Source: Clostridia bacterium (lineage in GTDB: Bacteria > Bacillota > Clostridia > Christensenellales > Aristaeellaceae). Taken from it: 32,000 nt of DNA. The translations under genes were made by a program, and so were the position numbers. The stretch is taken from the NCBI GenBank assembly GCA_045599485.1, contig JAZRWA010000038.1:7436-39435 (forward strand), given 5' to 3'. Under the pieces are notes generated by a model. That model did no database searches. It was not told where the DNA came from and saw only the letters and a list, made by a program, of their open reading frames with translations. Shown in pieces: positions 1-32,000 of this stretch (positions within the stretch are counted from its first letter, which is position 1; each line of letters starts with the position of its first letter).

Positions 1-1217
1 TTCTTTTCTTCAATGATGGCCAGCGCCTTATCCTGCGCGCGCTGCAGCAGCTCCTGCAGGTACACCACGTGTCCTTCACGGGTGGAAAGCGTCTGTCCCT
101 CATAGCTGACCATGCCGAAGGCCACATGCTCCAGCTCGTCCTTCGCCCAGTCATAGCCCATCATTTCCAGCGTTTTGAACCACTGACGGAAATGCAGATC
201 CTGCTGATAGGCCACAATGTACAGGGCCTTGTCAAAATTGTAAGTATCCTTGCGGTACAGCGCCGCGGCGATATCGCGGGTGGCGTACAACGTGGCACCG
301 TCGCGCTTCAGGATGAGGCAGGGCGGCATCTTGTAGGCTTCCAGATTGACGATCTGGGCGCCGTCGGATTCCTCCAGCAGACCCTTTTCCTTCAGCTCGT
401 TGACCACGCGGTCCATTTTATCATTATAGAAGCTCTCACCGGCATAGCTGTCAAACTTGACGCCCAGCATGTCGTAGACCTTCATGGCGTCGCGGAGGGT
501 GACCTCCTTGAACCAGGTAAAGATCTCCATGGCTTCGGCATCGCCGTCCTCGATCTTCTTGAACCAGGCACGACCTTCGTCTTCCAATTCGGGATGCTCC
601 TTGGCTTCCTCATGGAAGCGGACGTACAGGCGGGTCATGCCGTCTACGCCCTCGCGTTCCACTTCTTCCTTGCTGCCCCAATGCTTGTAGGCGCAGATCA
701 TTTTGCCAAACTGCGTTCCCCAGTCGCCCAGATGGTTGATGGAGACCGTTTTCCAACCCAGAAAATCATAAATGCGGCACAGCGCGTTGCCGATCATGGT
801 GGTGCTCAGATGGCCGATGTGAAAGCGCTTGGCAATGTTGATGCTGGAATAATCCAGCACGACCGTGTGGCCGCTGCCCTCGCTGCCGCCGCCCCATTTT
901 TCAGGCGCAGCCATGACAGCCCCCAGCGTTTCACGGGCAAAATTGGCCCGGTTCAGATAAAAGTTGAGATAACCGTTGACCGCCTGCGCGGTGCAGAAAT
1001 CGGGATCATCAATGACGGACGCCAGCTTCTGGGCGATCATGGGAGGACCCATGCGCAGCGCTTTGGACAGTTTGAAGCAAGGGAAGGCGTAGTCGCCCAT
1101 TTTGCTGTCCGGCGGCACTTCCAGCACCGCGGCATAATCCAAACCGGTATCAACGCCGGCATACGCTTTTGCCACCGCATCACTGACCACAGCGGCGATC
1201 CTCTGTCTGATGTCCAT
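1..1217 (-). CDS. argS: arginine--tRNA ligase, N-terminal ~405 codons (3' end lies beyond the left window edge)
   Basis: Own translation of the minus strand from ATG at 1217 (GGAGGA 7 nt upstream): MDIRQRIAAVVSDAVAKAYAG...NIAKRFHIGHLSTTMIGNA...LGDWGTQFGKMI... This shows the class I HIGH signature and an ArgRS-like N-terminus. It is missing from the ORF track because it has no stop inside the window. The 69..1331 + ORF is its antisense shadow. I scanned this frame for CTA on the plus strand and found no in-frame TAG. Confidence 0.85.
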   Translation of the reverse strand, partial: MDIRQRIAAVVSDAVAKAYAGVDTGLDYAAVLEVPPDSKMGDYAFPCFKLSKALRMGPPMIAQKLASVIDDPDFCTAQAVNGYLNFYLNRANFARETLGAVMAAPEKWGGGSEGSGHTVVLDYSSINIAKRFHIGHLSTTMIGNALCRIYDFLGWKTVSINHLGDWGTQFGKMICAYKHWGSKEEVEREGVDGMTRLYVRFHEEAKEHPELEDEGRAWFKKIEDGDAEAMEIFTWFKEVTLRDAMKVYDMLGVKFDSYAGESFYNDKMDRVVNELKEKGLLEESDGAQIVNLEAYKMPPCLILKRDGATLYATRDIAAALYRKDTYNFDKALYIVAYQQDLHFRQWFKTLEMMGYDWAKDELEHVAFGMVSYEGQTLSTREGHVVYLQELLQRAQDKALAIIEEK

Positions 1218-1253
1218 ACTCGCATCCTCCACAAGCAGAAAAATACAGGGTGT

Positions 1254-1282
1254 ATTGTAGAGCAAATCTCGAAAAAAATCAA
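1254..1282 (-). promoter_or_regulatory. candidate sigma-A promoter of argS (TTGATT-17 nt-TACAAT)
   Basis: The minus strand reads TTGATTtttttcgagatttgctcTACAAT about 35 nt upstream of the argS ATG. Hexamers and spacing were read directly from the sequence. Confidence 0.35.
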
Positions 1283-1579
1283 GAGCTTCAATCATTTTCG
1301 CAAGAAAGCCCCAAAAACGCGGATTTTTTGAGCAAAAATCTCATCGTTCACCGGTAGGGTTTCATGCTCTGCAGCAGCTTGCTTTTATGCCAGTTCACAT
1401 GAATTTGCCTGTGATGCATACGAGCGACCTACCGTATTCCCCATGTGTATTGATGTGATATCATGTACGCTCGAAACCACAGCGATCCCGCTCACCTACG
1501 AACGTTCAACAGGAAAGGTGTGTCTTTTTTATGTTTTTTGCCAAAAAGCGCGGATTAGGAGTTTCACAAGGCAAAAATG

Positions 1580-1588
1580 TGATATAAT
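1580..1588 (+). promoter_or_regulatory. candidate extended -10 promoter element (TGaTATAAT) for the 1622 operon
   Basis: atgTGaTATAATag lies 33 nt upstream of the ATG at 1622. GGAGG at 1612..1616 serves as the RBS. No good -35 was found. Confidence 0.4.
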
Positions 1589-1621
1589 AGCGGAAGATTT
1601 TTTTGATTCTCGGAGGTTACC

Positions 1622-2323
1622 ATGCCGCTGATTGCTTTGACGCCCAGCTGGGATACCCAGAATGAGCATTTTTATGTTCCCAATGATTATGTGACCGCCG
1701 TGCAGGCGGCGGGCGGTGTGCCCATGGTGTGCTCCTTTGCCGATTCACAGGAAATGGCCGATGAAATGATGGCGCATGCCGATGCGCTGCTGCTGACGGG
1801 CGGCGCCGATGTGGACCCTGCCGTTTACCATGAGGAAATGCTGCCCATCTGCGGTGAGCTGGCACCCATGCGCGACAAGATGGAGCAGATGCTCATCCGT
1901 GCCGCGCTGAAATACAACCGTCCCATGCTCGGCATCTGCCGCGGACTGCAGATGGTCAATGCCGCGCTGGGCGGCACGCTGTATCAGGACATTGCGGAGC
2001 AGTACGGCAAGCAGGTGCTGCATCCCCGCAGTGACCGCCCCCGTGACGGCGTACACAACATGAGCATTGCCGCCGGCTCCATGCTGGAAGCCGCTTACGG
2101 CTGCCGTGAGGTGATGGTCAACAGCCGTCACCATCAGGCCTGCAAGGTGCCCGCGCCCGGTCTCAAGGTGGTGGCTACGGCCGAAGATGGTTTGATCGAA
2201 GGCCTGGAGAGCACCTCCGGCACGCCCATCCTTTGCGTGCAGTGGCATCCCGAATCCATGCGGGCGGCCATTCCCGTGCACATGGCCGTGTTCAACTGGA
2301 TCGTGCATGAGGCTTCCCGATGA
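1622..2323 (+). CDS. gamma-glutamyl-gamma-aminobutyrate hydrolase family protein (class I glutamine amidotransferase-like, peptidase C26)
   Basis: 233 aa ORF with the nucleophile elbow LGICRGLQ and the VQWHPE His motif typical of the PuuD/C26 family. Good RBS. Ends in TGA. Confidence 0.8.
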   Translation: MPLIALTPSWDTQNEHFYVPNDYVTAVQAAGGVPMVCSFADSQEMADEMMAHADALLLTGGADVDPAVYHEEMLPICGELAPMRDKMEQMLIRAALKYNRPMLGICRGLQMVNAALGGTLYQDIAEQYGKQVLHPRSDRPRDGVHNMSIAAGSMLEAAYGCREVMVNSRHHQACKVPAPGLKVVATAEDGLIEGLESTSGTPILCVQWHPESMRAAIPVHMAVFNWIVHEASR

Positions 2324-3018
2324 ACCGAGTGGTCCTGATTGCCGATCTGCACGGCAATCTGCCCGCGCTGGAGGCATTGGAGCAGGATCTGAACCGCCGG
2401 GGGCTGAAGGAGATCTGGTGCCTTGGCGACATCGTGGGCAAGGGTCCTTCCTCTCCATAGACCTTTGACTGGGCCATGGCACACTGCTCGGTGCTGCTGC
2501 GCGGCAACTGGGATGAAGGCATCGGCAAAAAGCTGTTCCCCGCCGATCAGTTCTATTATGATCAGCTGGGACCGGAACGCATGAAAAAGCTGCTCGAGCT
2601 GCCGCAGGAGCATCACACCGTGACCGGCAACAAGCGGGTACGCCTACTGCACGGCCGCCCCATCATGCCGTCCCTCCTTTCCGCCCATGACCCTGCTGAC
2701 AAGCTGATGTGGCTGTTCAAGCCGCAATATGACATTGTGGGCTATGCGGACATCCATCACCCCGAGCTGCGTCCCTTCCGTGACGGCAAGATCATTTTCA
2801 GCATCGGCAGCGTCGGCAACGCTTTAAGCTCGCTGCCCTGCGTGCAGTACAGCATCCTCAGTTGGGAGGAAAACGGCCTGGCAGACATCGCCTTCTGCTT
2901 CGTTCCCTATGACAACGCCCGAGCAGTGCGGGAAGCCGAAGCCGTTGAACTGCCCCGCAGGGACGCCTGGATTCAGGAAGTGACCACCGGCGTTTACGGC
3001 CGTGCCAAATCCACCTGA
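2320..3018 (+). CDS. metallophosphoesterase family protein (YfcE/MJ0936-like) with one in-frame TAG at codon 47
   Basis: The ATG at 2320 overlaps the upstream TGA (ATGA). The frame reads MNRVVLIADLHGNLPALEALEQDLNRRGLKEIWCLGDIVGKGPSSP-TAG-TFDWAMAHCSVLLRGNWDEG... and continues as track ORF 2476..3018 in the same frame. The DxHG and GD motifs lie before the TAG and the GNxD-type motif lies after it. Ends in TGA. Confidence 0.75.
2458..2460 (+). other. in-frame TAG codon (candidate sense/readthrough codon) in the metallophosphoesterase
   Basis: Context is cca TAG acc. Same frame as ATG 2320 and ORF 2476..3018 (all positions are 1 mod 3). Confidence 0.8.
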
Positions 3019-3037
3019 AGGCCCTTCCGACCGCATA

Positions 3038-3079
3038 AAAACCGCCTTTCGCTCTTCGGAACGAAAGGCGGTTTTTTTA
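3038..3079. terminator. bidirectional intrinsic terminator between convergent genes
   Basis: aaaaACCGCCTTTCGctcttcggaaCGAAAGGCGGTttttttt: an 11-bp GC-rich stem flanked by an A-run and a T-run. Confidence 0.8.
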
Positions 3080-3083
3080 TGAA

Positions 3084-4058
3084 TTATTCCGGATCGGCTG
3101 TGTTCTTCTTTTTGCCGTTCTTTTTGGCGCGGCGCGTTTTGAACAGCCGCACCGTGCCGTAACCGACACCGCCGATGATAACGGCCCACGGCAGCGCCGC
3201 CACCGCGAAGATCACAAAGGCTTCCAGCATTTCGCCTACGGCTCCAAAGGAAGCGGCGATCGCCTCGCCGATGCGGTCGAACAGGGTGGGCGTCTTTTCC
3301 CCCTCGCCGCTGTTGTCGGACAGTTCGCGCAGCGTGATGTAAACATAGCTGTTCTGCACTTTGCTGTCGTAGCCGTTCAGCCGTCCCTGATAGGAATCGA
3401 TCAGGTACTGCGTTTCGCTGACGGCTCCTTCCAGCTCGATCAGGTCGGCGATGTCTTCCGCCTGTGCCATCAGGGCGGTCAGCCGCTCCAGCTTGGCACG
3501 CTGGGTATTGAGACGGGTCTGGATATCCTGATAGCTTTCGCTCACATCGTCACTGCTCTCGCTGTAGGAGGAGACCGTACCGATCTTGCCCGCGCCGCTC
3601 AGAAAAGCATCCAGATTCTGAGAAGGCACACGCAGTGTCAGGCTGGTGCGGCGCATTGATTCCTTACCGTCGCCGGAAACGCTGACCGATTCAAAATAGC
3701 CGCCGTTTTCCGTCATCAGCGCCTTGAGCGCCTCATAATCCGCATCATACTGCTGCGTCTTGATGGTCATGTTGCCCGTTCGGATGATCTTGGCGGTCGT
3801 CACATTGCTTTGAACGTCTTCTGCCGTTGAAGCGGTTTCCGCAGCCTCAAAGAGCATCGCAGGAGCGCTGTAACCGGAAGCCAGTCCCGAAGAAAAGACC
3901 ATATCATTGGTCTCATAGGTGCCTTTGGAAGCAGAGGGCGTGCTGCCGCCCGATCTGCTCTTTCCGTTTTCGTAGATCGCCGCGGTGCCAAACACCGCGA
4001 TCGCCGCCGCGGAAAGGATACAAAGTCCTTTGATCAGTCTCTTTTTGTTCAGAATCAT
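3084..4058 (-). CDS. DUF4349 domain-containing membrane-anchored protein
   Basis: Track ORF 3084..4094. The preferred start is MILNKK at 4058, with GGAGGA 7 nt upstream. It has an N-terminal TM/signal segment, a coiled-coil-like middle (QDIQTRLNTQRAKLERLTALM) and a C-terminal TM segment, which matches DUF4349 architecture. Ends in TAA. Confidence 0.65.
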   Translation of the reverse strand: MILNKKRLIKGLCILSAAAIAVFGTAAIYENGKSRSGGSTPSASKGTYETNDMVFSSGLASGYSAPAMLFEAAETASTAEDVQSNVTTAKIIRTGNMTIKTQQYDADYEALKALMTENGGYFESVSVSGDGKESMRRTSLTLRVPSQNLDAFLSGAGKIGTVSSYSESSDDVSESYQDIQTRLNTQRAKLERLTALMAQAEDIADLIELEGAVSETQYLIDSYQGRLNGYDSKVQNSYVYITLRELSDNSGEGEKTPTLFDRIGEAIAASFGAVGEMLEAFVIFAVAALPWAVIIGGVGYGTVRLFKTRRAKKNGKKKNTADPE

Positions 4059-4130
4059 GTCGGTTTCCTCCATACTGTCCTTTTGACCATACAACGAACC
4101 GGAGACACCGTTTATTGCAGCCTTTGCAAA

Positions 4131-4167
4131 GAAAAATACGATGCAGCGGAAGTTTTTTCCGACTGCA
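4131..4167 (-). terminator. weak terminator-like hairpin downstream of rarA
   Basis: Minus strand GCAGtCGGAAaaaacTTCCGCTGC (9 bp with one bulge), with a T-run a few nt downstream. Confidence 0.35.
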
Positions 4168-4187
4168 CCGTATAAAAAGCAATGGAT

Positions 4188-5483
4188 TCAGCGGCTTTTG
4201 TGCGTTCTGATGCGGGCTTCGCTGCCTTGGTCGCTCGGTTCATAGTACACATGATCGCGGACCTCGTCGGGCAGATACTGCTGCTCCACCCAGTGCCCGG
4301 GAAAATCATGCGGATACAGATAGCCTTTGCCGCTCTACAGGCGTTCCGCCCCCGCGTAATGGGTATCCCGCAGCGGCACAGGCACATCGCCCGAGGCTTT
4401 TTCGGCATCCGCCATGGCGGCATCAATGGCACAGACAACGCTGTTGCTTTTGGGGCTTTCGCAGACAGCAATGATCGCCTGGGCGATGGAGAGCCGTGCT
4501 TCGGGCATGCCGACCAATTCCAAGGCTTCACCGGCCGCCACGGCCTGCAGCATGGCTGCCGGGTTAGCGAGCCCCACATCCTCGCTGGCGTGGGCGATCA
4601 CGCGCCGCACGATCATCCGCGGATCGACCCCCGCATAGATGAGCCTTGCAAACCAGAACAGGGCGGCATCGCTGTCCGAGCCGCGAAGGCTTTTGCAGAA
4701 AGCCGACAACATATCATAATACAGGCTGTCATCACAGCGGATGACGGGCTTCTGGATGCTTTCCTACGCCGTTTCAAGGGTGATGCGGATGCCATTGCGC
4801 CCCGTGGGCGTGGTCAGTGCCGCCAGCTCCAGGGCATTGAGCGCCATGCGGACATCGCCGTTGGACACGTTGACAAAATGCTGCAGGGCATCCTCGTCCA
4901 GCTGCACATTCATTTCACCAAGTCCGCGATCCTTGTCCTTCAGGGCGGAGAGCAGAATGGCACGCATATTATCCTGCGTCAGGGGACGGAAGGCAAACAG
5001 CCTGCAGCGGCTGACGATAGCGGGCGTCATAGCCACCATGGGGTTTTCGGTGGTGGAGCCGATAAAGCGGATGATGCCCTCCTCGATGGCGGGCAGCACG
5101 CTGTCGGACTGCGCCTTGCTCCAGCGATGACACTCATCCAACAGAAGATAGGTCGCCTGACCGTACATGGCACGGCGTTCCCTGGCTTCCTACAGCACCT
5201 TGCGCACATCCGCCACGCCGGAGGTGACGGCGTTGAGCCGCACGAAGGCCGAACGCGTCTGCGCGGCGATGACATGCGCCAGCGTGGTCTTGCCGCAGCC
5301 GGGAGGCCCCCAGAAAATGCTGCTGGTCAGCCGGTCCGCCTCCACAGCGCGGCGAAGCAGCTTGCCGGGAGCCAGCAGATGCTCCTGGCCGAAAAACTCA
5401 TCGAGGCTGCGAGCCCGCATGCGCTCTGCCAACGGGGTGTTCTTTTTGATGTTATCCTGTTCCAGTGCATCCAGTAAGCTCAT
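4188..5483 (-). CDS. rarA: replication-associated recombination protein A (AAA+ ATPase, MgsA/RarA/WRNIP1 family) with three in-frame TAG codons
   Basis: Track ORFs 5190..5483, 4764..5168 and 4335..4712, plus an unlisted tail, are all in one frame of 432 codons. The pieces are: ...GPPGCGKTTLAHVIA...VRKVL-TAG-EARERRAMYGQATYLLLDECHRWSKAQSD...ITLETA-TAG-ESIQKPVIRCDDSLYYDMLSAFCKSLRGSD...HYAGAERL-TAG-SGKGYLYPHDFPGHWVEQQYLPDEV...THKSR-TGA. Walker A, Walker B (LLLDECHRW), sensor and C-terminal MgsA motifs are all present in order. Confidence 0.85.
4335..4337 (-). other. in-frame TAG codon 3 in rarA
   Basis: Minus strand ctg TAG agc. Same frame. It is followed by 48 more codons (SGKGYLYPHDFPGHW...) that match the conserved RarA C-terminus, then TGA at 4188..4190. 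Confidence 0.85.
4764..4766 (-). other. in-frame TAG codon 2 in rarA
   Basis: Minus strand gcg TAG gaa. Same frame as start 5483. Confidence 0.85.
5190..5192 (-). other. in-frame TAG codon 1 in rarA
   Basis: Minus strand ctg TAG gaa. Its offset from start 5483 is a multiple of 3. Confidence 0.85.
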
Positions 5484-6247
5484 GATTCATCCTCTACGGT
5501 CAGGTGCGCCACGCAGCCGTTTTTGCCCCATGTCCACAGGTGACTGCGGCTTCCGACGGCGCATTCCATGTGCAGCATGGCAATGCCGTCATCCACCATG
5601 TGCCGCTTGGAATCATTGAGACGCAGGGTATGGTGACCGTAATTCATGTGCCAGGGCTGGGAGTTGACCGCAGAAGGGGCCACGCGCACCGCCTCCGCCG
5701 CCTGATATGCCCAGTTGGGCCACTGTTCGGGCGGTGTGCCGCACATGCGCTGCAGTGGATGACGCTTGCGGATGGGCGCGTCGGGATTTTCGGGCACCCC
5801 CACGGGAATGACGGCGACGATCTTTTCCCCCGCTTCGCACAGCGGCCTGACCTTGGCCTTTTTATAGGTACCGGCCACCCAGCAGGTCGCAAGACCCATG
5901 GCAGCGGCTTCCAGCACAAACGCTTCACCGCTCATGCCGGCGTACAGCAGTCCGAACGGATCGTTCTTTTTTCGCAGGACGACCGCGCATTTGCCGGTGC
6001 CCTCAATGCGTCCCACAAACGGCAGACCCGAGAAAAAGCCCTTGGGGCAATCCATCAGCACGATGCGGGTGCCGGGCATGGAGACCGCCGCCGCTGTTTT
6101 TTTAAGTGCCTCCAGCTGTTCCTCATCGGGGGAAGAAGCATAGGCGCGGCAGCTGCAGCGGTGTTTTAAGGACTGCATCCAGCGTTCCCGCTGTTCCTGC
6201 GTGAAAAAACCGTTCAGCAGGCAGCCATCATCAATCTTTGATCTCAT
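5480..6247 (-). CDS. nitroreductase family protein
   Basis: 255 aa ORF containing the SAVNSQPW motif and a C-terminal fold typical of nitroreductases. Its stop overlaps the rarA start (ATGA). The start is uncertain: M1 at 6247 overlaps the upstream gene by 17 nt, and an internal Met (MQSLKH) is possible. Confidence 0.65.
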   Translation of the reverse strand: MRSKIDDGCLLNGFFTQEQRERWMQSLKHRCSCRAYASSPDEEQLEALKKTAAAVSMPGTRIVLMDCPKGFFSGLPFVGRIEGTGKCAVVLRKKNDPFGLLYAGMSGEAFVLEAAAMGLATCWVAGTYKKAKVRPLCEAGEKIVAVIPVGVPENPDAPIRKRHPLQRMCGTPPEQWPNWAYQAAEAVRVAPSAVNSQPWHMNYGHHTLRLNDSKRHMVDDGIAMLHMECAVGSRSHLWTWGKNGCVAHLTVEDES

Positions 6248-6974
6248 AACCGTTCTCTTCCAATACTTCCAGAGCTGTCCTGCGGGTCAGCTGCAGCTCT
6301 TCTTCTGTCACTTCTTCATCAAAATCGCGGTAGGCATCGCTCCTGAGTTTTTTACCTGTCAGGGTCATGTACCACAGACAGCCCAGCATGTAGCGGGTGC
6401 GGCCCTTATTGGCGTGGAAACCATCGCGATAGACATCGGCGCCGATGTGCGTATACAGGCGTGCCATGGCCTTGCCGGAGGGAATGATCAGATCAAAATG
6501 CTCCTCGGCCGCCGCCTGTTCATAGCAGCGGATGACCGCGGGCAACATCTCCTCAGGTGTTTCGAAAGGCGTCAGACCAAAGCGGGTACAACCGTGGGCA
6601 AAGGTCCACGTCATGTTCAGCACCAGACGGGCCGGCGGGCAGAGGCGCCTTACATACGCGCACAGCTCATGCAGGTAGGGCTGATAAGTCTCATATTCAC
6701 CCGATTTGGGGCTGCACTGTTGCAGCACCACGGCATCCCATTCGTCCAGCAGCAGCGCCTGCTTCAGCGACACCTTGAGCATGGTGCCGATGCCGTTGAT
6801 CTCATAATCATAGACTGCGGCTTCGGACAGCATATTGCGGTAATGGCGGTACAGGCTGCAGCCGCCGATGTACAGATTGACGATGGTGACCTCGTTTTTT
6901 TCGGCACGGCTGATGCCGTTCAGATACCGTGCGCTGTCTGTGCCGAAGCTGTTGCCGATGATCAATACCTTCAT
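6231..6974 (-). CDS. DUF4886 domain-containing protein (SGNH-hydrolase-like)
   Basis: 247 aa with N-terminus MKVLIIGNSFGTDSARYL, typical of DUF4886. Ends in TGA. Confidence 0.6.
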   Translation of the reverse strand: MKVLIIGNSFGTDSARYLNGISRAEKNEVTIVNLYIGGCSLYRHYRNMLSEAAVYDYEINGIGTMLKVSLKQALLLDEWDAVVLQQCSPKSGEYETYQPYLHELCAYVRRLCPPARLVLNMTWTFAHGCTRFGLTPFETPEEMLPAVIRCYEQAAAEEHFDLIIPSGKAMARLYTHIGADVYRDGFHANKGRTRYMLGCLWYMTLTGKKLRSDAYRDFDEEVTEEELQLTRRTALEVLEENGYEIKD

Positions 6975-6995
6975 TAATAATACGCTTCCTTTCCG

Positions 6996-7988
6996 TTATC
7001 GTGTGGTATGCTGAATGCTGTATTGCAGCGTGGCTTCGCTTTCATTGTCTCTGATCCGGCGGGCCGTCACCAGCAGCCGGGTATTGTCATCCCCCGTGCA
7101 GGTGACCAGCACCAGCAATTGATCCCCGACGGCAACATCCACCGCGTGCGGATGCTCGGACAAGCTGTAGAGCCGGCATATGGCGTCTTCCCTGCGTGCG
7201 GCATCGGGGCTGTTCAGATCGTAAATGTTGAGATATTTAAGGCTGCCGTTCAGCAGGCTGATGTCGGAGATGGCAAAGATGACATACCGGCCGTCCTCAT
7301 AGAGGGTGTTGCAGGTGACGAAGGGATTCTGCCGGTAGAAGTTCAGCTGGCGATAGCGGTGCAGCCAGCCGAACATGGCCTCGGTCTTCATATTGTGGCC
7401 GAAAACGATCAGCGCGTTGGGTCGCTTTTCCAGCAGGCAGGATTCATCCAGAAAAAGCGCGCCGTTATCGTTGCGGTGACCGAGATAATCGTGGGTCAGA
7501 TAATAACTGTTGTTGCGCTGCACCACAGCCTGATCCAGATGCCCTTCCACGCTCAGCCAGGCCACGATATCCTTGTTGGTCTTCTGAAGCTTTTTGAAGG
7601 TGTCGGAAACCTTCAGCGTGGGATTGTGGAGGTACGCCGGGACGGTGGTGGGCATGGGCGGCACGGCGGTCGCCTGCGGCCGGGGGGATGCCTGTGTCGG
7701 CTCGGCGGTCGCCTGCGGCGAGGGAACGGCAGGCTGCGGCTCTTCGGTGCGGTAATAGAGGGCCTTCAGCTCTTCCGCCTGACGGAGGCTTTGCGCCTGC
7801 CAGACAAAATAGCGGATCAGCAGAAACGCGCTGACAGCCGCAACGACCGCGAGTAAAAGCATGATGATACGCCGCAGCAGCTCCTTCGGCCGCTTCGGAG
7901 AAGGCGACGGAGCCTCCGGCACCTCGGACACCCTGTACCCACTCACGGTATAGCGGCCCGACCCGTATCGCTTTTTTCTTCCGCCCAT
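6996..7988 (-). CDS. srtB: class B sortase
   Basis: 330 aa with an N-terminal TM anchor and a Pro/Ala/Thr-rich linker. The catalytic domain has His (VFGHNMK), the LVLVTCTGDD Cys motif and a downstream Arg (VTARRI). Ends in TAA. Confidence 0.8.
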   Translation of the reverse strand: MGGRKKRYGSGRYTVSGYRVSEVPEAPSPSPKRPKELLRRIIMLLLAVVAAVSAFLLIRYFVWQAQSLRQAEELKALYYRTEEPQPAVPSPQATAEPTQASPRPQATAVPPMPTTVPAYLHNPTLKVSDTFKKLQKTNKDIVAWLSVEGHLDQAVVQRNNSYYLTHDYLGHRNDNGALFLDESCLLEKRPNALIVFGHNMKTEAMFGWLHRYRQLNFYRQNPFVTCNTLYEDGRYVIFAISDISLLNGSLKYLNIYDLNSPDAARREDAICRLYSLSEHPHAVDVAVGDQLLVLVTCTGDDNTRLLVTARRIRDNESEATLQYSIQHTTR

Positions 7989-8026
7989 CCTTTTTCCTGT
8001 GCCTTTCTGTCAGACATTCATACTAT

Positions 8027-8054
8027 AGTATACCACGCTTTCATTTCTGTGCAA
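8027..8054 (-). promoter_or_regulatory. candidate promoter of the srtB operon (TTGCAC-16 nt-TGgTATACT)
   Basis: The minus strand reads TTGCACagaaatgaaagcgTGgTATACT. It overlaps a perfect 12-bp palindrome, ATACTATAGTAT (8020..8031). Confidence 0.4.
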
Positions 8055-8091
8055 ACACTTTTTGGTTTCCGTTCAAATACAGCAAAAATAC

Positions 8092-8119
8092 TTGACCGCG
8101 GACACAACATGATTATAAT
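8092..8119 (+). promoter_or_regulatory. candidate sigma-A promoter of the ATP-grasp operon (TTGACC-16 nt-TATAAT)
   Basis: TTGACCgcggacacaacatgatTATAAT, read directly, about 65 nt upstream of the first CDS. Confidence 0.55.
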
Positions 8120-8184
8120 AAAAAAGCAGACAAAGAAGTCCGTTTTCTTTGTTATATTTATTTTTATACGGTATAGATGGAGGG

Positions 8185-9513
8185 ATGACCGTGCACGACA
8201 TCCAAGCGCTGAGCGGGCACGCCGATGCCATCAACGAGCTGCTGGCCCGTTACGGCGTTAAATTCGGCATCTACAAAAACGGCGTATTCAAAGAACAGCT
8301 GTTCCCCTTTGACGCCATTCCGCGCGTCATTGAGGCAGAGGATTTTGCCGTTCTCGAAAAAGGTCTCAAGCAGCGTGTCACAGCGCTCAATGCCTTCATC
8401 GCCGATATCTACGGTGAAAAGAAGATCATCCGGGACAAAGTCGTTCCCGAAGAATTTGTGTTCGGCAGCCCGGGGTACCTTTTGCAGTGCGAGGGACTGA
8501 AGCCCCCCAAGGGCATCTGGTCCCACATCAGCGGCATCGACCTGGTGCAGGCCAAGGATGGCAGCTGGTACATTCTGGAGGATAATCTTCGTGTGCCCTC
8601 CGGTGCCTCCTACCCCATGATCGCCCGTGAGCTCAGCCGCCGCGCCGCGCCCCGCACCTTCCAGAACAATGCCGTGGCCGAAAACCGCGATTATGCCGAA
8701 CTGCTCAAGGCAACCATGGACCATGTCAACACCGGCGGCATCAATGTGATCCTCACTCCCGGCCGTTACAACGCCGCCTATTTTGAGCACAGCTATCTGG
8801 CGGAAAAGACCGGCGCCCGGCTGGCCAGCGGCAGCGAGCTGACGGTGGAGGACGGCCGCCTGTACTTCATCGGCTACACCGGCAAAAAAGAGCCCGTCGG
8901 CACGGTGTACCGCCGCATTTCCGATGATTTCCTTGATCCCATGAATTTCCGCGCGGATTCGCTCATCGGCATTCCGCACATCTTTGACGCCTTCCGCTCC
9001 GGCAATGTGGCGCTGATGAACGCCCCTGGCAACGGCGTGGCGGATGACAAGGGCATCTACTATTTTGTGCCCAAAATGGTCCGTTATTATCTGAACGAGG
9101 AACCCATTCTGCAAAATGCCCCCACCTATCTGCCCTTCTATGACGAGGACATGAAATATGTGCTCGATCACTTTGACACGCTGGTGCTCAAGGATGTAGC
9201 AGAAGCCGGCGGCTACGGCGTGGTGTTTGGCAGCAAGATGACGGCACAGCAGAAGGAAGACTTTATCGCCCTGCTCAAAAAGGACCCCCGCCGCTTCATC
9301 GCCCAGGAGGTCATCGACTTCCGCGATCTGGACATCATTGAAAACGGCGAAGCCGTTCCCCGCAAGGCCGATTTGCGCGCCTTTGTGCTGATGGGCAGTG
9401 AGCCCATGGTATGGAAAAGCGGCCTGACTCGTTTCTCCCGCAATCCCGATTCCTTTATCGTCAACAGTTCTCAGGGAGGAGGCTTTAAGGATACATGGGT
9501 ATTATCTCGCTGA
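8185..9513 (+). CDS. circularly permuted type 2 ATP-grasp protein (DUF404/DUF407 family)
   Basis: Track ORF 8149..9513. The AT-rich first 12 codons are probably leader. GGAGGG directly abuts ATG 8185, so GTG 8191 is an alternative start. Family hallmark SGIDLVQAKDGSWYILEDNLRVPSGASYPMIAR is present. Ends in TGA. Confidence 0.8.
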   Translation: MTVHDIQALSGHADAINELLARYGVKFGIYKNGVFKEQLFPFDAIPRVIEAEDFAVLEKGLKQRVTALNAFIADIYGEKKIIRDKVVPEEFVFGSPGYLLQCEGLKPPKGIWSHISGIDLVQAKDGSWYILEDNLRVPSGASYPMIARELSRRAAPRTFQNNAVAENRDYAELLKATMDHVNTGGINVILTPGRYNAAYFEHSYLAEKTGARLASGSELTVEDGRLYFIGYTGKKEPVGTVYRRISDDFLDPMNFRADSLIGIPHIFDAFRSGNVALMNAPGNGVADDKGIYYFVPKMVRYYLNEEPILQNAPTYLPFYDEDMKYVLDHFDTLVLKDVAEAGGYGVVFGSKMTAQQKEDFIALLKKDPRRFIAQEVIDFRDLDIIENGEAVPRKADLRAFVLMGSEPMVWKSGLTRFSRNPDSFIVNSSQGGGFKDTWVLSR

Positions 9514-10157
9514 TCAACGCCGACAAGCTGTACTGGCTTGGGCGCTATACCGAACGTGTATATACCACCTTGCGGCTCTTTGCGCAAAGCTTTGACAAGC
9601 TGATCGACACCGACCAGCTGGCGTATAACAGCTTTTGCGCCGCGGTGGAGATCCCCGCCATCTACACCTCGGGCGAGGATTTTGTGGAGCGTTATCTGTT
9701 TGACCCCGACGATCCCAACTCCGTGCTGTCCAACCTGACCCGTGCCTTTGACAACGCCGTCACCCTGCGTGAAGAGATCGGCAGCGAATGCGTCAGCTAC
9801 ATTCAGCTGGCCATCTACGCCATCAACAAGGCACACGGCAGCCAAAGCCTGCTCGTGGACCTGCAGCATGTGATCGACCACATTCTTTCCTTCTGGGGAC
9901 TGGCGGATGACCTGATCCCCGATGAAAATGTGCGCAACATCATCAAGACCGGCAAGCGTGTGGAGCGGCTCGACCTGTATGCCCGCCTGCACCAGTCCCG
10001 TGAGGAGCTGCAGCGCGAGCTGTACCGTCTGACCGACCGCATCACCCGCACCAGTCTTTCCTACAATGTGGAGCATCTGTCTCTTTTGAAAATACTGGTC
10101 AATCTGAACGATATACCGTATAATGATATTGTGGAGCAGGTAGAAGGCCTGATCTGA
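9495..10157 (+). CDS. alpha-E domain-containing protein (DUF403)
   Basis: 220 aa, with N-terminal ADKLYWLGRYTERVYTTLRLF matching the alpha-E signature (YWlGRY.ER). It overlaps the upstream gene by 19 nt. Confidence 0.75.
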   Translation: MGIISLINADKLYWLGRYTERVYTTLRLFAQSFDKLIDTDQLAYNSFCAAVEIPAIYTSGEDFVERYLFDPDDPNSVLSNLTRAFDNAVTLREEIGSECVSYIQLAIYAINKAHGSQSLLVDLQHVIDHILSFWGLADDLIPDENVRNIIKTGKRVERLDLYARLHQSREELQRELYRLTDRITRTSLSYNVEHLSLLKILVNLNDIPYNDIVEQVEGLI

Positions 10158-10190
10158 AATCAAGCATCTGAAAAGGGGAGGAAATGTGTG

Positions 10191-10973
10191 ATGATCCGTC
10201 GGCTGGGGTTTTCTTTTCAGCTGGGGCTCACCTTTTCCTCCTCTGTTTGCTGTCACCGTTTTACCCTGCGGTGCATGCCGCAGACCACCCCGCTGCAGCA
10301 GCCGGAGGACATCAGCATCACCCTGGAGCCCAACTGTCCGTACTGGATCGGCCGTGATTACGCCGGTCTGAAGCTGCTCGGCTTCGCCCGGGAAGCCCAC
10401 ACAGCACTGAAGCTGACCGTCAGCGGCATCGTGGCGAACGAGGACCCTTCAAAGGGACTTTCCCTTCTTGCAGGAGAGCCGTTGGGGGCTTTTTCCCTGC
10501 AGACGCCGCTGACTATGCCCGGCCCCGCCCTGCGGACGCTTCATGGCATGCTGCCTGTTTTTTCCGACGCGGAGGCGACAGCGCTGTCCATCATGGACTT
10601 GCTGGCGGAGCGTTTTTGCTACACGCCGGGGGCCACCGAAAGCGGCACCGCCGCCGAGGCCGCTGCCCAGGCCATGCAGGGCGTATGTCAGGATGAAGCG
10701 CACATCATGCTGTCGCTTCTTCGCCTGCGCGGCATTCCCTGCCGTTATGTGGTGGGCTTTATGGCAGGCGAAGGGGCCTCCCATGCCTGGGTGGATGTGC
10801 TCCTGCGTGACAGCTGGCAAAGCTTTGACCCCACCAATCACCGCAGGATTACCGCCGATTACATCCGTGTTTCCCACGGACTGGACGCCAATGACTGCCC
10901 CTTGAACCGCGGGCTGTTTACCGGCACTGCCGTACAGGATGGCAGCAGTACAGCGCAAGTATGGGAGGTTTGA
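10191..10973 (+). CDS. transglutaminase-like cysteine protease family protein
   Basis: Carries the GVCQDEAHIMLSLLRLRGIPCRYVVGF...SHAWVDV...SFDPTN Cys-His-Asp arrangement of transglutaminase cores. RBS GGGGAGG. GTG 10188 is an alternative start. Confidence 0.75.
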   Translation: MIRRLGFSFQLGLTFSSSVCCHRFTLRCMPQTTPLQQPEDISITLEPNCPYWIGRDYAGLKLLGFAREAHTALKLTVSGIVANEDPSKGLSLLAGEPLGAFSLQTPLTMPGPALRTLHGMLPVFSDAEATALSIMDLLAERFCYTPGATESGTAAEAAAQAMQGVCQDEAHIMLSLLRLRGIPCRYVVGFMAGEGASHAWVDVLLRDSWQSFDPTNHRRITADYIRVSHGLDANDCPLNRGLFTGTAVQDGSSTAQVWEV

Positions 10974-10976
10974 CTG

Positions 10977-11939
10977 ATGATCCGCAGCACCCTTATCACC
11001 GTCACCGAAGTCGGACTGCCGGTGGATGAAAAACTGTATATCCGCAAAAACCGCATTGAGCCCGAAAGCGGCTCCAACGGCCGCCGCATCAGCATTGTGA
11101 CCGGCATCCACGGCGATGAGCTGGAAGGACAATATGTCTGCTGGCAGGTGCAGCAGCGCATTGCCGCCCACCCCGAATGCCTGCTGGGGACCGTGGACAT
11201 CTATCCTGCCATGAATCCCTTCGGCATCGAATCGGTCAGCCGCGGCATTCCCGCCTTTGATCTGGATATGAACCGCATCTTTCCGGGCAGCGAGGAAGGC
11301 GACATGAATGAGTATATCGCCTCCCGCATCGTGCATGATCTGGAAGGCAGCACGCTGGCGATCGATATTCATGCCTCCAACATTTACCTGACCGAGATCC
11401 CCCAGATCCGCATCAATGAGAACAGTGCCGAAAGGCTGGTGCCCATCGCGCAGAAGGCCAATGTGGATTTTATCTGGGTACACGGTGCCTCCACTGTGCT
11501 GGAAGCCACGCTCGCCCACAGCCTCAACAGCCGCGGTGTGGATACCCTGGTGGTGGAAATGGGCGTGGGCATGCGCATCACCAAGGAATACGGCGATCAG
11601 CTGACCGAAGGTATCTTCAGTCTGATGAAGGAACTGAATATCTGGAGTGGCGAAACAACGCCGGTCCGTACGCCCATCATCTCCTCCGACCCCAATGAAG
11701 TGGAATTTTTGAACGCCCCCGCCGCCGGCGTATTTGTCAAAACGCTGTCGCACGGCGCTATACTGAAAAAGGGGGATGAGATCGGCCTGATCATCGATCC
11801 CTTGAGCGGCAAAACGCTGTACCCTGTGCTTTCCCCCTGCAACGGCTGGCTGTTTACCGTACGTGAATACCCCATTGTCGATCAGGGATCGCTGATGGCA
11901 CGCATCCTAAAAAGGGAGATCGGAGGGCTGCCGCAATGA
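10977..11939 (+). CDS. succinylglutamate desuccinylase/aspartoacylase (AstE/AspA, M14-like) family protein, zinc ligands intact
   Basis: 320 aa with VTGIHGDELEG (HxxE), NRIFPG and AIDIHAS motifs. It starts 3 nt after the upstream stop. Confidence 0.75.
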   Translation: MIRSTLITVTEVGLPVDEKLYIRKNRIEPESGSNGRRISIVTGIHGDELEGQYVCWQVQQRIAAHPECLLGTVDIYPAMNPFGIESVSRGIPAFDLDMNRIFPGSEEGDMNEYIASRIVHDLEGSTLAIDIHASNIYLTEIPQIRINENSAERLVPIAQKANVDFIWVHGASTVLEATLAHSLNSRGVDTLVVEMGVGMRITKEYGDQLTEGIFSLMKELNIWSGETTPVRTPIISSDPNEVEFLNAPAAGVFVKTLSHGAILKKGDEIGLIIDPLSGKTLYPVLSPCNGWLFTVREYPIVDQGSLMARILKREIGGLPQ

Positions 11940-12868
11940 AAAAAGAGATCTTGTTTGAGATTCCCGGCATTTACCGGGACGCCTTCCGTGTGACCGGTTA
12001 CACCTTCGGCGAAGGAGAAAAAGCCCTGTGCATCGTGGGCAGCATGCGCGGCAACGAAAACCAGCAGCTGTACTGTGCCTCCCGTCTGGTGGCCCGGCTG
12101 AAACGGCTTGAAGAGGATGGCAGGCTGATCGAGGGACAGCAGATCCTGGTCATTCCCTGCGTCAACCCCTACTCCATCAATACCAAGCGCCGCTTCTGGT
12201 GCATTGACAACACCGATATCAACCGCATGTTTCCCGGCTATGACGCAGGCGAAACCACCCAGCGCATTGCCGCGGGCGTGTTTGAGCAGATCAAGGATTA
12301 CCGCTACGGCGTACAGTTTGCTTCCTTTTATATGCCCGGCGCGTTTGTGCCGCACATCCGCATGATGAAGACGGGCTACGAGGATCCGCAGCTGGCGGCT
12401 GAGTTTGGCTTGCCTTATGTGGTCGTGCAGCCGCCGCGTCCCTTTGACACCGCCACCCTCAACTACAACTGGCAGATCTGGGGCGTACACGGCTTCTCCC
12501 TTTACACCACCAACACCGCCCGCATTGATACCGAAAGCGCTCAGCAGGCGGAGGACGCCGTGCTGAACTTTATGTCCCGCCGGGGCATCATCCATTACCG
12601 TGCGCATGGCGGCTACCGTTCCGAGATCGTGCAGGGCGAGGACATGGTCAGCCTTCGTGCCGCGACCTCCGGCTTTCTGCAGTGCCTGGTCAAGCCCGGG
12701 CAGCGGGTGGAAAAGGGGCAATTGCTGGCCAACATCCTCGATCCCTACGAGGGTAGTATCCGTTCCGAGCTGCGTGCCCCCGTTTACGGCGTGGTCGCGT
12801 TTGCCGGCGATGAACCCATGACGTACGAAAACACCGCCGTGCTGAAGCTGATCCCCGAAGTGGAATAA
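11936..12868 (+). CDS. AstE/AspA (M14-like) family paralogue with degenerate metal-binding motifs
   Basis: 310 aa with 4-nt ATGA overlap on the upstream gene. It keeps NRMFPG. It has VGSMRGNENQ where the paralogue has TGIHGDELEG, and VQFASF where the paralogue has IDIHAS. Confidence 0.7.
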   Translation: MKKEILFEIPGIYRDAFRVTGYTFGEGEKALCIVGSMRGNENQQLYCASRLVARLKRLEEDGRLIEGQQILVIPCVNPYSINTKRRFWCIDNTDINRMFPGYDAGETTQRIAAGVFEQIKDYRYGVQFASFYMPGAFVPHIRMMKTGYEDPQLAAEFGLPYVVVQPPRPFDTATLNYNWQIWGVHGFSLYTTNTARIDTESAQQAEDAVLNFMSRRGIIHYRAHGGYRSEIVQGEDMVSLRAATSGFLQCLVKPGQRVEKGQLLANILDPYEGSIRSELRAPVYGVVAFAGDEPMTYENTAVLKLIPEVE

Positions 12869-12878
12869 GATCAACATC

Positions 12879-12912
12879 AAAAGGACTGTGACTTGCTGTC
12901 ACAGTCCTTTTT
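12879..12912. terminator. bidirectional intrinsic terminator
   Basis: aaaaGGACTGTGACttgctGTCACAGTCCttttt: a 10-bp perfect stem with an A-run and a T-run, between convergent genes. Confidence 0.8.
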
Positions 12913-12917
12913 GTGAT

Positions 12918-15422
12918 TCAGCCCTCCGTTTTGCGGCTGCCGGGCTTTTTCAGGCTTTCGGCAACGGGCTTTTTGAGCAGATCATAATAGTAATCCACAT
13001 ACGCGGCAATGCTTTCCGCCGTATCCCAATCATCGAGCAGCGTCACATACCCCTGCAGTGAGGCAGCCTTCGCCCGCAATGCGCGGGAAGAGGCGCCGAT
13101 AAAGGTACGGCTCAGATAGCGGCTGTTTTTGGCATCCTGAATCAGGTTGGAGGCCGCCGCATTGCCGTCCAGGGCGATGATGACCGAAGGACGGCGCTTG
13201 AAGATCTCAAATGCGACACTCTTGTACACTCCCTGCGGGGAGGATTCGAGCGCCACCCGCACCTTGACACCGCTCTTTTGCAGGCGTATCCGTTCGGCTT
13301 CGCTGATCTGTGCCGGAACGAAGGCAAATACCGGCAGATCCGCCCCCGCCTTGTCCAGAATATAGCGCTCGTAACCGCCAAGAGACGGGCCGATGACCAC
13401 AAAGAATTTGCCGCTCCCGGCTCTTTTGAGCAGATCATCCAACAGTCGGCAATCCGCCTCCCGAAGGCGGGTACGGCGAACGGCGTTGTTGAAGCTGCCG
13501 CCCGCGAGCACCACCGGTACACGATCCTACGGCAGCGGAACGATCTGCGCCTTCAACGCATCGGCACTGGCAAGCCGCCCTGTATCAAACAACTGGATCG
13601 TTCCTGTATCCTGCAGGATGCGGTCACGGTAGAACGCCGCTTCCGTGCCCTCCGCGCACTGCGCACGAAAGGCGGTTTTTTTCTGTTCAAACGCCTGCAT
13701 GGACCCTTCGATGATCTCTTTTTCCGCCTGCCGCATGCGCAGCAGCTCCGCATCGGTCAATTCCAGCATACGCTCCAGTGAAAGCTGCTCATCGATGGAA
13801 TCGGTACCGTAAAGCGCGCCGCCATCGGTACCCTGCACGCAGTAGATGCCCGCGTTCAGATACTGCCGCAGCGGATGCCGGCTCAGCCGGGACAGATTGT
13901 TGAGGCGCACGTTGGAGGTGATCTGAAATTCCAGCACTGCCTGCCTGCGCCGCAGCAGTTCCAGCAGCGACCGACCCTTTTCGCTTTTCAGGTTGGCGGT
14001 GTAAAGGCCGTGACCGATGCGTACATGCGGGAAAGCCTGCCCCGGCAGCAGCGCTTTTTCGACTGAAAGCAGGCTGTTGAGCACGTTGTCGGGCAGGGCG
14101 TCGTTTTCGCCGGCGTGGAGACGCACCACAAAGGACGGATGCTCCCGGGCGATGCGCAGCACCGTGTTCATCACCGGCTGCAATTCCCGGATATCGTTCA
14201 TTTCCTCGCCCACAAAATCGCTGCCCGCCACATAGGGGCCGCCGGCGACCGCCCGCAGCACGCGCAGGTTTTCGTCATAGGGGTTTTCCGGCAGACCGCC
14301 GGTGCGCCCCATCATCAGGGGGATGCGCCGCAGCGCCGCCAGAAAGCGCAGCGTTACCCCGGTTTCCTCCGTCACGGCGGGCATGACAGCATGAATCTGC
14401 GCAAGCGTTTCCGGCGCTTCGGACGCCTTTACCAGCGCGGTATCGGAGATCTCGGCATAATGGACACCGCTGCGCCGATAGCTGCGGGCGACCCACAGCA
14501 GCGTATCCTGATACAGGGTATTTTTGCCGTAAACCGGGTGTTTTCGATCCGTTTCCATCTGTCTGAGGGCTGCGATGATGTCCGCATCAGGCAGGGAATC
14601 GATGTTTTTCAGCTCAATTCTGTCTTCCGCGGGCGTGCCCTTGGTGAATACATAACGGTACAGATACACCTTTTCCAGATCGGTAAACACCGCCTGGCCA
14701 TCCTTCAGCACCGCCAGCGAGGCCCGCACCCGCGGAATATTGTAGGCGCTGTGTTCATTCATCATCAGCGCGGCAAAATTGATGAAGGTGTTGTCATCAA
14801 ACAGCCGCTCCCGGTATTTGCCCTGAAGAGTGATATCGCCCAGTTTTTCCTCCGTGGCGCTTCTGCGGGTCTCCATCAGGCGCTGCTGCTCCTCCGAAAG
14901 ACGCAGTCCCAGCTTTTTGATATAATAATAGGGATAACGCAGCTGATGATGGATGCCCAGCGCGATGAGCAGATCGGGGCTGAGGTTGCCGCTGCGATGG
15001 CTGTGCAGATCGGAACGGAATTTCAATTCCTCACGGATGTAGGTCTTGACCAGCGTTTTATGCCGGTCCAGCTCGTACTCCTTGGTCTGGCTCATCAGCG
15101 TTTTGGCAATGGCGGGGATGGCCGCCCGGCGCTCGATCTGACCGTCGGGATAAATGTTGGCCACCTTGGTATCGGCAAGCCGCAGGATATACACCCGGCG
15201 GTTTTCGCCGTCCACATAGCACGGCACCTCGCCGCGGATCTGCTTCAGGCCGTTTTCATCAAAGCTGACCGGCAGACCGCACACCGCCGCAAGGTTGCTG
15301 ATCAGGTTGCCTGTGCCGTGGTTGGGCGTGCGCAGCACATAAAAGAGCCGTTCCCCTTCCATCATCAGCGACACGATGATATCTTTCTCTTTATCCAGAT
15401 ACAGCGTTCCGAATGGCTTCAT
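12918..15422 (-). CDS. adenosine/AMP deaminase-family (amidohydrolase) protein fused, across an in-frame TAG, to a C-terminal Rossmann-like (possibly SLOG/LOG-like) domain
   Basis: Track ORFs 13527..15527 and 12918..13514 are in the same frame (835 codons from MKPFGTLYL at 15422, GGAGGA RBS). Deaminase motifs present: SDLHSHRSG (HxH), RLHAGEN, RIGHGLY, VQGTDGGALYGTD. The junction reads ...KAQIVPLP-TAG-DRVPVVLAGGSFNN...VVIGPSLGGYERYILDKA...IIALDGNAAASNLIQDAK... Ends in TGA. Alternative reading: two genes, with the second starting at GTG 13514. Confidence 0.6.
13527..13529 (-). other. in-frame TAG at the deaminase / C-terminal-domain junction
   Basis: Minus strand ccg TAG gat. Both flanking ORFs share the frame (13529-13514 = 15 nt). 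Confidence 0.7.
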
Positions 15423-15473
15423 TTTTCCTCCGTTCTCCGGCTCATTTCCGACCCCGTCCCCAGCCCGAAACCG

Positions 15474-15506
15474 ATAAAAAACGCCCGCGGAAATGCCCGC
15501 GGACGA
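15474..15506 (-). terminator. intrinsic terminator downstream of the malic enzyme gene
   Basis: Minus strand CGTCCGCGGgcatttCCGCGGGCGtttttt: a 9-bp stem (one G-U pair) plus a T-run, immediately after the TAA. Confidence 0.7.
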
Positions 15507-15514
15507 TCGTTTTT

Positions 15515-16702
15515 TTATTCTTCGCACAGCGGCAGGCGTGCCACACCGCTCTCCACAGCGGCTTTCGCCACTGCCTTGGCGACCGCCGGTCCCACGCGGG
15601 GATCAAAGGCCAGCGGCAGGATGTATTCTTTTGTCAGTTCCTTGTCCGAGACCAGCTCCGCCAGGGCAAAGGACGCCGCGCGCTTCATGGCCTCGTTGAT
15701 GTCCCTCGCGCGCACATCCAGTGCTCCGCGGAAAAGCCCCGGGAAGGCCAGCACGTTGTTGATCTGGTTGGGATAGTCGCTGCGTCCTGTGCCCACCACC
15801 GCGGCACCGGCGGCAAGAGCCTCATCGCGGCTGATCTCCGGCACAGGATTGGCCATGGCAAATACGATGGGATCTTTGGCCATGGAGGCCACCATCTCAC
15901 GGCTCACCACGTTGGGAGCGCTGACGCCGATGAACACGTCCGCGCCCTTCATGGCGTCCGCCAGCAGACCGCTCATCTTTTCGGGGTTGGTTTTGCGCGC
16001 CATTTCCAGCTGGGCAGGGTTCATTTCGACCGCGCCCTCGCACAGGATGCCGTAGCGGTCCACCATTTTCAGATGACGGATGCCCAGGCTCATCAGATGG
16101 GTGCCGATGGCAATGCCGGCGCTGCCCGCGCCGTTGATGACCACTCTGGCGTCCTCCATCGTGCGGCCCGTCGCCTTCAGGGCGTTGATCATCGCAGCTG
16201 CCACCACGATGGCGGTGCCATGCTGATCATCGTGGAAAACGGGGATGTCGCACACTTCCTTCAGCTTGCGTTCGATTTCAAAGCAGCGCGGCGCCGCAAT
16301 ATCTTCCAGATTGATGCCGCCAAAGGATCCGGAGATCAGGTACACCGTACGCACGATCTCATCCACGTCCTTGCTGCGCACGCAGATGGGGAAGGCGTCC
16401 ACATCGCCAAAGGCCTTGAACAGGGCGCATTTGCCCTCCATCACAGGCATGCCGGCTTCGGGGCCGATATCGCCCAGGCCCAGCACAGCGGTGCCGTCCG
16501 TCACCACCGCCACCAGATTATGACGGCGGGTCAGTTCAAAAGACTGGTCGTAATCCTTTTGTATTTCAAGGCAGGGCTGCGCCACACCGGGCGTGTAGCA
16601 CAGGGAAAGATCCTCGCGGCTTTTGATCTCCACTGTGGATTTGATCTCGATCTTGCCGCCCCATTCCCGGTGCAGGCGAAGCGATTCCTTTGCGTAATCC
16701 AT
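15515..16702 (-). CDS. NAD(P)-dependent malic enzyme (oxaloacetate-decarboxylating malate dehydrogenase)
   Basis: 395 aa: [22 protein letters not shown]...YTPGVA...[16 protein letters not shown]...GGINLEDI...[10 protein letters not shown], the canonical short malic enzyme. GGAGGA RBS. Ends in TAA. Confidence 0.9.
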
Positions 16703-16753
16703 TCGTTTTGTCCTCCGTCACAGGATCCGCGGGGATCCTTTTTTCACCCTATC

Positions 16754-16762
16754 AGTATACCA
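16754..16762 (-). promoter_or_regulatory. candidate extended -10 (TGgTATACT) for the malic enzyme gene
   Basis: The minus strand reads tttaTGgTATACTgat about 50 nt upstream of the ATG. The -35 is weak. Confidence 0.3.
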
Positions 16763-16901
16763 TAAACGCTCCCCTTTGAAAACGATTTGCGCAAAAAATA
16801 CCCATCCGGAACGCGTTTGTATAATCTGGTATAAGTATTTCCATTTTGCAAATTTAATTGTTTCTAAATTGCATTTTTTATTTATTCCTATTAGAATTAT
16901 C

Positions 16902-16933
16902 TTGCATTCCATGCACTTTTTTTGTATTATAAT
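16902..16933 (+). promoter_or_regulatory. candidate sigma-A promoter of the opp operon (TTGCAT-17 nt-TATTAT, overlapping TATAAT)
   Basis: TTGCATtccatgcactttttttgTATTATAAT sits in an AT-rich island about 65 nt upstream of the oppA ATG. Confidence 0.5.
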
Positions 16934-16996
16934 GCATGCAAACTGCAACTTTTACAAGCTGCAGTTGCAATCTATTTTTGAAAGGAAGATCCAACC

Positions 16997-18649
16997 ATGA
17001 AGAAACTGATTGCTTTCGCTCTGGTCATGATGATGGTTCTGTCCGTTTTCGGCGGCGCTCTGGCTGCTGATGACGGTTACCTGTCCGTCATGCTCGGCAC
17101 GAACGTCATGTCTCTGGACACCCACCTTGCCACCGACGGTGACTCCTTCGAAGTCATCGCCGACTGCATCGACGGTCTGATGCAGATGGACGCTACCGGC
17201 GCTGCCATCCCCGCCATTGCCGAAAGCTATGTCCTTTCCGATGACGGCATGACCTACACCTTCACCCTGCGTGATGCCCAGTGGGCCAACGGCACCCCCG
17301 TCACCGCCAACGACTTCGTTTTCGCCTGGCGTCGCATCTGCGAACTGAACGGCGAGTACGCTTTCATGTTTGACACCTCCGTTGGCTGCGTCAAGAACGC
17401 TGACAGCATCCTGTACGAAGGCGCCGATCCCGCCACCCTGGGCGTGTCCGCTCCCGATGCCAAGACCCTGGTGGTCGAGCTGGAAGTGCCCGTGTCCTTC
17501 TTCCCCTCTCTGATGTACTTCCCCACCTTCTACCCCCTCAATGAGGAATTCTACAATAGTCTGGCAGACGGCGCCTACGCCACCAGCCCCGACACCTTCC
17601 TGTCCAACGGTGCCTTCATTCTGGAAGAATACACCCCCGGTGCCGCTTCCTTCAGCCTGAAGAAGAACGAAGGTTACTGGGATGCCGCCCGCGTGCAGCT
17701 GCCCGGTCTGCATTATCAGGTCGTCACCTCCTCCGATAACGCTCTGTCCGCCTTCAAGGCCGGCACTCTGGATCTGGTCATCATCTCCGGTAACCAGGTT
17801 GCTGCCGCCGAAAAGGACGCTTCCCTGTCTTCCAAGCTGAACGTGACTGGTGCCGGCTATCTGTGGTACCTGTCCTTCAGCCAGACCGCTGCCAACGCTC
17901 AGGGCGGCATGCTGGCCAACGCCAACCTGCGCCGTGCCATCAGCTACTGCCTGGATCGCGAATCCTTCGTGGATGACTTCGTGATGGATGGCTCCATCCC
18001 CACCTTCACCGCCGTTCCTCCGGAGTTCGCTGCCAGCGCCACCACCGGTGAGGACTTCTCCGCCGATCAGGAGATGTTCAAGGATCTGTGCGATTACGAT
18101 GAGGACAAGGCTCAGGAATACTTCGAGAAGGCTTGCGAAGAGCTGGGTGTGGACAAGTTCTCCTTCACCATGGTCTTCGAAAACAACTCCGGTGAGGAAA
18201 TCATCAAGGTTGCTCAGGCCATCAAGGAATCCGTCGAGGAAGTCCTGCCCGGTATCGAGATCAAGCTGGCTCCCATGACCAAGGCCGAGCGTCTGGACAA
18301 GATGCAGAACGATAACTTCGATATCGGTCTGACCCGTTGGGGACCTGACTACGCCGACCCCATGACCTACCTGGGCATGTGGATCACCGACAACTCCAAC
18401 AACTACGGCTTCTGGTCCAACGCCGAATATGACGCCATCATCGCCGACTGCACCACCGGTGCCTATATCAGCGACTATGACGCCCGCTGGGCCGCCATGT
18501 ACGAGGCCGAGAGACTCGTTCTGGAAGATGCCGTTATCGCTCCTCTGTACACCAAGGCCAACGCCAAGCTGGTCGCCGACGGTGTTGAGGGCATCGAGTA
18601 TCATCCCGTGGCTCTGAACCGCGTTTACAAGAACGCCGTCAAAAAGTAA
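16997..18649 (+). CDS. oppA: ABC transporter substrate-binding protein, peptide/nickel family 5 (oligopeptide-binding)
   Basis: 550 aa with signal peptide MKKLIAFALVMMMVLSVFGGALA. Family-5 SBP sequence (ESYVLSDDGMTYTFTLRDAQWANGTPVTANDFVFAWRR). Ends in TAA. Confidence 0.85.
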   Translation: MKKLIAFALVMMMVLSVFGGALAADDGYLSVMLGTNVMSLDTHLATDGDSFEVIADCIDGLMQMDATGAAIPAIAESYVLSDDGMTYTFTLRDAQWANGTPVTANDFVFAWRRICELNGEYAFMFDTSVGCVKNADSILYEGADPATLGVSAPDAKTLVVELEVPVSFFPSLMYFPTFYPLNEEFYNSLADGAYATSPDTFLSNGAFILEEYTPGAASFSLKKNEGYWDAARVQLPGLHYQVVTSSDNALSAFKAGTLDLVIISGNQVAAAEKDASLSSKLNVTGAGYLWYLSFSQTAANAQGGMLANANLRRAISYCLDRESFVDDFVMDGSIPTFTAVPPEFAASATTGEDFSADQEMFKDLCDYDEDKAQEYFEKACEELGVDKFSFTMVFENNSGEEIIKVAQAIKESVEEVLPGIEIKLAPMTKAERLDKMQNDNFDIGLTRWGPDYADPMTYLGMWITDNSNNYGFWSNAEYDAIIADCTTGAYISDYDARWAAMYEAERLVLEDAVIAPLYTKANAKLVADGVEGIEYHPVALNRVYKNAVKK

Positions 18650-18671
18650 TTCTTCGGTGTAACCATGATAG

Positions 18672-18706
18672 GCAGAGCGGCCTGTTTTCAGGCCGCTCTG
18701 CTGTTC
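18672..18706 (+). terminator. hairpin after oppA (partial terminator/attenuator inside the operon)
   Basis: GCAGAGCGGCCTGttttCAGGCCGCTCTGC: a 13-bp perfect stem with a weak U-tract (tgttcc). Confidence 0.55.
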
Positions 18707-18784
18707 CAGTCTATCGGTTCATTTATGCGCCGGATGACCGACGTATAAATGAGGCGGTCCGCCTCAAGTGAAAGCAAAGGGTTA

Positions 18785-19741
18785 ATGCAAGCTATGACAA
18801 AGTACATCCTCAAAAGAGTGGGTCTTGCGGCACTGACGCTGCTGATCATCGTGTTCCTGCTGTTTACGCTGGTACGCATCATGCCGGGCAACCCCTTCCC
18901 CTCCGAGCGCATGAACGATACCGCCATCGCCCTGAAACGCGCCGAGATGGGTCTGGACGATCCCATCCTGGTGCAGTTCGGCCGCTATATGGCAAATCTG
19001 GCCAAAGGTGATTTTGGCAAGGGCACCTCGCTGTATTACGGTGCCCCCATCAACACGGTCCTTGGCACCTGTATCAACAACTCCTTCCGCATCGGCGGCA
19101 TGGCCATCGTGATCGGCTCTCTGATCGGTCTGCTGCTGGGCATTTGCGCGGCGCTGAATCGCGGCAAATTTCTGGATGCTTTCTGCACGATCTTTTCCAT
19201 TCTGGGTGTCTGCGTTCCCAGCTATGTGTTCATGATCTTCCTGCAGTACAATTTCGCCTACCAGGTGCCGCTGCTGCCGTACTTTTTTGACGCCAAACAG
19301 TTCATGCGCTCCTCCATCATTCCCGTACTGAGTCTGAGCCTGTTCACCATGTCCACCATCGCGCGCTTCACCCGCAACGAGATGATCGAAGTCATCGACA
19401 GCGATTATGTGCGTCTGGCGGAGTCCAAGGGTCTCTTTGGCGGTCAGCTGATCCGCCGCCATGTGCTGCGCAATGCCCTCATCCCCATCGTCACGGTGCT
19501 TGCGCCCCTCATCGTCGACCTGCTCACCGGCGCGCTGGTCGTTGAAAAAATTTACGGTATCAACGGCATCGGCAAGCTGATGGTCGACTCCATCGCCGGC
19601 GAAGCCGTGGACTATAACTACGTGCTGGCGCTGGGCATTCTTTACTCCTCACTGTACATCGGCGTCATGCTGGTGGTCGATATTCTCTACGGTGTGCTTG
19701 ATCCGCGCATCCGTGTTTCTGCGAAGGGAGGTGCCCGCTGA
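18785..19741 (+). CDS. oppB: oligopeptide ABC transporter permease
   Basis: Track ORF 18749..19741. Plausible starts are ATG 18785 or ATG 18794 (MTKYILKRV, the typical OppB N-terminus). Multi-TM BPD-type permease. Confidence 0.8.
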   Translation: MQAMTKYILKRVGLAALTLLIIVFLLFTLVRIMPGNPFPSERMNDTAIALKRAEMGLDDPILVQFGRYMANLAKGDFGKGTSLYYGAPINTVLGTCINNSFRIGGMAIVIGSLIGLLLGICAALNRGKFLDAFCTIFSILGVCVPSYVFMIFLQYNFAYQVPLLPYFFDAKQFMRSSIIPVLSLSLFTMSTIARFTRNEMIEVIDSDYVRLAESKGLFGGQLIRRHVLRNALIPIVTVLAPLIVDLLTGALVVEKIYGINGIGKLMVDSIAGEAVDYNYVLALGILYSSLYIGVMLVVDILYGVLDPRIRVSAKGGAR

Positions 19742-20766
19742 TGAGTGATATTTCCGTCAAAAACGAATATACCCCCGTCAAAGAAGATTTTGAGCTCCTT
19801 GAGCAGCGTGACATCAACACGGATAAAAACTTCGCCTCCCAGAGCTACTGGAAAGGCGTCGCCATCCATTTCTTCCGCAACCGTCGTGCCGTCGTCGGCC
19901 TCGTCATCGTCGCCATGATGATCCTGCTGGCCATCTTCGCGCCCATGCTGTCAGGCTATCAGTATGACATTTCCGTCAAAGCCCCCAACGAAAAGGGCAA
20001 AATGAAAAAGGCCATCGGCATCGCTCCCCGTGTTCCCGCCATTCACGAGATGGTCACCGGTGAAAAATACGATGACATTTTTTCCGACCTGACCCTGATC
20101 TTCGGTACCGATGACAACGGCCGCGACCTGTGGACCCGTGTCTGGCATGGCGCCCGCGTTTCGCTCCTCATCGCCTTTGTCACCATCATCATCGATATGA
20201 TCATCGGCATGAGCTACGGCCTGATATCCGGCTATTTCGGCGGCATGACCGATAATATCATGCAGCGATTTGTCGAGATCGCCAACAGTATCCCGCGACT
20301 GGTCATCGTATCGGTGCTGGCCATCTTCATGGCCAAGGGCATCAGTCTGGTCATCGTGGCGTTGCTGCTGACCGAGTGGATCGGCATGAGCAAGATCGCC
20401 CGCGCCGAAATGCTCAAAATGAAGGAGCAGGAATACGTGCTGGCCAGCCGCACCCTCGGTGCCCGCAACGGTCATATCATCTTTAAGGAGATCCTGCCCA
20501 ACACCATCGGGCCCATCATCACGCAGATGATGTTCTCCATCCCCACCGCCATCTTTACCGAAGCCTTCCTGAGCTTCGTCGGCGTCGGTATCGTGCCGCC
20601 CGAGTGCTCCATCGGTACGCTGATCTCCGATGGCTTCAACAACATCACCACCCTCACCTATCAGATCATTCCGCCCATTATCGTGCTGGCTCTGCTGATG
20701 CTGGGCTTCAACTTCATCGGCGACGGTCTGCGTGAAGCGCTGGCTCCCAAGCTCGAAGATATGTAA
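19741..20766 (+). CDS. oppC: oligopeptide ABC transporter permease
   Basis: 341 aa, with its start overlapping the oppB stop (TGATG). OppC-like N-terminal region and permease core. Confidence 0.8.
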   Translation: MSDISVKNEYTPVKEDFELLEQRDINTDKNFASQSYWKGVAIHFFRNRRAVVGLVIVAMMILLAIFAPMLSGYQYDISVKAPNEKGKMKKAIGIAPRVPAIHEMVTGEKYDDIFSDLTLIFGTDDNGRDLWTRVWHGARVSLLIAFVTIIIDMIIGMSYGLISGYFGGMTDNIMQRFVEIANSIPRLVIVSVLAIFMAKGISLVIVALLLTEWIGMSKIARAEMLKMKEQEYVLASRTLGARNGHIIFKEILPNTIGPIITQMMFSIPTAIFTEAFLSFVGVGIVPPECSIGTLISDGFNNITTLTYQIIPPIIVLALLMLGFNFIGDGLREALAPKLEDM

Positions 20767-20781
20767 GGAGGGAGAGAGAAA

Positions 20782-21855
20782 ATGCAGCAAAACGCCACCA
20801 TTCTTCAGATCAAAGATCTGGACATCTCCTTCCGCACCAACGCGGGTCATGTGCATGCCATCCGCGGCGTCAACCTGGACCTGCAAAAGGGCGAAACCGT
20901 CGCCATCGTGGGCGAATCCGGCTCCGGCAAATCGGTCACCATGAAGGCTGCTGTCGGTCTGCTGGATGCCAACGCCACCGTCAACAGCGGCGAGATCCTG
21001 TATACCTACACCGAAAACGGCGCCGAAAAGACCGTTGACCTGCTGAAGCTGACCAAAAAGCAGCTGCGCACCGAGTACAACGGACAGCGCCTTGCCATGG
21101 TCTTTCAGGACCCGATGACCAGTCTGGACCCCACCATGCCCATCGGCAAGCAGATCATGGAGGGCATGATCCTGCATCAGAATAAAAGCAAGGAAGCCGC
21201 CCGTGCCCGCGCGCTGGAGCTGCTGCAGCTGGTCGGCATCACCGATGCCCAGAAACGCTTCAACAACTACCCCCATCAGCTGTCCGGCGGCATGCGTCAA
21301 AGGGTGGTCATCGCCATCGCCCTTTCCGCCGATCCCGATATCCTCATCTGTGATGAACCCACCACTGCTCTGGATGTGACCATTCAGGCCAAAATTCTGG
21401 AACTGATCAAGGATATCCAGAAAAAAATGAACCTGTCTGTCATCTACATCACCCACGATCTGGGGGTTGTCGCCAAGGTGGCGGATTACGTCAACGTCAT
21501 GTACGCCGGCCGCATCATCGAGGTCGGCAACGTGGAGGAGATCTTCTACGATCCCCGCCACCCCTACACCTGGGGCCTTCTATCCGCTATGCCCGATCTG
21601 GATACCGATGATGACCGTCTGTATTCCATCCCCGGCAGCCCGCCCAACCTGCTGCACGAGCCTGTCGGCGACGCCTTTGCCGCCCGCAACCGCTACGCGC
21701 TCAGGATCGACGAAAAAATGGCCCCCCCGCTGTTCAAAGTATCCGAAACACATTACGCGGCCACCTGGCTGCTGCACCCCGATGCTCCCAAGGTAGAAAT
21801 GCCCGTCGAGCTGAAAGCCCGCCTGGCACGTGCCAGAAAGGAGGCCGGAAAGTAA
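20782..21855 (+). CDS. oppD: oligopeptide ABC transporter ATP-binding protein
   Basis: Walker A GESGSGKS, signature LSGGMRQR, Walker B ILICDEPTTALD, and the oligopeptide C-terminal extension. Confidence 0.85.
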   Translation: MQQNATILQIKDLDISFRTNAGHVHAIRGVNLDLQKGETVAIVGESGSGKSVTMKAAVGLLDANATVNSGEILYTYTENGAEKTVDLLKLTKKQLRTEYNGQRLAMVFQDPMTSLDPTMPIGKQIMEGMILHQNKSKEAARARALELLQLVGITDAQKRFNNYPHQLSGGMRQRVVIAIALSADPDILICDEPTTALDVTIQAKILELIKDIQKKMNLSVIYITHDLGVVAKVADYVNVMYAGRIIEVGNVEEIFYDPRHPYTWGLLSAMPDLDTDDDRLYSIPGSPPNLLHEPVGDAFAARNRYALRIDEKMAPPLFKVSETHYAATWLLHPDAPKVEMPVELKARLARARKEAGK

Positions 21856-21856
21856 T

Positions 21857-22777
21857 ATGAGTGAACCGCTTCTGAAGGTCGAAAACCTGGTACAGCACTT
21901 CCCCATCTCCCGCAGCTTTACCGTCAAAGCCGTCAACGGTGTCTCCTTCGACATCTATCCCGGCGAGACCTACGGTCTGGTGGGCGAGTCCGGCTCCGGC
22001 AAAACCACCATCGGCCGCAGCATCATCCGCCTGTATGACCCCACTGCCGGCAAGATCACCTTTGATGGTGCCGACATCACCGGCAAGCTGGATAACAGCA
22101 CCCGCACGCTGCTGCGCACCGAAATGCAGATGATCTTCCAGGACCCCATGGCCAGCCTCAACCCCCGCAAAAAGGTGGCCGATATCATTGGTGAAGGTCT
22201 GGATATTCATCACCGCGTCACCGGCAAAAAGGAGCGCGATGAGCTGATCGGCAGCCTGCTTAAAAAGGTCGGCCTCTCTCCCGAGCATGCCGAGCGTTAT
22301 CCCCACCAGTTCTCCGGCGGTCAGCGTCAGCGCGTCGGCATCGCCCGCGCCCTCATCATGAACCCCAAGCTGATCATCGCCGATGAGTGCATTTCCGCCC
22401 TGGACGTGTCCATTCAGGCGCAGGTCGTCAACCTGATGAAGGATATTCAGGATGAAACCGGCTGCGCCTACCTGTTCATCGCTCACGATCTGAGCATGGT
22501 CAAGTACATCTCCGACCGCATCGGCGTGCTGCATCTGGGCTACATGGTGGAATCCGGCACCAAGGAAGAGATCTTCTCCAATCCCATCCACCCCTACACC
22601 AAGTCCCTGCTGTCCGCCATCCCTCACCCCAATCCCGGCGTGGAAAAGAACCGCACCTCCGTCAGCTATGACTATGCCTCCAGCGGCATTGATTACGCCA
22701 AAGGCACCGAGCATAGCGCCGAGGGCACGCACAAGGTTCTCGCCACCGATGAGGAGTTTGCCGCCTGGACACGCTGA
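21857..22777 (+). CDS. oppF: oligopeptide ABC transporter ATP-binding protein
   Basis: Preferred start is [11 protein letters not shown] at 21857, just after the oppD TAA. Walker [29 protein letters not shown]. Confidence 0.85.
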
Positions 22778-22791
22778 AAGGTTCCATCACC

Positions 22792-23520
22792 ATGAAAAAG
22801 CTTCTTTCCATCCTGCTGCTGATGCTGCTTGCGCTGTCCCTGCTGCCCGTACAGGCGGAAGAGGCCCCCGCTTTCCCCGCCCGCGATCAGTTCATTCAGG
22901 ATATCATCGATCTGGCCGAGCAGAAGTTCACCGCCGCCAAGGGCAAAGCCCAGCGCGCCCATTATGCCGGCGATATCTATGTCTGCAAAAATTTCACGGT
23001 CTATCTGTTCAATCAGAACCGCGATAAGTACCGCATGGCGGAATATCCCGACACGCCCCTGGTCATTCCCGACAATCTCCCCAAGGATCAGTGCAAGCCC
23101 TATTCCTACGGCTTCCTGTGGAAGGATATCAGCGCCGCCGAGGGCAACCCCTTCTATGCAGCAGCCACCTTCCGCTATGATTCCTCGCTCAGCAAAAAGG
23201 AAAATCAAAAGCTGGCCCGCGAATTCATGAAGCAGGCGCAGAAGGGCGATTACTTCCAGATGTCCGCCAACTACTATTATGGCGTCGGCGCCCACAGCAT
23301 GATCTTTACCGCCGATTACGACCCCAAGACAGATACCGTCACCTGGTGCGACAGCAACATGAAGGGTCAAAGCAAAAACGGCATCCGCTACGGCTACGTA
23401 CAGTTCAACGCCAACAAAAAGATCGATTGGTTTGTGGATGCCTTCTGCCAGAAGACCCGCGGTGCCACCATTTACCGTCTGCGCGACGATATCATCTTCG
23501 CTGACCCCGCGATCAACTGA
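22792..23520 (+). CDS. secreted hypothetical protein with a Cys...His arrangement (possible papain-fold/NlpC-P60-like hydrolase; unverified)
   Basis: 242 aa with signal peptide MKKLLSILLLMLLALSLLPVQA. Contains GDIYVCKNFTVYLF and GVGAHSMIFTADYD. It starts 14 nt after oppF, so it is co-transcribed. Confidence 0.5.
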   Translation: MKKLLSILLLMLLALSLLPVQAEEAPAFPARDQFIQDIIDLAEQKFTAAKGKAQRAHYAGDIYVCKNFTVYLFNQNRDKYRMAEYPDTPLVIPDNLPKDQCKPYSYGFLWKDISAAEGNPFYAAATFRYDSSLSKKENQKLAREFMKQAQKGDYFQMSANYYYGVGAHSMIFTADYDPKTDTVTWCDSNMKGQSKNGIRYGYVQFNANKKIDWFVDAFCQKTRGATIYRLRDDIIFADPAIN

Positions 23521-23530
23521 TCCGCCTTTC

Positions 23531-23564
23531 AAGCCTTCCATCCGCTCCGATGGGGGGCTTTTCC
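23531..23564 (+). terminator. terminator-like hairpin ending the opp operon
   Basis: AAGCCTTCCATCcgctccGATGGGGGGCTT: a 12-bp stem with two G-U pairs and a short U-tract. Confidence 0.4.
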
Positions 23565-23586
23565 CTTCCTTCCGCGCAAAAATGCC

Positions 23587-23614
23587 TTGACAGCATGCCG
23601 TTTTCTGATATAAT
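23587..23614 (+). promoter_or_regulatory. sigma-A promoter (TTGACA-16 nt-TATAAT) driving the TPP riboswitch-thiT unit
   Basis: TTGACAgcatgccgttttctgaTATAAT, with consensus hexamers. Confidence 0.65.
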
Positions 23615-23624
23615 AGGTACGACA

Positions 23625-23709
23625 ATTCCAAGGGGTGCTGGCTCTGCCGGCTGAGATGAACCAAGGTTCGAACCCTCAAACCTGATCCGGGTAATACCGG
23701 CGTAGGAAT
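23625..23709 (+). promoter_or_regulatory. TPP (THI-box) riboswitch aptamer
   Basis: attccaaGGGGTGCtgg...ggCTGAGAtgaa...ACCCtcaaACCTGATCCGGGTAATACCGGCGTAGGAAt matches the conserved THI element (GGGGUGC, CUGAGA, ACCUGAUC.GG.UAAU.CC.GCGUAGGAA). P1 is formed by attcc/ggaat. Confidence 0.9.
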
Positions 23710-23732
23710 GCGAGTAAAGTGCTTTTGATGTG

Positions 23733-23762
23733 CCGCATTGCCTATGGCAACGCGGTTTTTTT
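23733..23762 (+). terminator. riboswitch expression-platform terminator
   Basis: CCGCATTGCCtatGGCAACGCGGttttttt: a 10-bp stem with one mismatch plus a T7 run, 40 nt before the thiT ATG. Confidence 0.7.
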
Positions 23763-23803
23763 CATGCCATTGGAATTGATCTCAACAAAGGAGGTAAACT
23801 TAC

Positions 23804-24439
23804 ATGTTTTCTAAGTTTGCCAAGATTCTCCCCTCCGTCTGGGGTCTGCTCGCCGCTCTGGCCGTGGTGGGCGTTGTGCTGTACTGCATGAAGGGCTCCC
23901 GCACCAAGTGGACCGCCCGTATGCTGGCCAATGCCGCCATCTCCATCGCTCTGGCCTCCGTGCTGTCCTACATCCGCCTCTACAAGCTGCCGCAGAACGG
24001 TTCCATCACCGTTGCCTCCATGCTGCCCATCTTCATGTTTGCCTATGCCTACGGCGTGGGCCCCGGCCTGTTTGTGGGTCTGGCCTATGGCTTTGTGCAG
24101 TGGATGCAGGATGGTTTCTGGATGCTGACCCCTGTGGAGGGCGTCATGGACTATCTGCTGGCCTTCGCCGTGCTGGGTCTGTGCGGTCTGTGTCGCAAGC
24201 TGCCCAAGCAGTATGCGCTGCCCGTCGGCTGCATCGTGGGTGCCCTGGCCCGTGCCATCGTCGCCATCACCGCCGGTGTTATCTTCTTTGCGGAAAACGC
24301 CCCCGTGGGCCAGTCCGCCCTCGTGTACTCCATGGGCTACAACGGTCTGTACCTGATCCCCGACACTGCCATCTGCGTGGTGCTGGCCTTCATTCCCCAG
24401 ATCCGCGACCTGGCCCACAAGCTGTCCCTGAATCGCTGA
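23804..24439 (+). CDS. thiT: energy-coupling factor transporter S component ThiT (thiamine)
   Basis: 211 aa multi-TM protein directly downstream of a TPP riboswitch. ThiT-like sequence (ISIALASVLSYI..LP.GGS.T...LPI). RBS AAAGGAGG. Confidence 0.8.
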   Translation: MFSKFAKILPSVWGLLAALAVVGVVLYCMKGSRTKWTARMLANAAISIALASVLSYIRLYKLPQNGSITVASMLPIFMFAYAYGVGPGLFVGLAYGFVQWMQDGFWMLTPVEGVMDYLLAFAVLGLCGLCRKLPKQYALPVGCIVGALARAIVAITAGVIFFAENAPVGQSALVYSMGYNGLYLIPDTAICVVLAFIPQIRDLAHKLSLNR

Positions 24440-24452
24440 GCGTTCCAAAGCA

Positions 24453-24487
24453 AAGGAGCTGTTCCCAACGGAACAGCTCCTTTTTTA
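24453..24487. terminator. bidirectional intrinsic terminator (thiT / feo operon ends)
   Basis: aaaGGAGCTGTTCCcaacGGAACAGCTCCtttttt: an 11-bp perfect stem. Confidence 0.8.
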
Positions 24488-24679
24488 TTGCTTGTTTTTG
24501 TCCTCCGTATGATGGCAGGCGCAACCCAGGGCACAGTGAGCACAGCTGCCGCCGCAGCCGCAGACCGTTTTCCCCTGCCGTTTTGCTTTTCGCAGATGGG
24601 CGATGATGCTTCCCACAACGGCCACCAGCACCGCCACCACCAGGATGGTCCCGCCGTTTTCTATCAGTCCGTTCAGCAT
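24485..24679 (-). CDS. FeoB-associated Cys-rich membrane peptide
   Basis: Preferred start is MLNGLIENGG at 24679 (GAGAGGAAAG RBS), after the feoB TGA. One TM segment, then a C-terminal CGCGGSCAHCALGCAC cluster. Ends in TAA. Confidence 0.7.
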   Translation of the reverse strand: MLNGLIENGGTILVVAVLVAVVGSIIAHLRKAKRQGKTVCGCGGSCAHCALGCACHHTEDKNKQ

Positions 24680-24695
24680 GCTTTCCTCTCTCCCG

Positions 24696-27092
24696 TCAGA
24701 CAATTTTTCCTTTCAGCGTGGTCGTATTGCTGACCTTCTTGAAAAAGAGCATATACACGATCATGGCCAGCACAACCATCGCTGCCGCCAGACCCGCTAC
24801 GTGGACATTGCCCGTAAACAGGCTTCCGAACTGATTGATCATCAGTGCGATCGCGTAGGCAAAGCCGCACTGATAGGTGATGGCAAAGGCCGTCCATTTA
24901 CGGTTGTTCATCTCGCGCCGGATAGCGCCGATGGCGGCAAAGCAGGGCGCGCACAGCAGGTTGAACACCAGGAAGGAATAGCCCGTCACGCTGCTGAAGG
25001 CCTGAGCGAGTGCCTGCCAGGCAGTCAGGTCGCCGCTGCCATAGAGAATGCCCAGCGTGCCGACAATGTTTTCCTTGGCCACAAGACCTGTGATGGAAGC
25101 CACTGCCGCCTGCCAGTTGCCCCAGCCCAGCGGAGCAAAGATCCAGGCGATGCAGTTCCCGATGAACGCCAGAATGGAAAGGTGCAGTTCCTCCTCCCCC
25201 AGCATACGGAAACCTTCCTCCGTGAAGCCAAAGAAGCTGGTAAACCACACCACGATGGTGGACAGCAGAATGATCGTTCCCGCCTTTTTGATAAAGGACC
25301 AGCCGCGTTCCCACATGGAGCGAAGCACATTGCCCGGCGTCGGCCAATGGTAGGCGGGCAGCTCCATCACAAAGGGCGCGGGGTCGCCGGCAAACATTCT
25401 GGTCTTCTTCAGCATGATGCCGGAGATGATGATGGCCGCCAGACCGATAAAGTACGCGGAGGTGGCCACCCAGGCAGCTCCGCCAAAGACGGCGCCGGCG
25501 ATCATGGCAATAAACGGCACCTTGGCGCCGCAGGGAATAAAGGTGGTGGTCATGATCGTCATGCGGCGGTCGCGTTCATTTTCAATGGTACGGCTGGCCA
25601 TGACGCCGGGTACGCCGCAGCCGGTGCCGATCAGCATCGGGATAAATGATTTACCGGAAAGGCCAAACTTGCGGAATACACGGTCCAGAACGAAAGCAAT
25701 ACGCGCCATGTACCCGCAGGCCTCCAGGAAAGCCAGCAGCAGGAACAGCACCAGCATCTGCGGAACAAAGCCCAGCACAGCGCCAACGCCTGCCACAATA
25801 CCATCCAGAATCAGTCCCTTGAGTACTTCGGATGTGTTCAGCGCGTCCAGACCGCGTTCTACCAGCACCGGAATACCGGGCACCCAAACGCCATAGTCCG
25901 CCGGGTCGGGCTCCTCCCCCATCTGTTCCAGCGTGTTCTTTGCATTCTCATAGTCCTGCAGGGTTGCCGTCTCCACCATCTGCTCCAGCGTTTCCTCATC
26001 CTCCACGACATAGGGGAATGCATCGGTCGGGGCGGTGCCGTTCGCTGTTACATAGGCGTCATAGCCGCCCGCAATGGCAGAGGCCTCGGCATAGGCTTCG
26101 GCTGCCTCTTCATAGCCGCCGTCGCTGCCGATGTGGAAGCCGTCTCCAAAAATGTTATCGTTCGTAAAGTCGGTCAGCATAGCGCCCGGGCCCACCATGG
26201 CGATCCAATACACCAAAAACATGATGATCGCAAAAATGGGCAGACCCAGCCAGCGGTTGGTCACCACTTGGTCGATCTTATCCGAAACCGACAGTTTTCC
26301 CTTATTTTTCTTTTGATAGCACTGCTGAATGACCTTGGCAATATAAAGATATCGTTCGTTGGTGATGATGCTTTCCGCGTCGTCGTCCAGTTCCTTTTCC
26401 GCTGCCGCGATGTCGCCTTCAATGTGCAGCAGCGTCTTTTCGGGGATGGACAGTGCCGCCATCACCTTTTCATCGCGTTCAAACACCTTGATCGCGTACC
26501 ACCGCTGCTGCTCCTCGGGCATATCATGCACAGCCGCTTCCTCAATGTGTGCCAGCGCGTGCTCGACAGGGCCGGAAAAGGTGTGCATGGGAACGGTTCT
26601 GGTGCTCTTCGCCGCGGCGATCGCCGCTTCCGCTGCTTCCATGACGCCCATCCCCTTCAGGGCGGAAATCTCCACAACCTTGCAGGCCAGCTTTGCTGAA
26701 AGTTCCTCCGTGCGGATCCGGTCGCCGTTTTTCTGTACGATGTCCATCATGTTGAGGACGATCACCACGGGGATCCCCAGTTCCGTCAGCAGCGTGGTCA
26801 GGTACAGGTTGCGTTCCAGATTGGTGCCGTCAATGATGTTCAGAATCACGTCCGGCCGTTCCCCCAGCAGATAGTTGCGGGCGACCACTTCCTCCAGCGT
26901 GTAGGGAGAAAGCGAATAGATGCCGGGCAGGTCGGTAATGATCACATCATCGTGCTTTTTAAGGCGTCCTTCCTTTTTTTCGACGGTCACGCCGGGCCAG
27001 TTGCCCACAAACTGATTGGAGCCGGTCAACGCGTTGAACAGCGTGGTCTTGCCGCTGTTCGGGTTTCCGGCCAGTGCAATTCGTATACTCAT
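24696..27092 (-). CDS. feoB: ferrous iron transport protein B
   Basis: 798 aa with the N-terminal G domain (GNPNSGKTTLFNALTG, DLPG, NMMD) followed by a polytopic membrane domain. Confidence 0.9.
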   Translation of the reverse strand: MSIRIALAGNPNSGKTTLFNALTGSNQFVGNWPGVTVEKKEGRLKKHDDVIITDLPGIYSLSPYTLEEVVARNYLLGERPDVILNIIDGTNLERNLYLTTLLTELGIPVVIVLNMMDIVQKNGDRIRTEELSAKLACKVVEISALKGMGVMEAAEAAIAAAKSTRTVPMHTFSGPVEHALAHIEEAAVHDMPEEQQRWYAIKVFERDEKVMAALSIPEKTLLHIEGDIAAAEKELDDDAESIITNERYLYIAKVIQQCYQKKNKGKLSVSDKIDQVVTNRWLGLPIFAIIMFLVYWIAMVGPGAMLTDFTNDNIFGDGFHIGSDGGYEEAAEAYAEASAIAGGYDAYVTANGTAPTDAFPYVVEDEETLEQMVETATLQDYENAKNTLEQMGEEPDPADYGVWVPGIPVLVERGLDALNTSEVLKGLILDGIVAGVGAVLGFVPQMLVLFLLLAFLEACGYMARIAFVLDRVFRKFGLSGKSFIPMLIGTGCGVPGVMASRTIENERDRRMTIMTTTFIPCGAKVPFIAMIAGAVFGGAAWVATSAYFIGLAAIIISGIMLKKTRMFAGDPAPFVMELPAYHWPTPGNVLRSMWERGWSFIKKAGTIILLSTIVVWFTSFFGFTEEGFRMLGEEELHLSILAFIGNCIAWIFAPLGWGNWQAAVASITGLVAKENIVGTLGILYGSGDLTAWQALAQAFSSVTGYSFLVFNLLCAPCFAAIGAIRREMNNRKWTAFAITYQCGFAYAIALMINQFGSLFTGNVHVAGLAAAMVVLAMIVYMLFFKKVSNTTTLKGKIV

Positions 27093-27123
27093 ATGCTTCC
27101 TTTCCGCTTCAGTGCGTTTGTAA

Positions 27124-27137
27124 TTAGTTGTGACTAA
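27124..27137. promoter_or_regulatory. third copy of the TTAGT..ACTAA palindrome, between feoA and feoB
   Basis: TTAGTtgtgACTAA, 32 nt upstream of the feoB ATG. Confidence 0.3.
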
Positions 27138-27149
27138 CCTTCATTCCTG

Positions 27150-27171
27150 AAAAAATGCCGGTTCCTCCGGC
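27150..27171 (-). terminator. short hairpin plus T-run between feoA and feoB (possible internal attenuator)
   Basis: Minus strand GCCGGaggaaCCGGCatttttt, immediately after the feoA TAA. Confidence 0.35.
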
Positions 27172-27393
27172 TTATTCCACTTCGATCATTTCGGCTTCCG
27201 CTTTGCGGATCGACAGTTCATAGCCCCGAACCGTCACCTCGATGGGGTCGCCCAGCGGCGCCACCTTCCTGACAAAAACGGGGGTCCCCTTCGTCAATCC
27301 CAGATCCATGATCCGCCGCTTGACAGTGCCTTCCCCATGAAGCTTTAGCACAACAGCATGCTCTCCAACGGCTGTGTCCCTGAGTGTTTTCAT
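27172..27393 (-). CDS. feoA: FeoA family protein
   Basis: Start is MKTLRDTAVGE at 27393 (AAAGGAG RBS). FeoA SH3-like domain (RRIMDLGLTKGTPVFVRKVAPLGDPIEV). Confidence 0.8.
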   Translation of the reverse strand: MKTLRDTAVGEHAVVLKLHGEGTVKRRIMDLGLTKGTPVFVRKVAPLGDPIEVTVRGYELSIRKAEAEMIEVE

Positions 27394-27415
27394 CCTGTTT
27401 TCTTGCTCCTTTCCA

Positions 27416-27628
27416 TCATTCGACCATGATCTTCGCCGCCAGCTCGTTGCTGACCGCCACACGGCTTTCCTTTACCTTGACGATCAGATTGCCGCCCAGC
27501 GCGTTGACAATGCTGACCTCCCCGCCAACACAGAAGCCAAGGTTTTCCAAGTGCTTTTTCACCTCGGGGCTGCCCCCGATCCTTTTGATGATCTGCGTTT
27601 CCCCGATGTTTGCCAATCCAAGCGGCAC
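27416..27628 (-). CDS. feoA: FeoA family protein
   Basis: 70 aa with a GTG start and GGAGGAGG RBS. Sequence: LANIGETQIIKRIGG..KKHLENLGFCVGGEVSIV. Confidence 0.75.
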   Translation of the reverse strand: MPLGLANIGETQIIKRIGGSPEVKKHLENLGFCVGGEVSIVNALGGNLIVKVKESRVAVSNELAAKIMVE

Positions 27629-27670
27629 ACTGTCTTCCTCCTCCGTCTTTTGCGGTTCAAGTTTTTGTGG

Positions 27671-27688
27671 TTAGTTACGTTTAACTAA
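27671..27688. promoter_or_regulatory. candidate metalloregulator operator (TTAGTTA-cgtt-TAACTAA)
   Basis: A 7-4-7 inverted repeat just downstream of the feo -10 element. Confidence 0.45.
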
Positions 27689-27696
27689 TCACTGAC

Positions 27697-27725
27697 ATTA
27701 TAGTTATTTATAACTAACTTTTCAA
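27697..27725 (-). promoter_or_regulatory. sigma-A promoter of the feo operon (TTGAAA-17 nt-TATAAT)
   Basis: The minus strand reads TTGAAAagttagttataaataacTATAAT. The spacer and the +1 region are occupied by palindromes (see the operator features). Confidence 0.65.
27701..27716. promoter_or_regulatory. candidate operator (TAGTTAT-tt-ATAACTA) inside the feo promoter spacer
   Basis: A 7-2-7 inverted repeat sharing the TAGTTA/TAACTA half-site with 27671..27688. Confidence 0.4.
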
Positions 27726-27771
27726 GTACATTTTTTCATCTTTTGTATCCTTTTCATCTCCAAAAGGCATT

Positions 27772-27818
27772 GAAAACGCACCTTTTCCCGCGGTTTCCCT
27801 CCACGATAAAAGGTGCGT
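27772..27818 (-). terminator. terminator-like hairpin downstream of the SH3 lipoprotein gene
   Basis: Minus strand CGCACCTTTTatcgtggagggaaaccgcgggAAAAGGTGCGtttt: a 10-bp stem with a large loop. Confidence 0.5.
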
Positions 27819-27840
27819 GTCATTTTCGGCAGATGGTTCT

Positions 27841-28839
27841 TCAGCCGTTGCCCTCGCCAAATTCGCTCGCCCGGCAGAAGCCGACCTGTCCGTCACTCGT
27901 CATCACGATCAACCATTCCTCTCCCTGAACGCCAATGATCATATCCTCCGAATAAAGACCGGCACTGCCGATGATCTCCGAGGAAACCTCCGGTTTTTCA
28001 TAAATGGCGGGGCCGTTCTTTGCGATGTAGAAATCCTCTCCGGGCATCAACTGCGGAAAAGCACACACCACCGCCGCCTTCTGTTCTCCAAAGGCCAGAT
28101 ATGCCGTCATCATGTACCCGGTCAGGCTGTGCTCCCCGGTACCAATACGCACCAGTGACCACTGTTCTCCCTTCTCCAACACCACCACTGGTGTGCGATT
28201 GTAGAATTTGCCCAGCGAGGCAGCAGACTGATTTGCCGCCGAGCGCAGGTGCAGTCGGTCATCCGCATTCCGGTTATTCACATAAGCAAAACTTTCCGTA
28301 TCCAGCAGCTGTCTTGCCTCCGCTTCAGTCATGGGCAGCAGGGTAAGATCCGCCTCCTGCAGCAGTTTGCCCGTGGGCATCGTGCTGTGCCACAGGCCGT
28401 AATCCACGCCGTCATTGCGTCCGGGTACAGACGCGTCCATGCAGATACCCTCTTCTGTCAGGAGCATCAGCCTCTCATGCCACAGCTCCACTCCTTCGCA
28501 CACCCAGCGTCCCTGTCCCTCATGGACGATCACAATGCATATTTCCGTTGTGCCATGAACTGTCCCCAGCAAAAGCTCTTGGGGGCCGCTATGCCACGTA
28601 TCCAGCCAGTAGCTTACGGGCAGCGGTCCCGAGGTGACCGTGCCGCCATCCTCCTCCATGATCCGCAGATAGCGGCAGCCCGCTGCGGGGTCCTCCGCCA
28701 GTACCGCTACTGCCGCCTCTTTTTCTTCCTGCGCGATCAGCGTCTCGCCCTCACGAAGCAGGAAGGAAGCGTCCACCTCTGCCGCCGCGGCCCCGCATAG
28801 CAAAAGCATCAGGAACAATACCGTCATTATCTTTTTCAT
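27841..28839 (-). CDS. lipoprotein with bacterial SH3-like domain, function unknown
   Basis: 332 aa with lipobox-like MKKIMTVLFLMLLLCGAAA. SH3b-like segment: RLHLRSAANQSAASLGKFYNRTPVVVLEKGEQWSLVRIG. Confidence 0.55.
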   Translation of the reverse strand: MKKIMTVLFLMLLLCGAAAAEVDASFLLREGETLIAQEEKEAAVAVLAEDPAAGCRYLRIMEEDGGTVTSGPLPVSYWLDTWHSGPQELLLGTVHGTTEICIVIVHEGQGRWVCEGVELWHERLMLLTEEGICMDASVPGRNDGVDYGLWHSTMPTGKLLQEADLTLLPMTEAEARQLLDTESFAYVNNRNADDRLHLRSAANQSAASLGKFYNRTPVVVLEKGEQWSLVRIGTGEHSLTGYMMTAYLAFGEQKAAVVCAFPQLMPGEDFYIAKNGPAIYEKPEVSSEIIGSAGLYSEDMIIGVQGEEWLIVMTSDGQVGFCRASEFGEGNG

Positions 28840-28941
28840 TGAAAAACCTTCCTTTTGTGTTGTTTCACTCTATATAACGGACCATATGCCGTCCTTGTTG
28901 CAAGAAGAATGATTGTTTACAATTGTCGTTTCAAAGCACAC

Positions 28942-28978
28942 AAAAACGCCGTATTCCTCATCCGACACGGCGTTTTTT
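28942..28978 (-). terminator. intrinsic terminator downstream of the GNAT gene
   Basis: aaaaACGCCGT-14 nt loop-ACGGCGTttttt, usable in both orientations. Confidence 0.65.
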
Positions 28979-29000
28979 GTCTTTGTTCATTCGATCGCTT

Positions 29001-29498
29001 TCACGCATTGTATTCTTTCGGGCGCTGAAACGCTTCCCGGGGCGTTCCGTCATCCACATAGATCACGCCGCAGCGGATAAAGCCGCACTTTTTCAGCGCG
29101 TTCTGCATGGGAATGTTGTCCGCATGCGTATCCGCACGCAGGTCCATGCCCCGCTGGGCAGCAAACCGTACCGCCTCCTGCAGCACGCCGCGCAGTTTGC
29201 CGTCACTGCCGATGCGATGAATACACACATACGCATCGTCGTTCAGCCACGCTCCGTCCTCGATCACGGCATAGGTGGGGTCGGGTCCCTCAAACAGACT
29301 GAACACCGCGTGTACCTGCCCGTCCTCCTCCGCCACAAAGCAGTGCCCGCCGCGCATATCCGCGGCGAAAAGCTCACGGGAAGGATAACCGTTCACCCAC
29401 TGCGCGGCATTTCCGTGCGCGCGCATAAAAGCCCTCGCAGTGTCGATCACCTGTACAATGGCGTCCAGATCCTTTTCCTCACCCGGTCTGATGTGCAT
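29001..29498 (-). CDS. GNAT family N-acetyltransferase
   Basis: Start is MHIRPGEEKDLDAI at 29498 (AGGAGGGG RBS). Acetyl-CoA-binding-type segment: IHRIGSDGKLRGVLQEAVRFAAQRG. Confidence 0.75.
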   Translation of the reverse strand: MHIRPGEEKDLDAIVQVIDTARAFMRAHGNAAQWVNGYPSRELFAADMRGGHCFVAEEDGQVHAVFSLFEGPDPTYAVIEDGAWLNDDAYVCIHRIGSDGKLRGVLQEAVRFAAQRGMDLRADTHADNIPMQNALKKCGFIRCGVIYVDDGTPREAFQRPKEYNA

Positions 29499-29526
29499 AC
29501 TCGTTCCCCTCCTTGCATTCTTTCGG

Positions 29527-29555
29527 ATTATAGCATACCTGTCCGTCCTTGACAA
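29527..29555 (-). promoter_or_regulatory. candidate promoter of the GNAT gene (TTGTCA-17 nt-TATAAT)
   Basis: The minus strand reads TTGTCAaggacggacaggtatgcTATAAT. Confidence 0.5.
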
Positions 29556-29570
29556 GCGTTGCCGAAGTGT

Positions 29571-29612
29571 AAAAAAAAGGAGGGTGCCCTCCTTCCGGAA
29601 AAGGCACCCCCT
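29571..29612 (-). terminator. intrinsic terminator after the padR operon
   Basis: Minus strand GGGGTGCC-loop-GGCACCCTcctttttttt. Confidence 0.6.
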
Positions 29613-29621
29613 TCAGCTTCT

Positions 29622-30761
29622 TCAGCCGTTGGCCTCTTCTTGATCCTGCTCACTCGTTTCGGCTTCTGTCTCCGGCTCCTCCGACTCTTCTTCCTCGGCA
29701 AAGGAAACATGAATGGAGCCGTTGGAGGTCAAAATATCCAGACTGCGCTCCCCGGAAAAGGAATCCGCCAATGAAGAAGTGCCGTTGGAGACCCGGGTAT
29801 GCACCCTGTACAGGCTCTGCGGCCCCTTGACCGTGCCGTTTACCCCGGCGTTGCTGGTCGCGATACGGATTTCAGGGGCATCGATCAGCTTCGTCTCCAC
29901 CTGTCCGTTGCTGGTTTCCAGGCGCAGCAGAGCATCCGACAGCACATTCACCGCGCTGACGCGGCCGTTGCAGGTCATCGCCTCCAGGGAAGAGCGGGCG
30001 TACACATTGTTCATTTCAATGCGGGCGTTGGCGGTCGCGGCGCTGATAGCACCCGCCCCCACATCGGTCAGCGTCACACGCCCATTGGTGGTCGCTGCAC
30101 GAAAATCACCGCTGCAGCTGATGTTTTCCGCCACCACACGGGCATTGCGGTTTTCCACCGTCACAGCGCCGCAAAATGCCCGCGGCAGCGTCAGCACAAT
30201 GGCGCTGCTCTCATCGCTCAGAATGCCCGCCGTGGTCAGCACATTGCGGCCAAACTCTCCAATGCTGTTCAGCACACTGCCGATTCCTTTGAGCAGCGAA
30301 TCCAGCGTAAAGTTCTGCGGGGCAGCTTCATGGACAAAGCTGGCGATGGGACGGTTCTGATGCTCCAGCGTCAGCGTTCCGTTTTCATCGTGCAGCTCAA
30401 ACACATCGTTTCCGCCGATCTGATAGCGGATTTTGATCATATCATCCACAGCGCTCTCAATGCGCACCTCGCGGTTTTGCGCGCGGATGACCACATGGCT
30501 GTAATCCGCCGCCGGACGGCTTACCTCGGCAGCAGTGCCCATATTCTCTTCCTCCTGCGGCGCGGGCTCCGCCTCGTCCAGTACACGGGCGGCGATCACC
30601 TCAATGGGCTCCATGGAGCGCACCGCCTCTTCCTCGCTCATGCCGGCTTCCATGCGGTCCTGCAAAATTTCGTCATAATAAGACAGCACACCGGCGCGCT
30701 CCTCTTCCTGCATGGAAGTCAGGGCGTTTTCCAGCGCTTTCAGAAAAGCGTCTCTGGTCAT
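29622..30761 (-). CDS. DUF1700 (HAAS-type, PadR-associated) N-terminal domain plus DUF4097 beta-strand-repeat protein
   Basis: 379 aa. The N-terminus, MTRDAFLKALENALTSMQEEERAGVLSYYDEILQD, is typical of DUF1700. The C-terminal half carries repeated NG.V / N..V strands (DUF4097). It overlaps the padR stop by 4 nt. Confidence 0.7.
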   Translation of the reverse strand: MTRDAFLKALENALTSMQEEERAGVLSYYDEILQDRMEAGMSEEEAVRSMEPIEVIAARVLDEAEPAPQEEENMGTAAEVSRPAADYSHVVIRAQNREVRIESAVDDMIKIRYQIGGNDVFELHDENGTLTLEHQNRPIASFVHEAAPQNFTLDSLLKGIGSVLNSIGEFGRNVLTTAGILSDESSAIVLTLPRAFCGAVTVENRNARVVAENISCSGDFRAATTNGRVTLTDVGAGAISAATANARIEMNNVYARSSLEAMTCNGRVSAVNVLSDALLRLETSNGQVETKLIDAPEIRIATSNAGVNGTVKGPQSLYRVHTRVSNGTSSLADSFSGERSLDILTSNGSIHVSFAEEEESEEPETEAETSEQDQEEANG

Positions 30762-31069
30762 TTGCTTTCCCTCCTGATAAACTCATAAACTTTCATGACT
30801 TCCTCCCATTCGCGAAGGAAATCCCCGATGCGGCTGCGGCCGATATCCGTCACCGCGTAATACTTGCGCAGCCTGCCGTTATGCTCCATGGTGTACACGG
30901 TCAGGGCACTGTCTGCCTCCAGACGGCGCAGCACCGGGTACAGGGTGGATTCCGATACCGCCATCACCTCTTCCAGATCCTTCACCAGCTGATATCCGTA
31001 GGAATCGCCATAGGTCAGCAGCTTCAGGATGCAAGCCTCCGTCAGACCACGTTTTAACTGATTATCCAA
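30758..31069 (-). CDS. padR: PadR family transcriptional regulator
   Basis: 103 aa with a TTG start and GAGGAGG 8 nt upstream. Winged-helix signature: ILKLL..GDSYGYQLVKDLE.....SESTLYPVLRRLEADSAL. Confidence 0.85.
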   Translation of the reverse strand: MDNQLKRGLTEACILKLLTYGDSYGYQLVKDLEEVMAVSESTLYPVLRRLEADSALTVYTMEHNGRLRKYYAVTDIGRSRIGDFLREWEEVMKVYEFIRRESK

Positions 31070-31114
31070 TGCGTGAACCTCCTCAAGGGATTCATATTAT
31101 CGTTAACGCAATAA

Positions 31115-31162
31115 CCCCTTGGCAACAATACTATACATCGCATAGTATTATCTGTCAAGGGG
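31115..31162. repeat. long imperfect inverted repeat (about 20-nt arms, 7-nt centre)
   Basis: CCCCTTGgcaacaATACTATacatcgcATAGTATtatctgtCAAGGGG. It overlaps the padR promoter and lies just 3' of the ygiQ stop. Confidence 0.7.
31130..31158 (-). promoter_or_regulatory. candidate padR promoter (TTGACA-17 nt-TATAGT)
   Basis: The minus strand reads TTGACAgataatactatgcgatgTATAGT. The ATACTAT..ATAGTAT inverted repeat covers the spacer and the -10 element. Confidence 0.55.
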
Positions 31163-31168
31163 TATTTT

Positions 31169-32000
31169 TTATCTTTTTTTATTTGCACCCGGTCGGGAGC
31201 GCGTCAGCCGCTCCTCATGCCCGCGCGGGGGCTGCACCAGGCAGCCCGGCCCGTAACCGATCAGGTCTTCCCGCCCGCAGTTGCGCAGGGCCTCGCGGAT
31301 GAGCGCAAAATTCTACGGTTTTTTCCATTGCAGCAGCGCACGCTGCATATCCTTTTCTTTCTGTGTGGTAGGTACATATACCGGCTTCATCGTTCTCGGG
31401 TCAATGCCGGTATAATACATACAGGTGCTCAGCGTGCCCGGTGTCGGATAAAAATCCTGCACCTGCTCGGGCTGCACGCCCTTACGCTTCAGGTACAACG
31501 CCAATTCGACAGCATCCCGCATGGTACTGCCGGGATGGCTGCTCATCAGATAGGGCACCAAAAACTGCTTCATGCCCAGCTGACGGTTCACCTGTTCATA
31601 CTGGCGGCAGAACTCCTCGTACACCGCGTTGCGGGGTTTACCCATACACTGCAGGGTGTGATCGGCAATGTGCTCCGGCGCTACCTTCAATTGTCCGCTG
31701 ATGTGGTGCGCGCAGAGCTCCCGCATTACCCGCTGACGATCCTTGTCCGCCAGAATGTAGTCAAACCGCAAGCCCGATCGGATAAACACCTTTTTGATGC
31801 CCGGAATTTGCCGCATCCGCCTCAGTGTGTGCAAAAAATCCTCATGACTGACTTCCATGTTGGGACAGGGCTCGGGGAACAGACACTGCCGGTTCGGGCA
31901 ACAGCCATGCTGCAGCTGTTTTTTGCAAGCAGGCTTGCGGAAATTCGCCGTCGGTCCGCCCACATCGTGGATGTACCCCTTGAAGTCGGGGAAGGTGGTC
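31169..32000 (-). CDS. ygiQ: YgiQ family radical SAM protein (UPF0313), C-terminal part, with one in-frame TAG (5' end beyond the right window edge)
   Basis: Track ORF 31313..31963 (..[16 protein letters not shown]...VAPEHI...LMSSHPGST...ALLQWKKP) stops at a TAG. The same frame continues [31 protein letters not shown]... for 47 codons to TAA at 31169..31171. I translated this base by base and it resembles the conserved YgiQ C-terminal tail. Confidence 0.8.
31313..31315 (-). other. in-frame TAG codon in ygiQ
   Basis: Minus strand ccg TAG aat. It lies 144 nt (48 codons) upstream of the TAA in the same frame. Confidence 0.8.

Follow-up and report, generated by a model that had tools for sequence, protein, structure and literature searches.

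Does the codon TAG stand for an amino acid in the chromosome of an uncultured, Christensenellales-like member of Clostridia? The question is raised by a stretch of 32,000 nucleotides (GCA_045599485.1 JAZRWA010000038.1:7436-39435), referred to below as the window, in which six in-frame TAGs lie within four conserved genes, coding for a metallophosphoesterase, RarA (three TAGs), a deaminase-like protein, and YgiQ (Table 1). The answer proposed here, to which we give a probability of about two in three (0.68), is that, in the clade represented by the window, translation continues through in-frame UAG, with an amino acid, most likely glutamate, added at this codon.

In-frame TAG codons in the window and its relatives

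The clade is of genus level and comprises the window, the MAG GCA_024404275.1 from horse faeces (locus L001), and contigs in Logan SRR27361835 (L081) and ENA ERZ27247129; L083, L084, L085, and L092 are further sister loci. The sister genomes come from at least three other assemblies and share ca. 87–90% DNA identity with the window. The clade has a G+C content of 57%. About 90 kb of its DNA was sampled, all of it from metagenome assemblies (MAGs or contigs) with no isolate among them. Across the clade, in-frame TAG occurs at 15 distinct sites in 11 genes. Some of the window TAGs are also present in the sister genomes, which carry additional ones in murE, murD, an ftsL-like gene, feoB (codon 394), a HAD hydrolase gene, a second phosphoesterase gene, and at codon 178 of the deaminase-like gene, so that sites are gained, lost, and shared among the species. 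The TAG at rarA codon 98 is found in three separate assemblies and that of ygiQ also in three (four contigs), while each of the TAGs in murE, murD, the ftsL-like gene, and the second phosphoesterase gene is common to two. The distribution is phylogenetically coherent: in-frame TAG is common to four members of the clade and absent from rarA in all 79 outgroup loci (RarA of at most 81% identity), about five of which terminate rarA with TAG. Plausible TAG terminators are also present in the nearest outgroups.

The first-pass annotation had placed the six codons in the four genes and found these to be interrupted by TAG only, and both points hold: none of the genes contains an internal TAA or TGA, and each aligns end to end with its sister orthologues without a frameshift. 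Pfam domains extend across the TAG of the metallophosphoesterase, across all three in RarA, and, as DUF3362, across that in YgiQ. In the metallophosphoesterase, whose orthologues are uninterrupted in L001 and L081, the D-x-H and GD motifs are encoded 5' of the TAG and GNWD 3' of it. RarA has 416 of 432 residues in common with its L001 counterpart, and likewise with that of L081. The deaminase fusion proposed earlier is real, as the gene is a single uninterrupted open reading frame in two sister assemblies (L081, 832 aa; L083, 834 aa), and the C-terminal ca. 200 aa of its product form a domain without annotation; gene calling under the standard code breaks the gene at the TAG, and a 198-aa piece (12918-13514) is recorded as a separate protein. 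The ygiQ TAG lies 47 codons upstream of the TAA of the gene, and the conserved YgiQ tail, N..L[IV].EAL...GR.DLIG...CL, extends beyond the TAG position among 120 homologues. Six murE gene calls from different assemblies all end at the same residue, ...AVPGRA.

Table 1. Genes of the window with in-frame TAG codons, and the TAG sites within them
Feature	Position	Strand	Domains, or codon in sister loci
Metallophosphoesterase gene, 232 codons, one in-frame TAG	2320..3018	+	Pfam Metallophos_2, residues 3-180, across the TAG
TAG, metallophosphoesterase codon 47 (site label MPE49)	2458..2460	+	GAG (Glu) in both sisters
rarA/mgsA, 431 codons, three in-frame TAGs	4188..5483	-	Pfam AAA, AAA_assoc_2, MgsA_C over the whole protein
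TAG, rarA codon 98	5190..5192	-	TAG at the same codon in window, L001, L081
TAG, rarA codon 240	4764..4766	-	GAG in both sisters
TAG, rarA codon 383	4335..4337	-	GAA (Glu) in both sisters
Adenosine-deaminase-like protein gene, 834 codons, one in-frame TAG	12918..15422	-	Pfam A_deaminase, residues 312-582
TAG, deaminase-like codon 632	13527..13529	-	CAG, CAG, GAG
ygiQ (radical SAM), 3' part, runs off the window end; one in-frame TAG	31169..32000	-	TIGR03904 and Pfam DUF3362
TAG, ygiQ	31313..31315	-	TAG at the same codon in window, L084, L085, L092

Selection downstream of TAG and terminator usage

The metagenomic origin of every sequence, MAG or contig, and the nature of the GAG-to-TAG change, a G-to-T substitution typical of oxidative damage artefacts, could suggest that the TAGs are pseudogene lesions or errors of sequencing, assembly, or consensus, an explanation to which we attach hardly any credence. 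Strong purifying selection 3' of the TAGs effectively excludes decay and assembly error: dN/dS downstream of every TAG tested is 0.02–0.08, compared with 0.02–0.12 upstream, at dS of 0.35–1.8. The value is 0.079 in the metallophosphoesterase gene, 0.02–0.07 in all four rarA segments delimited by TAGs, 0.03–0.05 over the 202 codons 3' of the TAG in the deaminase-like gene, and 0.03–0.04, at dS above 1, over the 47 codons downstream of that in ygiQ. Identical TAGs in assemblies from different projects speak against artefacts, as does the two-base change (GAA to TAG) required at rarA codon 383, while against decay stand the complete lack of other nonsense types and of frameshifts and the presence of murE and murD among the affected genes. 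The coding sequence beyond the TAGs is evidently translated in frame.

Twenty-nine genes terminate in the window (span 1622..31171), 20 with TGA, nine with TAA, and none with TAG; of the figures given in the first-pass annotation (20, 10, and 0), only that for TAA changes. When 30 further genes from the sister contigs are added, TAG terminates none of ca. 59 distinct genes. The base rate of TAG terminators is ca. 10% (85 of 852 genes in 79 related loci), at which the probability of finding none is 0.047 for the window alone and ca. 0.002 with the 30 sister-contig genes. The absence of TAG terminators, advanced earlier as evidence for recoding, is confirmed, but the window statistic is weak on its own because TAG is already rare as a stop codon in this order. 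Cross-assembly conservation, the low dN/dS, the further TAG-containing genes, and the zero count among ca. 59 terminators together support the original view that TAG is a sense codon or an almost fully suppressed one and that the genes are not decaying.

The amino acid inserted at UAG

At TAG sites the sister genomes for the most part have GAG or GAA, in fewer cases CAG, and in none a codon for Lys, Tyr, or Trp. Within the clade, TAG is variable at eight sites, of which six alternate only with GAG or GAA, one with both GAG and CAG, and one with CAG. None of the eight has AAG, TAY, TGG, TCG, or TTG as a sister codon, although by usage ca. 59% of the codons one step away from TAG belong to this group. 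Strongly conserved Glu columns coincide with two of the TAGs, at the GRxE position of MurE (E, E, E, and Q in four solved structures) and RarA codon 240 (Glu in 75, Gln in four, and Ala in one of 80 related sequences, i.e. the 79 outgroup ones and L001). The murD TAG lies on the HNxEN position, occupied by Glu in the closest solved (Firmicute) MurD. In the metallophosphoesterase column two PDB homologues have Arg and Glu, while at RarA codon 383 the more distant relatives mostly have Gly (70 of 80). Two clade-wide TAGs, those at rarA codon 98 and in ygiQ, are situated on variable, Lys-dominated columns (K53 R6 A6 Q5 E4 D4 in 80 related sequences and K72 E18 A9 D8 R4 Q3 among homologues, respectively). 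On the strength of the sister codons, mostly GAG or GAA, and of the TAGs on conserved Glu columns, TAG most likely encodes Glu. The six window sites had been considered too few to assign the amino acid; with the sister genomes the choice is narrowed, and Glu fits best.

Three sites have CAG in a sister genome (feoB codon 394, deaminase-like codon 632 in two of three sisters, and deaminase-like codon 178 in the closest sister), and in each of the two conserved Glu columns Gln ranks second after Glu, so that insertion of Gln, or of a mixture of Glu and Gln, is conceivable. A tRNA-Gln-derived CUA suppressor giving TAG the meaning of glutamine, like in TAG-recoded gut phages and several eukaryotic codes, would also profit from C-to-T being the easiest mutation yielding TAG. 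If this were the code, however, CAG to TAG would be a synonymous transition and should dominate, yet six of the eight variable sites alternate with Glu codons only. Moreover, the strongly conserved columns holding a TAG are Glu columns, and both deaminase-like sites with Gln vary between Glu and Gln among genomes without the TAG, as the sister codons at codon 632 illustrate. We therefore regard the glutamine meaning as improbable. Engineered tRNA-Glu amber suppressors in E. coli, studied by Normanly, Kleina and Miller in 1990, were reportedly largely mischarged with Gln.

To our knowledge, no natural sense meaning of UAG other than pyrrolysine is established for prokaryotic cells, and its genome-wide use, which would parallel the archaeal "Pyl code" in bacteria, would agree with the location of these two clade-wide TAGs on Lys-rich columns and with the tendency of Pyl users to avoid TAG as a stop. 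It is a very improbable explanation, since the sister codons at TAG sites are mainly those for Glu and in no case AAG, and since TAG occupies the conserved acidic positions of MurE (GRxE) and RarA (codon 240). Under pyrrolysine the TAG positions should match no single canonical amino acid, while here they match Glu codons and columns. The clade loci, which cover only ca. 90 kb, contain no pyl genes and none for a methylamine methyltransferase.

Extent of the change and the proposed decoding of UAG

TAG is rare, with a frequency of ca. 0.6 per 1000 codons, or ca. 1% of Glu codons, and its context is biased: the preceding base is G at 12 of 14 sites (P = 7e-4), and the following one is A at nine (P = 0.005 for A) and G at four of the 14. 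The genes in the sampled loci that are likely to be highly expressed, those for EF-P, FtsZ, ArgS, and OppA, are free of TAG. Owing to its rarity and its near confinement to the G-TAG-A/G context, the change looks young or only partly efficient. Several traits have the character of an early stage, as TAG is purged from terminators and fixed in murE and murD, but still accounts for only that small share of Glu codons, keeps to G-UAG-A/G, and toggles with GAG and CAG between sisters.

Given the strong context bias, RF1 may still be present. If RF1 were kept, UAG would formally be a stop codon read by a suppressor tRNA efficient in G-UAG-A, and the code would be ambiguous rather than reassigned. 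Such incomplete, context-dependent suppression, which we judge unlikely but a good deal more plausible than the alternatives discussed above, would account for the rarity and restricted context of TAG equally well as a completed reassignment. It would also be consistent with the flanking-base bias, a 3' purine being the classical high-suppression context in E. coli, and with the lack of TAG in the four highly expressed candidates. The 1983 studies of Bossi and of Miller and Albertini are said to have found that a 3' purine favours amber suppression in this species. The deaminase-like gene of L081 has a TAG two codons ahead of its TGA, a place at which neither reading does harm; this agrees with suppression and makes the codon ambiguous as a terminator. 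On the other hand, the essential single-copy murE and murD, as well as rarA with its three TAGs, would forfeit most of their product if suppression were anything less than near-complete, TAG terminates none of ca. 59 genes, and some TAGs are retained between species separated by dS of ca. 0.4–0.8.

Under the favoured reading, UAG as a Glu codon, UAG would be decoded by a tRNA with a CUA anticodon, probably derived from tRNA-Glu, whose CUC differs by one base, and charged by GluRS. Termination at UGA and UAA would depend mainly or wholly on RF2, with RF1 lost or too weak to compete. The ca. 90 kb of clade DNA holds no tRNA genes of any kind, and the sampled clade loci no release-factor genes; a guessed pattern for the anticodon arm of tRNA-Glu(CUA) gave a single chance match in these loci, inside coding sequence. 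We know of no described Glu-inserting natural amber suppressor fixed in a lineage.

Relation to known codes and significance

A close parallel among prokaryotic cells is the archaeal genome-wide UAG-to-pyrrolysine code (Kivenson et al. 2025, cited in bioRxiv 10.64898/2026.05.24.727570), in which every UAG is read as sense. Standard pipelines overlook it because coding density under the standard code barely falls, a further likeness to the clade. It differs in belonging to Archaea and in using a non-canonical amino acid for which there is a dedicated synthetase and tRNA, while the sites described here track canonical Glu, with no pyl genes seen in ca. 90 kb. TAG-recoded gut bacteriophages (crAss-like, Lak, and others; TAG to Gln; Ivanova 2014, Borges 2021/2022) also use amber as sense by means of suppressor tRNAs, and share with the clade the gut habitat and the concentration of TAG in a subset of genes. 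These are, however, phage genomes in hosts with the standard code, and the amino acid is Gln, whereas the clade has its TAGs in chromosomal housekeeping genes (murE, murD, rarA), pointing to Glu.

Bacterial UGA reassignments (to Trp in table 4 and to Gly in table 25) are likewise clade-confined stop-to-sense changes in a bacterial chromosome, expected to go with a new anticodon and with the loss of the release factor for the codon, but they concern another codon and another release factor, RF2 instead of RF1. Furthermore, most UGA-recoded lineages have genomes that are AT-rich or reduced and use the new codon often, unlike the clade with its balanced G+C content and rare TAG. The pairing of UAG with Glu itself is known from eukaryotic nuclear codes of the UAR-to-Glu type (peritrich ciliates, table 30; Blastocrithidia, table 31), which differ in their eRF1-based termination and in the reassignment of UAA along with UAG, TAA being a normal terminator in the clade (9/29). 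A mechanistic model is provided by amber-suppressor and RF1-deleted E. coli (supE-type strains, C321.deltaA, RF1 knockouts; PMC4434889, PMC11903333), where UAG becomes sense through a CUA tRNA, whether or not RF1 is lost, with an efficiency of suppression dependent on the 3' base. These strains are engineered, and the residue inserted is usually Gln, Tyr, Ser, Leu, or Lys.

All accepted bacterial stop-codon reassignments known to us concern UGA. The first-pass annotation had held a general TAG sense code to be undescribed for such bacteria, in agreement with the literature up to mid-2026, in which we found no bacterial TAG reassignment. Large screens up to 2026, Codetta (>250,000 genomes), KACI (ca. 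2.7 million assemblies), and gTranslate, gave no bacterial UAG reassignment either. TAG as Glu in this clade would be the first amber-to-amino-acid code change described in bacteria. On balance, the clade is probably the first case among bacteria of UAG being captured for a canonical amino acid (Glu); it seems to be at an early stage, and would then be a natural, living intermediate of stop-codon capture.

If true, this would expose a systematic annotation error, as PGAP and other callers split rarA, murE, murD, and ygiQ in clade MAGs, with a distorting effect on completeness and pseudogene statistics as well. A natural amber suppressor pair inserting Glu would be indicated, of interest to genetic code engineering, and the codon-capture and ambiguous-intermediate models could be tested against each other on a natural intermediate. 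It would also bear on the relations between gut phages and their hosts, since TAG-recoded phages are common there. A new code would be added to bacteria, coming from a GC-balanced, free-living gut Firmicute, and amber capture would be seen to begin without AT pressure or genome reduction.

TAG codons in conserved genes of the window

Six TAGs stand in frame in four conserved genes, namely the metallophosphoesterase gene, rarA, an adenosine-deaminase-like gene (deaminase fusion) and ygiQ, none of which contains an internal TAA or TGA, as the first-pass annotation had claimed. Pfam domains extend across the TAGs of the metallophosphoesterase, RarA (all three domains) and YgiQ (DUF3362). In the metallophosphoesterase the DxH and GD motifs precede the TAG and GNWD follows it, which rules out a TAG located upstream of a true start (the ATG at 2476). 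A real stop between two genes was considered for the deaminase-like TAG and is ruled out by the unbroken ORF of sister genomes (832-834 aa in the sister contigs L081 and L083), while a real terminator of ygiQ is ruled out by the tail past the TAG, both by its dN/dS and by its conserved motif N..L[IV].EAL...GR.DLIG...CL (120 homologues). The C-terminal ca. 200 aa of the deaminase-like protein, encoded past the TAG (12918-13526, minus strand), have no match in Pfam or NCBIfam; they are subject to strong purifying selection, with a dN/dS of 0.03-0.05, and are fused to the deaminase-like domain in every clade case. Another TAG (28870-28872, minus strand) is located in frame 11 codons 5' of the ATG of an SH3-domain gene (27841-28839) and is kept in the sister contigs L085 and L086; it looks intergenic, because the signal peptide begins at that ATG.

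The G+C content of the window is 57%, and true genes were told by their codon-position G+C of ca. 0.6, 0.4 and 0.73 in the first, second and third position, respectively. Opposite nearly every gene runs a codon-aligned antisense ORF of almost equal length, owing to the avoidance of TTA, CTA and TCA codons, and these ORFs are a trap for gene callers. The TPP riboswitch lies upstream of a Thia_YuaJ thiamine transporter gene (23804-24439) and is conserved in the sister contig L082. The ATP-grasp/alpha-E operon, conserved across all clade genomes, resembles a cassette for peptide modification or one of the amidoligase type.

Features of the window and of sister contigs (positions refer to the window unless a contig is named)
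Feature	Position	Strand	Remarks
Metallophosphoesterase TAG	2458-2460	+	codon 47, label MPE49
rarA TAGs	5190-5192, 4764-4766, 4335-4337	-	three in one gene
Adenosine-deaminase-like TAG	13527-13529	-	protein of 834 codons
ygiQ TAG	31313-31315	-	
Antisense ORF opposite rarA	4182-5477	+	431 aa, uninterrupted, versus three TAGs in the real rarA
Antisense ORF opposite oppA	16952-18604	-	
Operon	8149-12868	+	circularly permuted ATP-grasp, alpha-E domain, transglutaminase-like and two AstE/AspA-like (M14-type) proteins
TPP riboswitch	23621-23725	+	Rfam RF00059, 78 bits
Genes split or omitted in the sister annotation	L090 7735-8400, 9372-9869, 10001-11455, 12508-13884; L084 4737-5366; L082 9191-11695		

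Shared TAGs and selection in sister genomes

A RarA scan of species-representative genomes gave 80 loci, all (80/80) from uncultured Clostridia labelled variously as Christensenellales, Christensenellaceae, Aristaeellaceae or Oscillospiraceae. One of them, L001 from the horse-faeces MAG GCA_024404275.1, shows 88% DNA identity to window positions 1607-9155, the RarA identity of the others being at most 81%. Exact-protein and cluster look-ups reached additional members of the window's genus-level clade: L082, L084 and L089/L090 from the same MAG, L081, L085 and L091 from Logan SRR27361835, and L083 and L092 from ENA ERZ27247129. Identity ranges from 87 to 90% between these contigs and the window, and from 91 to 96% among the contigs.

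The window, L001 and L081 share a TAG at RarA codon 98, and the ygiQ TAG is common to the window, L084, L085 and L092. Further in-frame TAGs are found in murE, murD, an ftsL-like gene and a second metallophosphoesterase gene of L090, all common to L091, in feoB and a HAD hydrolase gene (L084, L092), and in the deaminase-like gene of sisters, at positions other than that of the window. In murE, six gene calls made on different assemblies break off alike after ...AVPGRA, at 330 aa; one of them sits on an NCBI contig that probably belongs to the window's own genome. The dN/dS past each TAG is 0.02-0.08 (dS 0.35-1.8), indistinguishable from the upstream value. The recurrence of TAGs across assemblies, the additional ones in sister genes, the unbroken ORF and conserved tail, and the low dN/dS rule out gene decay and assembly error as the source of the TAGs. 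The same data show TAG to be translated in the clade, and bear out the earlier view that TAG behaves as a sense codon and that random decay does not account for it.

The public standard-code annotation of a sister MAG cuts six genes (murE, murD, ftsL-like, phosphoesterase, deaminase-like and rarA) into two and leaves out ygiQ, feoB and the HAD hydrolase gene, a systematic error caused by the TAGs.

The residue at TAG sites

Sister codons at TAG sites varying within the clade
Site	TAG in	Sister codons
Metallophosphoesterase codon 47 (MPE49)	window	GAG, GAG
RarA 240	window	GAG, GAG
RarA 383	window	GAA, GAA
Deaminase-like codon 632	window	CAG, CAG, GAG
Deaminase-like codon 178	L082	GAG, GAG, CAG
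Deaminase-like codon 833	L081	GAG, GAG, GAG
HAD hydrolase	L092	GAG
FeoB 394	L084	CAG

Codons AAG, TAY, TGG, TCG and TTG, which make up ca. 59% of the single-step neighbours of TAG by usage in this genome, never occur as its counterpart at the clade-variable sites, and the commonest counterpart, GAG, requires a G/T transversion to become TAG, not the easier C/T transition. Of 80 related sequences, 75 have Glu in the column of RarA codon 240. In MurE the TAG occupies the Glu position of the GRxE motif (E, E, E and Q in four solved MurE structures), and in MurD that of the HNxEN motif, as read from the MurD with the closest solved structure, which is from a Firmicute. The clade-wide sites, RarA 98 and that of YgiQ, lie in variable, Lys-rich columns in which Glu is also present. 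These two columns prompted Lys as a candidate, ruled out by the lack of AAG among sister codons and by the acidic character of conserved columns; neither Lys nor Pyl fits as the meaning of TAG.

The comparison of sister codons and conserved columns shows the TAG sites to correspond to Glu, the best single assignment, held with about 70-75% confidence. The amino acid, earlier considered not assignable from six sites, can thus be narrowed to Glu, with Gln, or a mixed Glu/Gln reading, as the main alternative. At both deaminase sites showing Gln, E/Q variation occurs also among genomes without TAG there. The columns of deaminase-like codons 178, 632 and 833 (window 12918-15422; L081, L082 and L083) toggle between GAG, CAG and TAG among genomes 89-96% identical, and TAG may serve as an intermediate between Glu and Gln codons, or its reading may be ambiguous.

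Terminators, decoding and the state of the code

When TAG is counted as sense, the window contains the ends of 29 genes, 20 in TGA, 9 in TAA and none in TAG; the first-pass tally of 30 genes (20 TGA, 10 TAA) is corrected accordingly, its zero for TAG being retained. Since TAG terminators account for just ca. 10% in outgroup loci (85 of 852 genes in 79 loci, simple caller) and ca. 7% in outgroup rarA, 0/29 gives a P of only ca. 0.05-0.12, and the addition of 30 genes from sister contigs (0 of ca. 59) a P of ca. 0.002-0.014. Clade standard-code calls ending at TAG are interruptions of conserved genes, with the exception of the L081 deaminase-like gene, whose TAG lies two codons ahead of TGA. The TGA share of terminators is 69% in the window versus ca. 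46% in outgroup loci L002-L080 (raw shares, without G+C adjustment), a shift of the kind that reliance on RF2 for termination would predict.

No TAG was found within rarA of the 79 outgroup loci. A composition-based outgroup scan for in-frame TAG was too unspecific (172 flags, mostly antisense frames and gene junctions), and a homology-based one picked up conserved antisense frames; once a sense-frame signature filter was applied, 1.3 Mb of outgroup DNA yielded no convincing in-frame TAG. The outgroups do show plausible TAG terminators, and the change is thus limited to this genus-level clade; it is older than the split of the clade's sampled species.

Full-text literature searches found no bacterial UAG reassignment, in agreement with the earlier statement that no such general code has been described for a free-living Firmicute. 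Known bacterial stop reassignments all concern UGA (Codetta, PMC8629427), and the KACI 2026 screen of ca. 2.7 million assemblies lists zero bacterial UAG reassignments, with a warning that TAA/TAG calls are prone to dismissal as contamination (10.64898/2026.04.02.715157). The sole UAG code cited by gTranslate is the archaeal UAG-to-Pyl code (10.64898/2026.05.24.727570). This code is among the closest known systems, the others being phages that read TAG as Gln, the UGA codes of bacteria, the UAR-to-Glu codes of eukaryotes, and E. coli engineered as amber-suppressor or RF1-deleted strains.

By analogy with every other stop-codon reassignment, UAG would be decoded by a tRNA with a CUA anticodon. 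The simplest candidate would be a paralogue of tRNA-Glu(CUC) that differs at a single anticodon position and is aminoacylated by GluRS. Termination would be carried by RF2, and RF1 would be lost or outcompeted. ARAGORN detected no tRNA genes on the window or any clade locus, and no tRNA-Glu or tRNA-Gln was found in outgroup loci; a guessed anticodon-arm pattern of tRNA-Glu(CUA) gave one chance match in metagenome contigs, inside coding sequence. In tblastn, E. coli RF1 (an approximate query from outside the clade) matched none of the sampled loci.

Sense TAG is rare, with 6 among 9,680 window codons versus 635 Glu codons. Among 14 distinct sites of the window (e.g., 2449-2469, 5181-5201), L084, L082, L090 and L092, TAG is preceded by G at 12 (background 0.405, P = 7e-4) and followed by A at 9 (background 0.277, P = 0.005), by G at 4, by C at 1 and never by T. 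In E. coli, amber suppression is classically favoured by a purine 3' of the codon. The bias suggests that decoding efficiency or release-factor competition limits where TAG is tolerated, and it keeps alive the alternative of an ambiguous code with RF1 retained. The rarity and context bias of TAG suggest that its recoding is at an early or inefficient stage.

What the first reader, a model, noticed from the sequence alone, without database searches (positions are those of the whole stretch)
4188..5483. rarA carries three amber codons yet is otherwise a perfect 432-codon reading frame
The TAGs lie at 5190..5192, 4764..4766 and 4335..4337. They sit after the Walker A region, between the AAA+ lid and the MgsA C-terminal domain, and just before the conserved GYxYPHD tail. 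All canonical motifs remain in order and in frame, and the gene ends in TGA. Three nonsense codons of the same type in one gene, with no indel, is the strongest single-gene argument against pseudogenisation.
Basis: seen in the sequence. Interest (0 to 1): 0.8.

Follow-up and report, generated by a model that had tools for sequence, protein, structure and literature searches.

The report
Gut bacterium reads TAG as sense
In this uncultured horse-gut Clostridia lineage the stop codon TAG sits inside intact, strongly conserved genes such as rarA and never ends a gene in the DNA examined, so it is almost certainly read as an amino acid (most likely glutamate), a change of the genetic code that the papers I checked do not report for bacteria.

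Summary
rarA (5483..4188, minus strand) is one 431-residue frame ending in TGA, with in-frame TAG at codons 98, 240 and 383. It is not a pseudogene: against sister assemblies (about 88-92% nucleotide identity) dN/dS is 0.04 overall and 0.02-0.09 in every inter-TAG segment.

TAG-98 is present in all eight other assemblies that cover it. Where the window has TAG-240 and TAG-383, the sisters have GAG and GAA.

Three more window genes carry an internal TAG: a metallophosphoesterase, an adenosine-deaminase fusion and YgiQ. The sisters add five sites.

Of nine polymorphic sites, the partner is a Glu codon at six, CAG at two and Pro at one. None of about 39 lineage genes ends in TAG, against 10.6% in relatives. 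The nearest outgroup (83% identity) ends rarA itself with TAG.

Best reading: a recent, clade-restricted reassignment of TAG to a sense codon, most likely Glu, with Gln second. The expected tRNA(CUA) and loss of RF1 could not be examined. The window-specific TAGs rest on one assembly. Recent screens and reviews report only UGA stop reassignments in bacteria, so this looks new.

The parts
4188..5483 (-). rarA/mgsA coding sequence: 431 residues plus a TGA stop, with three in-frame TAG codons
   Evidence: (MgsA_C 209.8 bits, AAA_assoc_2, AAA). dN/dS against sisters is 0.039-0.045.
5190..5192 (-). TAG, rarA codon 98; fixed in the lineage
   Evidence: TAG in the window and in L001, L002, L082-L087. 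The nearest outgroups have D, E or Q at this column and distant ones mostly K.
4764..4766 (-). TAG, rarA codon 240; window-specific
   Evidence: GAG in L001, L002, L084 and L086. The column is Glu in 76 of 81 loci.
4335..4337 (-). TAG, rarA codon 383; window-specific
   Evidence: GAA in L001, L002 and L084. Outgroups have D, E or G.
2320..3018 (+). Metallophosphoesterase gene with one in-frame TAG
   Evidence: The Metallophos_2 match covers residues 3-180 and spans the TAG. Sisters encode an uninterrupted 233-residue protein.
2458..2460 (+). TAG, metallophosphoesterase codon 47
   Evidence: GAG in L002 and L084.
12918..15422 (-). Adenosine-deaminase fusion gene (834 residues) with one in-frame TAG
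   Evidence: Uninterrupted homologues of 831-888 residues span the junction. Sister proteins P0412 and P0416 have 832 and 834 residues.
13527..13529 (-). TAG, deaminase-fusion codon 632
   Evidence: CAG in L084 and L098, Glu in P0416. Glu is the most common residue among distant homologues, and the 63%-identical L095 has E.
14889..14891 (-). GAG (deaminase-fusion codon 178) that is TAG in the sister MAG
   Evidence: L098 (JAKSQG010000025.1) has TAG here, and NCBI splits the gene into MCQ2453498 and MCQ2453499. P0416 has Q.
12924..12926 (-). GAG (deaminase-fusion codon 833) that is TAG in sister L084
   Evidence: L084 reads ...ACG TAG GGG TGA where the window reads ...ACG GAG GGC TGA.
31169..32000 (-). 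YgiQ-family radical SAM gene, C-terminal part; it runs off the window and has one in-frame TAG
   Evidence: The DUF3362 match covers residues 178-271 and spans the TAG. Homologues continue past the TAG.
31313..31315 (-). TAG in YgiQ; fixed in the lineage
   Evidence: TAG at the same codon in L088, L089 and L092. The column is variable in homologues (K 72, E 18, A 9, D 8).
25956..25958 (-). CAG (FeoB codon 379) that is TAG in sisters
   Evidence: TAG in L088 and L099. The gene call in L099 is split into 378 and 409 residues.

Best explanation
In this narrow lineage of uncultured gut Clostridia (the window genome plus the 'Horse_feces223' MAG GCA_024404275.1 and matching ENA and Logan assemblies), UAG is no longer a terminator. 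It is a rare sense codon, about 1% of the presumed Glu codons, and most likely encodes glutamate. rarA is therefore translated as one 431-residue RarA/MgsA protein with Glu at positions 98, 240 and 383.

Shown:
- Internal TAGs in several unrelated housekeeping genes that are under strong purifying selection.
- Two TAG sites conserved across the sublineages.
- TAG interchanging mostly with GAG or GAA between close relatives.
- Termination only at TGA or TAA in the DNA examined.

Inferred, not seen:
- A tRNA with anticodon CUA is charged with Glu. One anticodon change from tRNA-Glu(CUC) would give it. Many Bacillota lack GlnRS and use a non-discriminating GluRS that already tolerates variation at anticodon position 36 (from my own knowledge of GluRS, not tested here).
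- RF1 (prfA) has been lost or disabled, leaving RF2 to read UAA and UGA.
- New TAG codons then arise as neutral synonymous GAG-to-TAG changes, which fits their being few and mostly lineage-specific.
For: (1) rarA has three TAGs and no indel. dN/dS is 0.039 against L002, and 0.02-0.09 in each of the four segments.

(2) TAG-98 is shared by the window and eight other assemblies from different samples. The YgiQ TAG is shared by four assemblies. Divergence between these lineages is dS of about 0.47.

(3) There are 11 distinct internal TAG sites in about 45 kb of lineage sequence, in RarA, a metallophosphoesterase, the deaminase fusion (3 sites), YgiQ, FeoB and a HAD hydrolase (2 sites). Family matches or uninterrupted homologues span the TAGs of the window genes and the HAD sites; the FeoB site rests on the window's uninterrupted gene.

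(4) At the polymorphic sites the partner codon is GAG five times, GAA once, CAG twice and Pro once.
- A mutation-only nonsense spectrum gives P = 0.002-0.015 for so many GAG partners, and P = 7e-4 to 5e-3 for all eight being E or Q codons.
- A simple rate model favours Glu over Gln by at least 125-fold.
- rarA column 240 is Glu in 76 of 81 loci.

(5) No genuine TAG terminator occurs in about 39 lineage genes, against 98 of 922 (10.6%) in related loci; P = 0.012.

(6) Clade boundary: the nearest outgroup (P0001/L100, 83% identity) has GAC, GAG and GAT at the three columns and ends rarA with TAG. No other of the 81 loci has an internal TAG.

(7) There is no shared or unusually stable RNA structure downstream of the TAGs; z-scores range from -1.15 to +1.10.
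Against: - No tRNA gene of any kind was found in the window or in most sister loci scanned, so the decoding tRNA is unseen; L098 and L099 were not scanned.
- The presence or absence of RF1 is unknown.
- There is no proteomic evidence.
- Two partner codons are CAG, and two sites vary among E, Q and TAG within the lineage, so Gln is not excluded.
- One fixed sister TAG aligns with Pro, and the YgiQ column is mostly Lys.
- Four of the six window TAGs (rarA-240, rarA-383, metallophosphoesterase-47, deaminase-632) occur only in one NCBI assembly.
- The absence of TAG terminators rests on about 39 genes only.
- Two large screens of bacterial assemblies list no such code. A codon this rare may simply fall below their thresholds.
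Confidence: 0.68

Rival explanations
1. TAG is a sense codon but encodes glutamine. A tRNA-Gln(CUG) mutated to CUA would decode it, as in classical supE suppressors, TAG-recoded phages and many eukaryotes.
For: CAG is the partner codon at deaminase-632 and FeoB-379, and P0416 has Q at deaminase-178. Q occurs in near relatives at rarA column 98 and in 4 of 81 loci at column 240. From general knowledge, Gln is the most frequent natural outcome of UAG reassignment.
Against: If TAG meant Gln, synonymous CAG-TAG transitions should dominate. Instead 6 of 8 E/Q-type partners are Glu codons. The likelihood ratio is at least 125 against Gln even if an ambiguous site is moved to the Q side. It would also require E-to-Q replacements at a column that is 94% Glu, in a gene with dN/dS of 0.04.
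Confidence: 0.14
2. UAG has no dedicated decoder. It is read inefficiently or ambiguously by near-cognate tRNAs because RF1 is weak or absent, or it is both stop and sense depending on context.
For: TAG codons are rare, 6 in 9,582 codons. No tRNA(CUA) has been seen. Partner residues are not uniform: E, Q and P.
Against: Three such codons in one gene would multiply the losses, yet rarA is under strong constraint. TAG sites persist across dS of about 0.47 and new ones keep accumulating on both branches, whereas deleterious codons should be purged. No genuine TAG terminator was found. No context signal or structure is shared; the excess of purines after TAG is not significant, P = 0.09.
Confidence: 0.08
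3. TAG encodes pyrrolysine or another non-canonical residue genome-wide, as proposed for some archaea.
For: UAG is the Pyl codon. A genome-wide UAG-to-Pyl code is reported for archaea. The YgiQ column is Lys-rich.
Against: No AAG partner occurs among nine polymorphic sites, and Glu codons predominate. None of the TAG-bearing genes is a methylamine methyltransferase. No pyl gene appears among the called genes in the roughly 45 kb examined. A bulky Pyl at a 94%-Glu column in a constrained protein is unlikely.
Confidence: 0.05
4. The TAGs are real stops or artefacts: pseudogenes, split genes, assembly or sequencing errors, or contamination by a recoded phage or ciliate.
For: NCBI annotation treats these genes as split or leaves them uncalled. 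Four window TAGs are seen in a single assembly.
Against: - dN/dS is 0.02-0.09 downstream of each TAG.
- No frameshift occurs in any affected gene.
- TAG-98 is identical in nine assemblies and the YgiQ TAG in four.
- The last rarA fragment has no ATG, and a split between Walker A and Walker B would not give a working AAA+ ATPase.
- The partner spectrum is unlike random nonsense mutation.
- The context is bacterial and chromosomal: ArgS, an Opp transporter, FeoB and a TPP riboswitch. TAA is used as a terminator and never occurs in frame.
Confidence: 0.03

Closest known systems
UGA stop-codon reassignments in bacteria (table 4, UGA to Trp in Mycoplasmatales, some endosymbionts and Eggerthellaceae; table 25, UGA to Gly in Absconditabacteria/Gracilibacteria)
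   Same: A stop codon becomes a sense codon throughout a bacterial clade. In-frame 'stops' appear in conserved genes, standard annotation splits them or calls them pseudogenes, and the expected machinery is a new tRNA plus loss of the matching release factor.
   Different: The codon is UAG, not UGA, so the factor expected to be lost is RF1 rather than RF2. The genome region is GC-rich (57%), not AT-rich, and shows no sign of the reduction typical of those lineages. The new codon is still very rare. In the papers read, every bacterial stop reassignment described involves UGA.
UAG (and UAA) to Glu in eukaryotic nuclear codes (peritrich ciliates, table 30; Blastocrithidia nonstop, UAR to Glu)
   Same: The same codon-to-amino-acid change as inferred here. 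Blastocrithidia is cited; the peritrich code is from my own knowledge.
   Different: Those are eukaryotes with eRF1. UAA is reassigned there as well, whereas here TAA remains a terminator (8 of 26 complete window genes). The origin is independent.
TAG-recoded bacteriophages (code 15, TAG to Gln; crAss-like, Lak and other gut phages)
   Same: TAG is read as sense in a gut ecosystem, with a suppressor tRNA(CUA) as the mechanism (papers listed).
   Different: Here the recoded genes are chromosomal housekeeping genes of a bacterium, with no phage genes among the called genes. The inferred residue is Glu rather than Gln. [quoted passage not shown]
Pyrrolysine decoding of UAG (Pyl bacteria and archaea; the archaeal 'all TAG = Pyl' code)
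   Same: UAG is read as an amino acid, and TAG is depleted as a terminator.
   Different: The TAG sites here interchange with Glu and Gln codons. The affected genes are not methyltransferases, and no pyl genes were seen in the sequence available.

Membership tests
RarA/MgsA (replication-associated recombination protein A) | AAA+ module with Walker A and Walker B, followed by the AAA_assoc_2 lid and the MgsA_C domain, all in one polypeptide | tested here: met
   Pfam finds AAA 56-161, AAA_assoc_2 190-267 (75 bits) and MgsA_C 268-428 (210 bits). The protein is 71-83% identical over its full length to proteins that sources name RarA. This holds only if the three TAGs are read through.
Stop-codon reassignment (alternative genetic code) | In-frame occurrences of the codon in several unrelated conserved genes, with homology continuing on both sides | tested here: met
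   Six sites in four window genes, and 11 sites in seven genes across the lineage.
Stop-codon reassignment (alternative genetic code) | Purifying selection downstream of the codon | tested here: met
   rarA dN/dS is 0.02-0.09 in every segment. In YgiQ there are 95 synonymous against 11 non-synonymous differences.
Stop-codon reassignment (alternative genetic code) | The codon is no longer used as a terminator | tested here: met
   0 of about 39 genes, against 10.6% in relatives; P = 0.012. The sample is small.
Stop-codon reassignment (alternative genetic code) | Phylogenetic coherence: shared by a clade and absent from outgroups | tested here: met
   Present in the window lineage, in L082/L083 and in the sister group. 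Absent from 79 other loci. The nearest outgroup ends rarA with TAG.
Stop-codon reassignment (alternative genetic code) | A consistent amino acid at aligned columns | tested here: inconclusive
   Glu partners at 6 of 9 polymorphic sites, Gln at 2 and Pro at 1. Glu is favoured over Gln by at least 125-fold under a simple model, but the number of sites is small.
Stop-codon reassignment (alternative genetic code) | A cognate tRNA (anticodon CUA) in the genome | not testable with these tools
   No tRNA genes in the window or the scanned sister loci. The rest of the genome could not be fetched.
Stop-codon reassignment (alternative genetic code) | Loss or alteration of the matching release factor (RF1, prfA) | not testable with these tools
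   prfA is not in the roughly 45 kb available, and no whole-genome access was possible.
Pyrrolysine system | pylT and pylSBCD genes, with UAG in methylamine methyltransferase genes | tested here: not met
   None of the called genes in the window or sister loci is a pyl gene or a methyltransferase, and the TAG-bearing genes are RarA, a phosphoesterase, a deaminase, YgiQ, FeoB and a HAD hydrolase. Whole-genome absence was not tested.
Phage TAG-to-Gln recoding (code 15) | A phage or prophage genome context with TAG in phage genes | tested here: not met
   The window encodes ArgS, RarA, the Opp ABC transporter, malic enzyme and FeoB, and carries a TPP riboswitch. No phage gene families were seen.

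The most novel reading that the evidence does not exclude
This is the first bacterial lineage found to have reassigned the amber codon UAG to a canonical amino acid (glutamate), caught at an early stage. RF1 has been lost, a tRNA-Glu(CUA) has been gained, only about 1% of Glu codons have converted, and new TAG codons are still accumulating independently in sister species.
Probability: 0.6. Interest if true: 0.92.

Novelty: new variant of a known kind. Interest (0 to 1): 0.88.

Why it matters
- **A new kind of bacterial code change.** Every bacterial stop-codon reassignment in the papers read involves UGA. A natural UAG-to-Glu code in a free-living-type, GC-rich gut bacterium would break that pattern.
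- **An early stage.** It would give a young example on which to test the codon-capture and ambiguous-intermediate models of how codes change.
- **A natural counterpart of engineered strains.** It would be a natural analogue of the RF1-free, amber-free E. coli strains built for genetic-code expansion.
- **A possible tool.** It could supply a natural Glu-accepting amber suppressor tRNA and its synthetase.
- **Annotation.** Standard pipelines currently split or drop these genes. In the sister MAG the deaminase is annotated as two proteins, and YgiQ and the HAD gene are left uncalled, so completeness and pseudogene estimates for this clade are wrong.
- **Phages.** It changes what to expect of phage-host code compatibility in the gut.

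Tried and rejected
- **tRNA search.** ARAGORN found no tRNA in the window, and none with anticodon CUA in loci L001-L092.
- **Fetching the window's own contig.** It is an NCBI contig of 45,159 nt. Exact look-ups of two window proteins found nothing on record, and a look-up of the window's 97-residue rarA fragment returned only short Logan contigs of a related strain, so the gene-position index seems not to hold that contig.
- **Metagenome scan with the TAG-98 context.** 0 hits in the JGI metagenomes.
- **Second metagenome scan with the deaminase fusion protein.** Only relatives of 57-63% identity, none with a TAG.
- **Recoding signal (SECIS- or PYLIS-like).** Downstream folds are no better than shuffles.
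- **Base after TAG.** 10 of 11 are purines, but P = 0.09 given the base composition after Glu codons.
- **TAG at 28870-28872.** It lies upstream of the SH3-domain gene's start and is conserved in the sisters, but the stretch is intergenic, so I did not count it.
- **YgiQ column.** Too variable to identify the residue.
- **Split-gene reading of rarA.** Rejected: the last fragment has no ATG, and the split would fall inside the AAA+ core.
- **A-to-I mRNA editing of TAG.** Considered and rejected from my own knowledge. The TadA-type motif UACG is absent from the six window TAG contexts, and editing would give Trp, which fits none of the aligned columns.
- **Ciliate or phage contamination.** Rejected on gene content, the use of TAA as a stop and the riboswitch.

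Full report
**Observation.** On the minus strand, ATG at 5483 and TGA at 4190..4188 bound a 432-codon frame. Its only interruptions are TAG at 5190-5192, 4764-4766 and 4335-4337, which are codons 98, 240 and 383. Pfam places AAA (56-161), AAA_assoc_2 (190-267) and MgsA_C (268-428, 210 bits) across the three TAGs. Full-length homologues of 71-83% identity align without any indel. The finding is as described. One small correction: the named relatives are Christensenellales-type Clostridia rather than clearly Oscillospirales.

**The gene is alive.** A 318-residue hit of 95% identity (P0118) led to contig L001, where the same gene is called as 97 plus 318 residues. A genome scan then found L002, from the MAG 'Clostridia bacterium Horse_feces223'. 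Both are about 90% identical to the window in DNA and syntenic with it.
- Between the window and these sisters, rarA has about 105 synonymous and about 17 non-synonymous differences.
- dN/dS is 0.039-0.045 overall. It is 0.02-0.09 in each of the four segments bounded by the TAGs.

**The TAGs are not errors, and one is old.** Exact-sequence look-ups of the 97-residue N-terminal fragment found it in further ENA and Logan assemblies from other samples.
- All eight other assemblies that cover codon 98 carry TAG there.
- Those that cover the sites have GAG at codon 240 (four assemblies) and GAA at codon 383 (three).
- TAG-98 therefore predates a split with dS of about 0.47, while TAG-240 and TAG-383 arose in the window's branch from Glu codons.
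- The window-specific fragments exist only in one NCBI assembly, on a 45,159-nt contig. Those sites lack independent confirmation.

**It is not only rarA.** I re-read the window with TAG open. About 27 real-looking genes (GC3 of 0.7-0.8) all end in TGA or TAA. Three more genes have an internal TAG:
- A metallophosphoesterase (2458-2460), which is GAG in the sisters.
- An 834-residue adenosine-deaminase fusion (13527-13529). Uninterrupted homologues of 831-888 residues show it is one gene.
- YgiQ (31313-31315). The TAG sits at the same codon in three sister assemblies.

Further sister contigs (L084, L088, L092, L098, L099) add five sites:
- Deaminase codon 178: TAG in the sister MAG, GAG in the window.
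- Deaminase codon 833: TAG GGG TGA in L084, against GAG GGC TGA in the window.
- FeoB codon 379: TAG in two assemblies, CAG in the window.
- HAD hydrolase codon 135: TAG in one sister assembly, GAG in another.
- HAD hydrolase codon 146: TAG in the sisters, Pro in the window genome's orthologue.

NCBI's annotation of the sister MAG splits or omits exactly these genes.

**Which amino acid.** The table lists the 11 TAG sites by what they pair with.

| Class | Sites | Count |
|---|---|---|
| Partner GAG | rarA-240, metallophosphoesterase-47, deaminase-178, deaminase-833, HAD-135 | 5 |
| Partner GAA | rarA-383 | 1 |
| Partner CAG | deaminase-632, FeoB-379 | 2 |
| Partner Pro | HAD-146 | 1 |
| Fixed, no partner | rarA-98, YgiQ | 2 |

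- No partner is AAG, TGG, TAY, TTG or TCG.
- Random nonsense mutation predicts 14-22% GAG. Getting at least 5 GAG among 8 one-step pairs has P = 0.002-0.015, and all eight being E or Q codons has P = 7e-4 to 5e-3.
- If TAG meant Gln, synonymous CAG-TAG transitions should dominate. A simple model (kappa 2-4, E/Q acceptance 0.1-0.3) favours Glu over Gln by at least 125-fold, even after moving one ambiguous site to the Q side.
- rarA column 240 is Glu in 76 of 81 loci.
- Two sites, deaminase-178 and deaminase-632, vary among E, Q and TAG within the lineage. With so few sites, Gln stays a live rival.

**Termination and clade boundary.**
- No genuine TAG terminator occurs in about 39 lineage genes, against 98 of 922 in related loci (P = 0.012).
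- The nearest outgroup (P0001/L100, 83% identity) has GAC, GAG and GAT at the three rarA columns and ends rarA itself with TAG.
- None of the other 79 related loci has an internal TAG.
- The change therefore happened between the 83% outgroup and the common ancestor of the window and its sisters.

**Mechanism.**
- Shown: UAG is translated through, it is not used to terminate in the DNA available, and it behaves as a synonym of GAG.
- Inferred: a tRNA(CUA) charged with Glu, and loss of RF1 with RF2 covering UAA and UGA.
- Neither could be checked. The window and the sister loci scanned hold no tRNA, and the rest of the genomes could not be fetched.
- No SECIS- or PYLIS-like structure follows the TAGs.

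**Comparison with what is known.** In the papers read, every bacterial stop reassignment described involves UGA:
- Shulgina and Eddy 2021 (PMC8629427).
- A 2026 screen of 2.7 million assemblies (bioRxiv 10.64898/2026.04.02.715157).
- gTranslate.
- A 2026 Eggerthellaceae study (PMC13462651).

UAG reassignment is known in phages (to Gln), in archaea (to Pyl) and in eukaryotes (to Gln or Glu). Targeted searches found no report of a bacterial UAG-to-Glu or UAG-to-Gln code. With only about 6 TAG codons per 9,600 codons, this lineage may fall below the thresholds of such screens.

**Verdict.** The best explanation is a young, clade-restricted reassignment of UAG to a sense codon, most likely Glu. 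I put confidence that TAG is read as sense at about 0.9, and confidence in the full statement, with Glu, at about 0.68. It is a new variant of a known kind of phenomenon and of high interest.

Noticed in passing
window 23621-23725 (+), upstream of the gene at 23798-24439: A TPP riboswitch (RF00059, 78 bits) sits in front of a Thia_YuaJ-type thiamine transporter gene. This is an ordinary arrangement, but it confirms a bacterial chromosomal context.
   Followed up: partly
window 12918-15422 (-): The 834-residue protein has an unknown N-terminal region of about 300 residues, an adenosine-deaminase domain and a C-terminal 'AGGSFNN' domain with no Pfam match. The C-terminal domain is rare: only 108 hits among 1.84 billion cluster representatives. 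It has a weak PADLOC match to the CARF_ADA deaminase model, so it might be a signalling or defence-type deaminase.
   Followed up: partly
window 8122-12868 (+): A five-gene block: circularly permuted ATP-grasp, Alpha-E, transglutaminase-core, and two AstE/AspA-like genes. The Pfam calls come from the sister locus L084. It looks like a peptide-modification neighbourhood and is conserved in the sisters.
   Followed up: no
L088 4695-5366 and 6333-8333; L098 9191-11695: In the deposited sister MAG (GCA_024404275.1) the genes with internal TAG are either left without a protein product (HAD, YgiQ) or split in two (deaminase: MCQ2453498 plus MCQ2453499). The public annotation of this clade is therefore systematically wrong.
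   Followed up: yes
window 28870-28872 (-), upstream of the SH3-domain gene's start: A TAG in the same frame as the downstream gene is conserved in three sister assemblies. It lies in the stretch between the GNAT gene and the SH3-domain gene. I treated it as non-coding and did not test whether the protein starts further upstream.
   Followed up: partly
L082 and L083 (Logan SRR21150938, SRR21150819), matching window 5109-6214: These contigs encode a 97-residue RarA fragment identical to the window's, yet are only 92% identical in DNA. They point to a third sublineage that also carries TAG-98.
   Followed up: partly
window 22753-23520 (+) and 27841-28986 (-), compared with sisters: Between the window and its sisters, terminators switch between TGA and TAA (for example TGA in the window and TAA in the sisters at 23518). 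They never switch to TAG, which fits RF2-only termination.
   Followed up: partly

What the first reader, a model, noticed from the sequence alone, without database searches (positions are those of the whole stretch)
13500..13560. A TAG sits exactly at a domain junction: obligatory sense codon, or a switch producing two isoforms?
The deaminase-family ORF ends ...KAQIVPLP-TAG. The same frame continues DRVPVVLAGGSF... into a ~200-aa Rossmann-like domain that ends in TGA. If TAG is sense, this is a single 834-aa fusion protein. If decoding is partial, the cell would make both a deaminase-only and a deaminase-plus-sensor isoform. Alternatively the second domain starts independently at GTG 13514, preceded by a weak AGGA 10 nt upstream. 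That reading would make this the only TAG terminator in the window. The site is therefore the most informative local test between full reassignment and leaky suppression.
Basis: partly seen in the sequence, partly recalled or inferred. Interest (0 to 1): 0.65.

Follow-up and report, generated by a model that had tools for sequence, protein, structure and literature searches.

The report
Sense TAG codon inside deaminase gene
The TAG that seems to cut this deaminase gene in two is most likely read as glutamate, because this gut bacterium and its relatives appear to have turned the TAG stop codon into an ordinary sense codon, a change I could not find described for bacteria.

Summary
ATG 15422 opens a frame that meets TAG at 13527-13529 and runs on for 202 codons to TGA 12918.

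In more than 5,400 homologues the two halves are one protein of about 826 aa. This includes cultured, standard-code Sharpea azabuensis. Conserved residues flank the TAG, and the part after it is under strong purifying selection (dN/dS 0.03-0.05).

The TAG is not special to this site. The window holds five more in-frame TAGs in conserved genes, three of them in RarA. None of 28 complete genes ends in TAG.

Two syntenic relatives (91-93% identical) have CAG at the junction but carry their own TAG elsewhere in the same gene, opposite GAG. A more distant contig, L001, has six TAGs in its homologue. Five fall on columns that are 95-100% glutamate.

Best reading: TAG is a reassigned sense codon, probably Glu, and the product is one 834-aa protein with an adenosine-deaminase domain and a SLOG-like domain. 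A programmed isoform switch, a split gene and a pseudogene are all poorly supported.

No CUA tRNA was found, and release factor 1 status could not be tested. The literature searched lists no bacterial TAG reassignment.

The parts
12918..15422 (-). Whole gene: 834 codons (ATG 15422, one in-frame TAG, TGA 12918-12920). It encodes an N-terminal beta-rich domain, an adenosine-deaminase domain, a helical linker and a SLOG-like domain.
   Evidence: frame, start, stop; the top 120 of more than 5,400 homologues are 791-896 aa and cover 95-100% of the joined protein.
13527..13529 (-). In-frame TAG, codon 632, context ccg-TAG-gat. Read here as a sense codon, probably Glu.
   Evidence: The orthologous codon is CAG in L005 and L006. 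Family column: L16, E14, V13, T11, A8 and others, with no gaps.
15427..15431 (-). GGAGG Shine-Dalgarno sequence, 4 nt before ATG 15422.
   Evidence: sequence read directly.
15078..15422 (-). N-terminal beta-rich domain (aa 1 to about 115), no Pfam match.
   Evidence: strands 2-98 in the AF2 model of P0022. (conserved FYLDKEKD motif).
13677..14489 (-). Segment matched by Pfam A_deaminase (PF00962). The family's invariant residues are H140/H142, H436-A-G-E439, G-H471-G and D533, in the numbering of the 834-aa protein. H140/H142 lie upstream of this matched segment. Their assignment as the usual zinc-binding and catalytic residues is inferred from position, not tested.
   Evidence: E=1.7e-15. (invariant columns). 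(Foldseek hits to adenosine deaminases, ADAL and Cad1).
12921..13526 (-). C-terminal SLOG-like Rossmannoid domain (aa 633-834), encoded after the TAG.
   Evidence: AF2 pLDDT 86, seven beta-alpha units. (Foldseek: TRPM4 MHR, DprA, Moco carrier protein, ShosA, LOG-like TT1887/TM1055; TM 0.5-0.62). (dN/dS 0.03-0.05).
13512..13528 (-). Considered and rejected.
   Evidence: The same bases are coding (CAG-GAT...GTG) in L005 and L006. Invariant P636 lies upstream of this GTG.
5190..5192 (-). In-frame TAG in RarA/MgsA (codon 99 of the stop-to-stop frame), between the Walker A and Walker B motifs. L005 also has TAG here.
   Evidence: PDB homologues have Q or E.
4764..4766 (-). In-frame TAG in RarA (codon 241). 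The orthologous codon in L005 is GAG.
4335..4337 (-). In-frame TAG in RarA (codon 384). The orthologous codon in L005 is GAA.
2458..2460 (+). In-frame TAG in a metallophosphoesterase gene.
   Evidence: The homologue column is E in 17 of 33 sequences, including the closest homologue, P0142.
31313..31315 (-). In-frame TAG in the YgiQ/DUF3362 radical-SAM gene (the gene runs off the window).
   Evidence: The homologue column is K21, E8, A4, D4, which is not diagnostic.
15482..15505 (-). Terminator-like hairpin between the malic-enzyme gene and the deaminase gene start.

Best explanation
In this genome TAG is a reassigned sense codon, most probably glutamate, not a terminator. Ribosomes read codon 632 as an amino acid and make one 834-aa protein.

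That protein has an N-terminal beta domain, an adenosine-deaminase catalytic domain, a helical linker and a C-terminal SLOG-like domain that probably binds a nucleotide. This is the architecture the family has in standard-code bacteria.

That a TAG lies near this boundary is incidental. It arose by a single-base change (CAG or GAG to TAG) at a variable position. Other TAGs have arisen elsewhere in the same gene in sister genomes.

Inferred mechanism, not shown here: a tRNA with anticodon CUA charged with Glu. The simplest route is a C36-to-A change in a tRNA-Glu(CUC). This would be combined with loss or disabling of release factor 1, leaving RF2 to terminate at the TGA and TAA codons that end every gene seen.

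Inferred function: the SLOG domain senses a nucleotide-derived ligand and controls the deaminase. This is by analogy with SIR2-SLOG ThsA and CARF-deaminase Cad1.
For: **One polypeptide in relatives**
- More than 5,400 homologues were found. The top 120 are 791-896 aa and cover 95-100% of the joined protein.
- All 87 aligned homologues are gap-free across the junction.
- Sharpea azabuensis DSM 18934 has one 844-aa ORF and a Lachnospiraceae MAG has one 826-aa ORF.

**Constraint runs across the TAG**
- P631 is near-invariant, and P636, G641, G642 and S643 are invariant.
- Residue 632 lies in a high-confidence stretch, 3 aa before beta-1.
- Downstream dN/dS is 0.028-0.054 against 0.10-0.12 upstream. 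Changes specific to the window downstream of the TAG are 39 synonymous and 6 nonsynonymous. There are no indels among the three orthologues.

**TAG is sense across the genome**
- The window has six in-frame TAGs in five conserved genes (RarA x3, metallophosphoesterase, deaminase, YgiQ) in 9,710 codons. No gene is interrupted by TGA or TAA.
- The stops of 28 complete genes are 19 TGA, 9 TAA and 0 TAG. If one stop in five were TAG, the chance of seeing none is 0.002.

**Turnover among close relatives**
- L005 shares RarA TAG99. It has GAG and GAA at the window's other two RarA TAGs, and carries its own TAG where the window has GAG.
- L006, from a horse-faeces Clostridia MAG, has a TAG at deaminase codon 178 where the window and L005 have GAG.
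- Four of five informative orthologous codons are Glu codons. One, the junction, is CAG.

**A more distant recoded contig**
- L001 is fragmented under the standard code, and reading TAG as sense restores long frames.
- Its deaminase homologue has six TAGs. Five fall in columns that are E in 87/87, 87/87, 83/87, 87/87 and 87/87 sequences.
- A TAG after the H-loop of an L001 ABC ATPase aligns to D or E in PDB chains.

**Other points**
- The metallophosphoesterase TAG column is E in 17 of 33 sequences.
- The C-terminal domain has a SLOG-type fold. SLOG acts as a sensor domain in ThsA (PMC11204291, abstract listed).
Against: - No tRNA of any kind lies in the window or in L001, L005 or L006.
- A guessed tRNA-Glu(CUA) anticodon-arm pattern found no tRNA in the metagenome collection.
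- The presence or absence of prfA could not be tested.
- At the junction itself, the two closest relatives have Gln (CAG), not Glu. The column is variable, so this site alone does not say which amino acid is inserted.
- TAG is rare in this lineage: 0.62 per 1000 codons, 0.9% of Glu codons. That is also what one would expect if decoding were tolerated but inefficient.
- There is no protein-level evidence.
Confidence: 0.8

Rival explanations
1. Leaky suppression used as a switch. TAG is still partly recognised as stop. The cell then makes both a 631-aa deaminase without its SLOG domain and the full 834-aa protein, and the ratio has a regulatory role.
For: - TAG is rare in this lineage, 0.62 per 1000 codons. 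That would fit inefficient decoding kept low by selection.
- The TAG lies just before the C-terminal domain, so a truncated product would keep an intact deaminase domain.
- Release factor 1 status is unknown.
Against: - The TAG is not conserved. Both relatives that are 91-93% identical have CAG, and all 87 family members have a sense codon.
- No significant RNA structure lies around the TAG (z = -1.8; 12 of 200 shuffles fold as well).
- Sister genomes carry TAGs at other, non-boundary positions of the same gene.
- RarA has three TAGs in its AAA+ core. With inefficient readthrough, full-length yield would fall multiplicatively.
- No gene in the window terminates at TAG.
Confidence: 0.1
2. TAG is a true stop here. 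Either the gene has split into a deaminase gene and a separate SLOG gene that starts at GTG 13514, or it is a recent nonsense pseudogene.
For: - Under the standard code a GTG with a weak AGGA 10 nt upstream exists.
- The public protein collection holds the 198-aa product called from that GTG (P0001).
Against: - No genuinely split homologue was found. The apparent split in L036 is a 10-N scaffold gap.
- The GTG start would remove invariant P636 and the conserved LPxDR[IV]P segment.
- The AGGA is part of the coding sequence in the relatives.
- No promoter-like site lies near the junction.
- The downstream part is under very strong purifying selection.
- This reading needs five other independent TAG-only 'nonsense' events in conserved genes within 32 kb. 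It also needs independent TAGs in the same gene in L005 and L006, with no TGA, TAA or frameshift damage.
Confidence: 0.04
3. TAG is a sense codon but encodes something other than Glu in this lineage: glutamine, as in phage code 15 and supE-type suppressors, or pyrrolysine.
For: - The junction codon is CAG (Gln) in both closest relatives.
- RarA TAG99 aligns to Q in one PDB homologue.
- CAG to TAG is a single transition.
- The meaning in the window lineage is inferred from only five orthologous codons plus one family column.
Against: - Four of five orthologous codons are GAG or GAA.
- The metallophosphoesterase column is mostly E.
- In L001, five TAGs sit on columns that are 95-100% Glu. However, L001 is not the nearest relative by this gene.
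- No Pyl-type context is visible. No tRNA is present in the window. The TAGs lie in housekeeping genes, not in methylamine methyltransferases.
Confidence: 0.1

Closest known systems
Nuclear codes with UAR = Glu (peritrich ciliates, NCBI table 30; Blastocrithidia nonstop, table 31)
   Same: A standard stop codon is read as glutamate. In-frame TAGs sit at conserved Glu positions. TAG interchanges with GAG. (Blastocrithidia: PMC12153298, abstract listed. The table numbers are from my own knowledge.)
   Different: Those are eukaryotes, with eRF1 and both UAA and UAG reassigned. Here the organism is a bacterium, only TAG is affected, and TAA still ends genes (9 of 28).
Bacterial UGA reassignments (code 4 UGA=Trp; code 25 UGA=Gly)
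   Same: A genome-wide stop-to-sense change in bacteria. Its signature there is loss of the cognate release factor plus a tRNA with a changed anticodon (PMC13462651). The remaining two stop codons end all genes.
   Different: A different codon (UAG, not UGA), a different factor expected to be lost (RF1, not RF2) and a different amino acid. Codetta (PMC8629427) states that all known bacterial stop reassignments are of UGA. A 2026 screen of about 2.7 million bacterial and archaeal assemblies lists no bacterial TAG reassignment (10.64898/2026.04.02.715157).
Phage genetic code 15 (TAG = Gln) in gut phages
   Same: An amber codon is read as sense in gut-associated genomes, through suppressor tRNAs (PMC9523058 and PMC10879173, abstracts listed).
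   Different: Those are phage genomes, the amino acid is Gln, and recoding is thought to time late-gene expression. Here the genes are chromosomal housekeeping genes (ArgS, RarA, malic enzyme, ABC transporters) next to a TPP riboswitch, and the aligned residues are Glu.
Laboratory RF1-deleted, TAG-free E. coli (C321.deltaA) and classical amber suppressors
   Same: They show that bacteria can live without RF1 and can read UAG with a suppressor tRNA. In the window, as in those strains, no gene uses TAG as its stop.
   Different: Those strains are engineered. This would be a natural lineage in which TAG has begun to re-enter coding sequences.
Sensor-effector enzymes: ThsA (SIR2-SLOG) and Cad1 (CARF-adenosine deaminase)
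   Same: The domain logic is the same: a nucleotide-sensing Rossmannoid domain fused to a nucleotide-modifying enzyme. The deaminase domain matches Cad1 structures and the C-terminal domain matches SLOG-type folds.
   Different: The sensor is C-terminal and SLOG-like rather than an N-terminal CARF. PADLOC gave only a weak hit over the deaminase part. No defence genes lie nearby. The family is very widespread, with more than 5,400 members. A role in defence is not shown.

Membership tests
Genome-wide stop-codon reassignment (TAG as sense) | In-frame TAGs in several unrelated conserved genes, with no other kind of disruption | tested here: met
   Six TAGs in five genes of the window and none interrupted by TGA or TAA. 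The pattern is the same in L005 and L006, and far denser in L001.
Genome-wide stop-codon reassignment (TAG as sense) | The codon is no longer used as a terminator | tested here: met
   0 of 28 complete genes in the window end in TAG (19 TGA, 9 TAA). All 18 L001 gene frames, which were defined with only TGA and TAA as stops, close on TGA or TAA. The sample is only 32 kb plus 21 kb, not a genome.
Genome-wide stop-codon reassignment (TAG as sense) | One amino acid aligns consistently with the codon at conserved columns | tested here: met
   L001: five of six TAGs on columns that are 95-100% Glu. Window lineage: four of five orthologous codons are GAG or GAA, and the metallophosphoesterase column is E in 17 of 33. 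Weaker for the window lineage than for L001.
Genome-wide stop-codon reassignment (TAG as sense) | A cognate tRNA with anticodon CUA | tested here: inconclusive
   The window, L001, L002, L005 and L006 hold no tRNA at all, and no CUA-anticodon tRNA is among the few in the other loci scanned. A guessed pattern found only chance matches. The rest of these genomes could not be reached.
Genome-wide stop-codon reassignment (TAG as sense) | Loss or alteration of release factor 1 (prfA) | not testable with these tools
Programmed stop-codon readthrough (isoform switch) | The stop codon is conserved at the site in relatives | tested here: not met
   CAG in L005 and L006, and a sense codon in all 87 homologues.
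Programmed stop-codon readthrough (isoform switch) | A stimulatory RNA structure or context around or downstream of the stop | tested here: not met
   MFE z-score of -1.8; 12 of 200 shuffles fold as well.
Pyrrolysine decoding | TAG confined to methylamine methyltransferase-type genes, with pylT/pylS present | tested here: not met
   The TAGs are in RarA, a metallophosphoesterase, a deaminase and YgiQ. No tRNA is in the window. TAG aligns to Glu. Whether pyl genes lie elsewhere in the genome is not testable.
Phage code 15 (TAG = Gln) | Phage genome; TAG aligns to Gln | tested here: not met
   The genes are chromosomal housekeeping genes with a TPP riboswitch. The aligned residues are Glu.
Adenosine/AMP deaminase superfamily (PF00962) | Profile match above the curated cut-off, and the metal-binding and catalytic motifs | tested here: met
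   57.4 bits against a cut-off of 27. Invariant H140/H142, H436-A-G-E439, H471 and D533; their role as motif residues is inferred, not tested. Foldseek probability 1.00 to adenosine-deaminase structures. The scores are far below the NCBIfam equivalog cut-offs, so the substrate is not established.
SLOG (SMF/DprA-LOG) superfamily | Rossmannoid fold similar to DprA, LOG and the TRPM MHR domain, with a glycine-rich loop after beta-1 | tested here: met
   Foldseek hits to TRPM4, DprA, Moco carrier protein, ShosA, TT1887 and TM1055, with TM 0.5-0.62 and E from 1e-4 to 4e-2. The GGS motif right after beta-1 is invariant. There is no sequence-profile match, so membership rests on fold alone.
Split gene with independent initiation | Orthologues have two genes, with a ribosome-binding site and start for the second | tested here: not met
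   No true split was found. The candidate start would remove invariant residues.

The most novel reading that the evidence does not exclude
This window samples a natural bacterial genetic code in which UAG encodes glutamate, present in at least two gut Clostridia-like lineages at very different stages.

- The window lineage (with a horse-faeces MAG and a Logan contig) is at an early stage. TAG has been cleared from gene ends and is only starting to re-enter coding sequence, at 0.6 per 1000 codons. Its positions differ between genomes that are 91-93% identical.
- L001 is at an advanced stage, with TAG at 6 per 1000 codons, about 10% of Glu codons, including invariant Glu positions.

This would be the first amber reassignment to a canonical amino acid in bacteria that I can find, and a living series for how a stop codon is captured.
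Probability: 0.6. Interest if true: 0.9.

Novelty: new variant of a known kind. Interest (0 to 1): 0.72.

Why it matters
**Annotation.** Under table 11 the 834-aa enzyme is split into a 631-aa 'deaminase' and an orphan 198-aa 'hypothetical protein'. That is how the downstream half sits in the public protein collection (P0001). RarA is cut into four pieces. Every genome of these lineages is mis-annotated in the same way.

**Biology.** Every bacterial stop-codon reassignment listed in the sources I could read involves UGA (a 2026 screen of about 2.7 million bacterial and archaeal assemblies lists none for TAG). A natural UAG-to-Glu code would show that the RF1 codon can also be captured in bacteria.

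The window lineage and its sisters differ in where their few TAGs lie, mostly opposite GAG. That gives a direct view of the early phase of codon capture. It bears on the long-standing question of whether reassignment goes through codon disappearance or through an ambiguous intermediate.

**Technology.** It also points to a natural tRNA and synthetase solution for reading UAG as Glu without RF1. That is of interest to genetic-code engineering.

Tried and rejected
- **tRNA search.** ARAGORN found no tRNA in the window, L001, L002, L005 or L006, and no CUA-anticodon tRNA in any other locus scanned. I scanned metagenome contigs with a guessed tRNA-Glu(CUA) anticodon arm, ACCGCCCTCTAANGGCGGT. It gave 17 hits, and none lies in a tRNA. 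This is a dead end, and it used the only metagenome scan.
- **Extending the window's contig.** Look-ups of window proteins (P0001, peptidase C26, GNAT) returned 'not on record'.
- **Apparent natural split near the junction (L036 / P0005).** It is a scaffold gap of 10 N.
- **Short YgiQ products on long contigs.** I suspected more recoded genomes. L037 (GCA_964261755.1) turned out to be an indel-prone assembly with frameshifts, not TAG recoding.
- **L002.** The homologue is garbled, with a TAGTAGTAGTAG run and a frame change. I treated it as an assembly artefact.
- **Other short C-terminal hits.** P0009, P0010 and P0020 are simply cut by contig ends in standard-code contigs.
- **Defence-system assignment.** PADLOC gave only a weak CARF_ADA hit over the deaminase part. 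The neighbours are metabolic genes. I did not pursue this.
- **Readthrough-stimulating RNA structure, internal promoter or terminator at the junction.** Nothing significant.
- **Rfam.** The only match in the window is a TPP riboswitch.
- **Literature.** Six searches on bacterial UAG/TAG reassignment, plus reading in the Codetta, KACI and Eggerthellaceae papers, found no report of a bacterial TAG reassignment. Non-open papers were not searched.
Full report
**1. The observation**

The feature is on the minus strand. Reading down from 15527, the frame gives ...ALKAQIVPLP, then TAG at 13527-13529, then DRVPVVLAGGSFNN..., and ends at TGA 12918-12920.

The likely start is ATG 15422, four bases after a GGAGG. 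The joined product is therefore 834 aa, made of 631 + 1 + 202.

The upstream part matches Pfam A_deaminase (PF00962, E=1.7e-15, 57 bits against a cut-off of 27). The downstream part matches no Pfam or NCBIfam model. The GTG at 13514 and the AGGA ten bases before it are there.

**2. One protein or two in relatives**

A search with the downstream 202 aa found 20 relatives. Wherever they extend upstream, they run straight through the junction (LP-x-DR[IV]P[IV]V[LIV]AGGSFNN).

A search with the joined protein found more than 5,400 homologues. The 120 best are 791-896 aa and cover 95-100% of the query. The sources name them from Dorea, Oribacterium, Clostridia and Atopobiaceae.

In an alignment of 87 of them, no gap occurs at the junction. 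P631 is near-invariant, and P636, G641, G642 and S643 are invariant. Conservation therefore runs across the TAG.

In GTDB representative genomes the gene is one ORF in the cultured Sharpea azabuensis DSM 18934 (844 aa) and in a Lachnospiraceae MAG (826 aa). tblastn matches run across the junction in Sharpea porci, Solobacterium and Erysipelotrichaceae loci.

**3. The TAG is not special to this site**

With TAG read as sense, the GC3-supported genes of the window contain six in-frame TAGs:
- three in RarA/MgsA (5190-92, 4764-66, 4335-37);
- one in a metallophosphoesterase (2458-60);
- one in YgiQ/DUF3362 (31313-15);
- the deaminase one.

No gene is interrupted by TGA or TAA.

The 28 complete genes end in TGA (19) or TAA (9), never in TAG. 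If a fifth of stops were TAG, the chance of seeing none would be 0.002.

**4. Close relatives**

Two contigs are syntenic with the window at 91-96% amino-acid identity. L005 comes from Logan run SRR27361835. L006 is a horse-faeces 'Clostridia bacterium' MAG, contig JAKSQG010000025.1.

| Site | Window | L005 | L006 |
|---|---|---|---|
| Deaminase junction (codon 632) | TAG | CAG | CAG |
| Deaminase codon 178 | GAG | GAG | TAG |
| Deaminase penultimate codon | GAG | TAG | GAG |
| RarA codon 99 | TAG | TAG | region not held |
| RarA codon 241 | TAG | GAG | region not held |
| RarA codon 384 | TAG | GAA | region not held |

So three sister genomes each carry a TAG in this gene, at three different places. 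There is no frameshift and no other stop. Two of the three are derived from GAG by parsimony.

The gene is under purifying selection. Upstream dN/dS is 0.10-0.12 and downstream 0.03-0.05. On the window's branch, the region after the TAG has 39 synonymous and 6 nonsynonymous changes. This is not how pseudogenes look.

**5. Which amino acid**

Four of the five informative orthologous codons are Glu codons. One, the junction, is Gln.

The metallophosphoesterase TAG falls on a column that is E in 17 of 33 homologues, including the closest homologue, P0142. The YgiQ column is variable (K21, E8). The RarA columns in PDB homologues are Q/E, E/T and G/G/N.

The strongest evidence comes from a more distant contig, L001 (ENA ERZ27234649, 149 kb). 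Its genes are shredded under the standard code, and reading TAG as sense restores long frames. Its deaminase homologue has six TAGs. Five lie on columns that are Glu in 87/87, 87/87, 83/87, 87/87 and 87/87 standard-code homologues. A TAG after the H-loop of an L001 ABC ATPase aligns to D or E.

TAG makes up 6.2 per 1000 codons in L001, about 10% of Glu codons. In the window it is 0.62 per 1000.

By this one gene, L001 is not the window's nearest relative. One origin or two is therefore open, and the Glu assignment is firmer for L001 than for the window lineage.

**6. What the protein is**

AlphaFold2 on the 93%-identical P0022, with 88 sequences, gave pLDDT 82 and pTM 0.79. The model shows:
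- a beta-rich N-terminal domain;
- a deaminase barrel that matches adenosine deaminases, ADAL and the CRISPR-associated Cad1;
- a long helix;
- a low-confidence linker at residues 607-613;
- a C-terminal alpha/beta domain whose first strand is residues 635-640.

Residue 632 is thus about 20 residues past the flexible linker, in a confidently modelled stretch. It is near a domain boundary, not exactly at one.

The C-terminal domain modelled alone (pLDDT 86) matches TRPM4 MHR, DprA, the molybdenum-cofactor carrier protein, ShosA and LOG-like proteins, with TM 0.5-0.62. This is the SLOG type of Rossmannoid fold.

SLOG is the ligand-sensing domain of the Thoeris effector ThsA (PMC11204291, listed). 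From this I infer a nucleotide-sensing regulator of the deaminase. That is inference only. PADLOC gave no system assignment, and the neighbours are metabolic genes.

**7. Rivals**

- **Programmed isoform switch.** This would predict a conserved stop and usually a stimulatory structure. The stop is absent from the nearest relatives, and the fold is not significant (z = -1.8).
- **Split gene.** This would predict split orthologues and a start that preserves conserved residues. Neither holds. No promoter-like site lies at the junction.
- **Assembly error.** This is excluded by the shared RarA TAG99 in an independent assembly.
- **Partial termination.** I cannot exclude that some termination still occurs at TAG, because release factor 1 status is unknown. 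Three TAGs inside the RarA ATPase core argue that decoding is efficient.

**8. Mechanism**

The mechanism is inferred. A tRNA with anticodon CUA carrying Glu is needed. It is one base away from tRNA-Glu(CUC), which mirrors the GAG-to-TAG codon changes seen. Release factor 1 would be lost or disabled. RF2 still covers the TGA and TAA codons that end every gene seen.

I found no tRNA in any sequence held from these lineages, and a guessed pattern failed.

**9. What is known**

Codetta (2021) states that all known bacterial stop reassignments are of UGA. A 2026 preprint that screened about 2.7 million bacterial and archaeal assemblies lists no bacterial TAG reassignment. It treats TAA/TAG-to-Glu signals in archaeal assemblies as contamination.

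Gut phages read TAG as Gln. Peritrich ciliates (from my own knowledge) and Blastocrithidia (PMC12153298) read UAR as Glu. Six literature searches found no bacterial UAG-to-Glu report. Non-open papers were not searched.

**10. Verdict**

The site is an ordinary sense codon in an unusual code. The 'switch' idea is not supported. The 'single 834-aa protein' idea is.

The interest lies in the code itself and in the visible turnover of TAG codons among close relatives. This particular junction adds little to that.

Noticed in passing
window 23621-23725 (+): TPP riboswitch (Rfam RF00059, 78 bits), just upstream of a multi-pass membrane protein gene at 23804-24439. I take it to be a ThiT-like thiamine transporter, but this was not checked against any profile.
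   Followed up: no
L001 (ENA ERZ27234649 k141_229653), whole 20.9 kb held: A contig with about ten times the TAG density of the window: 39 TAGs in 6,343 codons, about 10% of Glu codons. They occur in Ffh, TrmD, RimM, ABC ATPases and a YceG-like protein. By the deaminase gene it is closer to standard-code Dorea-like sequences than to the window, so it may be a second, independent or older, recoded lineage.
   Followed up: partly
window 4188-5486 (-): RarA/MgsA carries three in-frame TAGs, one of them between the Walker A and Walker B motifs. It says more about decoding efficiency than the deaminase junction does. Under table 11 it is called as fragments (two pieces in L005).
   Followed up: yes
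window 28870-28872 (-): A seventh TAG lies in frame with the SH3_3-domain gene, but about 11 codons upstream of its likely start (MKKIM... signal peptide). I did not count it as coding.
   Followed up: partly
L035 (Logan SRR1221442_64458) 871-1725: A 284-aa gene made only of the last deaminase helices plus the SLOG-like domain, 63% identical to the window. A divergently oriented gene lies right upstream. It may be a stand-alone version, or a rearrangement or assembly chimera.
   Followed up: no
L002 (ENA ERZ28655200 scaffold_32524), about 1000-1190: The deaminase homologue loses its frame after IHAGENDSLP. It contains TAGTAGTAGTAG and resumes in another frame. This is probably an assembly artefact. 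L036, from the same project, has a 10-N gap at the junction.
   Followed up: partly
window 8122-12868 (+): A conserved cluster next to the deaminase gene and syntenic in L005 and L006: circularly permuted ATP-grasp, Alpha-E, transglutaminase-core and two AstE/AspA-like genes. Function not examined.
   Followed up: no
L037 (GCA_964261755.1, CAXVQW010014281.1) 8983-10861 and 14976-16863: YgiQ, histidinol dehydrogenase and IGPD are broken by frameshifts. This is an indel-prone assembly that mimics recoding in gene-length tables but is not recoding.
   Followed up: yes
window 15482-15505 (-): A terminator-like hairpin (10 pairs plus a T-run) right after the malic-enzyme gene and before the deaminase start. 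It suggests the deaminase gene is its own transcription unit.
   Followed up: no
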